Assembly (NCBI GenBank): GCA_040880525.1
Contig: JBBDIG010000055.1
Location: 1,402 to 65,401, forward strand
Length of the DNA stretch: 64,000 nucleotides
Direction of reading: 5' to 3'
Source of the DNA: Bacteroidia bacterium
GTDB lineage: Bacteria; Bacteroidota; Bacteroidia; CAILMK01; JBBDIG01
Every line of letters begins with the position of its first letter. Within the stretch, counting starts at the first letter, position 1. Positions 1-64,000 of the stretch are shown here, in pieces. The translations under genes were made by a program, and so were the position numbers. A model generated the notes under the pieces. It did no database searches, was not told the origin of the DNA, and saw only the letters and a program-made list of their open reading frames with translations.

Positions 1-229
1 CTACTGTCTTGTTCTATTTCGGTGCTATGGTGCCGCCCGTTTCGCTTCCTTCAATCCCTCCCTCCCGGGAAACCACCCCCGACTAAAAAGTACGGAGCAA
101 GCTTTGCGGCTTGTCGAAGATCCCGGATTTATTACGGGGCTAATCCCGCCTACTAACTAGCGGGACAAGGGACTTTCACCCTCTGGAAATATTAGGTATC
201 TTCGATACCTTTGCCCATGCCGGGCACAC
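1..229 (-). mobile_element. 5' end (domain I) of a group II intron, class IIC-like; continues past the left edge
   Basis: Minus strand starts GTGTGCCCGGCATGGG at 229 and contains AGGGTGAAAGTCCCT (182-168) and GAAGGAAGC (52-44), motifs typical of IIC intron domain I. The intron-encoded RT is not in the window. Confidence 0.7.
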
Positions 230-310
230 ACAGCAAGTCATAGATGAATTCTTCTTGCGAAAAATTTTTAATGACCTGAATAACATTATTCTCTATTTCC
301 TTGCTGGCCA

Positions 311-1114
311 TTACAATTCAAATTTCTTTAGATGTCGCATAACTTCTCTTTCTACCTGTTCAAAGTCGGGCAGGTCTTGTATTTGGTCTGCCATTGATTT
401 TTGCCAACGTCCTTTATATTGGGGTAACCGTTGTTCCAACTTATGATGAAAATCGGCTGGATTTAAATCTTTACGCTCGCATTTCGTGCGGAATTCATTT
501 GTGAAAAAACCGCTGTCCATTCCGTGAATTTCCAGTAAATACCAAATATCATAAAAATCCCGGGCTTGCATCCGCTGCATGACCGAACGTAATTTTTCAA
601 CCAATACTTCTTCAAGCAAATAGGAGAGTAATTGATGCTCTTCCTGGTCTGAATAAGAAACGATGACATCTTTGTTAGCGGTCTCAAAAACCAGTTTTTC
701 GCTGCGGGAAATATCAACCTTTACTTTTTTATTATGCCCCTGACCGCCCAGCGGACCTATATAACTGATGTAAAAATTAATGCCGCCATCTTCGTGTTCA
801 TTGTCATAAATTATTTCAAGCGGAATGTTGGCTTCTTCCTTTATGTATTCAAAAACAACCGCAAACCATTCAAAAATTTGCTCATTGGAAATAGTATCAT
901 CCAGTAAGGTAAAATCCAAATCCTCAGAAAAACGATAGTCTTCAAAGTACACTTTCTTTAACACAGTTCCACCTTTGAATACAATTGACTTAGCAAGGTT
1001 TTCATGTTGGGCAACACCTTCCAATATCCATGAAAGGATGTAATCCTTTTCAATCTGCTGATCGCGGACACCCACTTCACGGGCTTTGCTCTGTATTTCT
1101 CCGGGCTTAATCAT
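311..1114 (-). CDS. abiEii: Type IV toxin-antitoxin toxin, nucleotidyltransferase AbiEii/AbiGii family
   Basis: Motifs IEKDYILSW, VFKGGTxLKK, RFSEDLDF, EKLRS and RDFYDI; overlaps the upstream antitoxin stop by 4 nt. Confidence 0.9.
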   Translation of the reverse strand: MIKPGEIQSKAREVGVRDQQIEKDYILSWILEGVAQHENLAKSIVFKGGTVLKKVYFEDYRFSEDLDFTLLDDTISNEQIFEWFAVVFEYIKEEANIPLEIIYDNEHEDGGINFYISYIGPLGGQGHNKKVKVDISRSEKLVFETANKDVIVSYSDQEEHQLLSYLLEEVLVEKLRSVMQRMQARDFYDIWYLLEIHGMDSGFFTNEFRTKCERKDLNPADFHHKLEQRLPQYKGRWQKSMADQIQDLPDFEQVEREVMRHLKKFEL

Positions 1115-1932
1115 GTGTAAATAGCAGATTTAATGGTTTCCGTTTCCAAATTTTGTTGAATGCTCCAACGACTGATTCGTTTTCCTTGCTTAGGTAATTC
1201 CGTGTCCAAAACCACATAAGAAGCTGTTTTTGATTCCTGGAGTTTTTCGGTTATGTCCGTTTTGATGTCCAGTATTTCCAATAAAAAACCAAGTCTTTTT
1301 ATGACCGCCTGAGAATTGAATTTTTCAGTATATTCCAAGAGCTTATTGAACTTTAATTTGTCTTTTGAAAGGTAAAGCGCACGTGCAATTTCAACTATCC
1401 CCCCAGCATAATCCGGTTTGAAAAGACAGTCAACAAAGGTTTTTTCCAGATCTGAGCAGAATACTTTATGAAAGCTGTCTATCCATGTCTTTTTTGCCCC
1501 AAAGAAATGTTCGCTATTGTGATAAATGAATTGAAAGGATACCCCTTTAATCTCTATTCGTGTTGGGCGCTGTTGTTTGGCGACTACAATTTGTTCCTTT
1601 AATGAAGGCTGGGTAATCAGGTTGTGGATTTGCAGCGCAGAGTAGTACCCAATATAGTGATCGGTTCCTTTGGTCAAGGGCTCAGCCAATAAATGCCAGT
1701 CGGGCATGAATGTTTCCGGATCCTGCTCATAGGGAATCAGGCAATAATGGCCTCTTTTGAGTCTCATTAAAAGTCCACGCCTGACCATATCACTTAGCAA
1801 TTCCTTTAATGCACTTGCCCTGGAATTTGGAAGTGCCTTTCTTGCCTCACTATAGTTAAAACAATCTTGCTCAAGTTTATTGAAATACCCCAATAGCTCG
1901 CTTGATTGAGTTGATATGTTCTTATTCTGCAT
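1111..1932 (-). CDS. abiEi: Type IV toxin-antitoxin antitoxin / transcriptional regulator, AbiEi family
   Basis: N-terminal wHTH-like LLSDMVRRGLLMRLKRGHY, YIGYYSALQIH and SDLEKTFVDCL; directly upstream of abiEii. Start moved from ORF-track 1971 to ATG at 1932. Confidence 0.85.
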   Translation of the reverse strand: MQNKNISTQSSELLGYFNKLEQDCFNYSEARKALPNSRASALKELLSDMVRRGLLMRLKRGHYCLIPYEQDPETFMPDWHLLAEPLTKGTDHYIGYYSALQIHNLITQPSLKEQIVVAKQQRPTRIEIKGVSFQFIYHNSEHFFGAKKTWIDSFHKVFCSDLEKTFVDCLFKPDYAGGIVEIARALYLSKDKLKFNKLLEYTEKFNSQAVIKRLGFLLEILDIKTDITEKLQESKTASYVVLDTELPKQGKRISRWSIQQNLETETIKSAIYT

Positions 1933-1939
1933 AGTAAAA

Positions 1940-1960
1940 TAGTCAGCTAAAACCTGACTA
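1940..1960. promoter_or_regulatory. Inverted repeat 1, putative AbiEi operator
   Basis: TAGTCAG-ctaaaac-CTGACTA, perfect 7-bp arms just upstream of the abiEi ATG. Confidence 0.55.
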
Positions 1961-2014
1961 CAATGATACAAAGGATAATTCTATTTTGAAAAAATGATTT
2001 CTTATAGTCCAATT

Positions 2015-2031
2015 GTCAGCCGAAACCTGAC
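2015..2031. promoter_or_regulatory. Inverted repeat 2, putative AbiEi operator
   Basis: GTCAG-ccgaaac-CTGAC, same arms and 7-nt spacer as IR1, 73 bp further upstream. Confidence 0.5.
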
Positions 2032-2177
2032 TAATAAGATATGCAACATCATTATCGGTGGCGGGGTGATAAAATTGCACTCATTGGCAAAGTTTGGCCG
2101 GCTTGAGAATCCCCCAGCTGTGCCGGGTGACGATGATGTTTTGCGGCCTATTACCGAAGTTTATGGCATTACAGCCC

Positions 2178-2383
2178 ATGTCTGAACTAAGAAGAGCAAA
2201 TACCAACCATCCTCACTTCCTCACAATTTCTTGAATCCAGTGAAAGCAGGAAAAGTTGTGTTGCCGGAATTCTGGAACTTGAGCAGTGCTTACCATGAAA
2301 GCCCACTGAAGATTATGGAAGTTTTGGGGCGGGCCTATTCTAATAACTACAGCCAGAGGCTGCAAAACGTAGCCGTCACATAG
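2178..2383 (+). pseudogene. Internally deleted REP-associated tyrosine transposase (RAYT) remnant
   Basis: 2178-2234 reads MSELRRANTNHPHFLT (RAYT-like N-terminus); from 2234 another frame reads NPVKAGKVVLPEFWNLSSAYHESPLKIMEV (RAYT-like C-terminus); the HUH core is missing. Confidence 0.55.
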
Positions 2384-2401
2384 CTGGAGCCAAGCGGGAG
2401 T

Positions 2402-2587
2402 ATCCGCGAAATCTTCCAACTGGTCGTATCCCTGGGCGGCACACTTTCCGGAGAGCACGGCATCGGCTACGTACAAAAGGAATTCATGGACATTGTATTT
2501 GACAAGACTTCATTAGATTTGATGCGACAGATCAAACAGGTGTTTGATCCGAAGGGGGTGCTGAATCCGGGGAAGGTGGTGAATTGA
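2402..2587 (+). pseudogene. C-terminal fragment of an FAD-linked oxidase (GlcD/D-lactate dehydrogenase family)
   Basis: IREIFQLVVSLGGTLSGEHGIGYVQKEFM...FDPKGVLNPGKVVN*; no upstream gene body. Confidence 0.8.
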
Positions 2588-2695
2588 GCAGTCATATTCC
2601 TTGTTGGTCTTAAGCATACCTAAAAATGTCCTGTAAATGAAAACTAATTCTATTGACCTGATTAAGAGATTTTTAGACAACTGAAACCATAGTGG

Positions 2696-2730
2696 GTATA
2701 AACAACATGTTGTTTATACAACCGTTGGCA
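2696..2730 (+). repeat. 24-bp perfect palindrome followed by a GTTGGCA core site (attC-like right end)
   Basis: GTATAAACAACATGTTGTTTATAC (2696-2719), then GTTGGCA (2724-2730) about 20 nt before the ATG at 2752. Confidence 0.5.
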
Positions 2731-2751
2731 TTAATTTAAAAAGAACCGAAA

Positions 2752-3447
2752 ATGATAATCGGAGATAAAGAATTTAAGTACAAGAAAGACGCTCTTAACT
2801 ATTATAAAGCGATACTGAATTCATATGAACCGCCACATAAAGTTAACGAAGATGATTTTCGAGACTTGGTTGGACTAATTGAATTTCGTCCTGATAAAGA
2901 AAAGAAAATTGGATGTGGAATTGAAAGCATTCAAGTAATTGAAGTCCGTTATAAAACAAAATGCTTTGAATTAACGCGGAAAGACGGCTCTAAAGAAATT
3001 TTTTCCTATTTAAATTGTATAAATGGAAAGTCTAAACCGTTAGCGAAATTCAATAAAACCTGTCGTGAAACAATAAGCGAAGACCTAAGAAATGTTAAAT
3101 TGGCTTACTTTAAAAAGTTCTCAACCAAAGGTGAAGTGAAATGCCAAGAAACGGGAGAATTATGTAAATGGGAAGAATTGAATGTTGACCATCGACTACC
3201 AAATACGTTTTCAGTAATTGCTGACAGATTTATTGAAGTTCATAGAATTGACATAAATGCTGTTCAATACACAGAAATTATGGACGGAGTTTATCATTTC
3301 ACAGACGTTGAACTTGCCGAAAATTTTAAAAATTATCATAGAGATAAAGCAAACTTGAGATTGGTTAAGAAAGCAAAAAACTTAGGGCGTTCACATCAAG
3401 CAAGAATTAATCGACAAAAAAAGGACTTAACAATTGACCGAAAATAA
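2752..3447 (+). CDS. DCL (DUF3223)-like domain fused to an HNH/beta-beta-alpha-metal-like domain; putative nuclease
   Basis: RPDKEKKIGCGIESIQV...CFELTRKDGSKEIFSYLNCI matches the DCL pattern; C-terminal CQETGE...LNVDH...YHRDKANLRLVKKAKN is HNH-like. Confidence 0.65.
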   Translation: MIIGDKEFKYKKDALNYYKAILNSYEPPHKVNEDDFRDLVGLIEFRPDKEKKIGCGIESIQVIEVRYKTKCFELTRKDGSKEIFSYLNCINGKSKPLAKFNKTCRETISEDLRNVKLAYFKKFSTKGEVKCQETGELCKWEELNVDHRLPNTFSVIADRFIEVHRIDINAVQYTEIMDGVYHFTDVELAENFKNYHRDKANLRLVKKAKNLGRSHQARINRQKKDLTIDRK

Positions 3448-3462
3448 TAAAAACTACCGCCA

Positions 3463-3569
3463 ATCGAGTAGCCCGCCCCGCCAGCGGTAGCTGACGGGGA
3501 GAACATCTCACACCACCCGATCCTTCCATTGGTCAGGATAAACCAAGCGGTTCGCGTACTGGGCGGTTC
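3463..3569 (-). mobile_element. 3' remnant (domains V-VI) of a group IIC intron
   Basis: Minus strand GAACCGCCCAGTACGCGAACCGC...GGGTGGTGTGAGA...CCCCGTCAGC-tacc-GCTGGCGGGG-cgggCTACTCGAT: CGC triad, DVI stem, terminal AT; DV is disrupted by about 27 extra or replaced nt. Confidence 0.75.
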
Positions 3570-3633
3570 GTAAAGCAAACAACTACCGCTCTTTACACCA
3601 GTAGTTGCTTCTCTGCGGAATAATTTATTCTGC

Positions 3634-3641
3634 TATCTTTG
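3634..3641 (+). promoter_or_regulatory. Bacteroidota -7 promoter box
   Basis: TATCTTTG (TAnnTTTG), 38 nt before the ATG at 3679. Confidence 0.45.
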
Positions 3642-3678
3642 TCTTTCAAACAATTTTTATCTGCCTAAAGATAACATT

Positions 3679-4539
3679 ATGAAAAATCTCAACATTTTAT
3701 TCGCAGTTTTGCTAACACTCGTCATCATTTCCTGCTCTAAAAATGACCCTATACCTAAAGAGCCTGAAGTCAATGCAGGATGTCTGGATTCACAAGCCGT
3801 CAATTATAATGAACAAGCAAAGAAAGATGATGGTAGCTGCCGCTATGTGCAGGAGAAGAGTAAATCATTGCTCCTCAGCTTTACAGCTATTTTTAACCCG
3901 GAAAATGCACAATGGGCTACCCCCGCTATTCGTGATCTGTACCTCAACAATAAGGAGCATGTAGTACCGGTTTCGGTTTACTCCATGCTGGAAGATTCTT
4001 TTTACAACGAAACCGCCAATTATCTGCGTACCAATTTGAAGATTTCGCGGTATCCCACTTTGGCTGAGGGTAAGTCTCAAATCACATTTAGTTCTACACA
4101 ATATGACAATTTCCTTAACCAGGTGCAGTCACTCATTGATTCGAGAGTTGCGAAATCTCCTGTAGCCAATGTGGATTTTACCCACAGCATTTCGGATGGC
4201 GTGCTTAAAATTCGTAGTGTCACTGAATTCTTTGAAAAAGGTTCCGGGAGATACAATTTGGCCATATACGTGATGGAGGATAAAAAGAAATACTACCAAT
4301 ACACCGGCAATGGCAACTACACAAATGAGTTTGAGCACCGGTTTGTGCTAAGAGGCACGGCTTCCGGGCATCATTCCGGAGATCTCCTGGCTGAGGATCC
4401 GGCTGCGGGGACACTAGTCATTTCAGAAGCAAGCCTAGAATTGCCCTCAGACTGGAACGAGGATAACTTGCATATTGCAGCGGTTATCTGGAAATTCCAA
4501 TCGAATAACTCTACTTACATCAATTCCACTTACCACTAA
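3679..4539 (+). CDS. Omp28-related outer membrane lipoprotein
   Basis: Lipobox IISC, GCLDSQAVNYNEQAKKDDGSC motif, C-terminal LAIYVMED...HRFVLRG...LPSDWNEDNLHIAAVI. Confidence 0.7.
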   Translation: MKNLNILFAVLLTLVIISCSKNDPIPKEPEVNAGCLDSQAVNYNEQAKKDDGSCRYVQEKSKSLLLSFTAIFNPENAQWATPAIRDLYLNNKEHVVPVSVYSMLEDSFYNETANYLRTNLKISRYPTLAEGKSQITFSSTQYDNFLNQVQSLIDSRVAKSPVANVDFTHSISDGVLKIRSVTEFFEKGSGRYNLAIYVMEDKKKYYQYTGNGNYTNEFEHRFVLRGTASGHHSGDLLAEDPAAGTLVISEASLELPSDWNEDNLHIAAVIWKFQSNNSTYINSTYH

Positions 4540-4632
4540 AAAGGGCAGAGAAAGGCTCTTATTCTATAGCTTTCCAATGTTGCAATACACTTGGGAGGTT
4601 TGCTTGGCTGCATGAAACCTCCCCGTTTTGGT

Positions 4633-4661
4633 GAGCGTTTAGCGATAACGCAACGCGTGCC
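4633..4661. repeat. REP-like palindrome, copy 1 of a dispersed family
   Basis: GAGCGT-ttagcgataacgca-ACGCGTGCC; homologous to the reverse complement of 48946-48973. Confidence 0.6.
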
Positions 4662-4989
4662 TCGCAGGGCGCGTGCTGGCGCACGCCTGTGGAGCCTGTC
4701 CATGAGTTTTCCGTTGTGGCAATTTTGGCAACTCCACAACAAGCCCATTAAACTATGGAGCTAATAACCTGGTAGATCAAAAAGCAAATTATATTCACGC
4801 TAATCCTGTTATTGTCAATTTCTAGTTTTTCGTCATAATCCGTTTCACCCGTGGTTACAGGGTGAGGTGTAGTTTATGGCCCGGCCCGCTGCTCCTGCCA
4901 GGTTTAATGCAGTTAAAACAAAATATTTAAAAAATCTATTTATTGTTATAATCCTGTGTTACTATGTTGAGCAAAGCCAGAACATCCCT

Positions 4990-5745
4990 TCATATCACCC
5001 GAAACTCCTCTTGCTTCACCCAACCCTTCTTCCCATCAGCCAGGCGGACTTCTGACCAGCCTTCCAGTTCATCTGTGATCTCGACCTTTATGCCCTCGTG
5101 GATGAGGTAGAGGTCGGTGCTGCCGGCATCGGGGGAGCTTTTCATATAGACGGTGGGAGCAAAGATGATCGCGAAATTCCCGGAAGTTTCTGCCTGATAT
5201 TGCTGCCAGGCCAGCGTAAATAAACAAATGCTAAATACCAGCACAACGGCTCCTGTAATGCGCAGGCCGCGAATTGCCTTGCGCTTTCTTATAAACAGAG
5301 TAATACCGAAAACAATAAAAGCCGCCCATAAAAGCGTCAGCGCCCACAACGACCATCCTTTGGAAGATTGCGTATTTACAAGATTGCGCCAGCCGGTCAC
5401 TATTGCCAATTCCGGCACAGGCTGCACCTCATCCGCTATCATCTGGTTCGCCTTTTCCAGATTGAATTGAATATCCTCATCATCGCTGCCGGTTTTCAGT
5501 GCCCGCTCATAATTAAGAATAGCTGCGGAATAATTTTCCAGTTTGTAATATGCATTGCCAAGATTATAATAAAGCACTCCTGACGCATATCCCTTATCCA
5601 ATACTACCTCATATTTTTCTGCTGCTTCCTGGAATTGTTCACTTTTATAAAGCTCATTGGCTTCAATAAAAACACTTTCCGGCTCCGTTGCAAAAGCCGA
5701 AATCGCTGTAATTATAAATAAGAATAAAGCTATAATATTCTTCAT
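4990..5745 (-). CDS. batE: BatE: TPR plus SH3 domain protein
   Basis: TPR (LYYNLGNAYYK...ILNYERAL), TM segments, C-terminal SH3b (HEGIKV...WSEVRLADGKKGWV); last gene of the bat operon. Confidence 0.9.
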   Translation of the reverse strand: MKNIIALFLFIITAISAFATEPESVFIEANELYKSEQFQEAAEKYEVVLDKGYASGVLYYNLGNAYYKLENYSAAILNYERALKTGSDDEDIQFNLEKANQMIADEVQPVPELAIVTGWRNLVNTQSSKGWSLWALTLLWAAFIVFGITLFIRKRKAIRGLRITGAVVLVFSICLFTLAWQQYQAETSGNFAIIFAPTVYMKSSPDAGSTDLYLIHEGIKVEITDELEGWSEVRLADGKKGWVKQEEFRVI

Positions 5746-7526
5746 TTTAATTGCTCTTCAAGATCGCTGATGAGGGTAACGGTTTGTGTGTATGTGTTGT
5801 GCATGTCTCCGGAAGGCGTGGGTGCAAAACGGGCAAAGTCGCAATGGTTCATTACCTGCAACAGTTGTTCGATGTTTTCCTGCCGCACTCCACGTAGCGC
5901 CAGCATTTCCTGCAGCTTTTCCCTGTCCATATCCGCAGCGCCAATGGTGAGTTTATCTTTTAAATATCCCATCAGGGCAGTGTTGATCTCTGTATAAAAT
6001 TCCTCTTGCTGTTGCGTTTCCCGGAATTCATTTGCCTTCTTCAAATGTTTTTTCGCGATGGTCGTGGCCTTTCTCCTGCGCATCCCGGCCCCATCAAGGC
6101 TTTCCTCTTTTCTTTTTCGTTTATAAACCAGCAATAGTCCCATCAGCACAACCGGAACCGCAACTCCGGCAGTAAATGCAGGCGAACCGAAGAAATAGTT
6201 TCCCTCCTTTTCAAGTTCAGCTTCGCCAGTTTTGATGTAACGAATATCCTCTCCCAGCGTTTCCACGTCCTTCTTTTTAGCGGATGGAATTGGGCCGGCT
6301 GCATCTTTTTCTCCCTGGCTTATATACAGCTTAAATTCCGGAGAGCGCATGGTGATGTAACGTTCCTGGCCGGGATCGAAGTAGCTGAATTCCTGCGGAG
6401 CAATGGTGTATTCCCCGGCTCTTCGCGGAACCAGCAAAAAGTCATACGACTTGGAACCCGTGATCTGGCTGCCCTGGTTGTTCAACTTTTGCTCCACCTG
6501 CGGATCAAATACCTCCACATCCGAGGGAAGTTTTAATTCCGGTTGATTGAGTTTTTTAATATTTCCGGTTCCGTTAAAGTTAAATTTTAAAGTAATCCCC
6601 TCACCTGTTTTTGCTTCTGTTTTATCAATGGTTGAATTTAAATTGAAAGTCCCCACAAGTCCGGCAAAACTCTCAGGTTTTCCAGATGGTAAAGGCTTCA
6701 CATTTATTTTAAGGATATTGCTCCTTACCTCATATTTCGCATTCCGGCTGTTGCCAAAAAAATCATCGAAAAAGCTTCTGCGGTTACCCGGCTCCCGCAC
6801 CATTACCTGCAACTGCATAGGTTCAATTTCTAGAGAACCGGTTTTTTCCGGAAATATGGCGGTTCGCTTTATTTCAATGGTTTGGAATCGTCTGCCCTTG
6901 TAAACCTCCTCCTGCACGCGGTATTCACGCGGCCGTTCAAAATCCTCGGCCCAGAAACCCGGAAATGAAGGAAAATCCATCGGAGCCAGATCAACAAGTG
7001 GCTTGGCGCTGTAAAGCTTAAAAGAAACCACGATCTGTTCTCCCTGGTAAGCGGTGGTTTTACTGGCCGTGGTTCTTATGAATAAATCGTCACCACTGCT
7101 GCCTGAAGGCTGTTCCTCGCGGCCTTCCTGGCCGGAAGCGGAAGTGCTGCCCTCCACTACCTCTATACGAATGGGTTCGGTCTGCACCTCCTCACCATTT
7201 ACTTTTGCTTTGGCCGGGCCAATGGTAAAAGTTCCGGCCTGACGCGGCCGCAATACATAAGAATAGGTTTTGGAATCGGATCTGCGGCCATTGATGATCT
7301 GGATGCTGCTGGAAACATTTGGCCCGCTGACTACCTGGAAATAGGGCAATGATGGCGGATCATATCCCTCAACCCGGCCTTTCAGCGTAAACGAAAGTGT
7401 GAGCACATCACGGGTACCCACTTTCGTTTTGTCCACTGAACCGGTGATCTGGGCATCCAGCGGTGCCGTTATGAACAGTAATATGGCAGACAAAAACCAG
7501 CTATACTTTCGCATTTCTATCACCAT
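5742..7526 (-). CDS. batD: BatD family protein
   Basis: Signal peptide, BatD repeats (AYQGEQIVVSFKLY, YFDPGQERYITM, DIRYIK), C-terminal CDFARFAP. Confidence 0.9.
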   Translation of the reverse strand: MVIEMRKYSWFLSAILLFITAPLDAQITGSVDKTKVGTRDVLTLSFTLKGRVEGYDPPSLPYFQVVSGPNVSSSIQIINGRRSDSKTYSYVLRPRQAGTFTIGPAKAKVNGEEVQTEPIRIEVVEGSTSASGQEGREEQPSGSSGDDLFIRTTASKTTAYQGEQIVVSFKLYSAKPLVDLAPMDFPSFPGFWAEDFERPREYRVQEEVYKGRRFQTIEIKRTAIFPEKTGSLEIEPMQLQVMVREPGNRRSFFDDFFGNSRNAKYEVRSNILKINVKPLPSGKPESFAGLVGTFNLNSTIDKTEAKTGEGITLKFNFNGTGNIKKLNQPELKLPSDVEVFDPQVEQKLNNQGSQITGSKSYDFLLVPRRAGEYTIAPQEFSYFDPGQERYITMRSPEFKLYISQGEKDAAGPIPSAKKKDVETLGEDIRYIKTGEAELEKEGNYFFGSPAFTAGVAVPVVLMGLLLVYKRKRKEESLDGAGMRRRKATTIAKKHLKKANEFRETQQQEEFYTEINTALMGYLKDKLTIGAADMDREKLQEMLALRGVRQENIEQLLQVMNHCDFARFAPTPSGDMHNTYTQTVTLISDLEEQLK

Positions 7527-8287
7527 TCCTTCTCCGTTTTTACTGGTCTGGATTCTTTTTGTTGCTTTAAAAGCATTTTACGCTGCACCTCTTTTTCCTG
7601 GCTTTCCAGCGCTTTTAATATCTGTTCAGCCTCTTCCTGCGAAATTTTAGCTCCCTCCGCAGGTTGCTGCTCTTTTCCCTCCTTGTCAGGTTCTCCATTC
7701 TCTTTTCCGTTATCAGGCTGATCCTTTTTGTCTTCTTCACCTTTTCCATCATCTTGCTGATCCTGTTCATTTTCTGAATCCTGATCCTGTTTTTCCTGTT
7801 CCTGCTGTTCATCGTCCTGCTTATCCTGATCCTGTTGATCCTGTTGTTTTTTGAGCATTTCCAGCGCATAGCTCAAGTTATATTTTGCATTGTGAGCATC
7901 AGGATTCAGCCGCAACGCACGCTTATAAGCTTCGATGCTTTCCTCATATTTCTGTTGCTCCAGCAGCGCATTGCCGTGGTTGTAATGTGCTTTCGCTTTA
8001 ATGTCATCTGATCCTGACTTCCCCGCTACCTGCGCGAAACGATCTGCAGCATCTTCATAACGTCCCTGCTCATAGAGGGCGTCTCCCAGGTTGAATTGCG
8101 CCAGTTCCTGTGTAGAGTCTATGCTCAACGCTTTCAGGTATTGGGTTTCAGATTCTGCGTAGGCCCCATCCTGGTAAATTTTATTGCCTTCGCGAATGAC
8201 GCCCCGCTCCTTCTGCGCTGATGCAACCAAAGAAAAGAGCATGGCCGATGCAAAAAATATCGCGGTTATTATTTCTTTATTTTTCAT
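7520..8287 (-). CDS. batC: BatC: TPR protein with Q/D/E-rich linker
   Basis: TPRs (FNLGDALY, YNHGNALL, AKYNLSYA), QD-rich tract, C-terminal EAEQILKAL...EKEW. Confidence 0.9.
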   Translation of the reverse strand: MKNKEIITAIFFASAMLFSLVASAQKERGVIREGNKIYQDGAYAESETQYLKALSIDSTQELAQFNLGDALYEQGRYEDAADRFAQVAGKSGSDDIKAKAHYNHGNALLEQQKYEESIEAYKRALRLNPDAHNAKYNLSYALEMLKKQQDQQDQDKQDDEQQEQEKQDQDSENEQDQQDDGKGEEDKKDQPDNGKENGEPDKEGKEQQPAEGAKISQEEAEQILKALESQEKEVQRKMLLKQQKESRPVKTEKEW

Positions 8288-8292
8288 TTGAT

Positions 8293-9312
8293 TTAATTGC
8301 CTGAAGTTTTAGGTTTTAATCTTCTTAAAGGCACAAAAAATTCGGCCACTAAAAAAAGCAAAGCGGCTGCCAGAAAGAATTGAAATTGATCCTCATAATC
8401 TGCAAATACCTGCGTTTCCCGTGTATTTTTCTCCTGTTCATTTATACTGGTCAGCATGGCATCCACTTCTTCCTGTGCATTCGTAAGGCGATAATATTCT
8501 CCTCCTCCTGCGTCTGCAATTTCCACCAGCATTTCTTCATTCAACTTTGAAAATATTATATTCTGATTTTTGTCTCTCAAAAAAGTACTGCTTCCGGGCG
8601 AAGCAGGTACAGGCGAACCATTGGCGGATCCCAATCCTACGGTATAAACCCTGGCGCCCTGCTCTTCAAGCTTTCCGGCTTCCTCTATGGCATCTCCCTC
8701 ATGGTTTTCTCCATCGCTCACCACAATAATCACTTTATTTCTGACCTCTTCACCGGAGAATGATTTCCCGGCCAGCGCAAGCGCCTCGCTGATAGCCGTG
8801 CCTTGCGAGGGAATAATATCTGTTTGTAATGAACTGAGAAATAACTGCGCAGCTCCCAGGTCAGAGGTCAGCGGCATTTGCACATACGCATTGCCGGCAA
8901 AAACGATAAGTGCTACGCGGTCGTTTTGCAGGCGGTCCAGCAACTTGCTGATGTAGTTTCTGGCCAGATCCAGGCGACTGGGCATTACATCCGTGGCATT
9001 CATGCTGCGGGAGAGGTCAAGCGCAATTACCACATCAACGCCCTGCAATTCCACCTCCTTCAGTTTATTTCCTATTTGCAGGTTTGCCAGCCCCAATACC
9101 AGGAAAGTCCCGGCCAGCAACACCAGGATAATTTTAATGATATGAAGCCCGGTTGATGCTTCCGGGGCCAGCCGCTGCACCAGTTTTTTATCGCCAAAGC
9201 GCGCTATTGCACGCCTGCGCCAAAGCATAAAGAGCAGGAATAATCCCAGCAACAGCGGTATTGCCAGCAGGCCATACAGATAAGTTATGTCTTCAAATCG
9301 AAGAATATCCAT
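8293..9312 (-). CDS. batB: BatB: VWA domain protein
   Basis: MIDAS DLSRSM, DRVALIVFAG, SDGENHEG. Confidence 0.9.
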   Translation of the reverse strand: MDILRFEDITYLYGLLAIPLLLGLFLLFMLWRRRAIARFGDKKLVQRLAPEASTGLHIIKIILVLLAGTFLVLGLANLQIGNKLKEVELQGVDVVIALDLSRSMNATDVMPSRLDLARNYISKLLDRLQNDRVALIVFAGNAYVQMPLTSDLGAAQLFLSSLQTDIIPSQGTAISEALALAGKSFSGEEVRNKVIIVVSDGENHEGDAIEEAGKLEEQGARVYTVGLGSANGSPVPASPGSSTFLRDKNQNIIFSKLNEEMLVEIADAGGGEYYRLTNAQEEVDAMLTSINEQEKNTRETQVFADYEDQFQFFLAAALLFLVAEFFVPLRRLKPKTSGN

Positions 9313-9416
9313 TTCTTTTAATTTATTTTCAAATAATTAATCATCTTAATTTTTTATTTAAATTTACTTTTTATTTTAACTTAAAATTTTTTACTGAGAA
9401 AACATTTATTAAAATA

Positions 9417-10415
9417 TTAAGGAACTGTTTTAAAAAATACAAACCGGCTAAATACTTCAACAAAAAAGAAACAGCCGGCCAACAACGCAAACAGGTGAAA
9501 TTCCTCGGTTTTGCGTTGAGAAGTTGCAATCTCGATTTCGGATTTTTCGAGTTGGTCAATATCATTGTAAATCTCACGGAGGCTGCGCTCATCGGTGGCG
9601 CGGTAATACCGGCCTTCAGTGGTAGCAGCTATATCGTTTAGGAGTTCTTCATCAATCCTGACTTCTATTCTTTGAGTGCGGGTAATTCCATCGCGGCCGC
9701 GGTATGGAATATTTACGTGTCCTCGTTTGCCAATTCCAATAGTATAAACACGGATGTCCAGGCGTGCAGCAATTTCGGCAGCCGTTTTCGGATCAATAGA
9801 GCCGCTATTGTTCTCACCATCTGTGAGGAGAATAATCACTTTGCTTTTGCTCTCACTGTCTTTGAGCCTGTCAGCAGCGGTAGCGAGGCCCATGCCTATT
9901 GCGGTACCATCTTCCAGCCAGCCGCTGCGCACCTTTTGGAGCAGGTCCCGCAGCACATAATGATCCGTGGTGATGGGTGATTGAGTAAAGCTTTCGGCAG
10001 CAAAAATTACAAGGCCAATCCTGTCGTTGGGCCGTCCGCTGATAAAGTCTGACGCGACCGCCTTGGCTGCCTCAAGGCGATCAGGATCAAAATCCTGGGC
10101 CAACATGCTTGGCGAAACATCCAGGGCCAGCATAATGTCAATTCCTTCTGTCGTGATCTTTTCGTTCTCATCCACCGTTTGCGGCCTGGCCAGGGCCACC
10201 ACGAGCAACGAAAAGGCAAGGATCCGGAAAAGGAACATGCTGTGATAAAACACAGGCTTCCATCCTCGGCCCACTCCTGCGAACGCCTGGAGGCTGCTCA
10301 TCCGCACTTTCGGCAGTTGTTTTTTTCTGCGTGCTATGTACCAAACAATGAACAGCGGCACGAGCAGTAGCAGATAGAAAAACTCCGGGTTTGCATATTC
10401 GTAGTTAAAGCTCAC
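9417..10415 (-). CDS. batA: BatA: VWA domain protein
   Basis: LALARPQ, DVSPSMLAQD, GTAIGMGL, LLTDGENNSG. Confidence 0.92.
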   Translation of the reverse strand: MSFNYEYANPEFFYLLLLVPLFIVWYIARRKKQLPKVRMSSLQAFAGVGRGWKPVFYHSMFLFRILAFSLLVVALARPQTVDENEKITTEGIDIMLALDVSPSMLAQDFDPDRLEAAKAVASDFISGRPNDRIGLVIFAAESFTQSPITTDHYVLRDLLQKVRSGWLEDGTAIGMGLATAADRLKDSESKSKVIILLTDGENNSGSIDPKTAAEIAARLDIRVYTIGIGKRGHVNIPYRGRDGITRTQRIEVRIDEELLNDIAATTEGRYYRATDERSLREIYNDIDQLEKSEIEIATSQRKTEEFHLFALLAGCFFFVEVFSRFVFFKTVP

Positions 10416-11413
10416 CTCGTATCTGTTTTAATTTCGTCTTCCTGCGTTTCTTCTTCCGCAATTATTGCTTCAGGGGCAGGTTGCGGTTCAGGCCTGCGCT
10501 TTGTTTTTTCTACAAAACTGAAGGCAATTTCCAGATTCTGCACGTGGTCGGTTTCAGGCGGAGTGGCTTTGGCAAATTTTACCATATCGGCTTCGCGCAG
10601 CATGTATTCCACCTGCTCCAGCAATTCACGCTTCACCTTCTGGTCTTTCAAGTCTGCCATCAACTCGCCTGTAGTAGACTCCATCGCCCTGATGCTGTAC
10701 CTCCGCTCCACATAGTGCCGGAAAATATCCGTCAGTGAAATATAATATTCCTTAATTGCACCATTTTGCCACAGCTTTAAATTTTCCAGTTCTTTTAATT
10801 TTTCAAGTGCCCAGACATGCGCAGGGATAGGTGGCGGCTGTTTTACTATCTTTTCCTTTGGTTTCCGGTAATGCCGTATTAATAAAAATATTGTAATAAT
10901 TAAAATTAAAACGGCCACACCGGTAAGAATGTAAGGCAGGAATTCTTCAAAAGTATAGGGAACATCCAAGGGTTCCTGAATGGGTGCAATAGCCCGGCTT
11001 GTATCAATTGGCAAACGGGTGAAGGTAATAATGCTTTCGGGAGAATTTGCTGTATTAAGGACGGTGTCGCCCTTTATTGAATAACTGAATGGCAGCGAGG
11101 GAATTTTATAAGCACCAGAATCCCATGCCGTTACTTTGATTGCCTGGGTGAGCACCAGTTGGCCATCCTGTTTTGCAGTATCAATGCCGGTGATGTGCAA
11201 TACTTCCAGCCCTTCAATGGATTCCTTTACATCCGGCCAGTTTACCACCAGGTTTTCTGACTGCCGGAGTTTAATATAAATATCTACCTGATCACCAATC
11301 TCCGCTTTTTCCTGGTATTGCGTCACCTCCAGGAAAGGTTCCTGTGCCGGTAAGAGAAACGGACAGAGCATTAATATTAAGAATAAACCAATTCTCATAT
11401 TTATCAGCCTCAC
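10412..11413 (-). CDS. Bat-operon membrane protein (BatD-like/DUF4381-like)
   Basis: Signal peptide, TM helix, YYISLTDIFRHY...AMESTTGE...ADMVKFAK; conserved position between DUF58 and batA. Confidence 0.8.
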   Translation of the reverse strand: MRLINMRIGLFLILMLCPFLLPAQEPFLEVTQYQEKAEIGDQVDIYIKLRQSENLVVNWPDVKESIEGLEVLHITGIDTAKQDGQLVLTQAIKVTAWDSGAYKIPSLPFSYSIKGDTVLNTANSPESIITFTRLPIDTSRAIAPIQEPLDVPYTFEEFLPYILTGVAVLILIITIFLLIRHYRKPKEKIVKQPPPIPAHVWALEKLKELENLKLWQNGAIKEYYISLTDIFRHYVERRYSIRAMESTTGELMADLKDQKVKRELLEQVEYMLREADMVKFAKATPPETDHVQNLEIAFSFVEKTKRRPEPQPAPEAIIAEEETQEDEIKTDTR

Positions 11414-12285
11414 CTGCGTACCTCCCTTTTTTTAAAGAAATTCATGAGCTCGCGGATGTAGGGCAGGTCCGTTCTTAATTTTAAAATATCCAAGCCGCAT
11501 TTTCTGAAAATTTCGCGGAAATAAATATCATGCTCCGCATAATATCGTGCGTAGCGGTTCCTGATATTTTCACTGCCGGTATCAATCATCATTACCTGAC
11601 CGGTTTCGGCATCGGTCATTACTATCAGGCCCATTTGAGGCAATGTCTTTTCCCGCTCGTCATACACCTTTATGCCGACAATGTCATGCTTGCGGGATGC
11701 AATGTTAATCGGCTGTTCGTAATTGTGGTCAATAAAGTCACTGATGAGAAAAACGATGCTGCGCTTTTTCATTACGTTATTCATGAATTTCAGGGCTTCG
11801 CCAATGTCAGTGCCTTTAGCGGTTGGCCTCACTTCCAGCAGCTCCCGGATAATCCGCAGGATGTGCGTCTTCCCTTTCATTGGCGGAATGAATTTCTCGA
11901 TTTTACTGCTGAAAAATATTACGCCTACTTTATCATTATTCGTAATAGCTGAAAATGAAAGTACCGCACAGATTTCTGTAATAAGCTCATTTTTCATTTG
12001 CACGGACGTTCCGAAAAAAGAGGATTCACTTACGTCTATCATCAGCAAAACCGTCAATTCCCGTTCTTCTTCAAATATTTTAATAAATGGCTGATTGAAC
12101 CTGGCCGTCACGTTCCAGTCAATATTCCTGACATCGTCACCATATTGGTAAGCCCGTACCTCACTAAAAGACATTCCGCGCCCCTTAAACGCGCTGTGAT
12201 ATTCACCGGAAAAGACCTGATTACTGATCCCGCGTGTTTTAATTTCAATGCGCCTTACTTTTTTAATGAGCTCCTGGGTTTCCAT
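11410..12285 (-). CDS. DUF58 domain protein
   Basis: GEYHSAFKGRGMSFSEVRAYQYGDDVRNIDWNVTAR; start moved to the ATG at 12285 (METQEL). Confidence 0.92.
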   Translation of the reverse strand: METQELIKKVRRIEIKTRGISNQVFSGEYHSAFKGRGMSFSEVRAYQYGDDVRNIDWNVTARFNQPFIKIFEEERELTVLLMIDVSESSFFGTSVQMKNELITEICAVLSFSAITNNDKVGVIFFSSKIEKFIPPMKGKTHILRIIRELLEVRPTAKGTDIGEALKFMNNVMKKRSIVFLISDFIDHNYEQPINIASRKHDIVGIKVYDEREKTLPQMGLIVMTDAETGQVMMIDTGSENIRNRYARYYAEHDIYFREIFRKCGLDILKLRTDLPYIRELMNFFKKREVRR

Positions 12286-12346
12286 TTTAACAATTAAATA
12301 TTTGAACAGAATTAAAGGAAACCACATAAAGAATAGCGGCCATTAT

Positions 12347-12428
12347 GTTTACGTCAGGAAGGTCTGTTTCAGGAAAGTTTGCGTCAGGAAGGTCTGTTTC
12401 AGGAAGCTCAGTTTCAGGAAAGTTTGCG
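12347..12428. repeat. Tandem repeat, about 5 units of 15 nt
   Basis: TCAGGAA at 12354, 12369, 12384, 12399 and 12414 (period 15). Confidence 0.9.
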
Positions 12429-12442
12429 TAAGCAAACGTTAA

Positions 12443-12564
12443 TCCCCCCTTGAGGGGGGCGCAGGGGGGTGTTTGCCGCGCAGTGAGTAACCGTAACGAT
12501 TTGCTCCACCGACACCCTCCTGCCCCTCCGAAATAGTCCGGAGTCCTTCGAACCCTCAAGGAGG
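12443..12564. repeat. Inverted pair of REP-like elements
   Basis: TCCCCCCTTGAGGGGGGCGCAGGGGGGTGT (from 12443) faces ACACCCTCCTGCCCCTC...CCCTCAAGGAGG (12512-12564). Confidence 0.55.
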
Positions 12565-12649
12565 CATTTCTCCCCAGCTTTATATTCCTGTTCATTATTT
12601 TAATTATTAAATAGAACCTTTCATCCTTTTACCTCTCCATCGCCCGCAT

Positions 12650-13654
12650 CTACGGAACTTCAATTTTGTTAAGGATCTCTTTGATAATTCCCTCTGAAGT
12701 TATGTTCTCTGCCTCTGCCTCATAGGTGATTCCGATCCGGTGGCGCAACACGTCATAACATATAGACCGCACATCTTCCGGAATTACGAATCCTCTGCGC
12801 TTGACAAAAGCATGGGCTTTGGCGGCCAGCGCCAGGTTGATGCTGGCACGCGGAGAACCACCATAACTGATCAGCGGCTTCAACTGGCCGAGGCGGTATT
12901 TATCAGGATTCCGGGTGGCAAATACGAGGTCAACTATATATTGCTCTATTTTTTCATCCATGTAAACCTCGCGAACAGTTTTACGGGCGCGGATAATCTC
13001 TTCCGGTTTTGTAACCTGATTTACCTCCGCAGGCCTGTTTGAGAGATTTTGGCGAATAATCATTTTCTCTTCTTCCTGATTGGGATAATCCAGCACTACC
13101 TTCAGCATAAAGCGGTCTACCTGCGCCTCGGGCAACGGATACGTTCCCTCCTGCTCTATAGGGTTTTGTGTAGCAAGGACGAGAAACGGATCATCCAGCG
13201 GAAATGAATGGTTGCCGATGGTTACCTGCCGCTCCTGCATGGCCTCCAGCAATGCACTTTGTACTTTGGCAGGTGCCCGGTTTATCTCGTCAGCCAAAAT
13301 GAAGTTGGCGAATACAGGCCCTTTGTTGACCTCAAAACTTTGTTTTGCCTGGTTATAAATCATCGTACCGATAAGATCAGCAGGGAGCAGATCGGGCGTG
13401 AACTGCAACCGGCTGAACTTGGCATGAATGGCCTTTGCCAGGGAATTGATGGCAAGCGTCTTGGCCAGCCCCGGCACACCTTCCAGCAGAATGTGGCCGT
13501 TGGAAAGCAACCCGATCAGCAGCCGCTCTATCATGTACTTCTGCCCTATTATCTTTTTGCTGACTTCCATCAGGATGAGATCGGTAAATGCGCTCTCCTC
13601 CTTAATTCGCTCATTGAGCGCCTGAATATCTATTCCTGTTTCAATGGTTTCCAT
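12650..13654 (-). CDS. moxR: MoxR family AAA ATPase
   Basis: GHILLEGVPGLAKT, LQFTPDLLPAD, DEINRAPAKVQSALLEAMQE, ATQNPIEQEGTYPLPEAQVDRF. Confidence 0.95.
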   Translation of the reverse strand: METIETGIDIQALNERIKEESAFTDLILMEVSKKIIGQKYMIERLLIGLLSNGHILLEGVPGLAKTLAINSLAKAIHAKFSRLQFTPDLLPADLIGTMIYNQAKQSFEVNKGPVFANFILADEINRAPAKVQSALLEAMQERQVTIGNHSFPLDDPFLVLATQNPIEQEGTYPLPEAQVDRFMLKVVLDYPNQEEEKMIIRQNLSNRPAEVNQVTKPEEIIRARKTVREVYMDEKIEQYIVDLVFATRNPDKYRLGQLKPLISYGGSPRASINLALAAKAHAFVKRRGFVIPEDVRSICYDVLRHRIGITYEAEAENITSEGIIKEILNKIEVP

Positions 13655-14023
13655 GAAAAATTATTTCTGATTAAGATTAATGTACAAACTTATAATCCTC
13701 AATTTAAAGAACTGAAATTCTGACAGCCGATGCCAGAATGTATTCAGCGGGCGGGTTTGGCAAAAATCAGACAACGAAATTTTGTGGCAACCGGCAGTTT
13801 TTCAGCTTTAAATATTTTTTAACAGATTTTAACGTCTGCTGAATTCTTTACCAAATGTTGAATTCAAAGATTAGTGAATTTGTCCTTTTCATTTTATTAC
13901 TGATGATTTATGAAAATTTGTTCTGCACACGCCTTCAAAAACCGGTGAATATTCTGCAATGCAATCTTCTACGAACAACCCTCATTCCCAGCAGTTAATT
14001 CTGCAAACAATCATTACCCCAGC

Positions 14024-14031
14024 TATCTTTG
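14024..14031 (+). promoter_or_regulatory. Bacteroidota -7 box for era
   Basis: TATCTTTG followed by CCGGCT-ATG (14038). Confidence 0.55.
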
Positions 14032-14037
14032 CCGGCT

Positions 14038-14919
14038 ATGCCATTCAAATCAGGATTCGTAAATATAATCGGAAAGCCCAACGTAGGGAAGTCAACGCTC
14101 ATCAATGCGATGGTTGGCGAAAAAGTATCCATCGTAACGCCCAAAGTGCAGACCACACGGCAGCGCATAATGGGCATCCTGAATAGTGAGGATTACCAGA
14201 TCGTATTTTCGGATACACCGGGCATTATGAAACCGCGCTACCTGCTGCAGGAGAGCATGATGAAGTATGTTTCGGCTGCGCTGGAAGATGCTGATATCGT
14301 GCTTTATATGGTGGAGGCTACAGAATCTCCGGCTGACCATGAGGATTTCGCAGACCGGCTTTCGCGCCTGGAGGTGCCGCTTTTTCTGGTGATCAACAAA
14401 GCTGACCTGACAGAGCAGCCGAAGCTTGAGGCGCTAATCAGGGATTGGGAGGCGAAATTTCCGCAAGCCGCAGTTATCGCCATCTCTGCCCTTCATACCT
14501 TCAACCTGCAGAAGTTGCTGGATAAAATTATAGACCATCTTCCTGAGCATCCACCTTATTATCCTCACGAAATGTATACGGATAAAAGCGAGCGCTTCCT
14601 AGTTTCAGAAACGGTACGCGAAAAGATCTTTACGCAGTTCAGGCAGGAAATCCCTTATTCCATTGAAGTGAACGTAATTGAATTTAAAGAAGAAGAAGCC
14701 ATTATAAGGATAGAAGGTGAAATTATCGTGAACAGGCAGTCCCAGAAGCCCATTGTAATCGGCAACAAAGGTGAAGCCCTGAAACGTGTGGGGACAGCCG
14801 CAAGGAAAGAACTTGAGGAGGTTTTCAATAAAAAGGTTTTTCTTAAGCTCTTCGTAAAAGTGAGGGAAAACTGGCGGGAAAAGCCTGTGTTCCTGAAGAA
14901 CTTCGGGTACGATGTCTGA
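14038..14919 (+). CDS. era: GTPase Era
   Basis: GKPNVGKSTL, QTTR, DTPG, NKAD, KH domain IVIGNKG. Confidence 0.97.
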   Translation: MPFKSGFVNIIGKPNVGKSTLINAMVGEKVSIVTPKVQTTRQRIMGILNSEDYQIVFSDTPGIMKPRYLLQESMMKYVSAALEDADIVLYMVEATESPADHEDFADRLSRLEVPLFLVINKADLTEQPKLEALIRDWEAKFPQAAVIAISALHTFNLQKLLDKIIDHLPEHPPYYPHEMYTDKSERFLVSETVREKIFTQFRQEIPYSIEVNVIEFKEEEAIIRIEGEIIVNRQSQKPIVIGNKGEALKRVGTAARKELEEVFNKKVFLKLFVKVRENWREKPVFLKNFGYDV

Positions 14920-14987
14920 TAGGAATTTTTATCCCTATTGATGTAATGATAATTTTGAGAAAGGTTTTGTTTAAATACCTTTATGTA

Positions 14988-15443
14988 ATGGACAGATTGA
15001 TTTTGACGTGCCTGCTGTTTTTATTGACAGCTTCGATTTTAAGCCTGCCGGTTGCTCACGCTCAAACTGAAAAGCGGGCTTGCAAACCTTCAGACATTCC
15101 ACACTTTCTTACCACCTTTAACAAGGCGCTGGTGGCTGACAGCGCTGGTAACTTTGAAACTCTCAAAGAAAAATCTGTATTTGAAAGCGATGATTATTTT
15201 GTATATCAGAAAAAACGCAACGGAGAGTTTTCCACATATCTCATTAATGCCGAAGAATATTGCGAATCCACATATAAAGATGGTACGATTCACTCAGTTT
15301 CATTCTCGGTTTTTTTATGGGATACACCAATAGAGCGAAAGTTCACGCTTTACCTAAATGGTAATAAGAATGTAGAGGAGCTAAAAGTATCCTACCCCAA
15401 AGGAGATATTTCCATCAGCGAAATAATCTTTACCAATCGCTGA
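14988..15443 (+). CDS. Hypothetical secreted protein
   Basis: Signal-peptide-like start MDRLILTCLLFLLTASILSLPVAHAQ; no family recognised. Confidence 0.6.
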   Translation: MDRLILTCLLFLLTASILSLPVAHAQTEKRACKPSDIPHFLTTFNKALVADSAGNFETLKEKSVFESDDYFVYQKKRNGEFSTYLINAEEYCESTYKDGTIHSVSFSVFLWDTPIERKFTLYLNGNKNVEELKVSYPKGDISISEIIFTNR

Positions 15444-15482
15444 AGGAATTGCAACCGGAGCGGTGGGCGGCCACCTGACCGG

Positions 15483-16925
15483 TTAGTTTGTCAGGATCAT
15501 TCGTTTATTGGCAATTTCCTTATTATCAGCAATCAGGCTGTAGATGTACATTCCCGCCTGCAGTTCGTTTCCATCAATGATTTCCGCGCCACTGCCCCGC
15601 TGCGATATGCTCTTCCTTATAAGCTGCTTTCCTGACATGTCATAAATGTACAGATCAGCAGAATTCACCGAATAAGGAAGATAGTATTTAATGGCTGTGG
15701 AAACCGTAAAAGGATTGGGTTGATTTTGATAAAGTATCGGTTTATCAAAATCATCTCCTCCCGGAGCCATCACGCCCGTGTGGTTTTCGATTATGATTTT
15801 AAGTGAATCTACTAACATTTTCAATACATCAATCTCTGAGAGCACCACTTTATATTGGTCTTCCTGCTCCTGAATCTTGGTTTCAAATTTAGTTTGCACA
15901 GAATCCAATTCCTTCATTCCCTCTATCAAAACCGGAATGAACCCGTGATAACTTATGCTGTAAAAGCTGTCGGCATTCATGGTAATCAACTCAGGATATA
16001 CAGTTCTCACTTCCTGGGTACGAAGTCCGAACTGTCTTTTTGCCGGGAAAAGATACTTATCGAAAGGTGCGCCTTTATAGTTGAAGCTAATGCCATTAAT
16101 GCTGCGGAGATTCTGCATTACATTATTTAATGGAGCCGGCTGCTGCTGCATTCTTTGATCAGCATAAGAACTGTAGGTATGGGCCATTATATCGCCTCCT
16201 ACCGTAAGTGCGTAGCCCTTTAAAAATGAGCGTTTTATGGCTTGGCTTCCGTCATGATCCACCGTCCAAACCCGGCCTTCTCCACCATTCTGGATCACCA
16301 TGAGAGGCGCCTTTTGCCCTGCATGGGCTTTGATGCCGAAAGGAATAAGTGTATCATTTGGCGAAATTGCCTGCAATCCGAAATTGGTTCCCATGCTTGT
16401 ACTGCCATCCACCATCCTTATTTCATGATAAGTTCCGGTAATGCGAATTTTAGTCAGATTCCTCGTACCGAAGTCCAGGCTGCCATCATGTGCATTAATG
16501 GCCATATTCCCCGGGGCCGTGCGAATGATAAGGCTTTGAGTAGGATTCTCAAAGTAAATTCCGTCTCCTTCATCCACCACTATTCTGCCGCCAAAACGTG
16601 TCCTGCCGTCTACGTGGAGTGGAGTAAGTGGGTTAGAGGTGCCAATCCCCACATTTCCTGCTGCCGAAATGCGCAACCTTTCCTGGCTCCCGGTCCTGAA
16701 CAATATGGACTGGCTTTCAAGTTGGTTGAAAAATATGTTGTTGTTGCCTTCAATGCCCAACTGAAAACCACCACTGGCCGATTGAGCATTGGTCAATTGA
16801 AATTGGGTGGTGCCAGTTCCGGGATTGGCAAACATCTGTGTAGTGTCCTGAGCATTCAGATCACCGCCAAACAAAAGAAAAGCACCCAACGTGGCTATTG
16901 CGGGGAAAAGTTGAAAATTTTTCAT
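15483..16925 (-). CDS. T9SS type A substrate with a tail-fibre/peptidase S74-like chaperone domain
   Basis: GNVGIGTSNP repeat, S74-like DQRM...FGLRTQEVRTVYPELI...ISYHGFIPVLIEGMKEL, coiled coil, CTD LYQNQPNPF...GMYIYSLIAD. Confidence 0.8.
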   Translation of the reverse strand: MKNFQLFPAIATLGAFLLFGGDLNAQDTTQMFANPGTGTTQFQLTNAQSASGGFQLGIEGNNNIFFNQLESQSILFRTGSQERLRISAAGNVGIGTSNPLTPLHVDGRTRFGGRIVVDEGDGIYFENPTQSLIIRTAPGNMAINAHDGSLDFGTRNLTKIRITGTYHEIRMVDGSTSMGTNFGLQAISPNDTLIPFGIKAHAGQKAPLMVIQNGGEGRVWTVDHDGSQAIKRSFLKGYALTVGGDIMAHTYSSYADQRMQQQPAPLNNVMQNLRSINGISFNYKGAPFDKYLFPAKRQFGLRTQEVRTVYPELITMNADSFYSISYHGFIPVLIEGMKELDSVQTKFETKIQEQEDQYKVVLSEIDVLKMLVDSLKIIIENHTGVMAPGGDDFDKPILYQNQPNPFTVSTAIKYYLPYSVNSADLYIYDMSGKQLIRKSISQRGSGAEIIDGNELQAGMYIYSLIADNKEIANKRMILTN

Positions 16926-17106
16926 AATGAAATATAGTGAGTAAATAGTGAAAATAGATTACCGCATTAAACAAAAACGGGTAATTCAGGACGGAGAGGC
17001 AATATTTTGCAGGGGATAAAGATAAGGTAGAAATCAGAGTATTTTATAATATGAAAAGAAAATCTTATTTCTTTGATATAAAATATACAAAATATATTTC
17101 TAACGC

Positions 17107-17925
17107 TCAATATTGCTCATTGTCATTCGGAAAATCAAGCTGTTTCACGTCTTCAATATATTTTTCCACGGCCGTGGTTATATCATCGAACAGATTCATA
17201 TACCGTCTCAGGAACCGCGGGTTGAATTCCTTGTTGAGGCCAAGCAGATCATGTAGCACGAGCACCTGTCCATCTACATCCGCCCCGGCACCTATTCCTA
17301 TCACCGGAATGGTTAGCGATTCCGTGACGGTTTTGGCCAGCACGGCAGGTATCTTTTCGAGCACAATGGCAAAACATCCGGTTTCCTCAAGGATCCTGGC
17401 GTCTTCAATAAGTTTCTGCGCTTCTTCTTCTTCCTTTGCGCGCACCGTGTAGGTACCGAATTTATAGATGGATTGGGGAGTGAGGCCCAAATGTCCCATC
17501 ACAGGCACTCCGGCAGAAAGAATCCGCTCCAGCGATTCTTTGATTTCTTTGCCACCTTCCATCTTCACCGCATGAGCGCCTGATTCCTTCATAATCCGGA
17601 TGGTGCTTTCAAGGGCGATCTTTGAATTTCCTTGGTAGGAGCCGAACGGAAGATCCACCACTACCAGCGGCCGCTTGATAGCGCGCACCACCGATGCCGC
17701 ATGATAGATCATCTGATCAAGCGTAATGGGCAGCGTGGTCCGGTGGCCGGCCATAACATTAGATGCGGAATCACCCACCAGCAATACATCAATTCCGGCA
17801 TTGTCAAGGATGCGGGCAAGGGTGTAGTCATAGGCAGTAAGCATCGAAATCTTTTCACCGCTTGCCTTCATTTCCTGCAATACGTGGGTGGTAATTTTTT
17901 TGACTTTGCGGGAGTAATTCGTCAT
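17107..17925 (-). CDS. panB: 3-methyl-2-oxobutanoate hydroxymethyltransferase
   Basis: [39 protein letters not shown]. Confidence 0.97.
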
Positions 17926-18114
17926 AGGAGGAATGCGTTTTATGGGGCCGAAATTAACAATTGGTTGCCGGTATTATTATAAAAGCAAATGAATAAGGTC
18001 GTTCTTTTGTAGTGTATCCCGAACTTCATCTGCTGCCGGATTCTATAAGTGGCAGCCATACAATCAGCGTTTGAAGTTATTTTTGCACTTTTTATTTTAA
18101 AAATCCAGGATTTA

Positions 18115-19122
18115 ATGCGCGCAGCCACATTCCTTACTATTTGCTCCTTATTCTTTATTCTTCCTTTTTATTCCTGTGAAACCGACCTCAATGTTAATGC
18201 AGACTGGAAAGAGATAAGTGTAGTATACGGCCTTCTCAATGCTGATGATTCAGTTCATTATATAAAAGTAAGTAAGGCTTTTCTGAATGAGAACACCAGT
18301 GCCATTGAGGTGGCAGGCATTCAGGATTCTCTTTATCATCAGGACAGTCTCAGCGTTTTTTTGCAGGAGATAAACGACCGGGGCCAAATTTCGAGGGAAA
18401 TTCACCTCAGGCGCACTTATAACGAGAACAAGGAAAGTGGCATATTTTCCTACCCCGGCCAGTATCTTTATCGCACTCCGCCAGGCGTTGTCATCAGCAC
18501 GGACCACAGTTATACATTATTTGTCAGGAATTTAACGAGCGGTTATGAAACCTCGGCTACCACTCCTGTGGTAAACCCGGTCACCCCTATATACCCAGGA
18601 AATGCGCAAACGCAGATTCAGTTCTGGCGCTACAGTGATATTCGCTTTAGCTGGATTGCCGGGCTGGATGCCAAATTTTATCACGTTGAATGCGATTTTT
18701 TTTATGAGGAATTTCCCAAAACAGATCCTTCGGATGTTGTACAAAAAACCATGGTTTGGCGGCTTGGCCAATATCTCCTTTCCAATCCTGCCATTAAAGA
18801 GGAAATGACGCTTCAGATAAATGGAGAAATCTTCTACAGGACCATCGTCAGCAATATCCCGGTAAATGCAGATCTTCAACGCAGGGTTACCGGTATTCAG
18901 TTCCGGTTTGCATCAGGAGCTACGGAGGCCTATTATTACATCACGCTGAATGAACCTTCTGCAGGAGTGGTGCAACGCAAGCCGGAATATACCAACATGA
19001 GCAACGGGTTCGGTGTATTCTCAAGCCGTCATTTTGCCACAGCCCCGGCAAGCCTGGGCAACGAAAGCATAGATTCGCTTATTTTGGGTTCCCATACCCG
19101 CGATCTGAATTTTATCCGGTAA
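18115..19122 (+). CDS. Lipoprotein, DUF4249-like
   Basis: Lipobox FYSC, ISVVYGLLN...HYIKVSKAF, YTNMSNGFGVFSSR; start moved to ATG 18115. Confidence 0.65.
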   Translation: MRAATFLTICSLFFILPFYSCETDLNVNADWKEISVVYGLLNADDSVHYIKVSKAFLNENTSAIEVAGIQDSLYHQDSLSVFLQEINDRGQISREIHLRRTYNENKESGIFSYPGQYLYRTPPGVVISTDHSYTLFVRNLTSGYETSATTPVVNPVTPIYPGNAQTQIQFWRYSDIRFSWIAGLDAKFYHVECDFFYEEFPKTDPSDVVQKTMVWRLGQYLLSNPAIKEEMTLQINGEIFYRTIVSNIPVNADLQRRVTGIQFRFASGATEAYYYITLNEPSAGVVQRKPEYTNMSNGFGVFSSRHFATAPASLGNESIDSLILGSHTRDLNFIR

Positions 19123-19308
19123 AAGTTCAGTCCTGTTTTTCTGCACTCCCCAAGCTTTCCGGATTCCATTTCCATTCTGCCAATTAGTCAGAAATACTTA
19201 TGGAACTTCAAGCCTGTCAGTTAAAATATTCAATGGCACTGGCATTGATAACCACCTCCCCGAAAGTAAAACTGACTATTTAAAACAATAAAAATAACTA
19301 CTCGAGAC

Positions 19309-21249
19309 ATGGGAAAAATAATTGGAATTGACTTAGGAACTACCAATTCTTGTGTAGCTGTAATGGAAGGTAACCAACCCCAGGTTATTCCAAACAGTGA
19401 AGGCAAGAGAACCACACCTTCTGTCGTAGCTTTTTTGGAGAATGGTGAAATTAAGGTTGGTGATCCGGCAAAGCGCCAGGCGATCATCAATCCACAACAC
19501 ACTATCTCCTCTATTAAGCGCTTCATGGGTAAACGATTCAGTAAAGTAAAGGAAGAGAAAGACCACGTCAGCTATGCTGTTGATGAGGGACAGAATGACA
19601 CCATTCGTGTTAAGATCAATGATAAAAACTATACTCCGCAGGAACTTTCAGCTATGGTGCTTCAGAAAATGAAGAAAACCGCTGAAGACTACCTGGGCCA
19701 GACCGTTACAGAAGCTGTGATTACCGTCCCTGCTTACTTTGACGACTCACAAAGGCAGGCTACAAAAGAAGCCGGAGAAATTGCCGGACTTACCGTAAAA
19801 AGAATACTTAACGAACCAACGGCTGCTGCACTAGCTTATGGCCTTGATAAAAAGAGCAGCGATCAGAAAATTGCAGTATACGATCTTGGTGGCGGAACTT
19901 TCGATATTTCGATCCTCGAACTGGGAGATGGCGTTTTTGAAGTGAAATCAACCAGCGGTGATACCATGCTAGGTGGTGATGACTTTGATCACACGATTAT
20001 AAACTGGCTCGCAGATGAATTCAAGAGCAGTGAAAATGTTGACCTCAGGAAAGACCCAATGGCATTGCAGCGTTTGAAAGAAGCGGCTGAGAAAGCCAAA
20101 ATTGAGCTGTCGAGCGCGCAAGAAACTGAGATAAACCTGCCTTATGTCACTTCTGTGGACAACATGCCGAAGCACCTTGTAAAGAAGCTGAGCCGCAGCA
20201 AGTTTGAACAACTGTCTGACAATCTTGTCCAAAAGACCATCGGCCCCTGCCGGGAAGCTTTGAAGGCTGCCGGCCTCACCGCCAAAGATATTGATGAAGT
20301 GATACTGGTGGGTGGTTCTACGCGGATCCCGAAAGTTCAGGAAGTAGTAAAAAGCTTTTTTGAAAGAGAGCCGCACAAAGGAGTGAACCCTGATGAAGTC
20401 GTGGCAATAGGAGCTGCAATCCAGGGAGGAGTTCTTACCGGTGAGGTAAAGGATGTGTTGCTGTTGGACGTTACACCACTTTCAATGGGAATCGAAACCC
20501 TGGGTGGCGTAATGACGACTTTGATCTCGGCAAATACAACCATTCCAACCAAAAAAAGCGAGACCTTTTCGACTGCCGCTGATAATCAGCCTAGCGTGGA
20601 AATACACGTGCTGCAAGGGGAACGTCCGATGGCCAACCAGAACAAAACGATTGGCCGTTTCGTATTGGATGGAATTCCGCCTTCACCGCGTGGTGTCCCG
20701 CAAATTGAGGTAACGTTTGACATTGATGCGAACGGGATCCTGAATGTTAGCGCCAAGGACAAAGCAACCGGTAAGGAGCAAAAAATCCGGATTGAAGCCT
20801 CTTCAGGCCTTAGCAAGGAAGAAATTGAGAAAATGAAAGCCGAAGCGGCAGCCCATGCCGATGAGGACCAAAAAGCTAAGGAACGTATTGAAAAGCTGAA
20901 CCAGGCCGATGCACTGATTTTCTCAACAGAAAAGCAGATGAAAGAATATGGTGAGAAAATTCCGGCTGATAAGAAAGCAACGATCGAAACCGCCCTCGCG
21001 AGCCTGAAAGAGGCCCATAAGAGCGAAGATCTTTCGGCCATTGAATCAGCAACTTCTGAGCTTAATACCGCATGGCAAGCGGCCGCCACTGACATGTATC
21101 AGGGCACCCAGGGCGGAGCCGATCAGGGCCAGCCCGATGGAGGCGATGATTCAGCAACTGACGGATCTTCAGGAGCTGGAAACGGCAAAACTGAAGACGT
21201 AACCGATGTGGATTACGAAGAAGTCGAAGGCGATAATAATAAGAAGTAA
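19309..21249 (+). CDS. dnaK: Molecular chaperone DnaK
   Basis: [28 protein letters not shown], substrate-binding domain. Confidence 0.99.
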
Positions 21250-21271
21250 ATCTCTTTTTAGCCTTTAAATT

Positions 21272-21312
21272 AAAAGCCCGGTGAATCATCAAGAATCACC
21301 GGGCTTTTTTTA
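21272..21312 (+). terminator. Intrinsic terminator of dnaK (bidirectional form)
   Basis: AAAAGCCCGGTGA-loop-TCACCGGGCTTTTTTT. Confidence 0.9.
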
Positions 21313-21328
21313 TTGCATTCGGTACCTG

Positions 21329-21922
21329 CTATTTGGTCCATGTAGATTTACAGGAATCAACCGAAGAAGTAGCCGTATTTTCTATCATCAGATCAAGTGA
21401 AATGATTTCACCTGAAATGCTTCCTGTGCCGGAAACCAAAAGATCATTCCCTCCCGGTTGCTGAGTAATTATAAGCTCATCGTCATCTATAGTCGCTGAA
21501 ACGGGATCGTCAATAACCTCCGCCAGCCCGGTGATTAGGACGCCTGCAAGACGCAGAGAATCTACCAATATTTCTGCTTCATATATTCTTGAACCTCCGA
21601 CACTGCACGAATCCTCTACATTCCAGGCACCGATGAACCTGTTCCTGGCAATGATCTCACAGCGCTCTCCGGTATAACCCTCATTGCATGAGCAAATCCC
21701 GTTGTTGCATTCTCCATTTTGGCCACAGTCTATTTCAAAACAGGGCAATTCCTGATCACAAAGAACACCGGAATATGCCTCATGACAAATGCAGACGCCA
21801 TCCTCACAGGTTCCATGCGGGCCACAGTCAATGCCTTCACATGCCTCTCTGCATGATTCCAGTGAAAGGGTAAACCCACAAACACTCATTGCAATGACCA
21901 GATAAAGCTGAAATTTCTTCAT
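21329..21922 (-). CDS. Lipoprotein with two EGF-like repeats
   Basis: CEGIDCGPHGTCEDGVCICHEAYSGVLC and CFEIDCGQNGECNNGICSCNEGYTGERC. Confidence 0.8.
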   Translation of the reverse strand: MKKFQLYLVIAMSVCGFTLSLESCREACEGIDCGPHGTCEDGVCICHEAYSGVLCDQELPCFEIDCGQNGECNNGICSCNEGYTGERCEIIARNRFIGAWNVEDSCSVGGSRIYEAEILVDSLRLAGVLITGLAEVIDDPVSATIDDDELIITQQPGGNDLLVSGTGSISGEIISLDLMIENTATSSVDSCKSTWTK

Positions 21923-22121
21923 TAAATTTTTAAAGATTTTTTAAATTAAACCTGACGTTTTATAGAAAAACCCCGGGAACCGCAAATGTACTGCGGTCTA
22001 CCGCTCAGAATTTCCGGCTTTTTATTGATTTGCAAAATATCGAAGAGGCAGACCACATTTGGAAAGCCAGCTAAGAAGCTGACCGGCAAAGGCATATTTT
22101 CAGGATCCACCAGGCGGCAGA

Positions 22122-22412
22122 TCAGTCAACCGAAACTTCCAGAATGCAGGAAATGGGAATGCAAACTCCGCCTTTCAGGATGATATTTTCTTCCGTCACT
22201 GCCCACACGGTCGTTTCTACCTGCTTCTGACCTTCAGTGGTTTGAAATTTAATCCGCACCTTATGCTTATGGCCATTCCCAAGAATCCTGGCCTTTTCAA
22301 GCTTCTCTCTTCTCTGGATCCGGTCTGCAGGACGGTACAAGACATCCTGCGATGAAAACCGGCAGTTTTGAATCAATTCCTTGTCAATTTGCTGTGGGAT
22401 TAAAGTTTCCAT
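22122..22412 (-). CDS. Conserved hypothetical protein
   Basis: Coherent 96-aa ORF with LGNGHKHKVRIKF...VETTVWAVTEENIILKGGVCIP. Confidence 0.7.
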   Translation of the reverse strand: METLIPQQIDKELIQNCRFSSQDVLYRPADRIQRREKLEKARILGNGHKHKVRIKFQTTEGQKQVETTVWAVTEENIILKGGVCIPISCILEVSVD

Positions 22413-22591
22413 TGATATTTTCTTTTTTGATTTGGATCAGAATGCGCTTGGAAATATAAGAATTATCTGCAAAATATTTAATATTGACTGAGATCGCGTA
22501 ACGGGAATCGAGGCATGAGGCACTCATGTACTATTCGAACCTCTCTCAATTACAGCCGTTTCATCATTTCAATCCAAAAAAATAAATTGTT

Positions 22592-24553
22592 ATGCCCTTG
22601 AATGTAACACAGAAGTTGATCCGAGACCACCTCGTTGACGGTACCATGACTCCCGGAAATGAAATCGGGCTGCGGATAGACCAAACCCTGACCCAGGATG
22701 CCACCGGAACAATGGTAATGCTGGAATTGGAAGCTATGGGCCTTGATCGCGCCAAAACAGAAGTATCCGTGCAATATGTAGATCACAACCTGCTGCAAAC
22801 CGACTATAAGAATGCGGATGATCACCTTTTTCTGATGAGCGCAGCGAGCCGTTTTGGAATCTGGTACAGCCGGCCCGGCAATGGAGTAAGCCATCCGGTA
22901 CATCAGGAACGCTTCGGGAAACCTGGCCGGACGATGGCGGGCAGCGACAGCCACACTCCGGCAGCCGGGGCAATTGGAATGCTGGCATTGGGTGCTGGCG
23001 GACTTGATGTAGCCTTTGCCATCGCAGGTAAACCGCTCTACATGAAAATGCCAAAAGTCCTGGGTGTGAAGCTGACAGGTAAACTACCGGATTGGGTAAG
23101 CGCAAAAGATGTGGTGCTGGAGATGCTCAGGCGGTATGATGTAAAAGGAGCGCGGGGCATGGTAATCGAATATTACGGCCCGGGTCTCAATAGCCTGAGC
23201 TGCATGGATCGCCATGTTATCGCTAATATGGGAACAGAGATGGGCGCTACATCCACCGTTTTCCCAAGCGATGATGAAGTAAAGCGATTCCTGAAAAGTG
23301 AACACCGTGAGCAGGACTGGATACACCTGGTGGCCGATGAAGGTGCCGGCTACGATATAAATGATGAACTGGACCTGAACAAACTGGAACCCATGATCGC
23401 TCTTCCGGGAAGCCCTGGCAACGTGAAAAAAGTCAGGGAAGTAGAAGGACGCAGTATCAGCCAGGCAGTCATAGGATCATCTGCAAATCCAGGCTTGCGC
23501 GATTTCTGGATGGCAGGCCAGATCGTGAAAGGGAAAACCACGCAGAATGACGTTTCATTCGACATCAATCCTACAAGCCGGCAGTTGATCGAAAATCTCT
23601 CAACCACAGACAGTTTTGCCAGCCTCATTCATGCCGGAGCGCGATTTCACCAAGCCGGATGTCTTGGCTGCATTGGAATGGGGCAAGCACCGGCCAGCGG
23701 GCGCATCAGCCTGCGAACGATGCCGCGCAATTTCCCTGGGCGCAGCGGAACTCGTGAAGATGCCGTTTACCTGTGCAGCCCCGAAACGGCTGCCGCCTCT
23801 GCGCTGACCGGCAAGATCACCGATCCACGCGACCTCGAACAGATTTATGGAATGCGCTATCCGCAGTTTGTGGAGCCGGATCGTATCATCATTAATAACG
23901 AGTTGCTGGTAGAACCGCCAGAAGACAGCAGTCACGTGGAACTGGTGAAAGGTCCAAACATTCAGAGTTTACCGGAATTTGCCCCCCTGGCAGATGCATT
24001 GGAAGTGCCCGTATTGCTAAAAATGAGTGATAATATTTCCACAGATGAGATCATGCCTGCCGGTTCGCAAGTTCTGCCTCTTCGAAGCAATATCCCTGAA
24101 ATCAGCAAATATTCATACTTCCAGATAGATCAGCAGTTTTATGAGAAAGCTTTGGAAGCGAAGGAAAGATTTTCTGCATTTACGGTAGTGGCCGGTGAAA
24201 ATTACGCCCAGGGAAGCAGCCGCGAACATGCAGCCATCGCGCCCCGGTATCTGGGTCAGGCCGTTACCATTGCAAAAAGCTACGCGCGCATCGGATGGCA
24301 GAACATGGTGAATTTTGCAATTCTCCCGCTGGAATTTGCTGACCCGGACGACTATGACAAACTTGAACAGGGAGACATCCTGGTCCTGCATGGCTTACAC
24401 GACTCCATTAAGAATGACAAGGAAATCATCCTCAGCGTTAAAGGAAAGAACATCATGTGCAAAATGAAACATTCATTAAGTGAACGGCAAAAGAATGTAA
24501 TCCTGGCCGGAGGAGTAATTAATTTACTAAAACAGGAGATTACATCGCTCTAA
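22592..24553 (+). CDS. Aconitate hydratase, about 650-aa Aquifex-type subfamily
   Basis: QDATGTM, DHN, GSDSHT, GCLGCIG, RNFPGR, NYAQGSSREHA. Confidence 0.9.
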   Translation: MPLNVTQKLIRDHLVDGTMTPGNEIGLRIDQTLTQDATGTMVMLELEAMGLDRAKTEVSVQYVDHNLLQTDYKNADDHLFLMSAASRFGIWYSRPGNGVSHPVHQERFGKPGRTMAGSDSHTPAAGAIGMLALGAGGLDVAFAIAGKPLYMKMPKVLGVKLTGKLPDWVSAKDVVLEMLRRYDVKGARGMVIEYYGPGLNSLSCMDRHVIANMGTEMGATSTVFPSDDEVKRFLKSEHREQDWIHLVADEGAGYDINDELDLNKLEPMIALPGSPGNVKKVREVEGRSISQAVIGSSANPGLRDFWMAGQIVKGKTTQNDVSFDINPTSRQLIENLSTTDSFASLIHAGARFHQAGCLGCIGMGQAPASGRISLRTMPRNFPGRSGTREDAVYLCSPETAAASALTGKITDPRDLEQIYGMRYPQFVEPDRIIINNELLVEPPEDSSHVELVKGPNIQSLPEFAPLADALEVPVLLKMSDNISTDEIMPAGSQVLPLRSNIPEISKYSYFQIDQQFYEKALEAKERFSAFTVVAGENYAQGSSREHAAIAPRYLGQAVTIAKSYARIGWQNMVNFAILPLEFADPDDYDKLEQGDILVLHGLHDSIKNDKEIILSVKGKNIMCKMKHSLSERQKNVILAGGVINLLKQEITSL

Positions 24554-24571
24554 TGTAAGCCGGGAGGATTT

Positions 24572-25321
24572 TTACTCTGCCCCCGCTCCTTTCATGCTTC
24601 CTGCCTCCGTAAAATGGATGGAGCGCAAAATTCCAGGAACGATCATGCGGTACATGCGATGCAATTTTCCATGCCGCCTGTAAATATCGCCTTGCATCTC
24701 ATCACATTCATCTAATGTCTTTTCAGCACCACTTACTCCGTCTATACATTTTGCCTCAAAACTGTCCACGGCTATTTGTGCGAAGATGAATCCCTGTTCA
24801 TTCCAACCTGAAGGTAGTTTTGCAGGTTTGAGAAAATATGCCCACTGGCGGTCATTTTCCAGCAACAGCACTTTTGATTCTTTTAAGTTTAAAGAGAAAT
24901 TTACGGGAGCTTCCCCGTCCCAATCCTGCAGGCTCTTTATCGTTCCGCGCGGAAGCTCGGTTCCATAACCTTCCGGGAATATGCCCACATAAGTGGCCCC
25001 GGCCGGGGCATGAACGTTCAGGGGCAATTCTATTATGGTCTCACTTCTGGAGGAATAAATATTAATGATTGCATTTGGAAAAGTGGTGGAGTCTTCCATC
25101 ACCTTCCAGACTTTTGGATATACCAGCCGCAGTCCAAACGCTTGGTTCTCATATTCATTCCAGCCTTCTGTACTGATTTCAAACCGGGCTTTCTTCGGGC
25201 TCCTTTCCTTCTTTTTCTCTGCCTCCGTATCCTCCGAAGACCGCTGTTCGCCAGAATCAGGTGAGCCGCATGAGATTGTAATAATCATCAACAGGGAAAG
25301 TATCCAAATTAAATTTTTCAT
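24572..25321 (-). CDS. Hypothetical lipoprotein
   Basis: Lipobox TISC; no family recognised. Confidence 0.65.
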   Translation of the reverse strand: MKNLIWILSLLMIITISCGSPDSGEQRSSEDTEAEKKKERSPKKARFEISTEGWNEYENQAFGLRLVYPKVWKVMEDSTTFPNAIINIYSSRSETIIELPLNVHAPAGATYVGIFPEGYGTELPRGTIKSLQDWDGEAPVNFSLNLKESKVLLLENDRQWAYFLKPAKLPSGWNEQGFIFAQIAVDSFEAKCIDGVSGAEKTLDECDEMQGDIYRRHGKLHRMYRMIVPGILRSIHFTEAGSMKGAGAE

Positions 25322-25384
25322 GGTTTGAATAATTTTAAAAACTGAAACAGCAAGTTGTGAATAGTCACTGGCTTTTTTATGCTT

Positions 25385-26500
25385 TTAAATGTGAGCGCTT
25401 TGCTCGGCTACGCTGCCTTTTACCACGTGATATAGGTCCACTTCCTTTGCTACGGGCAGAATGTACTCCTCAACCCTGGCCAGCGATGTATCGGTAATGA
25501 ACACCTGCCCGTAATCCAGGTGAAATAGCAGACTGATGAGCTGCCGCACCCGGTGCCGGTCCAGCCGGTCAAAGAGGTCGTCCAGCAGAAGTAGAGGGGG
25601 AAAGCCTTTGCGGTCTTTTATGTAGCTGAATTCCGCCAGCTTCAGCGCCAGCAAGTAGCTCTTTTGCTGACCCTGGCTGCCGAACTTTTTCAGGGGATGG
25701 TCTCCAATCGTAAACTCCAGGTCGTCTTTATGGATTCCGCTGGAAGTGCGCTGCAAAGCCAGGTCGCGCTGAAGATTCTTTTTCAGCCGCTCCAGCAGCG
25801 GCATCTCGTGCAGGCGCGACTGATACGTCAGAGATACATCTTCCCGGCCTTGGGTAATCGCTTTCACATATTCCCTGAAATAAGGTAAAAACTCAGCAAT
25901 AAACCGGCTACGGACTTCATAGATCAAACTTCCGGTTTCATGCAGTTTCTGATCATAGATCCCCAGCAATTCACGGTTTAGACGACCTATTTCTTCAGCA
26001 TCCTTCAGCAAGGCATTGCGTTGTTGAAGCGCCCGTTCATACTGACTCAATAACTGCATGTAAGCCTTATCGTCCTGCGAAATCGCAGCATCCATAAATT
26101 TTCTGCGGGTCTCGCTACCGCCCGTAATCAGATCTACGTCATAAGGCGTTACCATCACCACCGGATACCTGCCATAATGTTCCGTCATTCGAGGCACCGC
26201 CACCTGATTTTTCTTTATCACCTTTTTCCGTCCGCGCACTTGCCCTATCAGCACCGTATCATTTTCTTCCAACCGCTTCAATTCTCCTTCTACCATAAAA
26301 TATTTTTCCCCGTGCTGAATGTTTTGGGCATCTATATAATTAAAGTAGCTTTTTCCGGTAGAGAGATAATGGATCGCATCAAGGAGGTTGGTTTTCCCGG
26401 CACCATTATCACCCCAAAATACCACGAATCGCTGCCGGAATTTTATCCGTGCCTTCGGGAAATTTTTAAAGCTATCCAGGTGGAGGGAATGCAGAAACAT
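25385..26500 (-). CDS. recF: DNA replication/repair protein RecF
   Basis: GDNGAGKTNLLDAI, RRKFMD, GIHKDDL, GSQGQQKS, LLLDDLF; start moved to ATG 26500. Confidence 0.96.
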   Translation of the reverse strand: MFLHSLHLDSFKNFPKARIKFRQRFVVFWGDNGAGKTNLLDAIHYLSTGKSYFNYIDAQNIQHGEKYFMVEGELKRLEENDTVLIGQVRGRKKVIKKNQVAVPRMTEHYGRYPVVMVTPYDVDLITGGSETRRKFMDAAISQDDKAYMQLLSQYERALQQRNALLKDAEEIGRLNRELLGIYDQKLHETGSLIYEVRSRFIAEFLPYFREYVKAITQGREDVSLTYQSRLHEMPLLERLKKNLQRDLALQRTSSGIHKDDLEFTIGDHPLKKFGSQGQQKSYLLALKLAEFSYIKDRKGFPPLLLLDDLFDRLDRHRVRQLISLLFHLDYGQVFITDTSLARVEEYILPVAKEVDLYHVVKGSVAEQSAHI

Positions 26501-26506
26501 AGCGCA

Positions 26507-26544
26507 CAAAGGTAAGGCTGCCTGCAGCTGTAGAAGTACCTTTG
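26507..26544. promoter_or_regulatory. Back-to-back -7 boxes for recF and the EamA gene
   Basis: TACCTTTG on minus (26514-26507) and on plus (26537-26544), each 6 nt before an ATG. Confidence 0.6.
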
Positions 26545-26550
26545 CCGGCT

Positions 26551-27465
26551 ATGTCGAAGAAGAGTTTATGGCTGCTGGTGCATCTCTCCATGATAGGGGT
26601 GTCGCTGATTTATGGAGGCAATTATACGGTGGCAAAAGAGGTGATGCCTGCTTTTATTCAGCCTTCCGGTTTTATCATGGTTCGCGTGTGGGTGGCCCTG
26701 CTGATGCTCACGCTCATACAGATCATTTTTGTAAAGGAAAAAATTCGCGGGCTGAAAGACTATGCATACCTGGCAATGTGTGCATTTTTTGGCGTTGCAG
26801 CCAACATGCTCATGTTCTTCAATGGCCTCAATCATACAACGCCTATCAATGCCTCGCTCATTATGACGCTAACTCCGGTCATTGTGTTGACGGCAGGTAC
26901 GCTACTGAAAGAGGAGCAGTTCCGGTGGAGAAAGCTGGCGGGCGTTCTCCTGGGTTTGTCAGGAGCGGCACTGCTCATTGCCGGCCCATCCTTATCGTTT
27001 GATACTTCCACCTGGTGGGGCGATTTGCTGATACTGTTCAATGCATCATCCTACGCCATATATCTGGTGCTTATTCGTCCGATGATGGTGAAATATCATC
27101 CGTTTACCGTCATTCGCTGGACTTTCACCTTCGGTGCTTTGATGGTCCTTCCTTTCGGCCTGAATCAGGTTTTGGATGCTAAATGGACACAGATGGAACC
27201 CATACATTGGGCACAAATAGCATTTGTGGTGCTGGGCACAACCTTCATTGCTTACCTGCTTAATGCATGGGCCTTAAAGTTTGTGAAATCGTCAGTGGTG
27301 GGTTCCTACATTTACCTGCAGCCTGTTTTTGCAACTTTGATCGCGGTGGTATTTGCTGATTACAACCTTTATCCCCGGCATTTGCTTTATGCAGCACTGA
27401 TTATGGGTGGCGTGTTTCTGGTGAGCTGGAATAAAAATAACAGACAGTCCGTACGAAGCCCTTAA
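26551..27465 (+). CDS. DMT/EamA family transporter
   Basis: Ten hydrophobic segments in two EamA repeats; YIYLQPVFA motif. Confidence 0.9.
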   Translation: MSKKSLWLLVHLSMIGVSLIYGGNYTVAKEVMPAFIQPSGFIMVRVWVALLMLTLIQIIFVKEKIRGLKDYAYLAMCAFFGVAANMLMFFNGLNHTTPINASLIMTLTPVIVLTAGTLLKEEQFRWRKLAGVLLGLSGAALLIAGPSLSFDTSTWWGDLLILFNASSYAIYLVLIRPMMVKYHPFTVIRWTFTFGALMVLPFGLNQVLDAKWTQMEPIHWAQIAFVVLGTTFIAYLLNAWALKFVKSSVVGSYIYLQPVFATLIAVVFADYNLYPRHLLYAALIMGGVFLVSWNKNNRQSVRSP

Positions 27466-27637
27466 TATTTTGGCTTTAGTTAACATTAAAATAGCGGGGC
27501 TCATAAACTGTTTTTTCAACCATTTATTTAAAACCAACCCTAAATACGTACCTCGATTCCGATAAATTCAGGCTTAAAACAAAATGTTAATGATGGGATT
27601 TACTTTTAAAACTCAATTTTATTATAAAAAGAACACC

Positions 27638-28333
27638 ATGAAACGTATTTCATTCTTGATCCTGCTTTCTGCACTGGCGCTTGGTGCGTGCGATTCGGCA
27701 CCTAAGGAAAATGAAGAGGAGAAAATCACGGAAGCTGACCGGCCCAAAACGCGGCTGGATTCCCTAAAAGAACGGATGGGCGGCAACCTTGCAACAGGTA
27801 CAGAGGTTGACAAAGCCGCTGCTGCGTTCGGAGAAAAGGTTGCCATGGAGGCTGCCGGAATATTGCGCTCCAATCTGCAAGGAGCGATGGAGGAAGGTGG
27901 TGTGGAACAAGCGCTTGTTCATTGCTTTGAGGCGGCAGAAACGCTGCACCAGCCATTAGCGCAGAAATATGAGGCACAAATTTCACGCGTCAGCCATAAA
28001 CCCCGCAACCCGGATAACGAAGCGAGCGGCCATGAAAAGGAGCTGATCTCCATCCTACAGTCTCAACTGAAAACGGGAGAAGAAGTACCTGCATTAAAGG
28101 AGGAAACCGATGCCTTCACATATTATCATCCGATCATAACCCAGCAAATGTGCCTGAACTGCCACGGAGTGAAGGAGCAGGATATTGCTGAACTGGACCT
28201 GATGACCATTGAATTGATGTATCCGACTGACCGTGCAACCGGGTTTAAGGCAGGTGATATTCGTGGCCTTTGGAAAGTCCGGTTCAGCAAGAACCGTCTG
28301 CAACAGGAAATGAACAGCAAAGAAGCGATTTAA
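27638..28333 (+). CDS. DUF3365 (Tll0287-like) c-type heme lipoprotein
   Basis: Lipobox LGAC, RVSHKPRNPDN, CLNCH heme motif, YPTDRATGFKAGDIRG. Confidence 0.85.
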   Translation: MKRISFLILLSALALGACDSAPKENEEEKITEADRPKTRLDSLKERMGGNLATGTEVDKAAAAFGEKVAMEAAGILRSNLQGAMEEGGVEQALVHCFEAAETLHQPLAQKYEAQISRVSHKPRNPDNEASGHEKELISILQSQLKTGEEVPALKEETDAFTYYHPIITQQMCLNCHGVKEQDIAELDLMTIELMYPTDRATGFKAGDIRGLWKVRFSKNRLQQEMNSKEAI

Positions 28334-29838
28334 TGGGAATAAAAGGAGCAGCCGCGAAAGCACTTGCAGCCGTTTTTGCACGCGATATAAAGAGGTGGAG
28401 CAGTCATCCTTTGCAGACGCAGGAAGCGCAGTTCCGGAACTTGCTTTCTCAAAGCCGTGAAACCGCCTTTGCCAGGGAACACGGGCTGGCCAGGGTAAAA
28501 AGTTATGAGGATTTTAAGAAGCAGGTTCCCATTCGCGATTATGAAGGGCTCCGGCCTTTTATAGACAGGATCATTGAAGGCGAACGCGATGTGCTGTGGC
28601 CTGGGCGTCCTATCTATTTTGCCAAAACTTCAGGCACCACCTCCGGTGTGAAATATATTCCCATCACGAAAGATTCCATCAGCAACCACATTGATTCCGC
28701 AAGGAATGCTTTGCTGATGTATGCGCTGAAAACCGGCAACAGCAGTTTTTTTGACGGCAAAATGATTTTTCTTTCGGGCAGCCCAGTACTTGGTGAAACA
28801 GGCGGAATTAAAACCGGCCGGCTCAGTGGAATCGTGAATCATCATGTGCCGCAGGTGCTCAAAGGAAACCAGATGCCGGGTTACGAAACCAATTGTATTG
28901 AGGACTGGGAGCAGAAGCTGGACAGGATCGTGGAGGAAACCATGAAAGAGGATATGCGGCTCATCAGCGGTATTCCTCCCTGGATGCAAATGTATTTTGA
29001 CCGGCTGCAGGAGCGCACCGGAAAGAAAGTGGGTGAGCTGTTTCCAAACCTGCAATTGCTGGTACATGGCGGTGTAAACTTCCAGCCATACCGGGAAAGG
29101 ATGATGGAAAGCATGGGCAGAGAAACAGATACTATCGAGACCTTTCCTGCTTCAGAGGGGTTTATCGCTTTTCAGGATTCGCTGGATGAGAAGGGTTTGC
29201 TGCTTATTCTCAACAAAGGCATTTTCTTCGAATTCATTCCGGCAGAGGAATCGGGAAAGGAAAATCCTGAACGCGTAACGATCCGGGATGTGGAATTAAA
29301 TAAAAACTATGCACTGATCCTGAACACGAATGCCGGTCTTTGGGGCTATGATATTGGAGATACGGTAAAATTTACCAGCAAAGATCCCTACCGTCTGGTG
29401 GTATCGGGCCGCACCAAGCATTTCATCTCAGCGTTTGGTGAGCACGTAATTGCAGAGGAGGTGGAAAGTGTGCTTGCCGAAGCCGCCAGGGAAATGGGCG
29501 CGCTGGTCAATGAATTCACGGTTGCTCCGCAAATTACTCCCCCGGATGAGAGCAGTCCTTACCACGAATGGTTTATAGAATTTGAGAAAGAACCGGAGAA
29601 TCTCCTGGATTTCCGGTTGCTGCTTGATAATAAGTTGAGGCAAAAAAACATCTACTATGACGACCTCGTCCGCGGCCATATCCTTCAGCCGCTTATGATC
29701 AGGCGGGTGCAACGTCAGGGATTTTCCCAATACATGGCAAGTCTTGGCAGGCTCGGTGGCCAGAATAAACCCCCCCGCCTCGGCAATGACCGTAGTTTTG
29801 CAAAAGGTTTAGAGAACTGGCTGGAGAATGAAAAATGA
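28333..29838 (+). CDS. GH3 auxin-responsive-promoter family protein (acyl-adenylate-forming)
   Basis: FAKTSGTTSG, FPASEGF, GLWGYDIGD, GQNKPPRL; start overlaps the upstream stop (TAATG). Confidence 0.9.
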   Translation: MGIKGAAAKALAAVFARDIKRWSSHPLQTQEAQFRNLLSQSRETAFAREHGLARVKSYEDFKKQVPIRDYEGLRPFIDRIIEGERDVLWPGRPIYFAKTSGTTSGVKYIPITKDSISNHIDSARNALLMYALKTGNSSFFDGKMIFLSGSPVLGETGGIKTGRLSGIVNHHVPQVLKGNQMPGYETNCIEDWEQKLDRIVEETMKEDMRLISGIPPWMQMYFDRLQERTGKKVGELFPNLQLLVHGGVNFQPYRERMMESMGRETDTIETFPASEGFIAFQDSLDEKGLLLILNKGIFFEFIPAEESGKENPERVTIRDVELNKNYALILNTNAGLWGYDIGDTVKFTSKDPYRLVVSGRTKHFISAFGEHVIAEEVESVLAEAAREMGALVNEFTVAPQITPPDESSPYHEWFIEFEKEPENLLDFRLLLDNKLRQKNIYYDDLVRGHILQPLMIRRVQRQGFSQYMASLGRLGGQNKPPRLGNDRSFAKGLENWLENEK

Positions 29839-30114
29839 ACTGGGAAGGACGGAGTTGTAAGTTCAGTAACAGTTTAATTTTCAATAGGAAAGAATTTGAA
29901 CGGAAGAGAAATCAAAATTAGTAATCTGAAATTTTAGAATATAGGCAGGTAAGAAATTATTGGATTATTTTTAAACTTATTTCCTGATTACCGGTTTTTC
30001 AGAACACATATTTTCGAAATATATAATTATAGATACGTAAGAAATCTACCAATCGCGGTTTGCCCCGGCTTTTATCCCTGATACTTTTGAGCCAACATTA
30101 AAAAACATATTATC

Positions 30115-31368
30115 ATGACACATTTACACATCAGACGATTTTCTTTTAAAATGATTCTGCTGTTAGCAGCCGGATTCTTTTTTACCTTGAACGGATCAAA
30201 AGCGCAGGCTTGCGAGGCGGACTTTGATTTTAACCAGTATGGCAATCAGGTACACTTCGCGAACAAATCCTCCGGCTTTTACTCTACTTATTTCTGGGAT
30301 TTTGGCGATGGCAACACATCCACAAGCAATGCCCCAGGCCATTCTTACGCGGCTGCAGGAACGTATAGCGTTAGCCTTTTCCTCCGGGATTCACTCGGAT
30401 GCACCGATTCGCTTATAAAGCAGGTGGTGATTCCTGCCATGCCGGATCATATCCTCGGCACGGTTTACTTTATAGATCAGGGCCAGACCAATATTGATCA
30501 TGGCGTTGCCTATCTCATCCAGTTTGACAGCACGCAGAATACGCTGACCGCAGTTGACACGGTAGCCATTGATTCCAACAGCATGTTTTATTTCGATAAT
30601 ATCGCCCCTGGCGAATACCTGATAAAAGCTGCGCTGACAAGCCAGTCAAGCCATTACAATGATTACATGCCCACTTATATGGATACGAGCCTGTTTTGGA
30701 ATATGGCTTATTCTATAGAAATCGGGAATAACTGGTTTACGGATGCTTTTGTATACCTGCTGAAGGGAACCAATCCCGGAGGGCCTGGGTTTATTGGTGG
30801 AAATGTTACTCAAGGCGCAAATAAAAAAGCCGGACCTGGCGATCCTCTTGAAGGTGTATCGGTACTTCTGCTGGATATGAATAACAAAGCCATCACATCT
30901 ACCTGGACTGATGCCACCGGAAAATTCGAGTTCGATAATATTCCTTTAATGAGCTATAAAGTATGGCCCGAAATTCCTGGTAAAACCACGGATCCTATGA
31001 TTGTGGATCTGAGCCAGGATAATGAAGAAGAAACCGGATTGGAAATATTTGTGAACACTACTACGGTAACAGGAATATTCAAAAGCCACCTGGCGTATGA
31101 GCCGCAGGTTTTGGATATTTATCCTAATCCATCAAACGGAATAATTAATATCAATCACAAAAGTGCCGAAGGAGGAAACTTGCAAATCCGCTTGCTGAAT
31201 AGTGTTGGGCAGGTAGTATTGCTACGGGGACTGAATGCACAACCAGCATCCGTGCAATCCCTCACCCTGGATGCAACTGCGTTGCCCCGGGGATTTTATT
31301 ATGTCGAAGTGTTAAAATCCACCAGCGGCAACAGTGCATCCTATGTTCAGAAGATTGTGATTGAATAG
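30115..31368 (+). CDS. PKD-domain T9SS type A substrate
   Basis: WDFGDGNTS PKD motif, GFIGGNV...PLEGVSVLL Cna-B-like domain, IYPNPSNG CTD. Confidence 0.85.
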   Translation: MTHLHIRRFSFKMILLLAAGFFFTLNGSKAQACEADFDFNQYGNQVHFANKSSGFYSTYFWDFGDGNTSTSNAPGHSYAAAGTYSVSLFLRDSLGCTDSLIKQVVIPAMPDHILGTVYFIDQGQTNIDHGVAYLIQFDSTQNTLTAVDTVAIDSNSMFYFDNIAPGEYLIKAALTSQSSHYNDYMPTYMDTSLFWNMAYSIEIGNNWFTDAFVYLLKGTNPGGPGFIGGNVTQGANKKAGPGDPLEGVSVLLLDMNNKAITSTWTDATGKFEFDNIPLMSYKVWPEIPGKTTDPMIVDLSQDNEEETGLEIFVNTTTVTGIFKSHLAYEPQVLDIYPNPSNGIININHKSAEGGNLQIRLLNSVGQVVLLRGLNAQPASVQSLTLDATALPRGFYYVEVLKSTSGNSASYVQKIVIE

Positions 31369-31394
31369 ACCCCACTTTTCTCCTTTGCACTTAG

Positions 31395-31429
31395 AAGAGG
31401 CGGCCTTTGCAGGCTGCCTCTTTTGTTTT
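31395..31429 (+). terminator. Intrinsic terminator
   Basis: AAGAGGCGGCCT-ttgc-AGGCTGCCTCTT followed by a T tract. Confidence 0.85.
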
Positions 31430-31596
31430 GCATGCACCGAAGATAGCCAAATGGTTTAAATATTATAACAAGACTAAATTTTTATAAAACTAAAAATGCG
31501 ATAAAAGTCAGGATAAAAATTCACCCATTCTCCTCACCCTGCCCGAGGCATTAACATTGCCTGCTACCGCTGGCTTCTCAAGATTTAATATTGATC

Positions 31597-32271
31597 ATGA
31601 AATATACCCGGTTCTTATTGTTCCTTTTCCTTCTTTTCTTTACCGGCACAAGTGCTGTCATCAATGCCCAGAACAGCAGTGTAAGCATAGCCCGGCTTCA
31701 GTATAGTGGCGGGGGGGACTGGTATGCAAACCCTACCTCATTGCCGAATCTTATCAGTTTTTGCAATGAAAATCTTGGTACCGGCATAGCACCTCGTGAA
31801 GTTACAGTGGAAGCCGGAAACCGGGACATTTTCAATTACCCGTTTATTCATATGACCGGCCATGGAAATGTGGTTTTTTCTGATGCCGAAGCCGAGAACC
31901 TGCGGAATTACCTCACTGGTGGTGGATTCCTGCACATTGACGATAATTATGGTATGGATGTTTTTATCCGAACGGAATTGAAGAAGGTATTTCCGAACCA
32001 TGAACTCATTGAACTCCCTTCCAATCATCCTGTTTTTCATCAGAAATATACCTTTCAAAACGGATTACCAAAGATTCACCAGCATGATGAAAAACCTGCC
32101 CAGGCTTTCGGTATCATCCATGAGGGAAGGCTGGTGTTGCTATACTCCTATCAGTCAGATCTAGGGGATGGCTGGGAAGATCCTGATGTGCATGACGATC
32201 CTGAAGAGGTAAGGCAAAAAGCGCTGCAAATGGGGGCCAATATTGTCAGCTATGTTTTTATGGGTGAATGA
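31597..32271 (+). CDS. DUF4159 domain protein
   Basis: YSGGGDWYANP, HMTGHG, GGFLHIDDNYG, DLGDGWED. Confidence 0.9.
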   Translation: MKYTRFLLFLFLLFFTGTSAVINAQNSSVSIARLQYSGGGDWYANPTSLPNLISFCNENLGTGIAPREVTVEAGNRDIFNYPFIHMTGHGNVVFSDAEAENLRNYLTGGGFLHIDDNYGMDVFIRTELKKVFPNHELIELPSNHPVFHQKYTFQNGLPKIHQHDEKPAQAFGIIHEGRLVLLYSYQSDLGDGWEDPDVHDDPEEVRQKALQMGANIVSYVFMGE

Positions 32272-32442
32272 GCAAGTAATATTCCTGCCCATTCTGTCGT
32301 CTTTCTGGATTTAGCAAGCTCTAAATTGCGAACCTTTCCGGATCCCTTCGGAATTATTATTAAAATTGATTGTTGATAATGTTGCGGTTTAACACATCCT
32401 GGCCTTATTAATCTTCTAATTTGAGATTCACGATCACGGCCA

Positions 32443-35400
32443 ATGAAATATATTTTCTCATTTATTCTTTTAATTATTCTGCTTAGTACGGCAACAACCG
32501 GTTATGCCACTCACCTGAAGGGAGGTGATCTCACCTACCGCCATCTCAGTGGAAACACTTATGAGATCAAATTCCTCGTTTACCGTGATTGCGTTGGAAG
32601 CACGGCTCCCTTAGACGACAGCATCGCTTACCGGATTTTTGCGGCATCAAATACCAGCAGTTTTAGCAGCAGATATGTTCTGCTCAGCAACAGCAGCTTT
32701 GTAGATGCGGAAATTCCAAATTGCGCGAACCCCACTGGCATCTGCATCGAAAAAGGAGAATATATAGATACCATTCAGTTGGGCAACGATTCGCAGGGAT
32801 ACCATATTTCTTACATGCGTAATGAGCGAAATGAGAATATAACCAACCTGAGGCGATGCGTGAATACTACTAATAATAGCAACTGCACAGGTTCCTGTTT
32901 TCTATTTCCTAAATATCCTTTTGGAATGGTATGGTATGCATTTGTGCCACCCCGCTCATTTCGGAATTCCTCCCCCCAATTTCTTACGGTTCCGATTCCC
33001 TATATATGCGTAAATAAACGAAGTACTTTTAACAACAATGTGTATGATCCGGATGGTGATTCACTGGTGTTTTCAATTGATACGCCTTATTCCCCTCCGG
33101 CTTGTGGAATTGCAGCTCCTACCCCCACGGTTCCTCCTTTCAGCCAGGTAGTATATCAGTCTGGTTATTCTGCACCCAAGACTTTTGGCGCAGCCACGCC
33201 AGATGTTACTATAAATCCTATTACCGGTGACATTACCGCTGAACCCAACGCCAGCGGGAACTATGTTTTGGCTGTTACGGTAAAAGAATACCGGGTAGAT
33301 CCCATCACAAAGGCCGTTACATACCTTGGCGAAATCAGAAGGGATCTGCAGTTTATAACCGGAGTTTGCCCCTCCAATGCTCCGCCCAATTTTGTAGCCG
33401 ATACGCAGGGCTACTCCCGCAGGCTCGATCCGGGAGATACCATCTGTTTTACGGTTTCCGGAAAAGATACTACACCCACTTCTACCGGAAGCGATACGGT
33501 TTATCTGTCTGCAGTTGGCGGTATTATGGGTTCGCCCGGTTCGCTGATCCCACCCCCACACGCCTACTTCCCTGATACATTAGACTCGTTCGAGGTTTCG
33601 CAGCAATTCTGCTGGACTCCAACCTGCGACCACATTACCTATTCCTCGCCCCATGTTGTCAACTTCAACCTGTCTGACCAGGGATGCAACCAGGTGCAGA
33701 AGGCTTACAGCATTTATGTGACGCCCCCGCCAATTCTGAAGCCACCAAGACTAAAATGCGTCAACAGCCTTACGGCCAGCACCATTCAGCTTAACTGGGA
33801 TACGGTGGGAAGCGATACGGCATTTGTGCGGTACAACATTTACCGCAGGCCAGGATCCAGCGGCTCCTTCTACATGGTGGAATCGATTTATAGCCATCTT
33901 ACCACAACCTGGACCGACTTCGGAATTACGGATGCGCTCAGCCAACAATATGAATACCTTATCAAATCCTCAAACCTCTGCGAAACTGAAGGTTTGCCAT
34001 CCGACACGCTTGGCACCTTAATTCTTTCAGTATCTAAAATAAATGCAACGCAGTCGCTGCTAAGCTGGACGAGCGTGCAAAGCAACTTTGGCAATTACAC
34101 TATAATGCAGGATACCGGAAATGGCTATACTGCTATTGATTCTACCTCAGACACTTCCTATTTGCTCTCCAACTGCAACCTTGAAGCAGAATACCGGATC
34201 AGGGCAAGAGATTCATCCTTCAGTTGCGACATGCTATCGAATGCTGTGGCAGCCGAAATGGCGGATTCTGTTGCGCCTGCGATTCCGGAGCTCCGGGTGG
34301 CAAGCACAGTGGCTGCCGATACCATAAACCTTACATTCACCCCATCTCCCGATGCAGATGCCAGACTGCTCATTTTTGCTTCGGTAAATGGAGGTGTTTT
34401 TTCTGCGGTGGATACGCTTGACATCACTTCTTTCTCAAAGCAGGTTTATCAGCACGTTCCGGTTTCTGCTACGACTGATCGCTACTGTTATTATATCCAA
34501 AGCCTTGATAGTTGCGGCAATTTCAGTTTGCCTTCTGATACGCATTGCGTGGTGCAACTGGAGGGTGCGGGCGGCCAAAGACGAGCGCATCTCAACTGGC
34601 ATCCTTACAGCGGATTTCCGGTAGCTGCTTACATCCTGGAACGGTGGGACGGCAGCACATGGCGGCAGCGTGATTCTTTAACTGCTTCAGATACTTCATT
34701 CAATGATCTGCTGGGCGCCCGCTGCAACGTGCCGCTTTTTTACAGGATCAAAGCCTTGCTCAATCGTGCTACTGACAGCATCAGCTACAGCGACACAATC
34801 AGGGTTACACCCTTTGACACCGTGCCACCGGCCATACCTAAAATGCATCGCGTAACCGTAGAGGCAAATTCCGCGATCCATGTAGAATTCCTGAGAGTGG
34901 CGGATAATGATGTGAAAGAATATGAGATTTTTTATTCGCAGGATGGCAGCACATTTCTTTCTGCCGGCTTGCATCCGCGCCAAACAAACGATACCCAGGT
35001 TTTTGTGCATTCGGGAATAGATCCCGGTAGCCATCGTTTCTGCTATTATGTGCAGGCTCTTGATTCCTGTGGGCCAAATTATTCTGCTCCATCAGAGACG
35101 CTTTGTGCTATGGAATTGCAGGGACAGGCAGGCAACCAGTCGAACCACATTCAATGGCATCCGTATGTTGGATTCAACATAGATGATTACGATCTGGAAC
35201 GGTGGAATGGCAGCACCTGGATCAGCATTGCCAGCATTCCACCCACTGATACGCACTTTGTGGATACTCCACTGCCTTGCTATATAGAGCAGCGCTACCG
35301 AGTAAGAGCAAACGAGCTGGGCGCAAATACTTTTTCCTATTCTGATACACTGTATCTGACGCCATTCGATACGATTGCGCCCGCTGCACCTGAAATGAGA

Positions 35401-38400
35401 TCTGTGAGTGTGCGGAACAACCAGGTAATTGATCTCACCTGGAATCATAGCAATTCGCCTGATATTGATCGCTATATTGTTTACAGGATGCCTGCTGGTG
35501 GAAGCTTTTCCATTCATGACACGGTGGGATTGGTGAGCAGCTATATTGATACACCTTCATCCGTGATAAATGGTAGTTGGTGCTATGCCGTAGCAGCACT
35601 GGATTCATGTTCTGATAATATAAGTGATCTTTCTGATTCGCACTGTTCCGTGGTTTTGCAGACGGACACGCTGGGCTGCGAGCAAAAGGTTGTGCTGACC
35701 TGGAACCATTACGTTGGCTGGAGTGCAGGCGTTTCGAATTATGAAATATTAAGAAGCAAAGATGGTGGCAGTGAAACCCTGCTTGCAACCGTAAATAGCA
35801 CCACAACCACATTTACAGATACGCCTGCACATTATCCATCCCGATATTGCTACAGGATAAAGGCAACAGAAACCGGATCCGGAGGGGAATTTTCATTTTC
35901 CAACCAATCATGTGAGTCGCCCTTTGAAGCCGATGTTCCGCACACCATAATGGTCACAAAAACGGTGACCAGTACGAGCACAGGAGAAATTGAGATTAAC
36001 TGGGAACCGCAAGCCATTGCAGAGAAAATTGAATTTCAGCGGCTCTATTACAGCACTACCGGAACCCTGCCTTTTGCAATTCTTAAAGACAGCATCCCGA
36101 TTTCGCAGACTTCTTTTTTACATGAAAATTTAAATACAAAAACAGGTGAACATTATTATTACCTGGTGAATGTGGATAGTTGTGAAAATGAAAGTGACAG
36201 CAGTGAGATTCATAAAACGATGGATCTCGATTTCGCGATCGGGCAATTGGAGCACGACCTGAACTGGACGCCCTACGAAGGTTGGAACGTCAGCCAATAT
36301 TATATCCAGCAATTGCTTTCCGGTACTTTTCAAACTGTGGACTCGGTAAACGGAAATATCACCACATGGCATAAATTTCCTGCGCCCTGCAACCTCAAGA
36401 TCACCTACCGGGTGCTGGCAACAGATGGCGCTGGCGCTTTCAGCCTGAGCGACACGGTGGAGAATCAGGCTATAGACACCATTCCTTCTGACGCCCCGAA
36501 GATTACCAATGTTTCGGTTTTAAATGGAAACGTAATTCAACTGGATTTTGACGGATCCGATTCGCTTGACAATTATCTTTACGACATCCGCAGAAGTACG
36601 AATGGCGGGCCTTTCCAAAATATAGGTGTGGTAAATTTCACGTTTCCAAATGATCAGCATAGCTACTTCGATACTACCAATACCCTCACTGATCGCTACT
36701 GCTATCAGGTAACAATCCTCGATTCCTGCCTCAATTCAACTGCATCCAATATTTTCTGTCCGGTTCAGTTGCAGGGACAGGACGAGAACCTCGCTACCCG
36801 GCTGGATTGGTTTCCCTTTTTCGGTTACCCCAGCTTCAATTATTATGTATTGCATTTTAATGGAAATGCCTACGACACACTTGCCATACTTCCGCAAGGC
36901 GATACCACTTACCGCCACCAGCCGCTGCCCTGCAATAATCTGCACCACTACAAAATCCTGACAAAGGAAACAGGTGGCTCGCGCTTCAGCTTTTCTGACA
37001 GCATCGCACTCATACCATTCGATACGATAAAACCGGCCGCCCCTGCTGTGAAATTCGCTACAGTCATAAGCAGTTCTTCAGTTGAACTGCAATGGGCACA
37101 AAGCGATGCAGACGTGCGGCTCTATGATGTTTTTATCAAATCAGAAAACACGCCCTGGCAATTTTATGCCTCAGTACCAGATGATACAGTATTGACGCTG
37201 ACAGGGCTGAACACGCTGGATTCCATTTACTATTTCCGGGTGATCGCCATTGATAGCTGCGGCCCCAACCGGTCTGACAGCAGCGAAATCCATCGCACCA
37301 TCCAGCTTCAGGGTGTTGCCGGTAATCTCGAAACCCGGCTGAACTGGAGTGCTTACACCGGGTTCTCCGGCATTTCTAAATATTACATTTATCGCTATGA
37401 AAACTTGAACTGGCAATTGCTGGATTCTGTCGCTTCGTCATCTTTGCTTTATACGGATGATTCATTGCCTTGCAATCGAACCCAGTATTATCGCATCACT
37501 GCCCAAGAGGCCGGCAGCCCTTACTTCAGCATTTCTGACAGTATTGCGCTCACCCCATTTGACACCGTTGGGCCTGATGTGCCCAATGTGCGGAAAGCGT
37601 CTGTTTTGCCATCAAATGAGGTGGAGGTGGTATTTGATACATCGCAGGTTACGGATGTGGATTGGTACCTCATATATGTTTCCACCAATGGCGGATCGTT
37701 TGTGCTGCATGATTCGGTTTCCCACCAACTGGCAAATCCCCTTCAATACTTGCATACAGGCGCAGATGGCAGCGCCAATAACTACTGCTATTATCTGATT
37801 GCAGCCGATAGTTGCGCCAGAAACCTTTCCCTTCTTACTGATACGCATTGCACGGTAATGCTTACCGGCCAGCCCCGCCAATTGCGGTCAGAGCTCAACT
37901 GGAATTCCTATACCGGCTTTTCAAACCCTGATTATGTTGTGCAGCGCCAGGATGGTACAGTCTGGATTGACCTTGCCACAAATCCCGGATCCGGATTCAC
38001 TGATTCATTGGTAGCCTGCAACGTGCCTTATACCTATCGTATTGCCATTATAAATGGAAACGATACCGCATTTTCCAACTATGAAACAGTAACGCCTTTC
38101 GATACGATTCCTCCCGGTGTACCTGGCCTTCGCTATGTCACTGTTCAGCCGGATCATTCTGTGAAGCTGGAATGGGATTATGACCCGGATTCAGATGTGA
38201 AGTTCTTTGACATCTTCCGTAGCATCAATGGCGGTACTTTCAGTTTAATTAATACGGTGGAATATGATTCCGTATTGGTGGATTCACCATTGACAGCGCA
38301 AACAAACGTTTACCGATACTATGTGGTCGCGATAGATAGTTGCAATGCGGCTAACCGTTCTGCCCCATCTGACACCGATAATACCATGCTTGCAACGCTC

Positions 38401-41178
38401 ACCTCGCAAGAGTGCGTCCCACTAATAAAGCTGGATTGGAATTTTTATGTAGAACTTCCTGAGGATGTGGACTTCTATAATATTTACAGAAGTGATGATG
38501 GCATCAATTTCAACTTTATAGATGTAGTTCCCAATTCAATAAATACATATACCGATTCATCAGTTTCTTTAAACAATACTTACTGCTACAGAATAGAAGC
38601 GCTTGATCCTGAGAGCGGCTATAGCAGCGCTTCGGACACATTCTGCATGGAACCGATTCTCTTTCCGCTTCCGGATACTGCAGCGCTCATCAGTACCTCA
38701 GTATTGGCCACCGGCCTGGCTTCCGGAGAAATTGAAGTACAGTGGCAACCTGCTGCTCCTGCTGATACGCTGACGAAAGGTTACCAGCTCTATCATTCCA
38801 CCAGTGGCAATGCCGGGACGTTTTCCCTGATCCATGATGAGAACAATTTGAATATTGACCGCTATACGCAAACGGGCATAAACACAGAAACAGGCCTGAA
38901 CTTTTATTCCATAGCAGCTTATAACCGGTGCGACACGATCGGGGCATTATCCATCATTCACCGCCCGGTACAACTGGAAGCGAATAATCAAAACCTGGCC
39001 GTTGAACTTAACTGGCGGCAATATCAGGGGTTTGTACCCGCAATGTACGAGCTTGAGCGAGCACCTTTGGGCCAGCCATTCTCCACCCTCGCAATGCTGC
39101 CTGCTTCTGATTCCGGTTATACGGATTCCTCAGTGCATTGCCTTGAGACTTACAGCTACCGGATCAGGGCTTTGCATCCGGCCGGAGCAGCTTTTCATTC
39201 ATTCTCCGATACGCTTACAGTTACTGCATTTGACACTATTCCTCCTGCACCTGCTGATATTCTGTACGCCTCAGTATATGTTACAGACCCGGCAACCGGG
39301 GAGATCGTGCTGGAATTTGTTCCTGCTACCAAAAATACCCGCAGTGGCTATGCAATTCACCGTTCAGAAAATGGCGGAGCTTATTTGCCTGTGGATACTT
39401 TGCATGATACCAGTAGTACTGCCATTATTACATATTCAGATTTAAATTTAGATACAGAAAATAACACCTACAGTTATTTCTTAGGATCGCTGGATAGCTG
39501 CGGAAATGAGGCTGCTCCTGCTGATACGCACACTGTGATACACCTTCAGGTTCAGGCAGTGAATGGCGCCAACCTGCTGAACTGGAGTGCCTACAAGGGC
39601 TGGACCGGCTGGGAATATGGAATAGAGCGCAGAACGGCTGCCACCCACTGGATTCCGCTGGATACGGTAACGAGCGGTGTTCTGGCATTTACTGATAGCC
39701 TGACTAAATGCGACACAGTTTATACCTACCGGATTGTGGCGTATGATTTTTCCGGAAACTACTTTTCATTCTCGAACCAGGATAGCGTGATGAGTTTTGA
39801 AACCGATACCCCTGATGCCACAATGATGGTACGCGCCACCGTGAACGCGTCAGGAACTGCGAGCGGAGAAGTGCGCCTGGAATGGAATCCATCGGTTTCG
39901 GCAGATGTGGGTGGCTACAACATTTACCGCAGCCCTACCGGTGCGGCTCCGTGGACGATGGCGCAGGCTTACCATCCTGATACTTTTTATGTAGAAACAG
40001 GATTGAATACCGATGGAGAAATTTATTACTATGCAATAGAAGTGGAGGATAGCTGCCACAATACGAGCCGAACCTTGTCTGACGTCCACCGAACCATTGT
40101 GCTTGAGGCCAATGCAGGCAATGAGCGCGTGAACCTTGCCTGGAACAGCTATCAGGGCTTTGCGGTGCGCGAATACCAGTTGTGGCGTGATGGCAGCCTT
40201 TACCGGAAATTTGATAACGCAACCTTTAATTTTACAGATACCAGCGTGCTGTGCATCAATTATTATTCATATACCATCCGGGCCATTTCAAATGTGGATA
40301 CCACCATTTTCTCGGAATCGAATGTGGACTCAGCGAAACCCACAGATGTAACGGCTCCGCGGCCCATTTATCTGAAGGCAGCCTCTGTAACCTCGCCCAA
40401 TGACGAAATTACGCTCACCTGGAAGCGCAGCAATAATTTCGATGCGAAGAATTATAGCATTTACCGCAGGATACAGGGCCAGCCGGATATGATACTTCTG
40501 CACACAACAGCTTCTGCTGACGATACCTCCTTTGTTGACAATTTTGAAATTGGCGAATCCACCATTTGCTATGATATCAGGGCGAACGACTACTGCGACA
40601 ATCAAAGCGTGAGCAGCAACCTGGGCTGCATTATCATTTTGCGTGGAGCACCGGGAGCGCTGGTAAACCACCTGCAATGGGACGACTATTTCGACTGGCC
40701 TGGCGGAACAGAGGAATTCAGGATAATCCGCTCAGAGGACGATCTTCCCTGGACAGATATAGGTGCTGTTCCCGGCAATGAATTGAACTACACCGATGGT
40801 GATCTCTCTGATTTTGTGCTGGATTACTGCTACCAGATAGAGGCAGTTCCTAATGACGATGGCAGCAACAGTTCATTCTCTACCGTACTCTGCCTGCATC
40901 AGGAACCGGTAGTGCATATTCCGAATACATTTTCTCCCAGCCTATCCTTTGGCCTCAATGATACGTGGGGTCCGGAAGGCATGTTTATCAAAAGCTTCAG
41001 CATGGAGATCTACAATCGCTGGGGAGAAAGAATATTTGAGGCAACCGGCTCAGAAAGGTGGAATGGCCTGTATAAAGGAAAACCGGTAACGGAGGGCGTA
41101 TACATGTATGTGGTCACCATCCGCAGCCTGAATGACAATGTTGAGCGTTTTGAAGGGACAATTATGCTGATCAGATAG
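32443..41178 (+). CDS. Giant (2911 aa) FN3-repeat surface protein with a T9SS type B C-terminal domain
   Basis: Signal peptide, 13 modules of about 190-200 aa with DSC/HC and PFDT motifs, CTD IPNTFSP...IYNRWGE...WNG. Confidence 0.9.
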   Translation: MKYIFSFILLIILLSTATTGYATHLKGGDLTYRHLSGNTYEIKFLVYRDCVGSTAPLDDSIAYRIFAASNTSSFSSRYVLLSNSSFVDAEIPNCANPTGICIEKGEYIDTIQLGNDSQGYHISYMRNERNENITNLRRCVNTTNNSNCTGSCFLFPKYPFGMVWYAFVPPRSFRNSSPQFLTVPIPYICVNKRSTFNNNVYDPDGDSLVFSIDTPYSPPACGIAAPTPTVPPFSQVVYQSGYSAPKTFGAATPDVTINPITGDITAEPNASGNYVLAVTVKEYRVDPITKAVTYLGEIRRDLQFITGVCPSNAPPNFVADTQGYSRRLDPGDTICFTVSGKDTTPTSTGSDTVYLSAVGGIMGSPGSLIPPPHAYFPDTLDSFEVSQQFCWTPTCDHITYSSPHVVNFNLSDQGCNQVQKAYSIYVTPPPILKPPRLKCVNSLTASTIQLNWDTVGSDTAFVRYNIYRRPGSSGSFYMVESIYSHLTTTWTDFGITDALSQQYEYLIKSSNLCETEGLPSDTLGTLILSVSKINATQSLLSWTSVQSNFGNYTIMQDTGNGYTAIDSTSDTSYLLSNCNLEAEYRIRARDSSFSCDMLSNAVAAEMADSVAPAIPELRVASTVAADTINLTFTPSPDADARLLIFASVNGGVFSAVDTLDITSFSKQVYQHVPVSATTDRYCYYIQSLDSCGNFSLPSDTHCVVQLEGAGGQRRAHLNWHPYSGFPVAAYILERWDGSTWRQRDSLTASDTSFNDLLGARCNVPLFYRIKALLNRATDSISYSDTIRVTPFDTVPPAIPKMHRVTVEANSAIHVEFLRVADNDVKEYEIFYSQDGSTFLSAGLHPRQTNDTQVFVHSGIDPGSHRFCYYVQALDSCGPNYSAPSETLCAMELQGQAGNQSNHIQWHPYVGFNIDDYDLERWNGSTWISIASIPPTDTHFVDTPLPCYIEQRYRVRANELGANTFSYSDTLYLTPFDTIAPAAPEMRSVSVRNNQVIDLTWNHSNSPDIDRYIVYRMPAGGSFSIHDTVGLVSSYIDTPSSVINGSWCYAVAALDSCSDNISDLSDSHCSVVLQTDTLGCEQKVVLTWNHYVGWSAGVSNYEILRSKDGGSETLLATVNSTTTTFTDTPAHYPSRYCYRIKATETGSGGEFSFSNQSCESPFEADVPHTIMVTKTVTSTSTGEIEINWEPQAIAEKIEFQRLYYSTTGTLPFAILKDSIPISQTSFLHENLNTKTGEHYYYLVNVDSCENESDSSEIHKTMDLDFAIGQLEHDLNWTPYEGWNVSQYYIQQLLSGTFQTVDSVNGNITTWHKFPAPCNLKITYRVLATDGAGAFSLSDTVENQAIDTIPSDAPKITNVSVLNGNVIQLDFDGSDSLDNYLYDIRRSTNGGPFQNIGVVNFTFPNDQHSYFDTTNTLTDRYCYQVTILDSCLNSTASNIFCPVQLQGQDENLATRLDWFPFFGYPSFNYYVLHFNGNAYDTLAILPQGDTTYRHQPLPCNNLHHYKILTKETGGSRFSFSDSIALIPFDTIKPAAPAVKFATVISSSSVELQWAQSDADVRLYDVFIKSENTPWQFYASVPDDTVLTLTGLNTLDSIYYFRVIAIDSCGPNRSDSSEIHRTIQLQGVAGNLETRLNWSAYTGFSGISKYYIYRYENLNWQLLDSVASSSLLYTDDSLPCNRTQYYRITAQEAGSPYFSISDSIALTPFDTVGPDVPNVRKASVLPSNEVEVVFDTSQVTDVDWYLIYVSTNGGSFVLHDSVSHQLANPLQYLHTGADGSANNYCYYLIAADSCARNLSLLTDTHCTVMLTGQPRQLRSELNWNSYTGFSNPDYVVQRQDGTVWIDLATNPGSGFTDSLVACNVPYTYRIAIINGNDTAFSNYETVTPFDTIPPGVPGLRYVTVQPDHSVKLEWDYDPDSDVKFFDIFRSINGGTFSLINTVEYDSVLVDSPLTAQTNVYRYYVVAIDSCNAANRSAPSDTDNTMLATLTSQECVPLIKLDWNFYVELPEDVDFYNIYRSDDGINFNFIDVVPNSINTYTDSSVSLNNTYCYRIEALDPESGYSSASDTFCMEPILFPLPDTAALISTSVLATGLASGEIEVQWQPAAPADTLTKGYQLYHSTSGNAGTFSLIHDENNLNIDRYTQTGINTETGLNFYSIAAYNRCDTIGALSIIHRPVQLEANNQNLAVELNWRQYQGFVPAMYELERAPLGQPFSTLAMLPASDSGYTDSSVHCLETYSYRIRALHPAGAAFHSFSDTLTVTAFDTIPPAPADILYASVYVTDPATGEIVLEFVPATKNTRSGYAIHRSENGGAYLPVDTLHDTSSTAIITYSDLNLDTENNTYSYFLGSLDSCGNEAAPADTHTVIHLQVQAVNGANLLNWSAYKGWTGWEYGIERRTAATHWIPLDTVTSGVLAFTDSLTKCDTVYTYRIVAYDFSGNYFSFSNQDSVMSFETDTPDATMMVRATVNASGTASGEVRLEWNPSVSADVGGYNIYRSPTGAAPWTMAQAYHPDTFYVETGLNTDGEIYYYAIEVEDSCHNTSRTLSDVHRTIVLEANAGNERVNLAWNSYQGFAVREYQLWRDGSLYRKFDNATFNFTDTSVLCINYYSYTIRAISNVDTTIFSESNVDSAKPTDVTAPRPIYLKAASVTSPNDEITLTWKRSNNFDAKNYSIYRRIQGQPDMILLHTTASADDTSFVDNFEIGESTICYDIRANDYCDNQSVSSNLGCIIILRGAPGALVNHLQWDDYFDWPGGTEEFRIIRSEDDLPWTDIGAVPGNELNYTDGDLSDFVLDYCYQIEAVPNDDGSNSSFSTVLCLHQEPVVHIPNTFSPSLSFGLNDTWGPEGMFIKSFSMEIYNRWGERIFEATGSERWNGLYKGKPVTEGVYMYVVTIRSLNDNVERFEGTIMLIR

Positions 41179-41309
41179 GGTACAATTTTCTCCCCCAAGG
41201 CACTCCCCTGCTCCACCAGCGTCACGTACCCCTTGCTGCGAGATTAGTGGAAACTCCTGGACCATAAATCCTATTGAACATTATGACCAATCTTACCTCT
41301 AACCATTTT

Positions 41310-42817
41310 TTATTCTAATAGAATATCTATTTGTTTAAAGACTTCACTTGGATTCATTGCCCTGCTAAAGGCGATCTTTCCTTCCTTATCAATCAGCATA
41401 TAAGTCGGAGCCCTATAAACTGCAAAAGGCTGGATTTCTTTGTTGGAAAATTGTCCTTCTGCAACAAGGTGTATTTCTCTTGGTAACAGTGCGTTTCCTG
41501 ATGTATCCTTTTGTGCAGGCAACCTTTATCTTGCCTTAACAGGAAATTCTTCCAAATCTGTATTTCTTTATCTCCAGTCTCCAGAGCAATATTTATAAAG
41601 ACCACATCTTTCCCTTCATACCTCCTTATCAGTGCGTCCTTTTCCGGAATAGCATCCAGGCATGGCTGACACCAGGTACCCCAAAAATTCAAATAGACCA
41701 CTTTCCCTTTAAAATCAGCAAGGTCAACAGAATTTCCATACGCATCCGGTAAATTCAATTTAGGAGCTAGGGAACCGGATTTAAGAGACATGAGATAATC
41801 ACTGAATATTTTAAACTTTTCATAATTCTTATGATTGCTGAAATTATTGCTGTAAAAATCAGATAGGTCTTCAAGTATTTCAAGTGCTTCATCGTTCAGG
41901 AACAAAGGAAATTTTAAGGCGGCAATATTTATTGCTATGTCCCTTGCTTCACCCGAAAATGAATGTTTCGCTACCTCCGCTATTATGCTCAAATAATCTT
42001 CATCCCTCACAGGGCTCTGTATTCTGGCAATTTTCCTTTTAACTCTGTCATCCAAATAGAACCTGATATAATCCTGATACCGTGGCATAAAGCTATAAGG
42101 AGGGTTTGATAAGTCATTGGGGGCAATAAACGAATAATATTCATCCCCCGGAATCAAATAGCCACCAAAATCATCGCTTTTCCTGTCATGAAGGGACAGA
42201 TACTTTAAATAATTTGTAGCCTCCTGATAATGTATTAGTTGCCGTATATATTGCTCATATTCTTTAGAAGGCGGTAAATTCTTATCAATCTGAAGTGTCA
42301 CCTCGCTTTTCCAATTTTGTATACATTGCTTAAACTCATCAATTTCAAGAGCATTACAATCTATGTCACGATTATATTTATACTGTAAAGCCCAGTATTT
42401 TTCAAGGAAAGCATAGTTCCCCGCAGCATTTCCATCAATTGATAAATTGGAAATTGAATTTTCTATTCTAAATTTAATAACTAAAGTATCACCCGGCTTT
42501 AAATATATATCAAAGCTGAAGAAAATCTTTCCAGTACTCTTATTCAGGATTTGGTAGTACTCCGGTTTAATAGAATTTATCTCAAAAATAAACTGGCCTT
42601 GACTATCAATTTCAGTGGAATCCAATATGCAGCACACATTTCTATTGTACTCGTAATCCTGGCTATGAATAAGGTATAGTGATATTCCTGTAAATGGGGG
42701 GTAATCTCCAATAATACAGGCAGAACTGGATTTAGCCAGAACTTTTTCTGACACAACAAAGCTGAAAACAAAGAGGATTAAAGCGAAGTATAGTTTCCGG
42801 TAGTTGGAGATTGCCAT
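41310..42817 (-). pseudogene. TlpA-like disulfide reductase (thioredoxin fold), frameshifted near the C-terminus
   Basis: FWGTWCQPC in the main ORF; the expected tail IHLVAEG...PTYMLIDKEGKI lies in a different frame (ORF 41310-41522). Confidence 0.7.
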
Positions 42818-42942
42818 AATAATTTGATTATAATTCTAATTTCGGCTTTAATTGTTTTTTTATTTTTTCCACGAATAAATTGATTTTGTATTTAAATTTT
42901 ATTATTTTAAAACTTAAAATCTAAACCGTAAAAGAAAAATAA

Positions 42943-43323
42943 TCAGCAATAGGACTTCACCCATTCAATGGCCTTTTCTTTATCTGTGAATAGCCTCACT
43001 GGTACTGCCGGCTTGTTGAATGAAAGCCATAAGTTGGTCGCGATCTCAATAAACTTGGATGGTGTGATAAAGGCCCCGGAAATAATATTTTTTGTGGCTT
43101 CTTCTGAGGAGAAATAGGCACGGGCTTCTTTGGTGGCCGGATCCATTTCCGTGAGGTCACCAATCATGCAAAGCCTTCTGTTGCCGGTAACCTGCAGGCG
43201 CTCAGCTACTACTTTTCTGGCCAAAGCAAGATCGTAATGAACTTTGGGCCGGAACAGCACGAATACAATATCGTCTTCAATCCAGATGCTGATATGCTCG
43301 TTGTCAATTCTTTTAGTTTCCAT
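42943..43323 (-). CDS. Small STAS/SEC14-like (DUF7793-like) protein
   Basis: TKEARAYFSS...KPAVPVRLFTDKEKAIEW pattern. Confidence 0.6.
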   Translation of the reverse strand: METKRIDNEHISIWIEDDIVFVLFRPKVHYDLALARKVVAERLQVTGNRRLCMIGDLTEMDPATKEARAYFSSEEATKNIISGAFITPSKFIEIATNLWLSFNKPAVPVRLFTDKEKAIEWVKSYC

Positions 43324-43337
43324 TTTTAATATTAATA

Positions 43338-43694
43338 TTAAATGCAGGGGTTAATGGACCGGAAGGCTAGCACAATCTTCAGAGCTATCCGAATACTAGG
43401 TGAACACATTCTGGCTACCATACCATATTCCAGTGCGGTATCTCTTTTAAAACTGACTTTAAAATGGTTGAGGTTCGTATCATTACGGCTGAAGTATTTC
43501 TGCTGGTGCCGAAGCGTATACCTGCCGTTTTCCACAGCAATGCAAGCCTTTTGTGCCCTCTCTAAAATAGCTCTTCCGTTCTCCACAGAAATATCTGCTT
43601 TAGGTGACTTCTCCAGAATTTCTGTGCCTGTTTCCTGGGCATATCCGAAGGAAATCGCCAGGCAAATAATTGTTGACATGAAGATTAGTTTCAT
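43338..43694 (-). CDS. Secreted hypothetical protein, possibly truncated
   Basis: Signal-peptide-like N-terminus; the C-terminal end looks non-coding. Confidence 0.4.
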   Translation of the reverse strand: MKLIFMSTIICLAISFGYAQETGTEILEKSPKADISVENGRAILERAQKACIAVENGRYTLRHQQKYFSRNDTNLNHFKVSFKRDTALEYGMVARMCSPSIRIALKIVLAFRSINPCI

Positions 43695-43804
43695 TTAATA
43701 ATTTTCACGAAAGGTAAATATTCAGCAGCCTCAATCCTGCACAAAATAATGTGGGAATTCGGTTGACTTCAGAACGCTTTCACTTTCCCGGTGATCCGGC
43801 TGCT

Positions 43805-44275
43805 TCAATTCACCATTTTATTGGCACAACTGGTACTGGCAAAAGCTTCGGGCTTGGCTTTGAAGATAAAACCCATGCTAAGGATGTATCCCATTGCTTC
43901 GCTGAGGGCGGAGTTACTCTTGAACTGCGGACTTGTGTTGATGTCTGCGTGTACCTCAAGGTCAACCTTGTGCTTGTCGAGCAAGGGGCAAAGTTCATAG
44001 GCGATCTCAATAGATTTGCTCACCTCCATCAGCATCCGCTCTTTGATGGACATCCGGTTACGCATCTTATCCTTGTGGATGAACATGAAGCCGCCATGCT
44101 TTTCGCGTACAAATACGATGACTGTGGCAAACTCAAGGATGTTGTTGCGTCTTTGGGAATCTGTGCCAATGCATACTTTCAGCTTATACCCATTTTCACG
44201 CTCGCGCCTGATCACTTCATCCACTTCTGATAAAATAGAACCTTTCAGTTGCTCTCCGTTAAATCTTTTCCACAT
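43805..44275 (-). CDS. Ribonuclease H-like YkuK family protein
   Basis: IGTDSQ, EVSKSIEIA, LEVHADIN, KPEAFAST; start moved to ATG 44275. Confidence 0.85.
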   Translation of the reverse strand: MWKRFNGEQLKGSILSEVDEVIRRERENGYKLKVCIGTDSQRRNNILEFATVIVFVREKHGGFMFIHKDKMRNRMSIKERMLMEVSKSIEIAYELCPLLDKHKVDLEVHADINTSPQFKSNSALSEAMGYILSMGFIFKAKPEAFASTSCANKMVN

Positions 44276-44405
44276 AATACAAATGGATTTTACTGATGGA
44301 ATCTTTGAATCACGCGCTAAATTTACTACTACTTCCCTAAGTTCAGCACAGCCGAAGCAGAAAATTATGAACATTGCCGGTATTATGTATCTTCAGCCCG
44401 GCAGG

Positions 44406-45218
44406 TCAAAAGCCTTTCAATAAGCTCCGTCTCACCGAATCCTGCATGGCGGGAGAAAGATCAAATTGATAGCGATACATGGCATTTTCCCACTCGCCAT
44501 AAACCGGATTAGGCAAAACGATAAGACGGTTTCCGAAAGCATTTCGAACGCTGTCCACTTTAGCATTCCGTTCTTCCCGCGTTTTCTTTTCAAAATCCTC
44601 CAGGAAGTCATTGAGGTTATCTCCGGCCATCATAGCGATCTCATATCCCTGTCTCCTTACCTTTTCCCGCCTCGGCTCCTTTCCGGAAGTTGTCGTCCGC
44701 AGCAACACACGTTCTTCATTTACTGCCGGGAAATCGAATCGCTGTAAATTCTTCATAGTTGCCTGCAACTCCTCCTGCTTCCGGTTAGAGATATAAAAGA
44801 CGGCATACTCCAGGGAATCTGCCACCTGAAGAAAGCGCAGTGCTCCCGGCACTGTATCCGCTGCGGCCAGATCAGTCCAGCGCTTCCAGCTTTCGAACGT
44901 ATATGGCTGATTATTCAGCACCTGCCACGCACCATACGGACTATTATCAAGGAGCGTTTCATCAATATCCACGACTACCGCCAGTTTCTGCTCCGGTTTC
45001 CGAGCCCGGATTTCCCGCAGTCGCATTTCGGCCAGAAAGTAGGTCTGGTAAACCAGCGCCCTATATTCTGCTGATCGCTGCACAAAAAGTACAGCCAGCG
45101 CCTTATGCTCAAGAGGAGCAACGGCAGGTGCAGTGGATTGATCCTGCACGGCTGGCGATTTTTGCGCAAGTTTGCAGGAAAATAATAGCAGAAGCACCAG
45201 CGGCAAATATCTGTACAT
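44406..45218 (-). CDS. 5'-nucleotidase, lipoprotein e(P4) family (class C acid phosphatase)
   Basis: Lipobox LFSC, VVDIDETLLDNSPY, GDNLNDF, LPNPVYGEWE. Confidence 0.92.
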   Translation of the reverse strand: MYRYLPLVLLLLFSCKLAQKSPAVQDQSTAPAVAPLEHKALAVLFVQRSAEYRALVYQTYFLAEMRLREIRARKPEQKLAVVVDIDETLLDNSPYGAWQVLNNQPYTFESWKRWTDLAAADTVPGALRFLQVADSLEYAVFYISNRKQEELQATMKNLQRFDFPAVNEERVLLRTTTSGKEPRREKVRRQGYEIAMMAGDNLNDFLEDFEKKTREERNAKVDSVRNAFGNRLIVLPNPVYGEWENAMYRYQFDLSPAMQDSVRRSLLKGF

Positions 45219-45316
45219 AATGAAAACTTAAAATATTTGAAAGGGCAAAAATAGAAGAATGCAGCACTTCCATTTAGCACAACCGTTTCCCTGGCATTTA
45301 CTGAAAACAAAAACTG

Positions 45317-46198
45317 ATGGCAAGAAAAAACATACATGATAAAGTACCTGCCCATAGCCAAATGCTGATCCCTGTTTTGGAAGCATTAAAAAGACTTGGA
45401 GGTTCAGGTTCAATTGAGGAAATCAACGAAAAGGTATATGAAGTTGCTGGCTATACAGAAGACATACTGGAAATCCCTCATGATGAAAACGGAGTACAAT
45501 CCAAAGTTGAATATCGTTTGGCCTGGGCAAGAACATATTTAAAGAAATACGGACTACTAGAAAACTCTTCTCGTGGTGTTTGGGCATTAGTTGATAATGA
45601 GATTGAAACTTCCAGATTAGATCCGGATAAAATTGTCCGCTCGGTAAGAGAGAAAGTCCGCAATCCAAAACCTGGAAAGTCAGTAGATCAGAATCTTCTT
45701 AATGAGAAGGAAGTATCAGACGAAATTGAAGAAGAAATAGATTGGAAAGAAAACCTAATTTCTGTCCTTTTGAAAATTGACCCTTCAGCTTTCGAGCGTT
45801 TATGTCAACGACTTTTAAGAGAAAGTGGATTTATCCAAGTTGAAGTAACAGGCAAAACTGGAGATGGAGGAATAGATGGGAGAGGAATTGTTAGAATAAA
45901 CGGTTTTTTAAATTTTCACATTTTCTTTCAGTGCAAAAGGTACAAAGGTTCCGTAGGCTCTGGTGATGTCCGGGATTTCAGAGGTGCAATGCAAGGACGG
46001 GCAGATAAGGGATTGTTTATTTCAACCGGAAATTTTACAAGAGAAGCAATAAAAGAAGGAACAAGAGACGGAGCTCCGCCAATTGATCTCATTGATGGAG
46101 AGCAACTTTGTGATAAACTTAAGGAATTTAATCTTGGAGTGAAAACGGAATTAATAGAGGAAGTAAGCATCCTTCCCGAATGGTTTGACAAAATCTGA
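45317..46198 (+). CDS. mrr: Mrr-family type IV restriction endonuclease
   Basis: N-terminal wHTH (RLAWARTYLKKYGLL...RGVW), catalytic DGGIDG...QCKRY...IDLIDG. Confidence 0.92.
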   Translation: MARKNIHDKVPAHSQMLIPVLEALKRLGGSGSIEEINEKVYEVAGYTEDILEIPHDENGVQSKVEYRLAWARTYLKKYGLLENSSRGVWALVDNEIETSRLDPDKIVRSVREKVRNPKPGKSVDQNLLNEKEVSDEIEEEIDWKENLISVLLKIDPSAFERLCQRLLRESGFIQVEVTGKTGDGGIDGRGIVRINGFLNFHIFFQCKRYKGSVGSGDVRDFRGAMQGRADKGLFISTGNFTREAIKEGTRDGAPPIDLIDGEQLCDKLKEFNLGVKTELIEEVSILPEWFDKI

Positions 46199-46234
46199 AA
46201 AGTAGTTTGATTTTAAAAAATTCCGGGGGCTTTC

Positions 46235-46260
46235 CAACCTTTTCTGTAATATGCCGCACT
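46235..46260 (+). promoter_or_regulatory. Putative ECF sigma autoregulatory promoter
   Basis: CAACC-N16-GCACT directly upstream of the ECF sigma ATG; AAC in the -35 element is the typical ECF signature. Confidence 0.45.
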
Positions 46261-46269
46261 TTAGAGTGA

Positions 46270-46815
46270 ATGGATCAGATGACGTCTCAGAAAATAAACA
46301 GGGAAGAACAGGCATTGATCAAGAGCTGCGTGGAAAACGACAGGCTTGCTCAGAAAACCCTGTTTGAAAAATATAAACGTGCTATGTACACCATTTGCTA
46401 CCAAATGCTGGGGAATACAGATGATGCGCATGATGCTTTGCAGGAAGGTTTTATCAATGTATTCAAAAGCATCCGTTCATTTTCCGGCAGAGGAACGCTG
46501 GGGAGTTGGATAAAAACGATCATCATCAGGTCCGCGATTAAACAACTGGATCTGACGTCTCAAACTATAGATATTGACTATGCTGTGGAATTTGAAGCAC
46601 CCCAATGGCCCAATGATATTGACGGAGAAATCCTGGAAAAGGCCATTACCTTGCTACCGGAAAAATGCCGGGTTGTGTTCCTGTTAATTGAAGTTGAAGA
46701 ATATTCGCACAAAGAGGTAGCGGAAATGCTGGGCATTGGAATTGGCACTTCAAAATCGCAACTGCACTACGCCAAAAAGCTTTTATGTGAAAAATTGAAG
46801 CATATTTATGCATAA
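46270..46815 (+). CDS. ECF RNA polymerase sigma factor
   Basis: DAHDALQEGF, SWIKTIIIR, region 4 YSHKEVAEMLGIGIGTSKSQL. Confidence 0.95.
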   Translation: MDQMTSQKINREEQALIKSCVENDRLAQKTLFEKYKRAMYTICYQMLGNTDDAHDALQEGFINVFKSIRSFSGRGTLGSWIKTIIIRSAIKQLDLTSQTIDIDYAVEFEAPQWPNDIDGEILEKAITLLPEKCRVVFLLIEVEEYSHKEVAEMLGIGIGTSKSQLHYAKKLLCEKLKHIYA

Positions 46816-47404
46816 TGATAAAGAATTAAAAAAAGCAATTAAAAAGCTCCCGGACCGATCTCCAGAGGCCGATTCATGGCCAGGAATAGCGCAGCGGCTG
46901 GATGAGCAGGAGTGCCTCCGCATGCCGCTCATGAAGTTGCCGCAGCATGAGCCCTCCGAAACTGCATGGCAACATATTGAAAAAGCCCTTCCGGGGAAAA
47001 GGATTCCCATGTATCGCTACTATACCGGAATTGCTGCGGCCATCCTGCTCCTGGCCGGACTGAGCATAGTTTTTAATATGGAAAAAACCGGGGCGGAAAA
47101 AGTAACGGTAAATTATTCAGTAGAATATACTGACGTTGCTAAAGACTGGGACCTGGATTTTTCTTCCACGCAAAAGGCACGCGAATATTTGCGGGACCTT
47201 TGCCAATCCTTTGAAAGTAATTGCGAAAGTGAAGAGTTTACTCAATTGAGGTCGGCATTAACGCAAACCGGTGATGCTATTGAAAGAACGGAAGGAATCC
47301 TGGCTACATTCCCCAATGATCCTGATCTTAACCGTAAGCTATTAAAATTCAAAAAGCAGGAAGCCAAAATTACCCGCGAGCTATTAGTCATAACCATGAA
47401 ATAA
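46808..47404 (+). CDS. Putative anti-sigma factor (single TM)
   Basis: Overlaps the sigma stop; short cytoplasmic domain, TM IAAAILLLAGLSIVF, periplasmic helical domain. Confidence 0.75.
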   Translation: MHNDKELKKAIKKLPDRSPEADSWPGIAQRLDEQECLRMPLMKLPQHEPSETAWQHIEKALPGKRIPMYRYYTGIAAAILLLAGLSIVFNMEKTGAEKVTVNYSVEYTDVAKDWDLDFSSTQKAREYLRDLCQSFESNCESEEFTQLRSALTQTGDAIERTEGILATFPNDPDLNRKLLKFKKQEAKITRELLVITMK

Positions 47405-47412
47405 AGCTGAAA

Positions 47413-48285
47413 ATGAAAACGCTTTTATTTTTTCTACTATTCTTATTGGGTACTGCGAATGTATTTTCTCAGCAGCAGACGCAGGTGATTACCCGGCAAT
47501 ATGAACGCACCATTTCTGTAAAGGAAGGTGACAACCTTGAAATAAAAGGGGAGAAAGCCCGGATCACCGTTGAATCACATCCCCATAATGAAGTCGTTTT
47601 GCAGGTAAAGTTTACAGCGCGCCATACAGATAAAGTAACCGGGGAAACGGAACTTGATTATATGCGCTACACAGTTCAGGAGCGGAAGGGTACTATTTAC
47701 ATTGATAACTATTTTGCCATTCCAAAAAAGATAACCCAGGTAAATTCCAACCTACAGGCTGAGCTTTTAATAAAAGTTCCATCAGGTATGGCCATCAACC
47801 TATACAACTATTTTGGTAGCACTGCCATTACTAATTTATCGGGTGCTTTGGGCATTTCATCAGAATATGGCTTGCTGAATGTGGAAAACTGTAGCGGCCC
47901 CATATCTATTGACGTTACTTTCACTGAACTGAAAATAAAGCACTGCCGGAACATTGACATCCGTGGAAGCAACAGTGATGTCCGGGCTACCCTGCTTACA
48001 GGAAACATAGACTTTTCAGGTGAGAATTCTGATATTGACATTCAGTCTGCCGGTACAATAACCGGGAATATAGAGGTGCAAAACGGGGACGTAACACTTA
48101 GCGGCATTAAGCTCACCCAGCAATCAATTGAATTAACTTCCGCTCATGGAGAAATTGAAGTGCCTGCTCCTTTAAGCGTAATTGATGGCAATGAAAATTC
48201 CAGGGTGTATTTTCAGCCAAATCAATCGCTGCCGCTATTTAAAGTAAATTCATCTTTCGGAAAAATTCAAATTATTAAAGGTTAA
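47413..48285 (+). CDS. DUF4097-like beta-strand repeat protein
   Basis: Signal peptide, repeated beta-strand units ending SSFGKIQI. Confidence 0.75.
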   Translation: MKTLLFFLLFLLGTANVFSQQQTQVITRQYERTISVKEGDNLEIKGEKARITVESHPHNEVVLQVKFTARHTDKVTGETELDYMRYTVQERKGTIYIDNYFAIPKKITQVNSNLQAELLIKVPSGMAINLYNYFGSTAITNLSGALGISSEYGLLNVENCSGPISIDVTFTELKIKHCRNIDIRGSNSDVRATLLTGNIDFSGENSDIDIQSAGTITGNIEVQNGDVTLSGIKLTQQSIELTSAHGEIEVPAPLSVIDGNENSRVYFQPNQSLPLFKVNSSFGKIQIIKG

Positions 48286-48293
48286 ACAAACTC

Positions 48294-48905
48294 ATGAAAA
48301 ACAATTGCTTAATTATTCTTATTGCTTTTTTGCCGGCTCTTCTATTTGCACAGGAGGAAGCTGACACGGCCAATGCAGCAAAATCAAGCTTTTCAGAAAA
48401 GTACAACTACCTCATCCGCGCTAAGGAGGAAAAAACACAGTTGTGGAAACTGACACCGGTAGGCAGTTTTGCTTTTGGTGGAGGCAGTGGCAGGACTATG
48501 TTTGCGCTATCTTCTTACTTCGGCTATGAAAGGAAACTCTCACGCAGCTTTTCCATAAATGGAGAAGCAGGGTTTAATCAATACTATTCTTTTGGAGAAG
48601 GATCCAACGATAAAACCTTCTGGTTATCCGGAAGTTTGGGCCCCCGGTATTATTATAATATAAACCGCAGGATAAGGCTGGGGAAATCAGCAAATAATTT
48701 ATCAGCCAACTACTTTTCTGCAATGGCGAATTTTGGAGTGAATGGTCTGGCACCTGGTCCTTCTTTCTCTGCGCTTTACGGCCTTCAAAGAAGAATTGGG
48801 GATAATTTCTTTATTGATCTGGGAATCGGACCACAAATACGCATCAGGCAAAACTCCGTTGATCTGCTGCCAGACCTCAGACTAAGAATAGGCTGGGCCT
48901 GGTGA
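48294..48905 (+). CDS. Outer-membrane beta-barrel protein (DUF3575-like)
   Basis: Signal peptide, alternating beta strands, terminal LRIGWAW. Confidence 0.65.
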   Translation: MKNNCLIILIAFLPALLFAQEEADTANAAKSSFSEKYNYLIRAKEEKTQLWKLTPVGSFAFGGGSGRTMFALSSYFGYERKLSRSFSINGEAGFNQYYSFGEGSNDKTFWLSGSLGPRYYYNINRRIRLGKSANNLSANYFSAMANFGVNGLAPGPSFSALYGLQRRIGDNFFIDLGIGPQIRIRQNSVDLLPDLRLRIGWAW

Positions 48906-48945
48906 GCTGAAACGACTGATCAGCTAAGGCACATCACCGGTGGGA

Positions 48946-48973
48946 GCACGCGCTACGCTATCGCTGAACGCGC
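48946..48973. repeat. REP-like palindrome, copy 2
   Basis: Reverse complement GCGCGTTCAGCGATAGCGTAGCGCGTGC aligns with 4633-4661; differences in the shared core are transitions. Confidence 0.6.
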
Positions 48974-49012
48974 GCTAACAATTGTACATTACGTACCAAC
49001 AATTTGAAGAAG

Positions 49013-49438
49013 TTATTTATCCTTTGCCGTTTCTTCAATCATTTCTGTCAACACCTTCAGATCTACATCTGTAAGTTTATTTATATAGAGACAGCCAACT
49101 CCGGTTTTGTGCTTGCCTAAACCTTTTAAAGCATCAGCATGTCGCTGGATGTCAAGGCCAAGATGCAGGGATAAGTTTGCTTTACGAGGCGAAAATCCCA
49201 TATCAAACCAATCCACCTCCCTGCCTGTCTTCGGACTTTTGTACCGTTTTTTGCCAAAGCCAATGAGTGAAGCTCCCCACATTTTTGGCTCCTCTCCGCT
49301 GGCCTTTTTCATTAAGTTAAGGATGGTGAAACTGTCTTTGCGTTTTTGTTCATCCTTAATCGCATGGATAAAATCATCAACACTTGCAGAATTTTGCTTC
49401 GTTTTGATCTCAACCGGTTTTGATTTTTTCTCAGCCAT
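49013..49438 (-). CDS. DUF1801 domain protein
   Basis: EPKMWGASLIGFG...GFSPRKANLSL...KHKTGVGCLYINKL. Confidence 0.9.
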   Translation of the reverse strand: MAEKKSKPVEIKTKQNSASVDDFIHAIKDEQKRKDSFTILNLMKKASGEEPKMWGASLIGFGKKRYKSPKTGREVDWFDMGFSPRKANLSLHLGLDIQRHADALKGLGKHKTGVGCLYINKLTDVDLKVLTEMIEETAKDK

Positions 49439-49469
49439 GTTTTATTTATTTTGTTTTGCATTGATCAAT

Positions 49470-49570
49470 TATCGTGGTGTTATCTACTCTTTCCGCTGCA
49501 TTTCAAGGTTACTATTTTGCTGTCCAAGGAAGCTTGAAATTCCTGCTTGCGGGTAGCTGTCGTTAGCGGT
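49470..49570 (-). repeat. attC-like element
   Basis: Minus strand AACCGCTAAC (R''-like) followed by an ATTTCAAG...CTTGAAAT inverted repeat. Confidence 0.45.
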
Positions 49571-49593
49571 TCATTGATTTTCATTATCTTTTA

Positions 49594-49710
49594 TTACCTT
49601 GAAATTATTAAGCGCAATGCACAAGTAAAAGTTGGTTCAGAACGAAAATGTCCATATTTCTTGTCCCACTCGCCTGATCTCAGGTCATCTTCTAGTGCTT
49701 TAACGAATTT
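49594..49710 (-). pseudogene. C-terminal fragment of a class I SAM methyltransferase-like protein
   Basis: KFVKALEDDLRSGEWDKKYGHFRSEPTFTCALRLIISR*; in-frame stop immediately upstream. Confidence 0.6.
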
Positions 49711-49837
49711 CTAATTGTTTGAATCCGTTTTTTATGTTGATCGAGTTGTAACCCCTTATTCTTTCAATGTTCACAATGTGCTTAAAGTTCCAACTCACCA
49801 AAAAGTCCGCTCGGTTTAGGGTCACAGAAATGGGTAT
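49700..49837 (-). pseudogene. C-terminal fragment of a PIN-domain protein
   Basis: TLNRADFLVSWNFKHIVNIERIRGYNSINIKNGFKQLEIR*. Confidence 0.65.
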
Positions 49838-49862
49838 TGATTTTAATTGGCTAATAAATACT

Positions 49863-52800
49863 TCACTTCTTCTCAATCACAATTTTTAGTTGTGCCCTTT
49901 CATTATCAGCATTTATTAGTTCCAAAATATACAGGCCGGGGGAAATATTTTCCAGGTCAAAACTGAAAAGCACAGGAATATCTGAAGCTGTCTGAACTTC
50001 CCGTCCCTGTGCATCTCTCAGGGTGAGGCGCTGCAATTCATCATGCGGTGATTCTACCAGCAAGTGCGTTGTGGCGGGATTAGGATATACTTTCACCTGC
50101 TTCAGCCAGGGCGTTTCTTCAATTGAGGTAATGATAATTTTCACCTGTACGGTGTCTCCGTTTGTGCAGCCGTTGAGGCCGGTTGCCAATACTTGCACTG
50201 TGTACGTGTCGGTGACTGGCGGATAGGTGTGCAGCGGATTCCGGTCATTGCCGTAGGTGCCGTCACCAAAATCCCAATTTACCCATGTCAGCGAATCCGG
50301 TGAGTTGAGCGTAAACTGCACCTGGAATTGCGCGGATCCGGGTGCCTGAGTGATATGCACCTGCGGGCGTGGCTTCACTTCAATACGCATGGTATCCTGG
50401 TTCGCGCAGTTATTAGCATCCGCATAGCTGTAGATGAGGTGGTGAGTTCCATTGCCTGCAACATCTGACATAAAGACATTGCCCTGCACTCCCGGCCCTG
50501 ACCATTGTCCGCCTGAGGGCATTCCAATCAGGGGAATTTGTACGGGACGATCAGTGCAAAAGGAAGTATCAGCCGGCAGATTCACTGCTGGTGGAGGCAA
50601 CACGGTTACTTTCATCGTGTCACTGTTTGCGCAGTCCTGTATGCCGGAGTAATCATAGACCAGGTAATGCGTTCCCACGCCTGCTGATGCGGGATCGAAT
50701 GTGTTTCCGGTGACGCCCGGCCCTTTCCATGTTCCTCCTGCGGGTTGGCCCTGCAGCGTCTGCACACTTCTGTTGATGCACCAATTCTTATCCGGCCCTG
50801 CATTGACCGGTGTGAGCGAATCCACAGTCATGAGGACCGTATCACTTGATTGACAATTATCTGCTGATGTATAGGAATAGATTAACTCATGCCGGTCTAC
50901 CCCTGCTGCCAGCGGATCGAAGATATAGCTCAATCCCTGGGGTGAAACTCCATTACCCGTCCATTCGCCACCTGAGGGGTTTCCCCGGAGCAAGAATGAA
51001 GGATTTTTAATGCATAGCAATGAATCCATTCCTGCAATGACAGAAGGCAGCGGATTAACAGTAATTTCAACCGAATCTTCGGAAGTACATCCTTGGCTGT
51101 TGGTAAAAGTATAGGTTAGATAATCCCCATCGTTTGCCTGTGATATCACAAGTTTGTTATCAACTACACCGGGGCCACTCCACGTTCCGCTGGAAGGCGA
51201 GACGTAATTGGAGAGATAAAGCGTGTCGCCATCCTCGCAAACCTCAGGAAGCGGATGCATCGCCAGGGAAGGTAATTGCAGGCTGTTCACTAATACGCTA
51301 TCGGTATCTTCACATCCTTGCGCATCAACTACTTCTACTGTAAATAATTGATTGGTGCTGGCTACGCCCCTGTATATGCGGTCTGACACCGAACCCGGTT
51401 GCCAGGTGTAGCTGTAACTGCCATTTCCCGAAACCACTGTTGCCGTAAGCATAAACGAATCGCCCAGGCAAACATCAATGTCAGGACCTGCCGTCACTTC
51501 CAGGTTATCATAGAACGGAATCGTCACCGTGTCTCTGAAAGTCTGACTGCATTGGTTGCGGAAGGCTCTCACGGTATAAGGCTGGTCGCCTGCTGCCGGG
51601 AAGTTGAGGCTTTTGTTATGGATTTGAAAAGTATCGCCATCAATAGTCCATTCATAAGTGAGGGTAACATCTATCCCGGAAAGCGTCATATTTCCGCATC
51701 CTGTAGGAGTGGCCGTATAATTTGCCGCAGGTGCAGAGTCCACATCAATCCTGAAGGTCTTGACCAGATGATCCTGCATTGGACACCTTCTTCCAACAAT
51801 ATCCACGGAAAAGAAATGAGGTGAGGTGCCTATATCCGCAGCAGTTGGCGCCCATTTAAGATGAAACTGCTTTGAGGAATTGTTTCCTGTAATTTTAACG
51901 TTGGCGCCTGGAATGCCGTGGCCCCAGGTTATTGAGTTGGAATCCGTAGTATCAAATCCGGCAATGTCGAATTTCATTTCGAAAGTATCGCCAGGGCATG
52001 TGCGGTAGTGAGTGCTCAAAGAGGCCGGAGAAATAGTTATAGAATCCGTGAATTGGCAGGAGGTTATAATGGCTTGCCAGTCACGGGTTACTTCTCCGAT
52101 TTTATTTCCATGCCGGTATTCCTCCACTTTTACGGCCATCCACGCAACCTGCGACTGCATGGGCCGGAATCTCAGTTGGCCGGAATCAGAATCAATATGA
52201 AAACCGCGGCAGAGGGGCCGAATGAAAGGCAGATTGTTGTTGGGAAATCCATTGAAATAGAGGGGCTTATCATAGCTGTAAGGAGTTAAATAGGGTATAG
52301 AATTGCTTGAATCCCGCAGAACAGGAGTTAGCGAGTATACCAAAGAATCACCATCTGCATCCACGGCATTGATGGCATGATCTATACATTCTGACGTACA
52401 GGAAATAGTGAGTGCGTTGCTTTGCAGAATCGGAGAACTGTTGGATCCCGACTGGCAGATGTTGATTGTGAGTTCATTATAATAGGATGTGCTGGAAAGG
52501 CCCATGCTGCGGGTGGTGCCGTCATAGTAAACCCTGAAGTTACAGGAATTCTTGTTGCCCAAAAACACCGTGTCTACAAAGATCTGCTTCTGCACACCAT
52601 AGGGAAAGGAAGAGCTGCTGCTCTGGCAGCGGGACAGTTCGCTGGGGCAGAGGGAAGTAACATCAGTGTTGGAAACGATGGATAGGTACAATACCTCCTG
52701 GTAGTTCGAGTTCAACCCCTGGATTGTGGCAGGTACTGTGTCCGGCAGATTGATGGCATTGCAATCGCGGTAAATTGCTAACCTCACCTCGAAAGTGTCT

Positions 52801-52910
52801 CCGCCAATGTGCTGCATGGAGAATTCAGTGCCTACTACATGGCCACCCCGGCTTGGGTTTGCTGAAAAAATGAAAATTGTGAAAAATATAAATAAGTAAG
52901 AGTTTCTCAT
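49863..52910 (-). CDS. PKD/Ig-repeat T9SS type A substrate
   Basis: Signal peptide, YRDC N-terminal domain, repeated PxGGxWxGxGV units, PKD WDFGDGT, VYPNPA CTD. Confidence 0.88.
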   Translation of the reverse strand: MRNSYLFIFFTIFIFSANPSRGGHVVGTEFSMQHIGGDTFEVRLAIYRDCNAINLPDTVPATIQGLNSNYQEVLYLSIVSNTDVTSLCPSELSRCQSSSSSFPYGVQKQIFVDTVFLGNKNSCNFRVYYDGTTRSMGLSSTSYYNELTINICQSGSNSSPILQSNALTISCTSECIDHAINAVDADGDSLVYSLTPVLRDSSNSIPYLTPYSYDKPLYFNGFPNNNLPFIRPLCRGFHIDSDSGQLRFRPMQSQVAWMAVKVEEYRHGNKIGEVTRDWQAIITSCQFTDSITISPASLSTHYRTCPGDTFEMKFDIAGFDTTDSNSITWGHGIPGANVKITGNNSSKQFHLKWAPTAADIGTSPHFFSVDIVGRRCPMQDHLVKTFRIDVDSAPAANYTATPTGCGNMTLSGIDVTLTYEWTIDGDTFQIHNKSLNFPAAGDQPYTVRAFRNQCSQTFRDTVTIPFYDNLEVTAGPDIDVCLGDSFMLTATVVSGNGSYSYTWQPGSVSDRIYRGVASTNQLFTVEVVDAQGCEDTDSVLVNSLQLPSLAMHPLPEVCEDGDTLYLSNYVSPSSGTWSGPGVVDNKLVISQANDGDYLTYTFTNSQGCTSEDSVEITVNPLPSVIAGMDSLLCIKNPSFLLRGNPSGGEWTGNGVSPQGLSYIFDPLAAGVDRHELIYSYTSADNCQSSDTVLMTVDSLTPVNAGPDKNWCINRSVQTLQGQPAGGTWKGPGVTGNTFDPASAGVGTHYLVYDYSGIQDCANSDTMKVTVLPPPAVNLPADTSFCTDRPVQIPLIGMPSGGQWSGPGVQGNVFMSDVAGNGTHHLIYSYADANNCANQDTMRIEVKPRPQVHITQAPGSAQFQVQFTLNSPDSLTWVNWDFGDGTYGNDRNPLHTYPPVTDTYTVQVLATGLNGCTNGDTVQVKIIITSIEETPWLKQVKVYPNPATTHLLVESPHDELQRLTLRDAQGREVQTASDIPVLFSFDLENISPGLYILELINADNERAQLKIVIEKK

Positions 52911-53247
52911 GGGGCTTTAAATTCAGATTATCGTGAAATTATATGAAGCTAACCAAATATCAAGGGTGGTGGTTCCTTATTCTTTCATAATTTCCAGCAG
53001 CATTTTAAGTATTCAAGTTTGAAAGGTTATGTATTTTTATTCTTTTTTATTGCTCCAAAAATACCGTTATTAGGACTAATGCGCATGGTTGCAGTATTTT
53101 GTAGCATGAAACCTAAAGGGTAGCAAAAAATGACTTATGACGGCTTTCCAAATGCTCTACTGTTCTGTGAACAAACTTACTTAAAGGCCGAAAACTTTGA
53201 TTTACGGTTTTACCCACCATAATTATTAGAGGCAATTTCATCACGCT

Positions 53248-54003
53248 TTACCAATTATTACCCTTAAAGAAATCTTTTGAAGTTTTTATAAATAGATCTT
53301 TGTTTCCATCAAGATGGACCCAATGTCCGGTATTTGGCACAACCCATAGAAACGCATTTGGCATTTTTGCTTTAGTCCTGATAATACATTCCAATGGAGT
53401 AGCATGATCATTATCGCCCACTACCAGAAGAGTCAGGGTTTTAATGCTCTTTAAGTCAGCTTCATTTAATTGAACAGAGTAATTGGGAACCTGGTCGAGA
53501 ATGTTTTTTATTCTATCATCACTAATTTGTTGATCACGCATCCACGGCAGATTTTCCAAATTTGCATATGACAAATATTCAACGAATTGAGGGAAATCTT
53601 CAGCATTCCATGTTCCGCAAGAACCAACTATTATCATGGATTTAATCAAATCCGGTTTTATCAATGCTAATTGGAAAAGGATCTCACCTCCATAACTGTA
53701 ACCAATTGCATTAATATTATCTAAGCCTAAATATTCGATCAGGTCCATTAAATTCTGTGCTGCTGACCTTACAGATACCTCTTCAACAAAAGCACTCGAC
53801 CTCCCATGCCCCATCAAGTGCACCAAATAGATCTTATATTCGTTGCTATATTCATGGATAAACTGCTTCCACGACTGCAATGACTGAGTAAAGCCATGTA
53901 AAAGAAACAGAGCTTTACCGTGACCATAAACCTCATAATAGGTATGAATGCCGTTTAATTCTATGGTATCTGCTCTATTAAACTTTTGTGAATTACCATT
54001 CAT
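53248..54003 (-). CDS. Alpha/beta hydrolase
   Basis: LLHGFT, GYSYGG nucleophile elbow, VGDND, catalytic His in TGHW. Confidence 0.9.
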   Translation of the reverse strand: MNGNSQKFNRADTIELNGIHTYYEVYGHGKALFLLHGFTQSLQSWKQFIHEYSNEYKIYLVHLMGHGRSSAFVEEVSVRSAAQNLMDLIEYLGLDNINAIGYSYGGEILFQLALIKPDLIKSMIIVGSCGTWNAEDFPQFVEYLSYANLENLPWMRDQQISDDRIKNILDQVPNYSVQLNEADLKSIKTLTLLVVGDNDHATPLECIIRTKAKMPNAFLWVVPNTGHWVHLDGNKDLFIKTSKDFFKGNNW

Positions 54004-54056
54004 AGTTGGAATTATTAATCGTTAAAAAAAAGAACTCACTTATCCGCCTATTCAAT

Positions 54057-54133
54057 AATTTTTCTAATGTGTACAAGATTCCTGGTATTACCCTTATCCC
54101 CAATCAGGTACGAGTTGTTGAAACGTCCCGGTG
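54057..54133. repeat. Dispersed repeat of about 80 bp, copy A
   Basis: Aligns with 55602-55688 (shared ACAAGATTCCTGG-ATTACCC, TCCCCAATC, GAAACG-CCCG). Confidence 0.7.
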
Positions 54134-54185
54134 GGAGAACGTTCGTTAACGGGCATTCTTTGTTTTTTATGTATGCTCGTCTTAC

Positions 54186-54695
54186 TCACCATTCTCCGGC
54201 ATAAGTTAGACTCTCGCCAGTATGTTGACGTAAGTAGTCGAATTTTAATTTAAGTATCTGTCGAATATGTAGATAATCGTGAGCAAGCCAATTGGATAAA
54301 AACATTTTTGCAGTCATCTGTCCAAACTTGGGATGGCTATAGGCATTGTCCCATTTTGGAGATTGGAGTGATTGTAGCCATTCAACGGACTGTTCTCGTT
54401 CTTTCAAAAACCTTTTCAGTATATCTTTAAAGGACTGTTGTAAATATTCCCGTTCATTCACCCAGCCGGGCGGATCAATAGATGGTAATAATTCTGTCGG
54501 GGTTTCAAGAACGTGTTTTACTCTTGCCCGAAAGTCTTCACGTTCTTCGTCATAGAGGTGGCAAATGATTTCAAGCAGACACCATTTTTCAGGTTTGATT
54601 TTCCACAAATATTCTTCTATTGTCAATCCTGTTAGCAGTTCTTTAAATACGCCTCTATTCCCTGAGAGTTCTTTTATGATTGCAGTTTGCTCCAT
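54186..54695 (-). CDS. DinB family protein
   Basis: WCLLEIICHL, WLAHDYLHIRQI metal-binding His motifs. Confidence 0.9.
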   Translation of the reverse strand: MEQTAIIKELSGNRGVFKELLTGLTIEEYLWKIKPEKWCLLEIICHLYDEEREDFRARVKHVLETPTELLPSIDPPGWVNEREYLQQSFKDILKRFLKEREQSVEWLQSLQSPKWDNAYSHPKFGQMTAKMFLSNWLAHDYLHIRQILKLKFDYLRQHTGESLTYAGEW

Positions 54696-54831
54696 TTTGT
54701 CTGTTTTTCAATGACGCCAAACTTGTTTATAGATACTATTTTTCCTGTTTTTAACCTACCCTCAAATATCCATATTCTCTGCCGCATTCGGAACATCATG
54801 AAGTCTTTTTTGCCGGATACTAGTAACCGGC

Positions 54832-54907
54832 AACAAACTTACTTAAAAACTAAAAAGCGGAAATTACCACTTTAATCGCTATAGGTTATTTGTCTGTTAT
54901 GGGGCCG
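54832..54907 (-). repeat. attC-like element downstream of the SRPBCC gene
   Basis: Minus strand GGCCCCATAAC just after the stop, then TTTAAGTAAGTTTGTT; the 16-mer recurs at 53170-53185. Confidence 0.45.
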
Positions 54908-54912
54908 CTACT

Positions 54913-55359
54913 TTATTCTCTATTTACATACTTTTCAAGTTTGTCAAATGCTCCTTGCCAGGCATGGATAAAATATTGTCTTGCCTGTTCCCAGTCATCT
55001 GTGTTTCGCCATCCAGTATGAATTAAGGTCACTTTTGTCTCGTTACCTTGTGCAGTAAATATCACTGTCACATTTGTCAAGGGCCGAATGTCGTTCATGA
55101 AATGCTTATACTGCACCGGCCCTCTCCATTCAAAGTTCAAATAGTTTGGAGTATCAATTGCCAGTACTTTGCACCCGATTGTGCTATTATTTTCCCGGTC
55201 GTCCGGAACCCAAAACAATTCATATTTCCCACCCACTTCAGGTTCCACATCTGCCTTATTGGTTAACCACCTTTCCAAATGTTTATTCTCAGTAATCATT
55301 TCGAATGCTTTGTGAACTGAGCAGTTAAGAATCACTGTCCGAATTATTATCTTGTCCAT
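54913..55359 (-). CDS. SRPBCC (AHA1-like) domain protein
   Basis: LERWL...EPEVGGKY...TKVTLIHTGW...W..AFDKL. Confidence 0.9.
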   Translation of the reverse strand: MDKIIIRTVILNCSVHKAFEMITENKHLERWLTNKADVEPEVGGKYELFWVPDDRENNSTIGCKVLAIDTPNYLNFEWRGPVQYKHFMNDIRPLTNVTVIFTAQGNETKVTLIHTGWRNTDDWEQARQYFIHAWQGAFDKLEKYVNRE

Positions 55360-55398
55360 ATCGAGATTGCTGTTTTATGACTATTGGGCGTAGGTTTT

Positions 55399-55509
55399 TT
55401 ATTCTCTTAACTTATCTTTCTTCTTAATCTGTCTTCCGAACCAAAATCCCATTATTAAGACAGGAATCAGCCCGAAAAATGTTATCCAAAATAGTGGTTT
55501 TGGGTTCAT
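55399..55509 (-). CDS. Small 36-aa membrane peptide (missed by the ORF track)
   Basis: MNPKPLFWITFFGLIPVLIMGFWFGRQIKKKDKLRE*: one TM followed by a basic tail. Confidence 0.45.
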   Translation of the reverse strand: MNPKPLFWITFFGLIPVLIMGFWFGRQIKKKDKLRE

Positions 55510-55601
55510 TTAAATATGCTACAACTAGAATATATGTACGCTTTTTCCTGTTTTTCTCTCCGTCAAATATCCGCATTCCCTACCAAATTTGAACCCATGA
55601 A

Positions 55602-55688
55602 AATTTTTGCTGATGTGAACAAGATTCCTGGCATTACCCGGACCAGCATTTCCCCAATCTGGTTCGAACCTGTAGAAACGCCCCGCTG
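55602..55688. repeat. Dispersed repeat of about 80 bp, copy B
   Basis: Aligns with 54057-54133; ends in a REP-like GTAGAAACGCCCCG. Confidence 0.7.
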
Positions 55689-55894
55689 CAAGTTCTTTCC
55701 AGTGTTTAGAAGCAAGTTCAACCTCCAATGGAATAGCACCCGGATGGGTGGAAAGTAGTTTTAAAGCAGCTATGGGAAATACGCAAATGGAGAAGCCAGA
55801 AGCAGCTCAATAATATATTTTTGACCGGTGGTACACCGAGGCAAAACCCCACTTAATTTTGACATCCACAGAACTGTATCATCTTTTATGGACT

Positions 55895-57730
55895 ATGGGT
55901 AATAAAAAGCAATCTTCATCACTGCCAAAGCCCGAAAGCTGGGGTACACGCATAGGTTTAATACTGGCAATGGCGGGCAATGCCGTAGGCCTGGGAAACT
56001 TTCTCCGTTTCCCGGTGCAGGCCGTTGAGAATGGCGGAGGCGCCTTTATTATTCCCTACCTCGTCTGTTTCCTGCTTATGGGCATTCCGCTGCTGTGGAT
56101 TGAATGGACGATGGGACGTTATGGCGGCAAATTCGGCAATCATTCCACGCCCTTTATCCTGGACGAAATGACCAAGCGAAAGTTCTGGAAGTACTTTGGG
56201 GTATTTGGAATCTTTACCAACATAGCTGTAGCTTCATATTATTGCTACATCGAAAGCTGGACGATGAGCTATGTATACCACAGCCTGGTGCAGACTTTTG
56301 ATGGAATGACCCAGGGGCAGGTGGCCGCATTCTTTGACAACTATATAGACGTTTCCAACTCCACCACCGGCATTCCGTATGAAGCTGTGATCTTCTATAT
56401 TATTTGCCTCTCATTAAACATTTACATTCTCTCACGGGGACTGCAAAAAGGCGTTGAAAAAGCCGCAATGATAGGTATGCCGCTGCTGATCCTTTTTGGG
56501 ATAATACTGGCCATCCGTGGAATTACACTGGGCGACTCAGGTGCTCCGGCCGGCTGCACCGACTGCAACGCTGCCCTGGGCCTCAACTTCCTCTGGGAGC
56601 CGCAGTTTTCCAGCCTGGCAGATCCGAAGGTGTGGCTGGCAGCGGCAGGGCAAATCTTTTTCACCCTCTCCGTTGGGATGGGCACAATCCAGTGTTATGC
56701 CGCCTATGTGCGCAGCAAGGATGATATTGCCCTCAATGCCATGTCGGCCGGGTGGATGAATGGCTTTGTGGAGGTTGTATTGGGCGCATCCATTGTAATA
56801 CCCATTGCTGCCGGGTATTTGGGATTGCAGTGGGTGCAGGAAAATGCTGGGTTTGCAATGGCCTTCCAGACTATGCCCTTTCTATTTATGCAATGGGGCG
56901 ACCTCTTCGGTACGCTGGCTGGCGTCTTTTGGTTCGGGTTGCTCTTTTTCGCAGGCATTACTTCTTCCCTCGCTATGGGCACGCCCTGGATGGGTTTTAT
57001 GCGCGATGAATTTAAGTGGACAAACAACCGCTCCGCGATCTCCTTTGGATTCCTCACCCTGGCAATGGGCCTGCCTTGCATATTTTTTTACAACGAAGGG
57101 GTTTTTGGCGAATATGATTATTGGGCCGGCACCGTATCGCTCGTGGTATTTGCCCTGGCCGAAACCATCATTTTTTCCTGGATATTTGGCATAAACAATA
57201 GCTGGCGGGAATTAAATGAAGGTGCAGATATTATTATTCCCAGGGCTTATAAGGCTATTATGACCACCATCACCCCGCTGTTGCTGCTTATTATATTTGC
57301 CTTTTCACTGGCCACACCCGCAGGGAATGACTGGGGCAAAGCCTGGAACGAGGGATATGAACTGGATGAGGGAAGCATAATAGGCAGGATTATGCATAAA
57401 GGCGTAACAGCCAACCGCGCCTACTTTAGCGATCATTTCGAATCGGAAGTGGCCGGGATCGCCATCATTGTCACTGAAAACGAAGTTGTCATCTCCGCAA
57501 GCCAGGCGGCAGGTTCGCCCATCCTGAAAACTTACAGCTTTGGAGAAAAGAAAACAATGCTGATACGAGAAGGACAGCTACTGGAAGTAGGTACCCCGAT
57601 AGCTGAGGGCACATTTATAAACAATATTTTTTATGTGGACATGAGCCGGTTCCTAATGATGTCACTGTTTATTTTCCTCTGCATTCTTGTGTTCCGCGCC
57701 TCCCAACTCCGAGAAAAACGAAAACTATGA
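55895..57730 (+). CDS. Sodium-dependent transporter, NSS/SNF family
   Basis: AGNAVGLGNFLRFP, GGGAFIIPY, AAAGQIFFTLSVG; start moved to ATG 55895. Confidence 0.95.
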   Translation: MGNKKQSSSLPKPESWGTRIGLILAMAGNAVGLGNFLRFPVQAVENGGGAFIIPYLVCFLLMGIPLLWIEWTMGRYGGKFGNHSTPFILDEMTKRKFWKYFGVFGIFTNIAVASYYCYIESWTMSYVYHSLVQTFDGMTQGQVAAFFDNYIDVSNSTTGIPYEAVIFYIICLSLNIYILSRGLQKGVEKAAMIGMPLLILFGIILAIRGITLGDSGAPAGCTDCNAALGLNFLWEPQFSSLADPKVWLAAAGQIFFTLSVGMGTIQCYAAYVRSKDDIALNAMSAGWMNGFVEVVLGASIVIPIAAGYLGLQWVQENAGFAMAFQTMPFLFMQWGDLFGTLAGVFWFGLLFFAGITSSLAMGTPWMGFMRDEFKWTNNRSAISFGFLTLAMGLPCIFFYNEGVFGEYDYWAGTVSLVVFALAETIIFSWIFGINNSWRELNEGADIIIPRAYKAIMTTITPLLLLIIFAFSLATPAGNDWGKAWNEGYELDEGSIIGRIMHKGVTANRAYFSDHFESEVAGIAIIVTENEVVISASQAAGSPILKTYSFGEKKTMLIREGQLLEVGTPIAEGTFINNIFYVDMSRFLMMSLFIFLCILVFRASQLREKRKL

Positions 57731-57828
57731 CCACAGAAGCACTAGTAATGATGATTACCGTTCAGGTAATTGTAACTGCCATCACCGGATATTTCTTTTA
57801 CCTGGTATTGCGGGATAAGAGGAAGTAA
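57727..57828 (+). CDS. Small 33-aa membrane protein, MetS-like NSS small subunit (missed by the ORF track)
   Basis: MTTEALVMMITVQVIVTAITGYFFYLVLRDKRK*; ATGA overlap with the transporter stop. Confidence 0.7.
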   Translation: MTTEALVMMITVQVIVTAITGYFFYLVLRDKRK

Positions 57829-57922
57829 AGGCAGCCTGGTGGATTTTTGGCACCGTCAAATTTAATAGTTGTAATACCTTTATTTAGCGATTCAGCCTGC
57901 TTTAGCTATAGCCGATGTTCTG

Positions 57923-58016
57923 TTAAATAACCTGCTTATTTTTTTGTTTCTCAACTTCAATCGTAATGAACTCCGGCAAATAGTTGGGCGTAGATCCTTT
58001 TGCTACCTTTTCACCT
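57923..58016 (-). repeat. Diverged duplicate of the 3' tail of the DNA alkylation repair gene
   Basis: Matches 60527-60622; encodes GEKVAKGSTPNYLPEFITIEVEKQKK*. Confidence 0.85.
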
Positions 58017-58111
58017 TAAATAAACTTAATGCAAATGGACATAGAAGCAAATCCGGCAGAAAGGAAGTGTGTACAAGAGTTTATCTTACTGTTTCCCTAC
58101 AGTAGTATAAC

Positions 58112-58155
58112 AGGCGCTACAGTGGGCTTAATGGCTCACCTGCCCTCTACCCGAC
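58112..58155 (+). mobile_element. Putative group II intron 3' tail (domain VI only)
   Basis: AGGCGCTACAGTGGGCTTAATGGCTCACCTGCCCTCTACCCGAC: GTGGGC/GCTCAC stem and terminal CTACCCGAC, 14 nt from the antiporter stop on the opposite strand. Confidence 0.5.
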
Positions 58156-58169
58156 TGAGTGTCCGGGGT

Positions 58170-60317
58170 TTATTTTCTTTTGAATATTTTCGCAATCGTT
58201 TTTCCAATTTCGTCAAGTTTTTCCAGCGGTTCAATAAATGTCGGATTTATCAAGTCGATTTGTGAGGTGTCCGTTACACCTGCCTGCATTGGGTATATCA
58301 AAATATAACTCGTGTCTTTGAAATATTTATTAAGATACGAAGGTATTTTAGCCATATTACTGTGGTAGGAAGGCTTGTCTTTTCTACTTAGGACAATTAT
58401 TAAATTGTCGTCTTTGCTAAAATCTCTTGCCAATATTAAGAAGTCGTCCCAATCGTTGAATTCTTCAAAATCACATTCTATCGGGTGTTTGGATTGAATT
58501 TCCTGAATGAATTTCAAAGTTTCGTTGTTGGCATAAAACCGAAGTTTTGCGCCTGAATTCCTTGCTATGTTCCAAACCTTAATTAACCAAAAGGGAAACC
58601 CAATTTCTTTTTCTGCATTCTCCGGAACAATTATTATGTGTCTTTTGACCGTTGCGAAAGGTTGGGCAGGTTTATAAATTAGGGTTGTGGTGTTGCATTT
58701 TGTCAGGATACCTTCGGTTAAGTTACCTAAAAAGCTGTCCGATATACCTTTCTTGATGTGAAGCCCCAAAATCAAGTCAGATATTTTGTTCTCCTTAACT
58801 ACACTTGTAATTCCATTTACAATATTCAAGTCATAGCGAAGTAATTCGTGTACCAAATTGTCAGTTGCTGACGCGGTTACTGCTGCTTTGTTTAATATTT
58901 TTTTGGCTCGTTTGTCAGCCGAAACGTCCACTGTACTATTATCAACGATACACAGGGCATAGAGTCCGTCTTTATTTTTCTTTGATTTGATCGTTACGCC
59001 TAAATTTATTAATTCGTCTGTCGTCTCAATATTACTAATAGGGATGAGGATTTTCTCTTGATTTTCATCTTCATCAGATGTAGTGTCACCTGCTTCGGAT
59101 AATGCAATATTTTGAGCACCTTTTTGAGCAACAAACGAAGCAATGGTGCAAGTGAAGAGAATCATCAGAATAGTTCCGTTTAAAATGCTCTCACTTAGCA
59201 ACCGGATTGGCGCTCCTGTTTCGGTTTCTCCAATGATGATATTATAACCAACTAAAACGGCTGCCAGCGTAGCGGCTGCCTGTGCGTTACTTAGCCCAAA
59301 AATCAATCTCCGCTCGTCAACCGAAAATTTATAGGTTTTTTGAGTTATCCAGGCAGCCAGGAACTTGGCAGTTGTAGCCACCACAATCATTACGGATGCG
59401 ACTTTAATGGTTTCCATGTCCTTGAAAAATGCGCGATAATCTATCAGCATCCCTACACCGATAAGAAAGAAAGGAATAAAGATGGCGTTCCCAACAAATT
59501 CAATTCTATTCATTAAGGGGGAAGTTTGCGGTATCAGTCTGTTAAGTGCTAATCCCGCCAGGAAAGCTCCAATAATTGCTTCAATTCCTGCCATTTCGGC
59601 AAGGACAGCTCCAAGAAAAACCATTACTAATACGAAAATGTATTGAGAAACATTGTCATCAAACCGCTTTAAAAACCAACGCCCGATAATTGGGAAAAGC
59701 AGCATTACAATAAGTCCGAAAACGAGGATGGATATGGACAACCTTATCCAAAATTCAGTATTGACTTCACCCGTGGTCATTCCTACAATTACGGCAAGAA
59801 CCAAAAGGGCTAATGTGTCGGTAATCATAGTTCCCCCAACTGTGATATTTACAGCTTTATTTTTTGCTACGCCTAACTTGCTGATCAGCGGATATGCTAT
59901 TAATGTATGAGAGGCGAACATACTCGCCAATAGAATGGAGGTTGGCATTGAAAAATCTAATATATAAAGCCCTGATAATATTCCTAAAGTCATGGGTATG
60001 ATAAAAGTATATAAACCAAAAACCAAACTTTTTTTACTGTTCTTCTTGAAGTCGGCCAGGTCAATTTCCAGACCTGCAAGGAACATTATATATAAAAGCC
60101 CTGCGGTCCCTGAGAGTATGATACTGCTGTCCCTTACAATAAGGTTAAATCCATTTGGGCCAATTACTGCACCTGCTATGATGAGTCCGAGAAGGTGAGG
60201 GATTTTAATTTTGTTTAGGATAATTGGGGCAAACAGAATAATCACCAATATCAAAAGGAATTTTAATACTGGATTGGCCAGAGGTAATGTAGTCTCAAAA
60301 ATATTCAATAATATCAA
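58170..60317 (-). CDS. Cation:proton antiporter (CPA2) with C-terminal USP-like domains
   Basis: Multiple TM helices, GILYIMF-type LYIMFLAGLEID, SHTLIAYP, AFLAGL, GLSNAQAAATLA; soluble C-terminus. Confidence 0.92.
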   Translation of the reverse strand: MILLNIFETTLPLANPVLKFLLILVIILFAPIILNKIKIPHLLGLIIAGAVIGPNGFNLIVRDSSIILSGTAGLLYIMFLAGLEIDLADFKKNSKKSLVFGLYTFIIPMTLGILSGLYILDFSMPTSILLASMFASHTLIAYPLISKLGVAKNKAVNITVGGTMITDTLALLVLAVIVGMTTGEVNTEFWIRLSISILVFGLIVMLLFPIIGRWFLKRFDDNVSQYIFVLVMVFLGAVLAEMAGIEAIIGAFLAGLALNRLIPQTSPLMNRIEFVGNAIFIPFFLIGVGMLIDYRAFFKDMETIKVASVMIVVATTAKFLAAWITQKTYKFSVDERRLIFGLSNAQAAATLAAVLVGYNIIIGETETGAPIRLLSESILNGTILMILFTCTIASFVAQKGAQNIALSEAGDTTSDEDENQEKILIPISNIETTDELINLGVTIKSKKNKDGLYALCIVDNSTVDVSADKRAKKILNKAAVTASATDNLVHELLRYDLNIVNGITSVVKENKISDLILGLHIKKGISDSFLGNLTEGILTKCNTTTLIYKPAQPFATVKRHIIIVPENAEKEIGFPFWLIKVWNIARNSGAKLRFYANNETLKFIQEIQSKHPIECDFEEFNDWDDFLILARDFSKDDNLIIVLSRKDKPSYHSNMAKIPSYLNKYFKDTSYILIYPMQAGVTDTSQIDLINPTFIEPLEKLDEIGKTIAKIFKRK

Positions 60318-60543
60318 TCCTTCTCGTTTTGGTTGTTACTGTGTCGGATTGCATAACCTAGCACAACTATTGGCTAACGCAATTGCGTTTATTTCCACTT
60401 TACCTGTACCTGGCATTCCTCCTAGCTTTCGCTGCCAAAAGTAGGTAAAATCCTATTAGTGCTCCCGATTGTCCAGGGGTATTTTTATTCGTGAGGCAAA
60501 ATGCCGGATCCGTAATTTATTCAGAATTAAATAACCTGCTTAC

Positions 60544-61200
60544 TTATTTTCGTTTCTCAACTTCAATCGCAATAAATTCCGGTAAATAGTTGGGCGTACA
60601 TCCTTTTGCTACCTTTTCACCTTTGTAGAGACCCACTTTCTCACCAAGTTTAATACAGCGTTTACGATTCTTTTCATCGTAAACGCCTATCCAGCCTGCG
60701 GTGAAATTCATGGCCCATTGAACTTCCGGTTCTTCCTGCGTAATATTAGCTTCTATTGCAGATAGCAGGGCTGCCGTATTATCAGGCGGTGTTTGTCCGG
60801 TCCATCTCAATCGCGCCTGATAATACCAAAATGTTCTCCTTTGAAGCGCAGAAGGACTCTTTTCCCACGATTCCATCAATGCAATTTTCTCTTTGTCTTT
60901 AGCGAGCTGATTGGCCATTAACCAATCCATCAGGTTATTTCGCTCAGCAGAAGGGTGAGTCTGCATATCCTTATCAAGATTATAGAGCACATCTTTAGAG
61001 AGAAGTTTCTTGTCCATAATTAAGGTTGCCAATAACCTGGGCAAAAACGCTCCTGTCGACCAAAGCTCCATAGCCAGTTCGTGATCTTTTTTAATGTCCT
61101 TCGCGATTTTTCGCAAGTCGCCCATCTTAGTTTTACTATTGATCTGACGAAGAATCTTTTCTGCTTTTGAAGAGCGTTTCATCTGTATTTTTATTTTCAT
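60544..61200 (-). CDS. DNA alkylation repair protein family (HEAT/ARM-like)
   Basis: MGDLRKIAKDIKKDHELAMELW, VQWAMN, GCTPNYLPEFI. Confidence 0.85.
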   Translation of the reverse strand: MKIKIQMKRSSKAEKILRQINSKTKMGDLRKIAKDIKKDHELAMELWSTGAFLPRLLATLIMDKKLLSKDVLYNLDKDMQTHPSAERNNLMDWLMANQLAKDKEKIALMESWEKSPSALQRRTFWYYQARLRWTGQTPPDNTAALLSAIEANITQEEPEVQWAMNFTAGWIGVYDEKNRKRCIKLGEKVGLYKGEKVAKGCTPNYLPEFIAIEVEKRK

Positions 61201-61302
61201 TAATTCACAAAACGTTCACAGCTAAAGTATGTGCGGCTTTTCGGAGCACTTTCCTGGGGCAACCAACTCAATTAGCGGGTCGTAGCTTTTTTATTCTTAC
61301 CC

Positions 61303-61734
61303 TCAACAAGCACCTTCGTGATTTTCATTTATGTATTTGATGGTCTCTTTACTAAGTTTTTCCAATGTGTCAAGGTTGAGGTCAGTCAACTTTTTGAAAT
61401 AAATGCAAGCTTTGCCCATTTTGTATTTGCCCAATTTGTCAAGTAGTTCTTTATTGTCGTTGCCTGAAGCAGAAACATATAGAGAGAACTCAGCCTTTCT
61501 AGGTGAAAAGCCAATAAGGGGTGCATCCCCTTCATGGCCACTGGCATATTTATAGTGATAACTTCCAAAGCCAATAATTGTCGGGCCCCACATTTTAGGT
61601 TCAAAGCCTGACCATTCCCGCATAAGTTCAATGAGACGAAAGCTGTCTTGTTTCTTTTCTTCTTTGTCAACAAATGAGTTTATAAAATCAATAACGTTGA
61701 CGTCTGTTTCTGTTGTCTTGTTTTTTATAGCCAT
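61303..61734 (-). CDS. DUF1801 domain protein
   Basis: EPKMWGPTIIGFGSYHYKYASGHEGD...GFSPRKA...GKACIYFKKL. Confidence 0.92.
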   Translation of the reverse strand: MAIKNKTTETDVNVIDFINSFVDKEEKKQDSFRLIELMREWSGFEPKMWGPTIIGFGSYHYKYASGHEGDAPLIGFSPRKAEFSLYVSASGNDNKELLDKLGKYKMGKACIYFKKLTDLNLDTLEKLSKETIKYINENHEGAC

Positions 61735-61738
61735 AGCT

Positions 61739-63373
61739 TTATGTCAATAATATTTTCCCTGGCTGGTCCAACCCACATTGTTCCAGGAACTCATTGTTGA
61801 AAACCGCTTGTGCGCTGGCCGAAAGTAGCTGGTTGCGGTGCCCCAGCCATTTGTCAACGGCATCCCCGTATATTCTGCGCACCCGTTCTTTGTTTAGGAC
61901 ATTGTTATTCTTGCCCCAATGGACGGTATAAGAAATGTTGTGTGCTTCAAGGACATCCACCAGTTTTTCTGAGAAGTTGTAGTTGACCTTGGCGTCAACA
62001 CCATCCATTTCAAGGACACAACTGTTTTCAAAGCGGGTGAAGCCCAGCGTGGCTTTGTTGCCTTTCACAAAACGCATGGCCATTACACCCGCAAAGGGAA
62101 TATTGCGGTTATTGCCCAGGACAATATCAATGACTTTGGGCATGTCCTTCCGGTCAAATGCGAATGCGCCACTGTATAGCTTGCCGCGGAAAATGGTATT
62201 GCGGAATGTTTCGCCCACCGTCCCGATCGCTTTTTCCGGCCGGTTATAGGCCAGGTTGAACAAGGTATTTACCGCGTTTGGAATAACCAGACCGTCCAGC
62301 ATGTTGCCCGGAAGTACTTCTACTTGGTCCAATACTTTTTGAATAAGCCCAAGCACATCATCACCATAAGTGTAACCTTGTGTTTGGGGTTCAATGCGCT
62401 CGTAGTCTTCACGATAGGGTTCTTTGTACATTACCCTGAAATAGACACCTTTGTCAGGGTTGTTTTTTTCGAAGTTGTGCGGATTGATGGCAAGTTCAAA
62501 ATGGTAAAGCTTTTCATTGGCTACGGCCAAAGGATAATTGAGGACATGTGCCAGGCCGGAAAAATCGTAATCGGTGATGGCTTTCTCCAGATTACCGTCA
62601 TAGGCGATCTGCGTGAGTTGCTGTTCCAGCAGAAACTTGGGCTCAACCTCGATCAGCACGCTGTGGATGAAGCCAAAGCTGCCGAAGCTGATAAGGGCAG
62701 AATTAAAGATATCGTCATCCAGGATGACTTCAGCTTTTATCCATTCCTGAAATTTTGCGGAAGTAACGGGTCGCGAGGCCCGTTCGATCCATACATGCCT
62801 GTCGGGCCCCGTCACGATGTGCATGCCAAGCACAAATTCCGAAAGGGAGCCAAATTTAAAGGCGGCCCCATGGGTATTCGTTGAAAGGGCGCCAACAATG
62901 GTCTGGCCGTTGCTGCCGCCCGATGCCCTGAGCGATTTAGGAGGATTCCTTTCCTGTTCCAACAATTCGTTTATGGAAATCATGGAATTGCCACATTGGG
63001 CGAAAAGCAGGTTGAAGGGGTCGCCAGAATTCAGATATTCCTCCGACAATTGTGAAGACCCAAGGCTTGCTTTTAGCCGGAGCTTTTTGGTATTAACGAT
63101 GCCATCCGGGCAAACGGCTACTTTGCTCAGCGACCAGCCACTTCCCATGGGTCGAAGGCGGAGGTTGTTGTCAATAGCGTGCTGGATGAGCCATTGGAAA
63201 TTTTCTGTGGTCTGGTTATACTTGTCCTTAAACGAGGGGTATTGCCGTTCAAATCCGGGATCAGAAACCGTGAGGTCAAAGGATGCTCCGGGCTTGAGTG
63301 CCTGGGTGAAATTTCCGTGGGCGTTTGTAAAGCTCGTGATATCAAGAGGTTTGATTCCAAGGGGTAAGTTCAT
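61739..63373 (-). CDS. FAD-binding oxidoreductase, aldonolactone oxidase (ALO/GULO)-like
   Basis: PCMH FAD domain RPMGSGWS, QTIVGALSTNTHG, SFGSFGFI, C-terminal VHWGK; ATG 63373 preferred over TTG 63391. Confidence 0.8.
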   Translation of the reverse strand: MNLPLGIKPLDITSFTNAHGNFTQALKPGASFDLTVSDPGFERQYPSFKDKYNQTTENFQWLIQHAIDNNLRLRPMGSGWSLSKVAVCPDGIVNTKKLRLKASLGSSQLSEEYLNSGDPFNLLFAQCGNSMISINELLEQERNPPKSLRASGGSNGQTIVGALSTNTHGAAFKFGSLSEFVLGMHIVTGPDRHVWIERASRPVTSAKFQEWIKAEVILDDDIFNSALISFGSFGFIHSVLIEVEPKFLLEQQLTQIAYDGNLEKAITDYDFSGLAHVLNYPLAVANEKLYHFELAINPHNFEKNNPDKGVYFRVMYKEPYREDYERIEPQTQGYTYGDDVLGLIQKVLDQVEVLPGNMLDGLVIPNAVNTLFNLAYNRPEKAIGTVGETFRNTIFRGKLYSGAFAFDRKDMPKVIDIVLGNNRNIPFAGVMAMRFVKGNKATLGFTRFENSCVLEMDGVDAKVNYNFSEKLVDVLEAHNISYTVHWGKNNNVLNKERVRRIYGDAVDKWLGHRNQLLSASAQAVFNNEFLEQCGLDQPGKILLT

Positions 63374-63387
63374 GGCTTGTTTTTTTG

Positions 63388-63705
63388 TCAATCCAAATGT
63401 TCTTCATCAACCTGAGATGGGCAACAATCCCAAACTACTTTTTGTGGCACTACAATACCTACGGTTATTGCTGAGACCATGATGTAGCCGATATTGGTTT
63501 TTACCTGCACCATACATATAGATTTCGATTCGCATCCGGCCGGAATATCGTTGGGCTGCAGTATTCCCCAAAGGTAAATCACACGCGTTTTCTCAGAGGG
63601 CACAATATTGTCGGTGTCATAGTTGGCGACCACTTTCATTGTCATGCATCCTGAAAGCATGACCAAAAGAGTCAAAACCAAACTGGCGTTTCTAATGCTG
63701 TTCAT
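63388..63705 (-). CDS. Bor/Iss-family small lipoprotein
   Basis: Lipobox LSGC, YLWG, MVSAITVGIVVPQKV...C. Confidence 0.65.
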   Translation of the reverse strand: MNSIRNASLVLTLLVMLSGCMTMKVVANYDTDNIVPSEKTRVIYLWGILQPNDIPAGCESKSICMVQVKTNIGYIMVSAITVGIVVPQKVVWDCCPSQVDEEHLD

Positions 63706-63867
63706 GGTAGTAGGTTTAAGCGTTCAATAAAGGTATCGAAATTTCCGGCTGTAAGTTAAAGAATTCTATCGCAGGGAGTTTATAGGGTGCCGAAGAAAAG
63801 TACGGGTTTCACTGCATGAGCTTCTATTGTCATTTATATTATTCCTTTTAAAATCGCAGCAGCATGG

Positions 63868-63883
63868 GGCACGCGTCACGCTC
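63868..63883. repeat. REP-like palindrome, short copy 3
   Basis: Reverse complement GAGCGT-g-ACGCGTGCC, same arms as 4633-4661. Confidence 0.45.
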
Positions 63884-63904
63884 ATACAATGTTATGTCCA
63901 GTGG

Positions 63905-64000
63905 TTATTCCAATTTAAAGTCTGTTAATTCATAATTGCCGTTTCGCCCTCCTTCGTCTGTTTGTTGTAAGATACCTTTTTCCACCAAGTCTTTTATATC
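63905..64000 (-). CDS. C-terminal end of a probable Fic family protein (partial, runs off the right edge)
   Basis: DIKDLVEKGILQQTDEGGRNGNYELTDFKLE*, a wHTH-type tail typical of Fic/DUF4172 proteins. Confidence 0.6.
   Translation of the reverse strand, partial: DIKDLVEKGILQQTDEGGRNGNYELTDFKLE

Follow-up and report, generated by a model that had tools for sequence, protein, structure and literature searches.

Group IIC-attC introns have reportedly been described from integron cassette arrays, by Quiroga in 2008 and by Leon and Roy in 2009. Truncated copies of these introns inside cassette arrays are known, and to our knowledge both integrons and the introns themselves are known almost entirely from Proteobacteria. 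Dai and Zimmerly in 2002 are said to have described 5'-truncated or fragmentary bacterial group II introns attributed to abortive target-primed reverse transcription, and Leon and Roy reportedly put forward a model of intron-mediated cassette formation. In Bacteroidetes, integrons are said to be very rare (PMC9024848), and the consensus for IIC-attC introns is insertion at TTGT/T (the slash marks the junction) in the bottom strand of attC, in opposite orientation to the cassette (PMC7923331; PMC3001079). The window analysed here, a stretch of 64,000 nucleotides from a Bacteroidia bacterium (contig JBBDIG010000055.1 of assembly GCA_040880525.1), holds four dead insertions: an internally deleted copy, a DV–DVI fragment truncated at its 5' side, and two stubs, one of 44 nt from DVI and one of 16 nt (Table 1). 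We consider it likely that these are insertions of a Bacteroidota IIC-type intron that homed into the attC-like hairpins of decaying integron-like cassette units. The observed basis for this is homology, the junctions, gene-end statistics, attC-like structures and the relics of a recombinase and its att site; the phenomenon is the known parasitism of integrons by introns, here in a new phylum and with a non-canonical recombinase.

Table 1. Features of the window, in window coordinates (slashes within sequences mark junctions).
Feature	Position	Strand	Remarks
Internally deleted group II intron, 5' part	1..229	-	GTGTGCCCGGCATGGGC... start; homologous to the full-length G030 intron
Intron 5' end	first base 229	-	...GCTGT/GTGTGCCCGG; upstream exon ends GT
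5' exon of the 229 copy, 3' UTR of AbiEii gene	230..310	-	ends CTTGCTGT
Recombinase end and att relic	2637..2731	+	15 codons like recombinase C-terminus (weak), palindrome, AACC-GTTGGCA
Candidate cassette gene, DUF3223 domain	2752..3447	+
3' exon, 15 nt, gene-proximal half of R'' box (..CTACCGCCA/)	3448..3462	+
Intron 3' fragment, 5'-truncated	3463..3625	-	diverged IEP-end region, DV and DVI; ...CTACTCGAT/TGGCGGTAG
Box named as unoccupied	49560..49575		not supported; likewise boxes at about 54145, 54895, 63890
Weak relic of attC-like 3' half (..GCTATAGCCGATGTT/CTG)	57856..57925	+	profile E 0.12; resembles C45/C55 sites
Pseudogene fragment, 92% copy of the 3' end of a DNA-alkylation-repair gene (60547-60623)	57941..58017	-
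DVI stub of intron, 44 nt	58112..58155	+	...CTACCCGAC/TGAGTG; homologous to DVI of C6 and C48 copies
3' exon, 14 nt, from intron end to stop of Na+/H+ exchanger gene 58170-60317 (-)	58156..58169	+
Recombinase 3' flank relic, degenerate att palindrome (60372-60396), GTTGTGC	60357..60451	-	aligns to C6 units
attC-like site, 5' half (CAAAAC-GTT-stem-..GGAGCACTTTCCTG)	61209..61256	+	profile match E 6e-4
Intron terminal 16 nt	61257..61272	+	...AACTCAAT/TAGCGGG
30-nt 3' exon and cassette-type DUF1801 gene (61303-61734)	61273..61734	-

The first-pass annotation of this DNA had reported intron ends behind genes at 3463, 58155 and 61272 and an intron 5' end at 229, following an exon that ends in GT, as it does. 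These coordinates are exact, the window ends are homologous to the DV–DVI termini of full-length introns (72–92% over 50–150 nt), and convergent ORFs (2752-3447, 58170-60317 and 61303-61734) stop 15, 14 and 30 nt from the three 3' ends, respectively. The window ends all terminate in CTAC(T/C)C(G/A)A(T/C), and position -7 is a bulged A, seen in DVI of the copies at 3463 and 58155; the copy at 229 starts with GTGTG, in agreement with the GUGYG of group II intron 5' ends. In the DV of the 3463 fragment the CGC triad is kept, with an insertion of ~26 nt in the 3' strand; a CGC catalytic triad in DV marks IIC introns, as in the O. iheyensis structure. An IS200/IS605-type end or an omega/reRNA had also been considered for the 3463 element and was dropped after the DV–DVI homology to full-length introns. 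Compared with Rfam at gathering thresholds and at E<=10, the window gave no match to a group II, HEARO or attC-type family; the window copies fall under every Rfam threshold, and relatives match RF00029 and RF02001.

The intron starting at 229 extends leftwards out of the window to position 713 of the contig (C55:713), 688 nt away from the window, where it ends as ...TACCTCAAT/TGTGCGG, 14 nt beyond a 47-codon ORF. Over its total of 922 nt it has lost the RT and DV and keeps a maturase remnant alone (GIIM, C55:928-1017). It lies in sense orientation relative to the AbiEii gene, behind a weak 5-bp hairpin only, and because this 5' exon is not attC-like the copy may be an ectopic insertion. The 61272 stub, whose 3' exon TAGCGGGTCG matches the TAGCGG(G/T)TCGTTG of the relatives' 3' exons, is the product of a deletion from the middle of an attC site to near the intron 3' end.

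The IEP of the full-length introns has 424 aa, with RVT_1 and GIIM and without an endonuclease domain. Class C traits seen in these introns are an IEP of ~420 aa without En, a hairpin and then TGT in the 5' exon, and a DV of the form AC-CGC-.... The closest IEPs outside Bacteroidota are roughly 420-aa Firmicutes proteins with 42–45% identity. In the IEP tree, where the IIC-attC side is represented by three class 1 integron introns, the Bacteroidota proteins form a clade of their own (support 100/100) that does not fall within the proteobacterial IIC-attC clade (37–40% identity), and these two clades and the Firmicutes rows make a polytomy. At 61 junctions of the relatives the 5' exon reads YAAC-GGTT, a stem of 16–20 bp enclosing a variable part, and then (T/C)TGT, and the 3' exon begins with T at every non-tandem junction. 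Insertion is at (T/C)TGT/T behind a 110–130-nt attC-like hairpin and antisense to the gene, a rule that equals the published IIC-attC rule TTGT/T and is followed by the introns of class 1 integrons that served as yardstick (after dfrA14, arr-2 and blaIMP-4). These junctions bear out the IIC-attC-like behaviour that had been proposed, with an antisense intron between gene and hairpin at TGT/T. The window copies belong to this Bacteroidota clade of class-C-like introns without En.

A convergent ORF stop lies within 30 nt of 10 of the 11 ends of the intron family genome-wide, the null being 0.08 (binomial p about 1e-10). The same fraction of local intron cases (10/11) is antisense to the adjacent gene, and among the relatives a convergent stop is found 0–30 nt away at 34/61 junctions, against the same null of 0.08. 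For attC-like sites we relied on our own structural scan and an nhmmer profile of the genome's attC-like sites; raw matches of the structure scan number 25 genome-wide compared to 26 in shuffles, and true sites are separable only via their shared YAAC-GGTT and TGTTGTG features and the profile. By scan and profile the genome has about eight apparently intact attC-like sites, along with relics, which resemble integron attC in being imperfect hairpins with R''/L''–L'/R' boxes that follow ORFs and form arrays. Two intact sites lie 1.1–1.9 kb right of the window, and at the intron sites within the window no complete attC is kept, relics alone being found. The stems covary despite differing sequences, and the sites begin inside or just past ORF ends; near the relatives' introns, attC-like structures number 19 on the intron-sense strand and 5 on the other, with ~1.4 expected per strand. 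Loci holding intact sites match no Rfam family. The half-site at 61209..61256 is 84% identical to an intact site on C17 that bears an intron 5' end, and the relic at 57856..57925 adjoins a pseudogene fragment.

The boxes that had been read as unoccupied sites (49570, 54150, 54900 and 63895) fared differently, with no attC-type hairpin and no profile match at any of them. Within 40 nt after ORF ends RYYYAAC occurs once, compared to 0–2 times at control offsets, and YAAC 12 times compared to 11–20, and a search for inverted repeats with folding behind the small minus-strand genes at 49–61 kb gave no attC-type hairpin at the boxes. The four boxes are chance occurrences. The sequence TTTAAGTAAGTTTGTT, shared by two of the 49–61 kb regions, fits the Bacteroidetes -7 promoter (TAnnTTTG) rather than a recombination site.

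An attC-like cassette system, as claimed for this genome, is present, as judged from the intact sites, the profile and the complementarity between the start of a cassette and its own R'' box. The latter is complete (10/10) for two of them (null P<=0.0003), reaches 7/8–8/10 in four more, and is not significant in the two cassettes of the window (3448..3462 against the cassette start GTTGGC gives 6/8). By sequence comparison the cassette boundaries fit G/TT, and the cargo includes TA modules, Fic, DinB, SRPBCC, DUF1801 and barstar. The system was held to be integrase-less, which does not agree with the co-oriented genes or fragments of an Xer/IntI-like tyrosine recombinase, with palindromic att site and G/TT junction, that precede the cassettes and have left relics at 2637-2731 and 60357-60451. 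The att site is a palindrome of 22–24 bp a few nt ahead of GTT. In the first relic the 24-bp palindrome is at 2696-2719 and homology to C53 ends directly behind it; the second lies upstream of the Na+/H+ exchanger gene. On C6 a hybrid module, made of 190 nt of the intron 3' end, the recombinase 3' end and att, is found behind two different genes.

The proposed search for the cognate enzymes returned a recombinase pseudogene and fragments, with no intact cassette-type recombinase in the assembly (a 60-contig MAG), and no RT, RVT_1 being absent from the whole assembly, in which contig C48 breaks off inside an intron. Intact recombinase homologues, followed by attC-like sites, are found in Labilibaculum and Marinifilum. 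The recombinase is without the IntI-specific domain: its TIGR02249 matches are split (model 7-179 and 240-314, with ~19 aa between) and score about 200 bits against a cut-off of 265, which no match in the assembly exceeds. It carries Phage_int_SAM_4 and is equally close to XerA/XerC-like proteins and to IntI4 in a PDB comparison. Because the IntI-specific domain is missing, cassette recombination at these sites is putative. A 362-aa integrase on C21 was also considered as the cognate recombinase and rejected, being of the ordinary integrative-element type and unrelated.

From these observations we infer a retrohoming mechanism, recombination at G/TT and an order of decay events. The intron RNP would recognise the long imperfect hairpin and then (T/C)TGT (IBS1) and T (IBS3), reverse-splice into the folded bottom strand of the attC-like hairpin behind a cassette gene, and be copied through target-primed reverse transcription. 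Reverse splicing into the bottom strand would therefore leave the intron antisense to the gene, between stop codon and hairpin, and would explain why the intron 3' end always meets the gene-proximal R'' box at its first A. Stubs with a truncated 5' side or an internal deletion may then have arisen through incomplete reverse transcription and subsequent deletions, which would also have removed the attC sites from units that would have consisted of a co-oriented Xer/IntI-like tyrosine recombinase, a palindromic att, G/TT, and a gene plus attC.

Compared to IIC-attC introns of the S.ma.I2 type in integron cassette arrays and CALINs (Sonbol & Siam 2021, PMC7923331; Leon 2010, PMC3001079), the introns here are alike in lying antisense between ORF and attC, at TTGT/T of the bottom strand, in an IEP without endonuclease domain and in the ribozyme termini, GT(A/G)(C/T)GCCCAGCATGGGCA... 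and ...GGCTAC(C/T)CGAT. They differ in forming their own Bacteroidota IEP clade, in a target hairpin of 110–130 nt compared to about 60–80 nt, and in a recombinase that departs from canonical IntI and shares the orientation of the cassettes. A similar picture holds for integrons, sedentary chromosomal integrons and CALINs, which share the gene followed by an imperfect hairpin, RYYYAAC...GTTRRRY-type boxes, co-oriented arrays, G/TT junctions, start/R'' complementarity and typical cassette cargo. However, the recombinase here is without the IntI-specific insertion and lies upstream in cassette orientation, and att is a short palindrome just before GTT. As in truncated group II introns generally, the introns here keep the 3' junction and have lost the 5' side and the ORF, with several independent truncation points, but the stubs also mark destroyed recombination sites, and a module in which a recombinase fragment is joined to one stub type is repeated. 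The suggestion that the intron helps to shuffle or build cassettes was not supported, the C6 hybrid module being its sole circumstantial sign. That module, and the several intron copies at gene ends with att and attC sites in one array, resemble the Leon and Roy model, but the module is a static scar equally explicable by deletion and duplication.

Three other explanations have to be weighed. Though the 61272 stub has only 16 nt and the window lacks an Rfam group II match at any threshold, it is highly improbable that the three ends resemble introns by chance or stem from a different small repeat, given their homology to DV–DVI of full-length introns and their common terminus with the bulged A. 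Such a reading is already contradicted for 3463 and 58155, and at 61272 the 3' exon matches those of relatives and AACTCAAT/TAGCGGGTCG adjoins half an attC site. It also seems unlikely to us that the insertions reflect generic class C behaviour, with intrinsic terminators as targets, closeness to gene ends following from where terminators lie, and no cassette system. IIC introns are known to insert behind terminator hairpins and IIC-attC introns retain this ability (PMC7923331), the 229 copy sits in sense orientation behind its weak hairpin in the AbiEii 3' UTR, and a full attC is kept at no window site. However, all but one of the 11 local cases are antisense to the nearby gene, and the relatives' targets are 110–130-nt hairpins with AAC...GTT boxes rather than a short GC stem and T-run. 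The target hairpins also form arrays with strand bias, two cassettes have complete start/R'' complementarity, and att–GTT junctions adjoin recombinase genes.

The attC-like hairpins could in principle be a family of intergenic repeats with secondary structure (resembling MITEs or REPs, or a homing-site element of the intron) that propagate together with the intron and on which the neighbouring recombinase does not act, which we hold to be improbable. An element on C6 is 78% identical to an intron 5' exon in a different bacterial family, unusually conserved for attC, and a canonical IntI and Rfam family matches are both absent. Against this stand the covariation of stems whose sequences differ, the start of the sites within or just after ORF ends, and the pairing of the first 8–10 nt with the cassette's own R'' box, which is expected of circular cassettes resolved at G/TT and not of repeats. 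Homing of IIC-type introns into attC-like hairpins of decaying cassette units thus remains our preferred explanation.

A wider proposal, which we make tentatively and would not yet favour, is that Bacteroidota, as seen in relatives from Bacteroidia, Cytophagia and Flavobacteriia, hold a widespread integron-like platform missed by IntI-based searches. It would comprise a co-oriented Xer/IntI-like recombinase of roughly 370 aa that lacks the IntI domain, a palindromic att with G/TT crossover and attC sites of 110–130 nt, parasitised and inactivated by a separately evolved intron clade that remodels arrays via recombination between copies, as in the C6 hybrid module. For the window alone the result is more modest, its sites being a fossil record of how such units decayed. 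If the co-oriented recombinase and the long hairpins do work together as a cassette system, cassette capture in a phylum of major environmental and gut importance would run via a recombinase that standard integron finders leave uncounted, and the intron clade would provide a ready-made marker for recombination sites, since each intron 3' end points to a cassette R'' box.

The intron ends that the first-pass annotation had placed at 229, 3463, 58155 and 61272 of the window are real and their coordinates exact, as judged by reading the junctions and by the homology of these pieces to the DV-DVI ends (ribozyme domains V and VI) of full-length introns in relatives and of other copies in the MAG; an Rfam search of the window gave no match. 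We used the entire assembly of this Bacteroidota MAG (60 contigs, 3.8 Mb, 98% complete; the window spans C55:1402-65401 and encodes a T9SS sorting domain), and every intron copy found in it is dead. The copy that starts at 229 keeps only a remnant of its maturase, and the other three pieces are shorter still. Directly upstream of the 5′ end at 229 lies an AbiEii/AbiEi type IV toxin-antitoxin pair (window 311-1971, minus strand), with a small toxin-antitoxin-like pair on the far side of the intron (C55:100-698).

Intron pieces, recombinase-flank/att relics and attC-like sites; a slash marks an intron junction
Feature	Location	Strand	Size or support	Detail
Intron copy	window 229 (first intron base) to C55:713, just left of window	-	922 nt	Internally deleted; 5′ junction ...GACTTGCTGT/GTGTGCCCGGCATGGGC, exon ends in GT; 3′ junction ...TACCTCAAT/TGTGCGG, 14 nt past a 47-codon ORF
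Intron piece	window 3463	-	~160 nt	DV with CGC triad but ~26-nt insertion, then DVI; ...GGGCTACTCGAT/TGGCGGTAG; convergent stop at 15 nt
DVI stub	window 58155	+	44 nt	...CTCTACCCGAC/TGAGTGTCC; convergent stop at 14 nt
Intron stub	window 61272	+	16 nt	...CCAACTCAAT/TAGCGGGTCG; convergent stop at 30 nt
Recombinase-flank/att relics	window 2637-2731, 60357-60451
attC-like 5′ half	window 61209-61256		E 6e-4	Deletion fuses site to 16-nt intron stub
attC-like 3′ half	window 57856-57925		weak
Intact attC-like element	C6:46366-46487		structure scan, profile
Intact attC-like element	C17:41458-41576		structure scan, profile
Intact attC-like elements	C19, C45, C46, C60		structure scan, profile
Intact attC-like elements	C55:66532-66652, C55:67144-67265			1.1-1.9 kb past right end of window

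The preference for gene ends that had been proposed is borne out by a tabulation across the genome: a convergent ORF stop lies within 30 nt of 10 of the 11 ends of this intron family in the MAG (p ~1e-10), against a null of 0.08 obtained from 20,000 random positions. The same picture emerges from 79 loci with full-length introns in relatives, whose intron-encoded proteins (IEPs) are 68-77% identical, where such a stop is found at 34 of 61 distinct non-tandem 3′ junctions (p ~1e-21), the distances peaking sharply at 9-17 nt, and where T is the first 3′ exon base at all non-tandem junctions. A tblastn search confirmed 547 loci, and one full-length copy is carried by a plasmid of Chryseobacterium SNU WT5. 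In relatives, loci L053, L082, L087 and L121 carry head-to-tail copies, in which the 3′ end of one intron (..CTACTCGAT) runs straight into the GTGTGCC.. start of the next, and there are 3-4 intron ends inside 7 kb at some loci.

We also observed stubs of other kinds. An insertion of ~26-28 nt in the 3′ strand of the catalytic DV marks a subfamily (window 3520-3575, C39, C29, C6:48918, C10:31650-31777) in which the stretch from GAACCG to GTGTGAGAG measures 56-58 nt, whereas 64 of 72 relatives have 30-34 nt; other genomes (G028, G035) contain homologous pieces with the insertion. Solo DV-DVI fragments of a second kind, ending GACCCGAT, lie at G000 C3:41695-41770 (plus strand) and C10:44280-44355 (minus strand) and score 32-36 bits against Rfam Intron_gpII. 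They have neither an upstream intron body nor a nearby convergent gene end, which points to a different subfamily or a different target. Another solo DV-DVI fragment without an intron body (L021 1473-1552, on contig C52 of a different genome, G056; 39.9 bits against RF00029) lies ~40 nt past the stop of a co-oriented gene for a MORN-repeat protein, so DV-DVI stubs behind genes are not peculiar to the source MAG.

In relatives the 5′ exon is an imperfect hairpin of 110-130 nt, with the layout YAAC-G(G)TT, a stem of 16-20 bp containing G·T pairs and single bulges, a variable centre, the returning stem and (T/C)TGT/intron; the 3′ exon, T(R)..., completes a GTT box that pairs in part with the upstream YAAC box. 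This target agrees with the published rule for IIC-attC introns, which insert into the bottom strand at the consensus TTGT/T and run counter to the cassette gene (PMC7923331; PMC3001079). As a yardstick we took three bona fide IIC-attC introns of class 1 integrons, located after dfrA14, arr-2 and blaIMP-4, one of which has the junctions GCATAAC-G...TTTGT/GTACGCCCAGCATGGGCA and ...GGCTACCCGAT/TAA; it shares this architecture, and its ribozyme termini match closely. Structures resembling attC are enriched near the introns of relatives and favour the intron-sense strand (19 versus 5, with ~1.4 expected per strand), and four form an array at one Bacteroidales locus. The IIC-attC-like behaviour originally suggested is upheld by a bottom-strand (T/C)TGT/T junction after an attC-like hairpin, both in relatives and in the reference introns.

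The IEP of relatives has 424 aa, with RVT_1 and GIIM domains and without an endonuclease domain, and its closest counterparts outside Bacteroidota are Firmicutes proteins of ~420 aa (42-45% identity). A maximum-likelihood tree recovers the Bacteroidota clade (100/100) and groups the three introns from class 1 integrons (99/99), with no resolution of the branching among these two clades and the Firmicutes sequences. The Bacteroidota lineage therefore works like IIC-attC introns, and the tree gives it no placement inside a monophyletic IIC-attC subset.

A structure scan and an nhmmer profile identified about eight intact attC-like elements and several relics in the MAG; the window itself retains nothing but relics. 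No intron occupies the element on C6, which shares 78% identity with the 5′ exon of an intron in genome G030 and shows compensatory changes in the stem. Four "unoccupied boxes" had also been proposed in the window (49570, 54150, 54900, 63895); they match neither the attC structure nor the profile, and YAAC and RYYYAAC after ORF ends show no enrichment over control offsets, so we treat them as chance. Adjoining an attC relic, a pseudogene fragment (57941-58017) duplicates the 3′ end of a DNA-alkylation-repair gene and forms a 77-nt direct repeat with 60547-60623 (92% identity). The motif TTTAAGTAAGTTTGTT is common to ~54725-54745 and ~53165-53185 (minus strand) of the window, each downstream of a small gene. 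It fits TAnnTTTG, the Bacteroidetes -7 promoter element, and probably marks promoters of the following genes.

The system had been described as integrase-less, which is contradicted by a co-oriented tyrosine recombinase pseudogene with its att site on C45 and by recombinase-flank/att sequence on C6, on C55 and, in relic form, within the window. The C45 pseudogene, internally deleted and of a ~370-aa type, is followed by a palindromic site, ...AACGAGTTGTG/, a gene in the same orientation and an attC with an R'' box, GCACCACAAC, that complements the first ten bases of the cassette exactly. The match is complete (10/10) in two cassettes and 7/8-8/10 in another four, and is not significant for the two cassettes of the window. 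The recombinase-flank/att sequence also forms the right end of C55, where the contig breaks off within the att site, and C6 has three copies of it, all accompanied by a fragment of the recombinase C-terminus. Its copies are alike up to GTT and diverge directly after, as crossover at G/TT would predict. One relic in the window abuts an apparent pseudogene, the C-terminal fragment of a GlcD-like FAD-linked oxidase (...QVFDPKGVLNPGKVVN*; 2100-2586, plus strand).

Labilibaculum euxinus and a Marinifilum MAG carry intact homologues of the recombinase, again with attC-like sites behind them. Phage_int_SAM_4 and Phage_integrase domains are present in the protein, XerA/XerC-like structures score as high as IntI4, and TIGR02249 matches are split and below cut-off. 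The IntI-specific insertion is absent, so by definition it is not IntI; in the 'integron-like' subgroup of Smyshlyaev et al. this insertion is not fully conserved (PMC8138268). One C6 fragment (L030 9697-9972) shares 79.6% identity over its C-terminal 54 aa with 'tyrosine-type recombinase/TnpF' genes that many Acinetobacter plasmids carry. They presumably correspond to xerD-like genes known from the vicinity of tet(X) variants; if so, the similarity would hint that they came from Bacteroidota. Of the recombinase and reverse transcriptase (RT) looked for, the former is present as a pseudogene and fragments with no intact copy in the assembly, and no RT gene was found in the 60 contigs. Since C48 breaks off inside an intron, and the intron is a separate contig of 1.8-2 kb in many MAGs of relatives, the missing RT may be an assembly effect. 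Overall, the initial observations hold apart from the unoccupied boxes, and their interpretation in part, excluding the lack of an integrase.

A module of ~430 nt lies behind two different genes on C6 (L030 7180-7640 and 9570-10010; >92% identity), and consists of the last 190 nt of the intron, including a C-terminal IEP remnant, the last 70-90 codons of the recombinase in antisense, and an att site. Its borders are exact, being the intron 3′ end on one side and the GTT of the palindromic att site on the other. The Leon-Roy model of cassette building by introns, in which copies of the intron recombine with each other, would account for this module, which is one suggestive scar; deletion followed by duplication would explain it equally well.

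IIC-attC introns and CALINs are already known, as are 5′-truncated intron fragments and truncated copies within arrays; for Bacteroidetes, IntegronFinder 2.0 reported just one complete integron, that of Salinibacter (PMC9024848). We found no description of such a cassette platform in the open-access text searched. What differs here is the phylum, Bacteroidota, a distinct intron clade together with long attC sites, and a non-IntI recombinase that points the same way as the cassettes.
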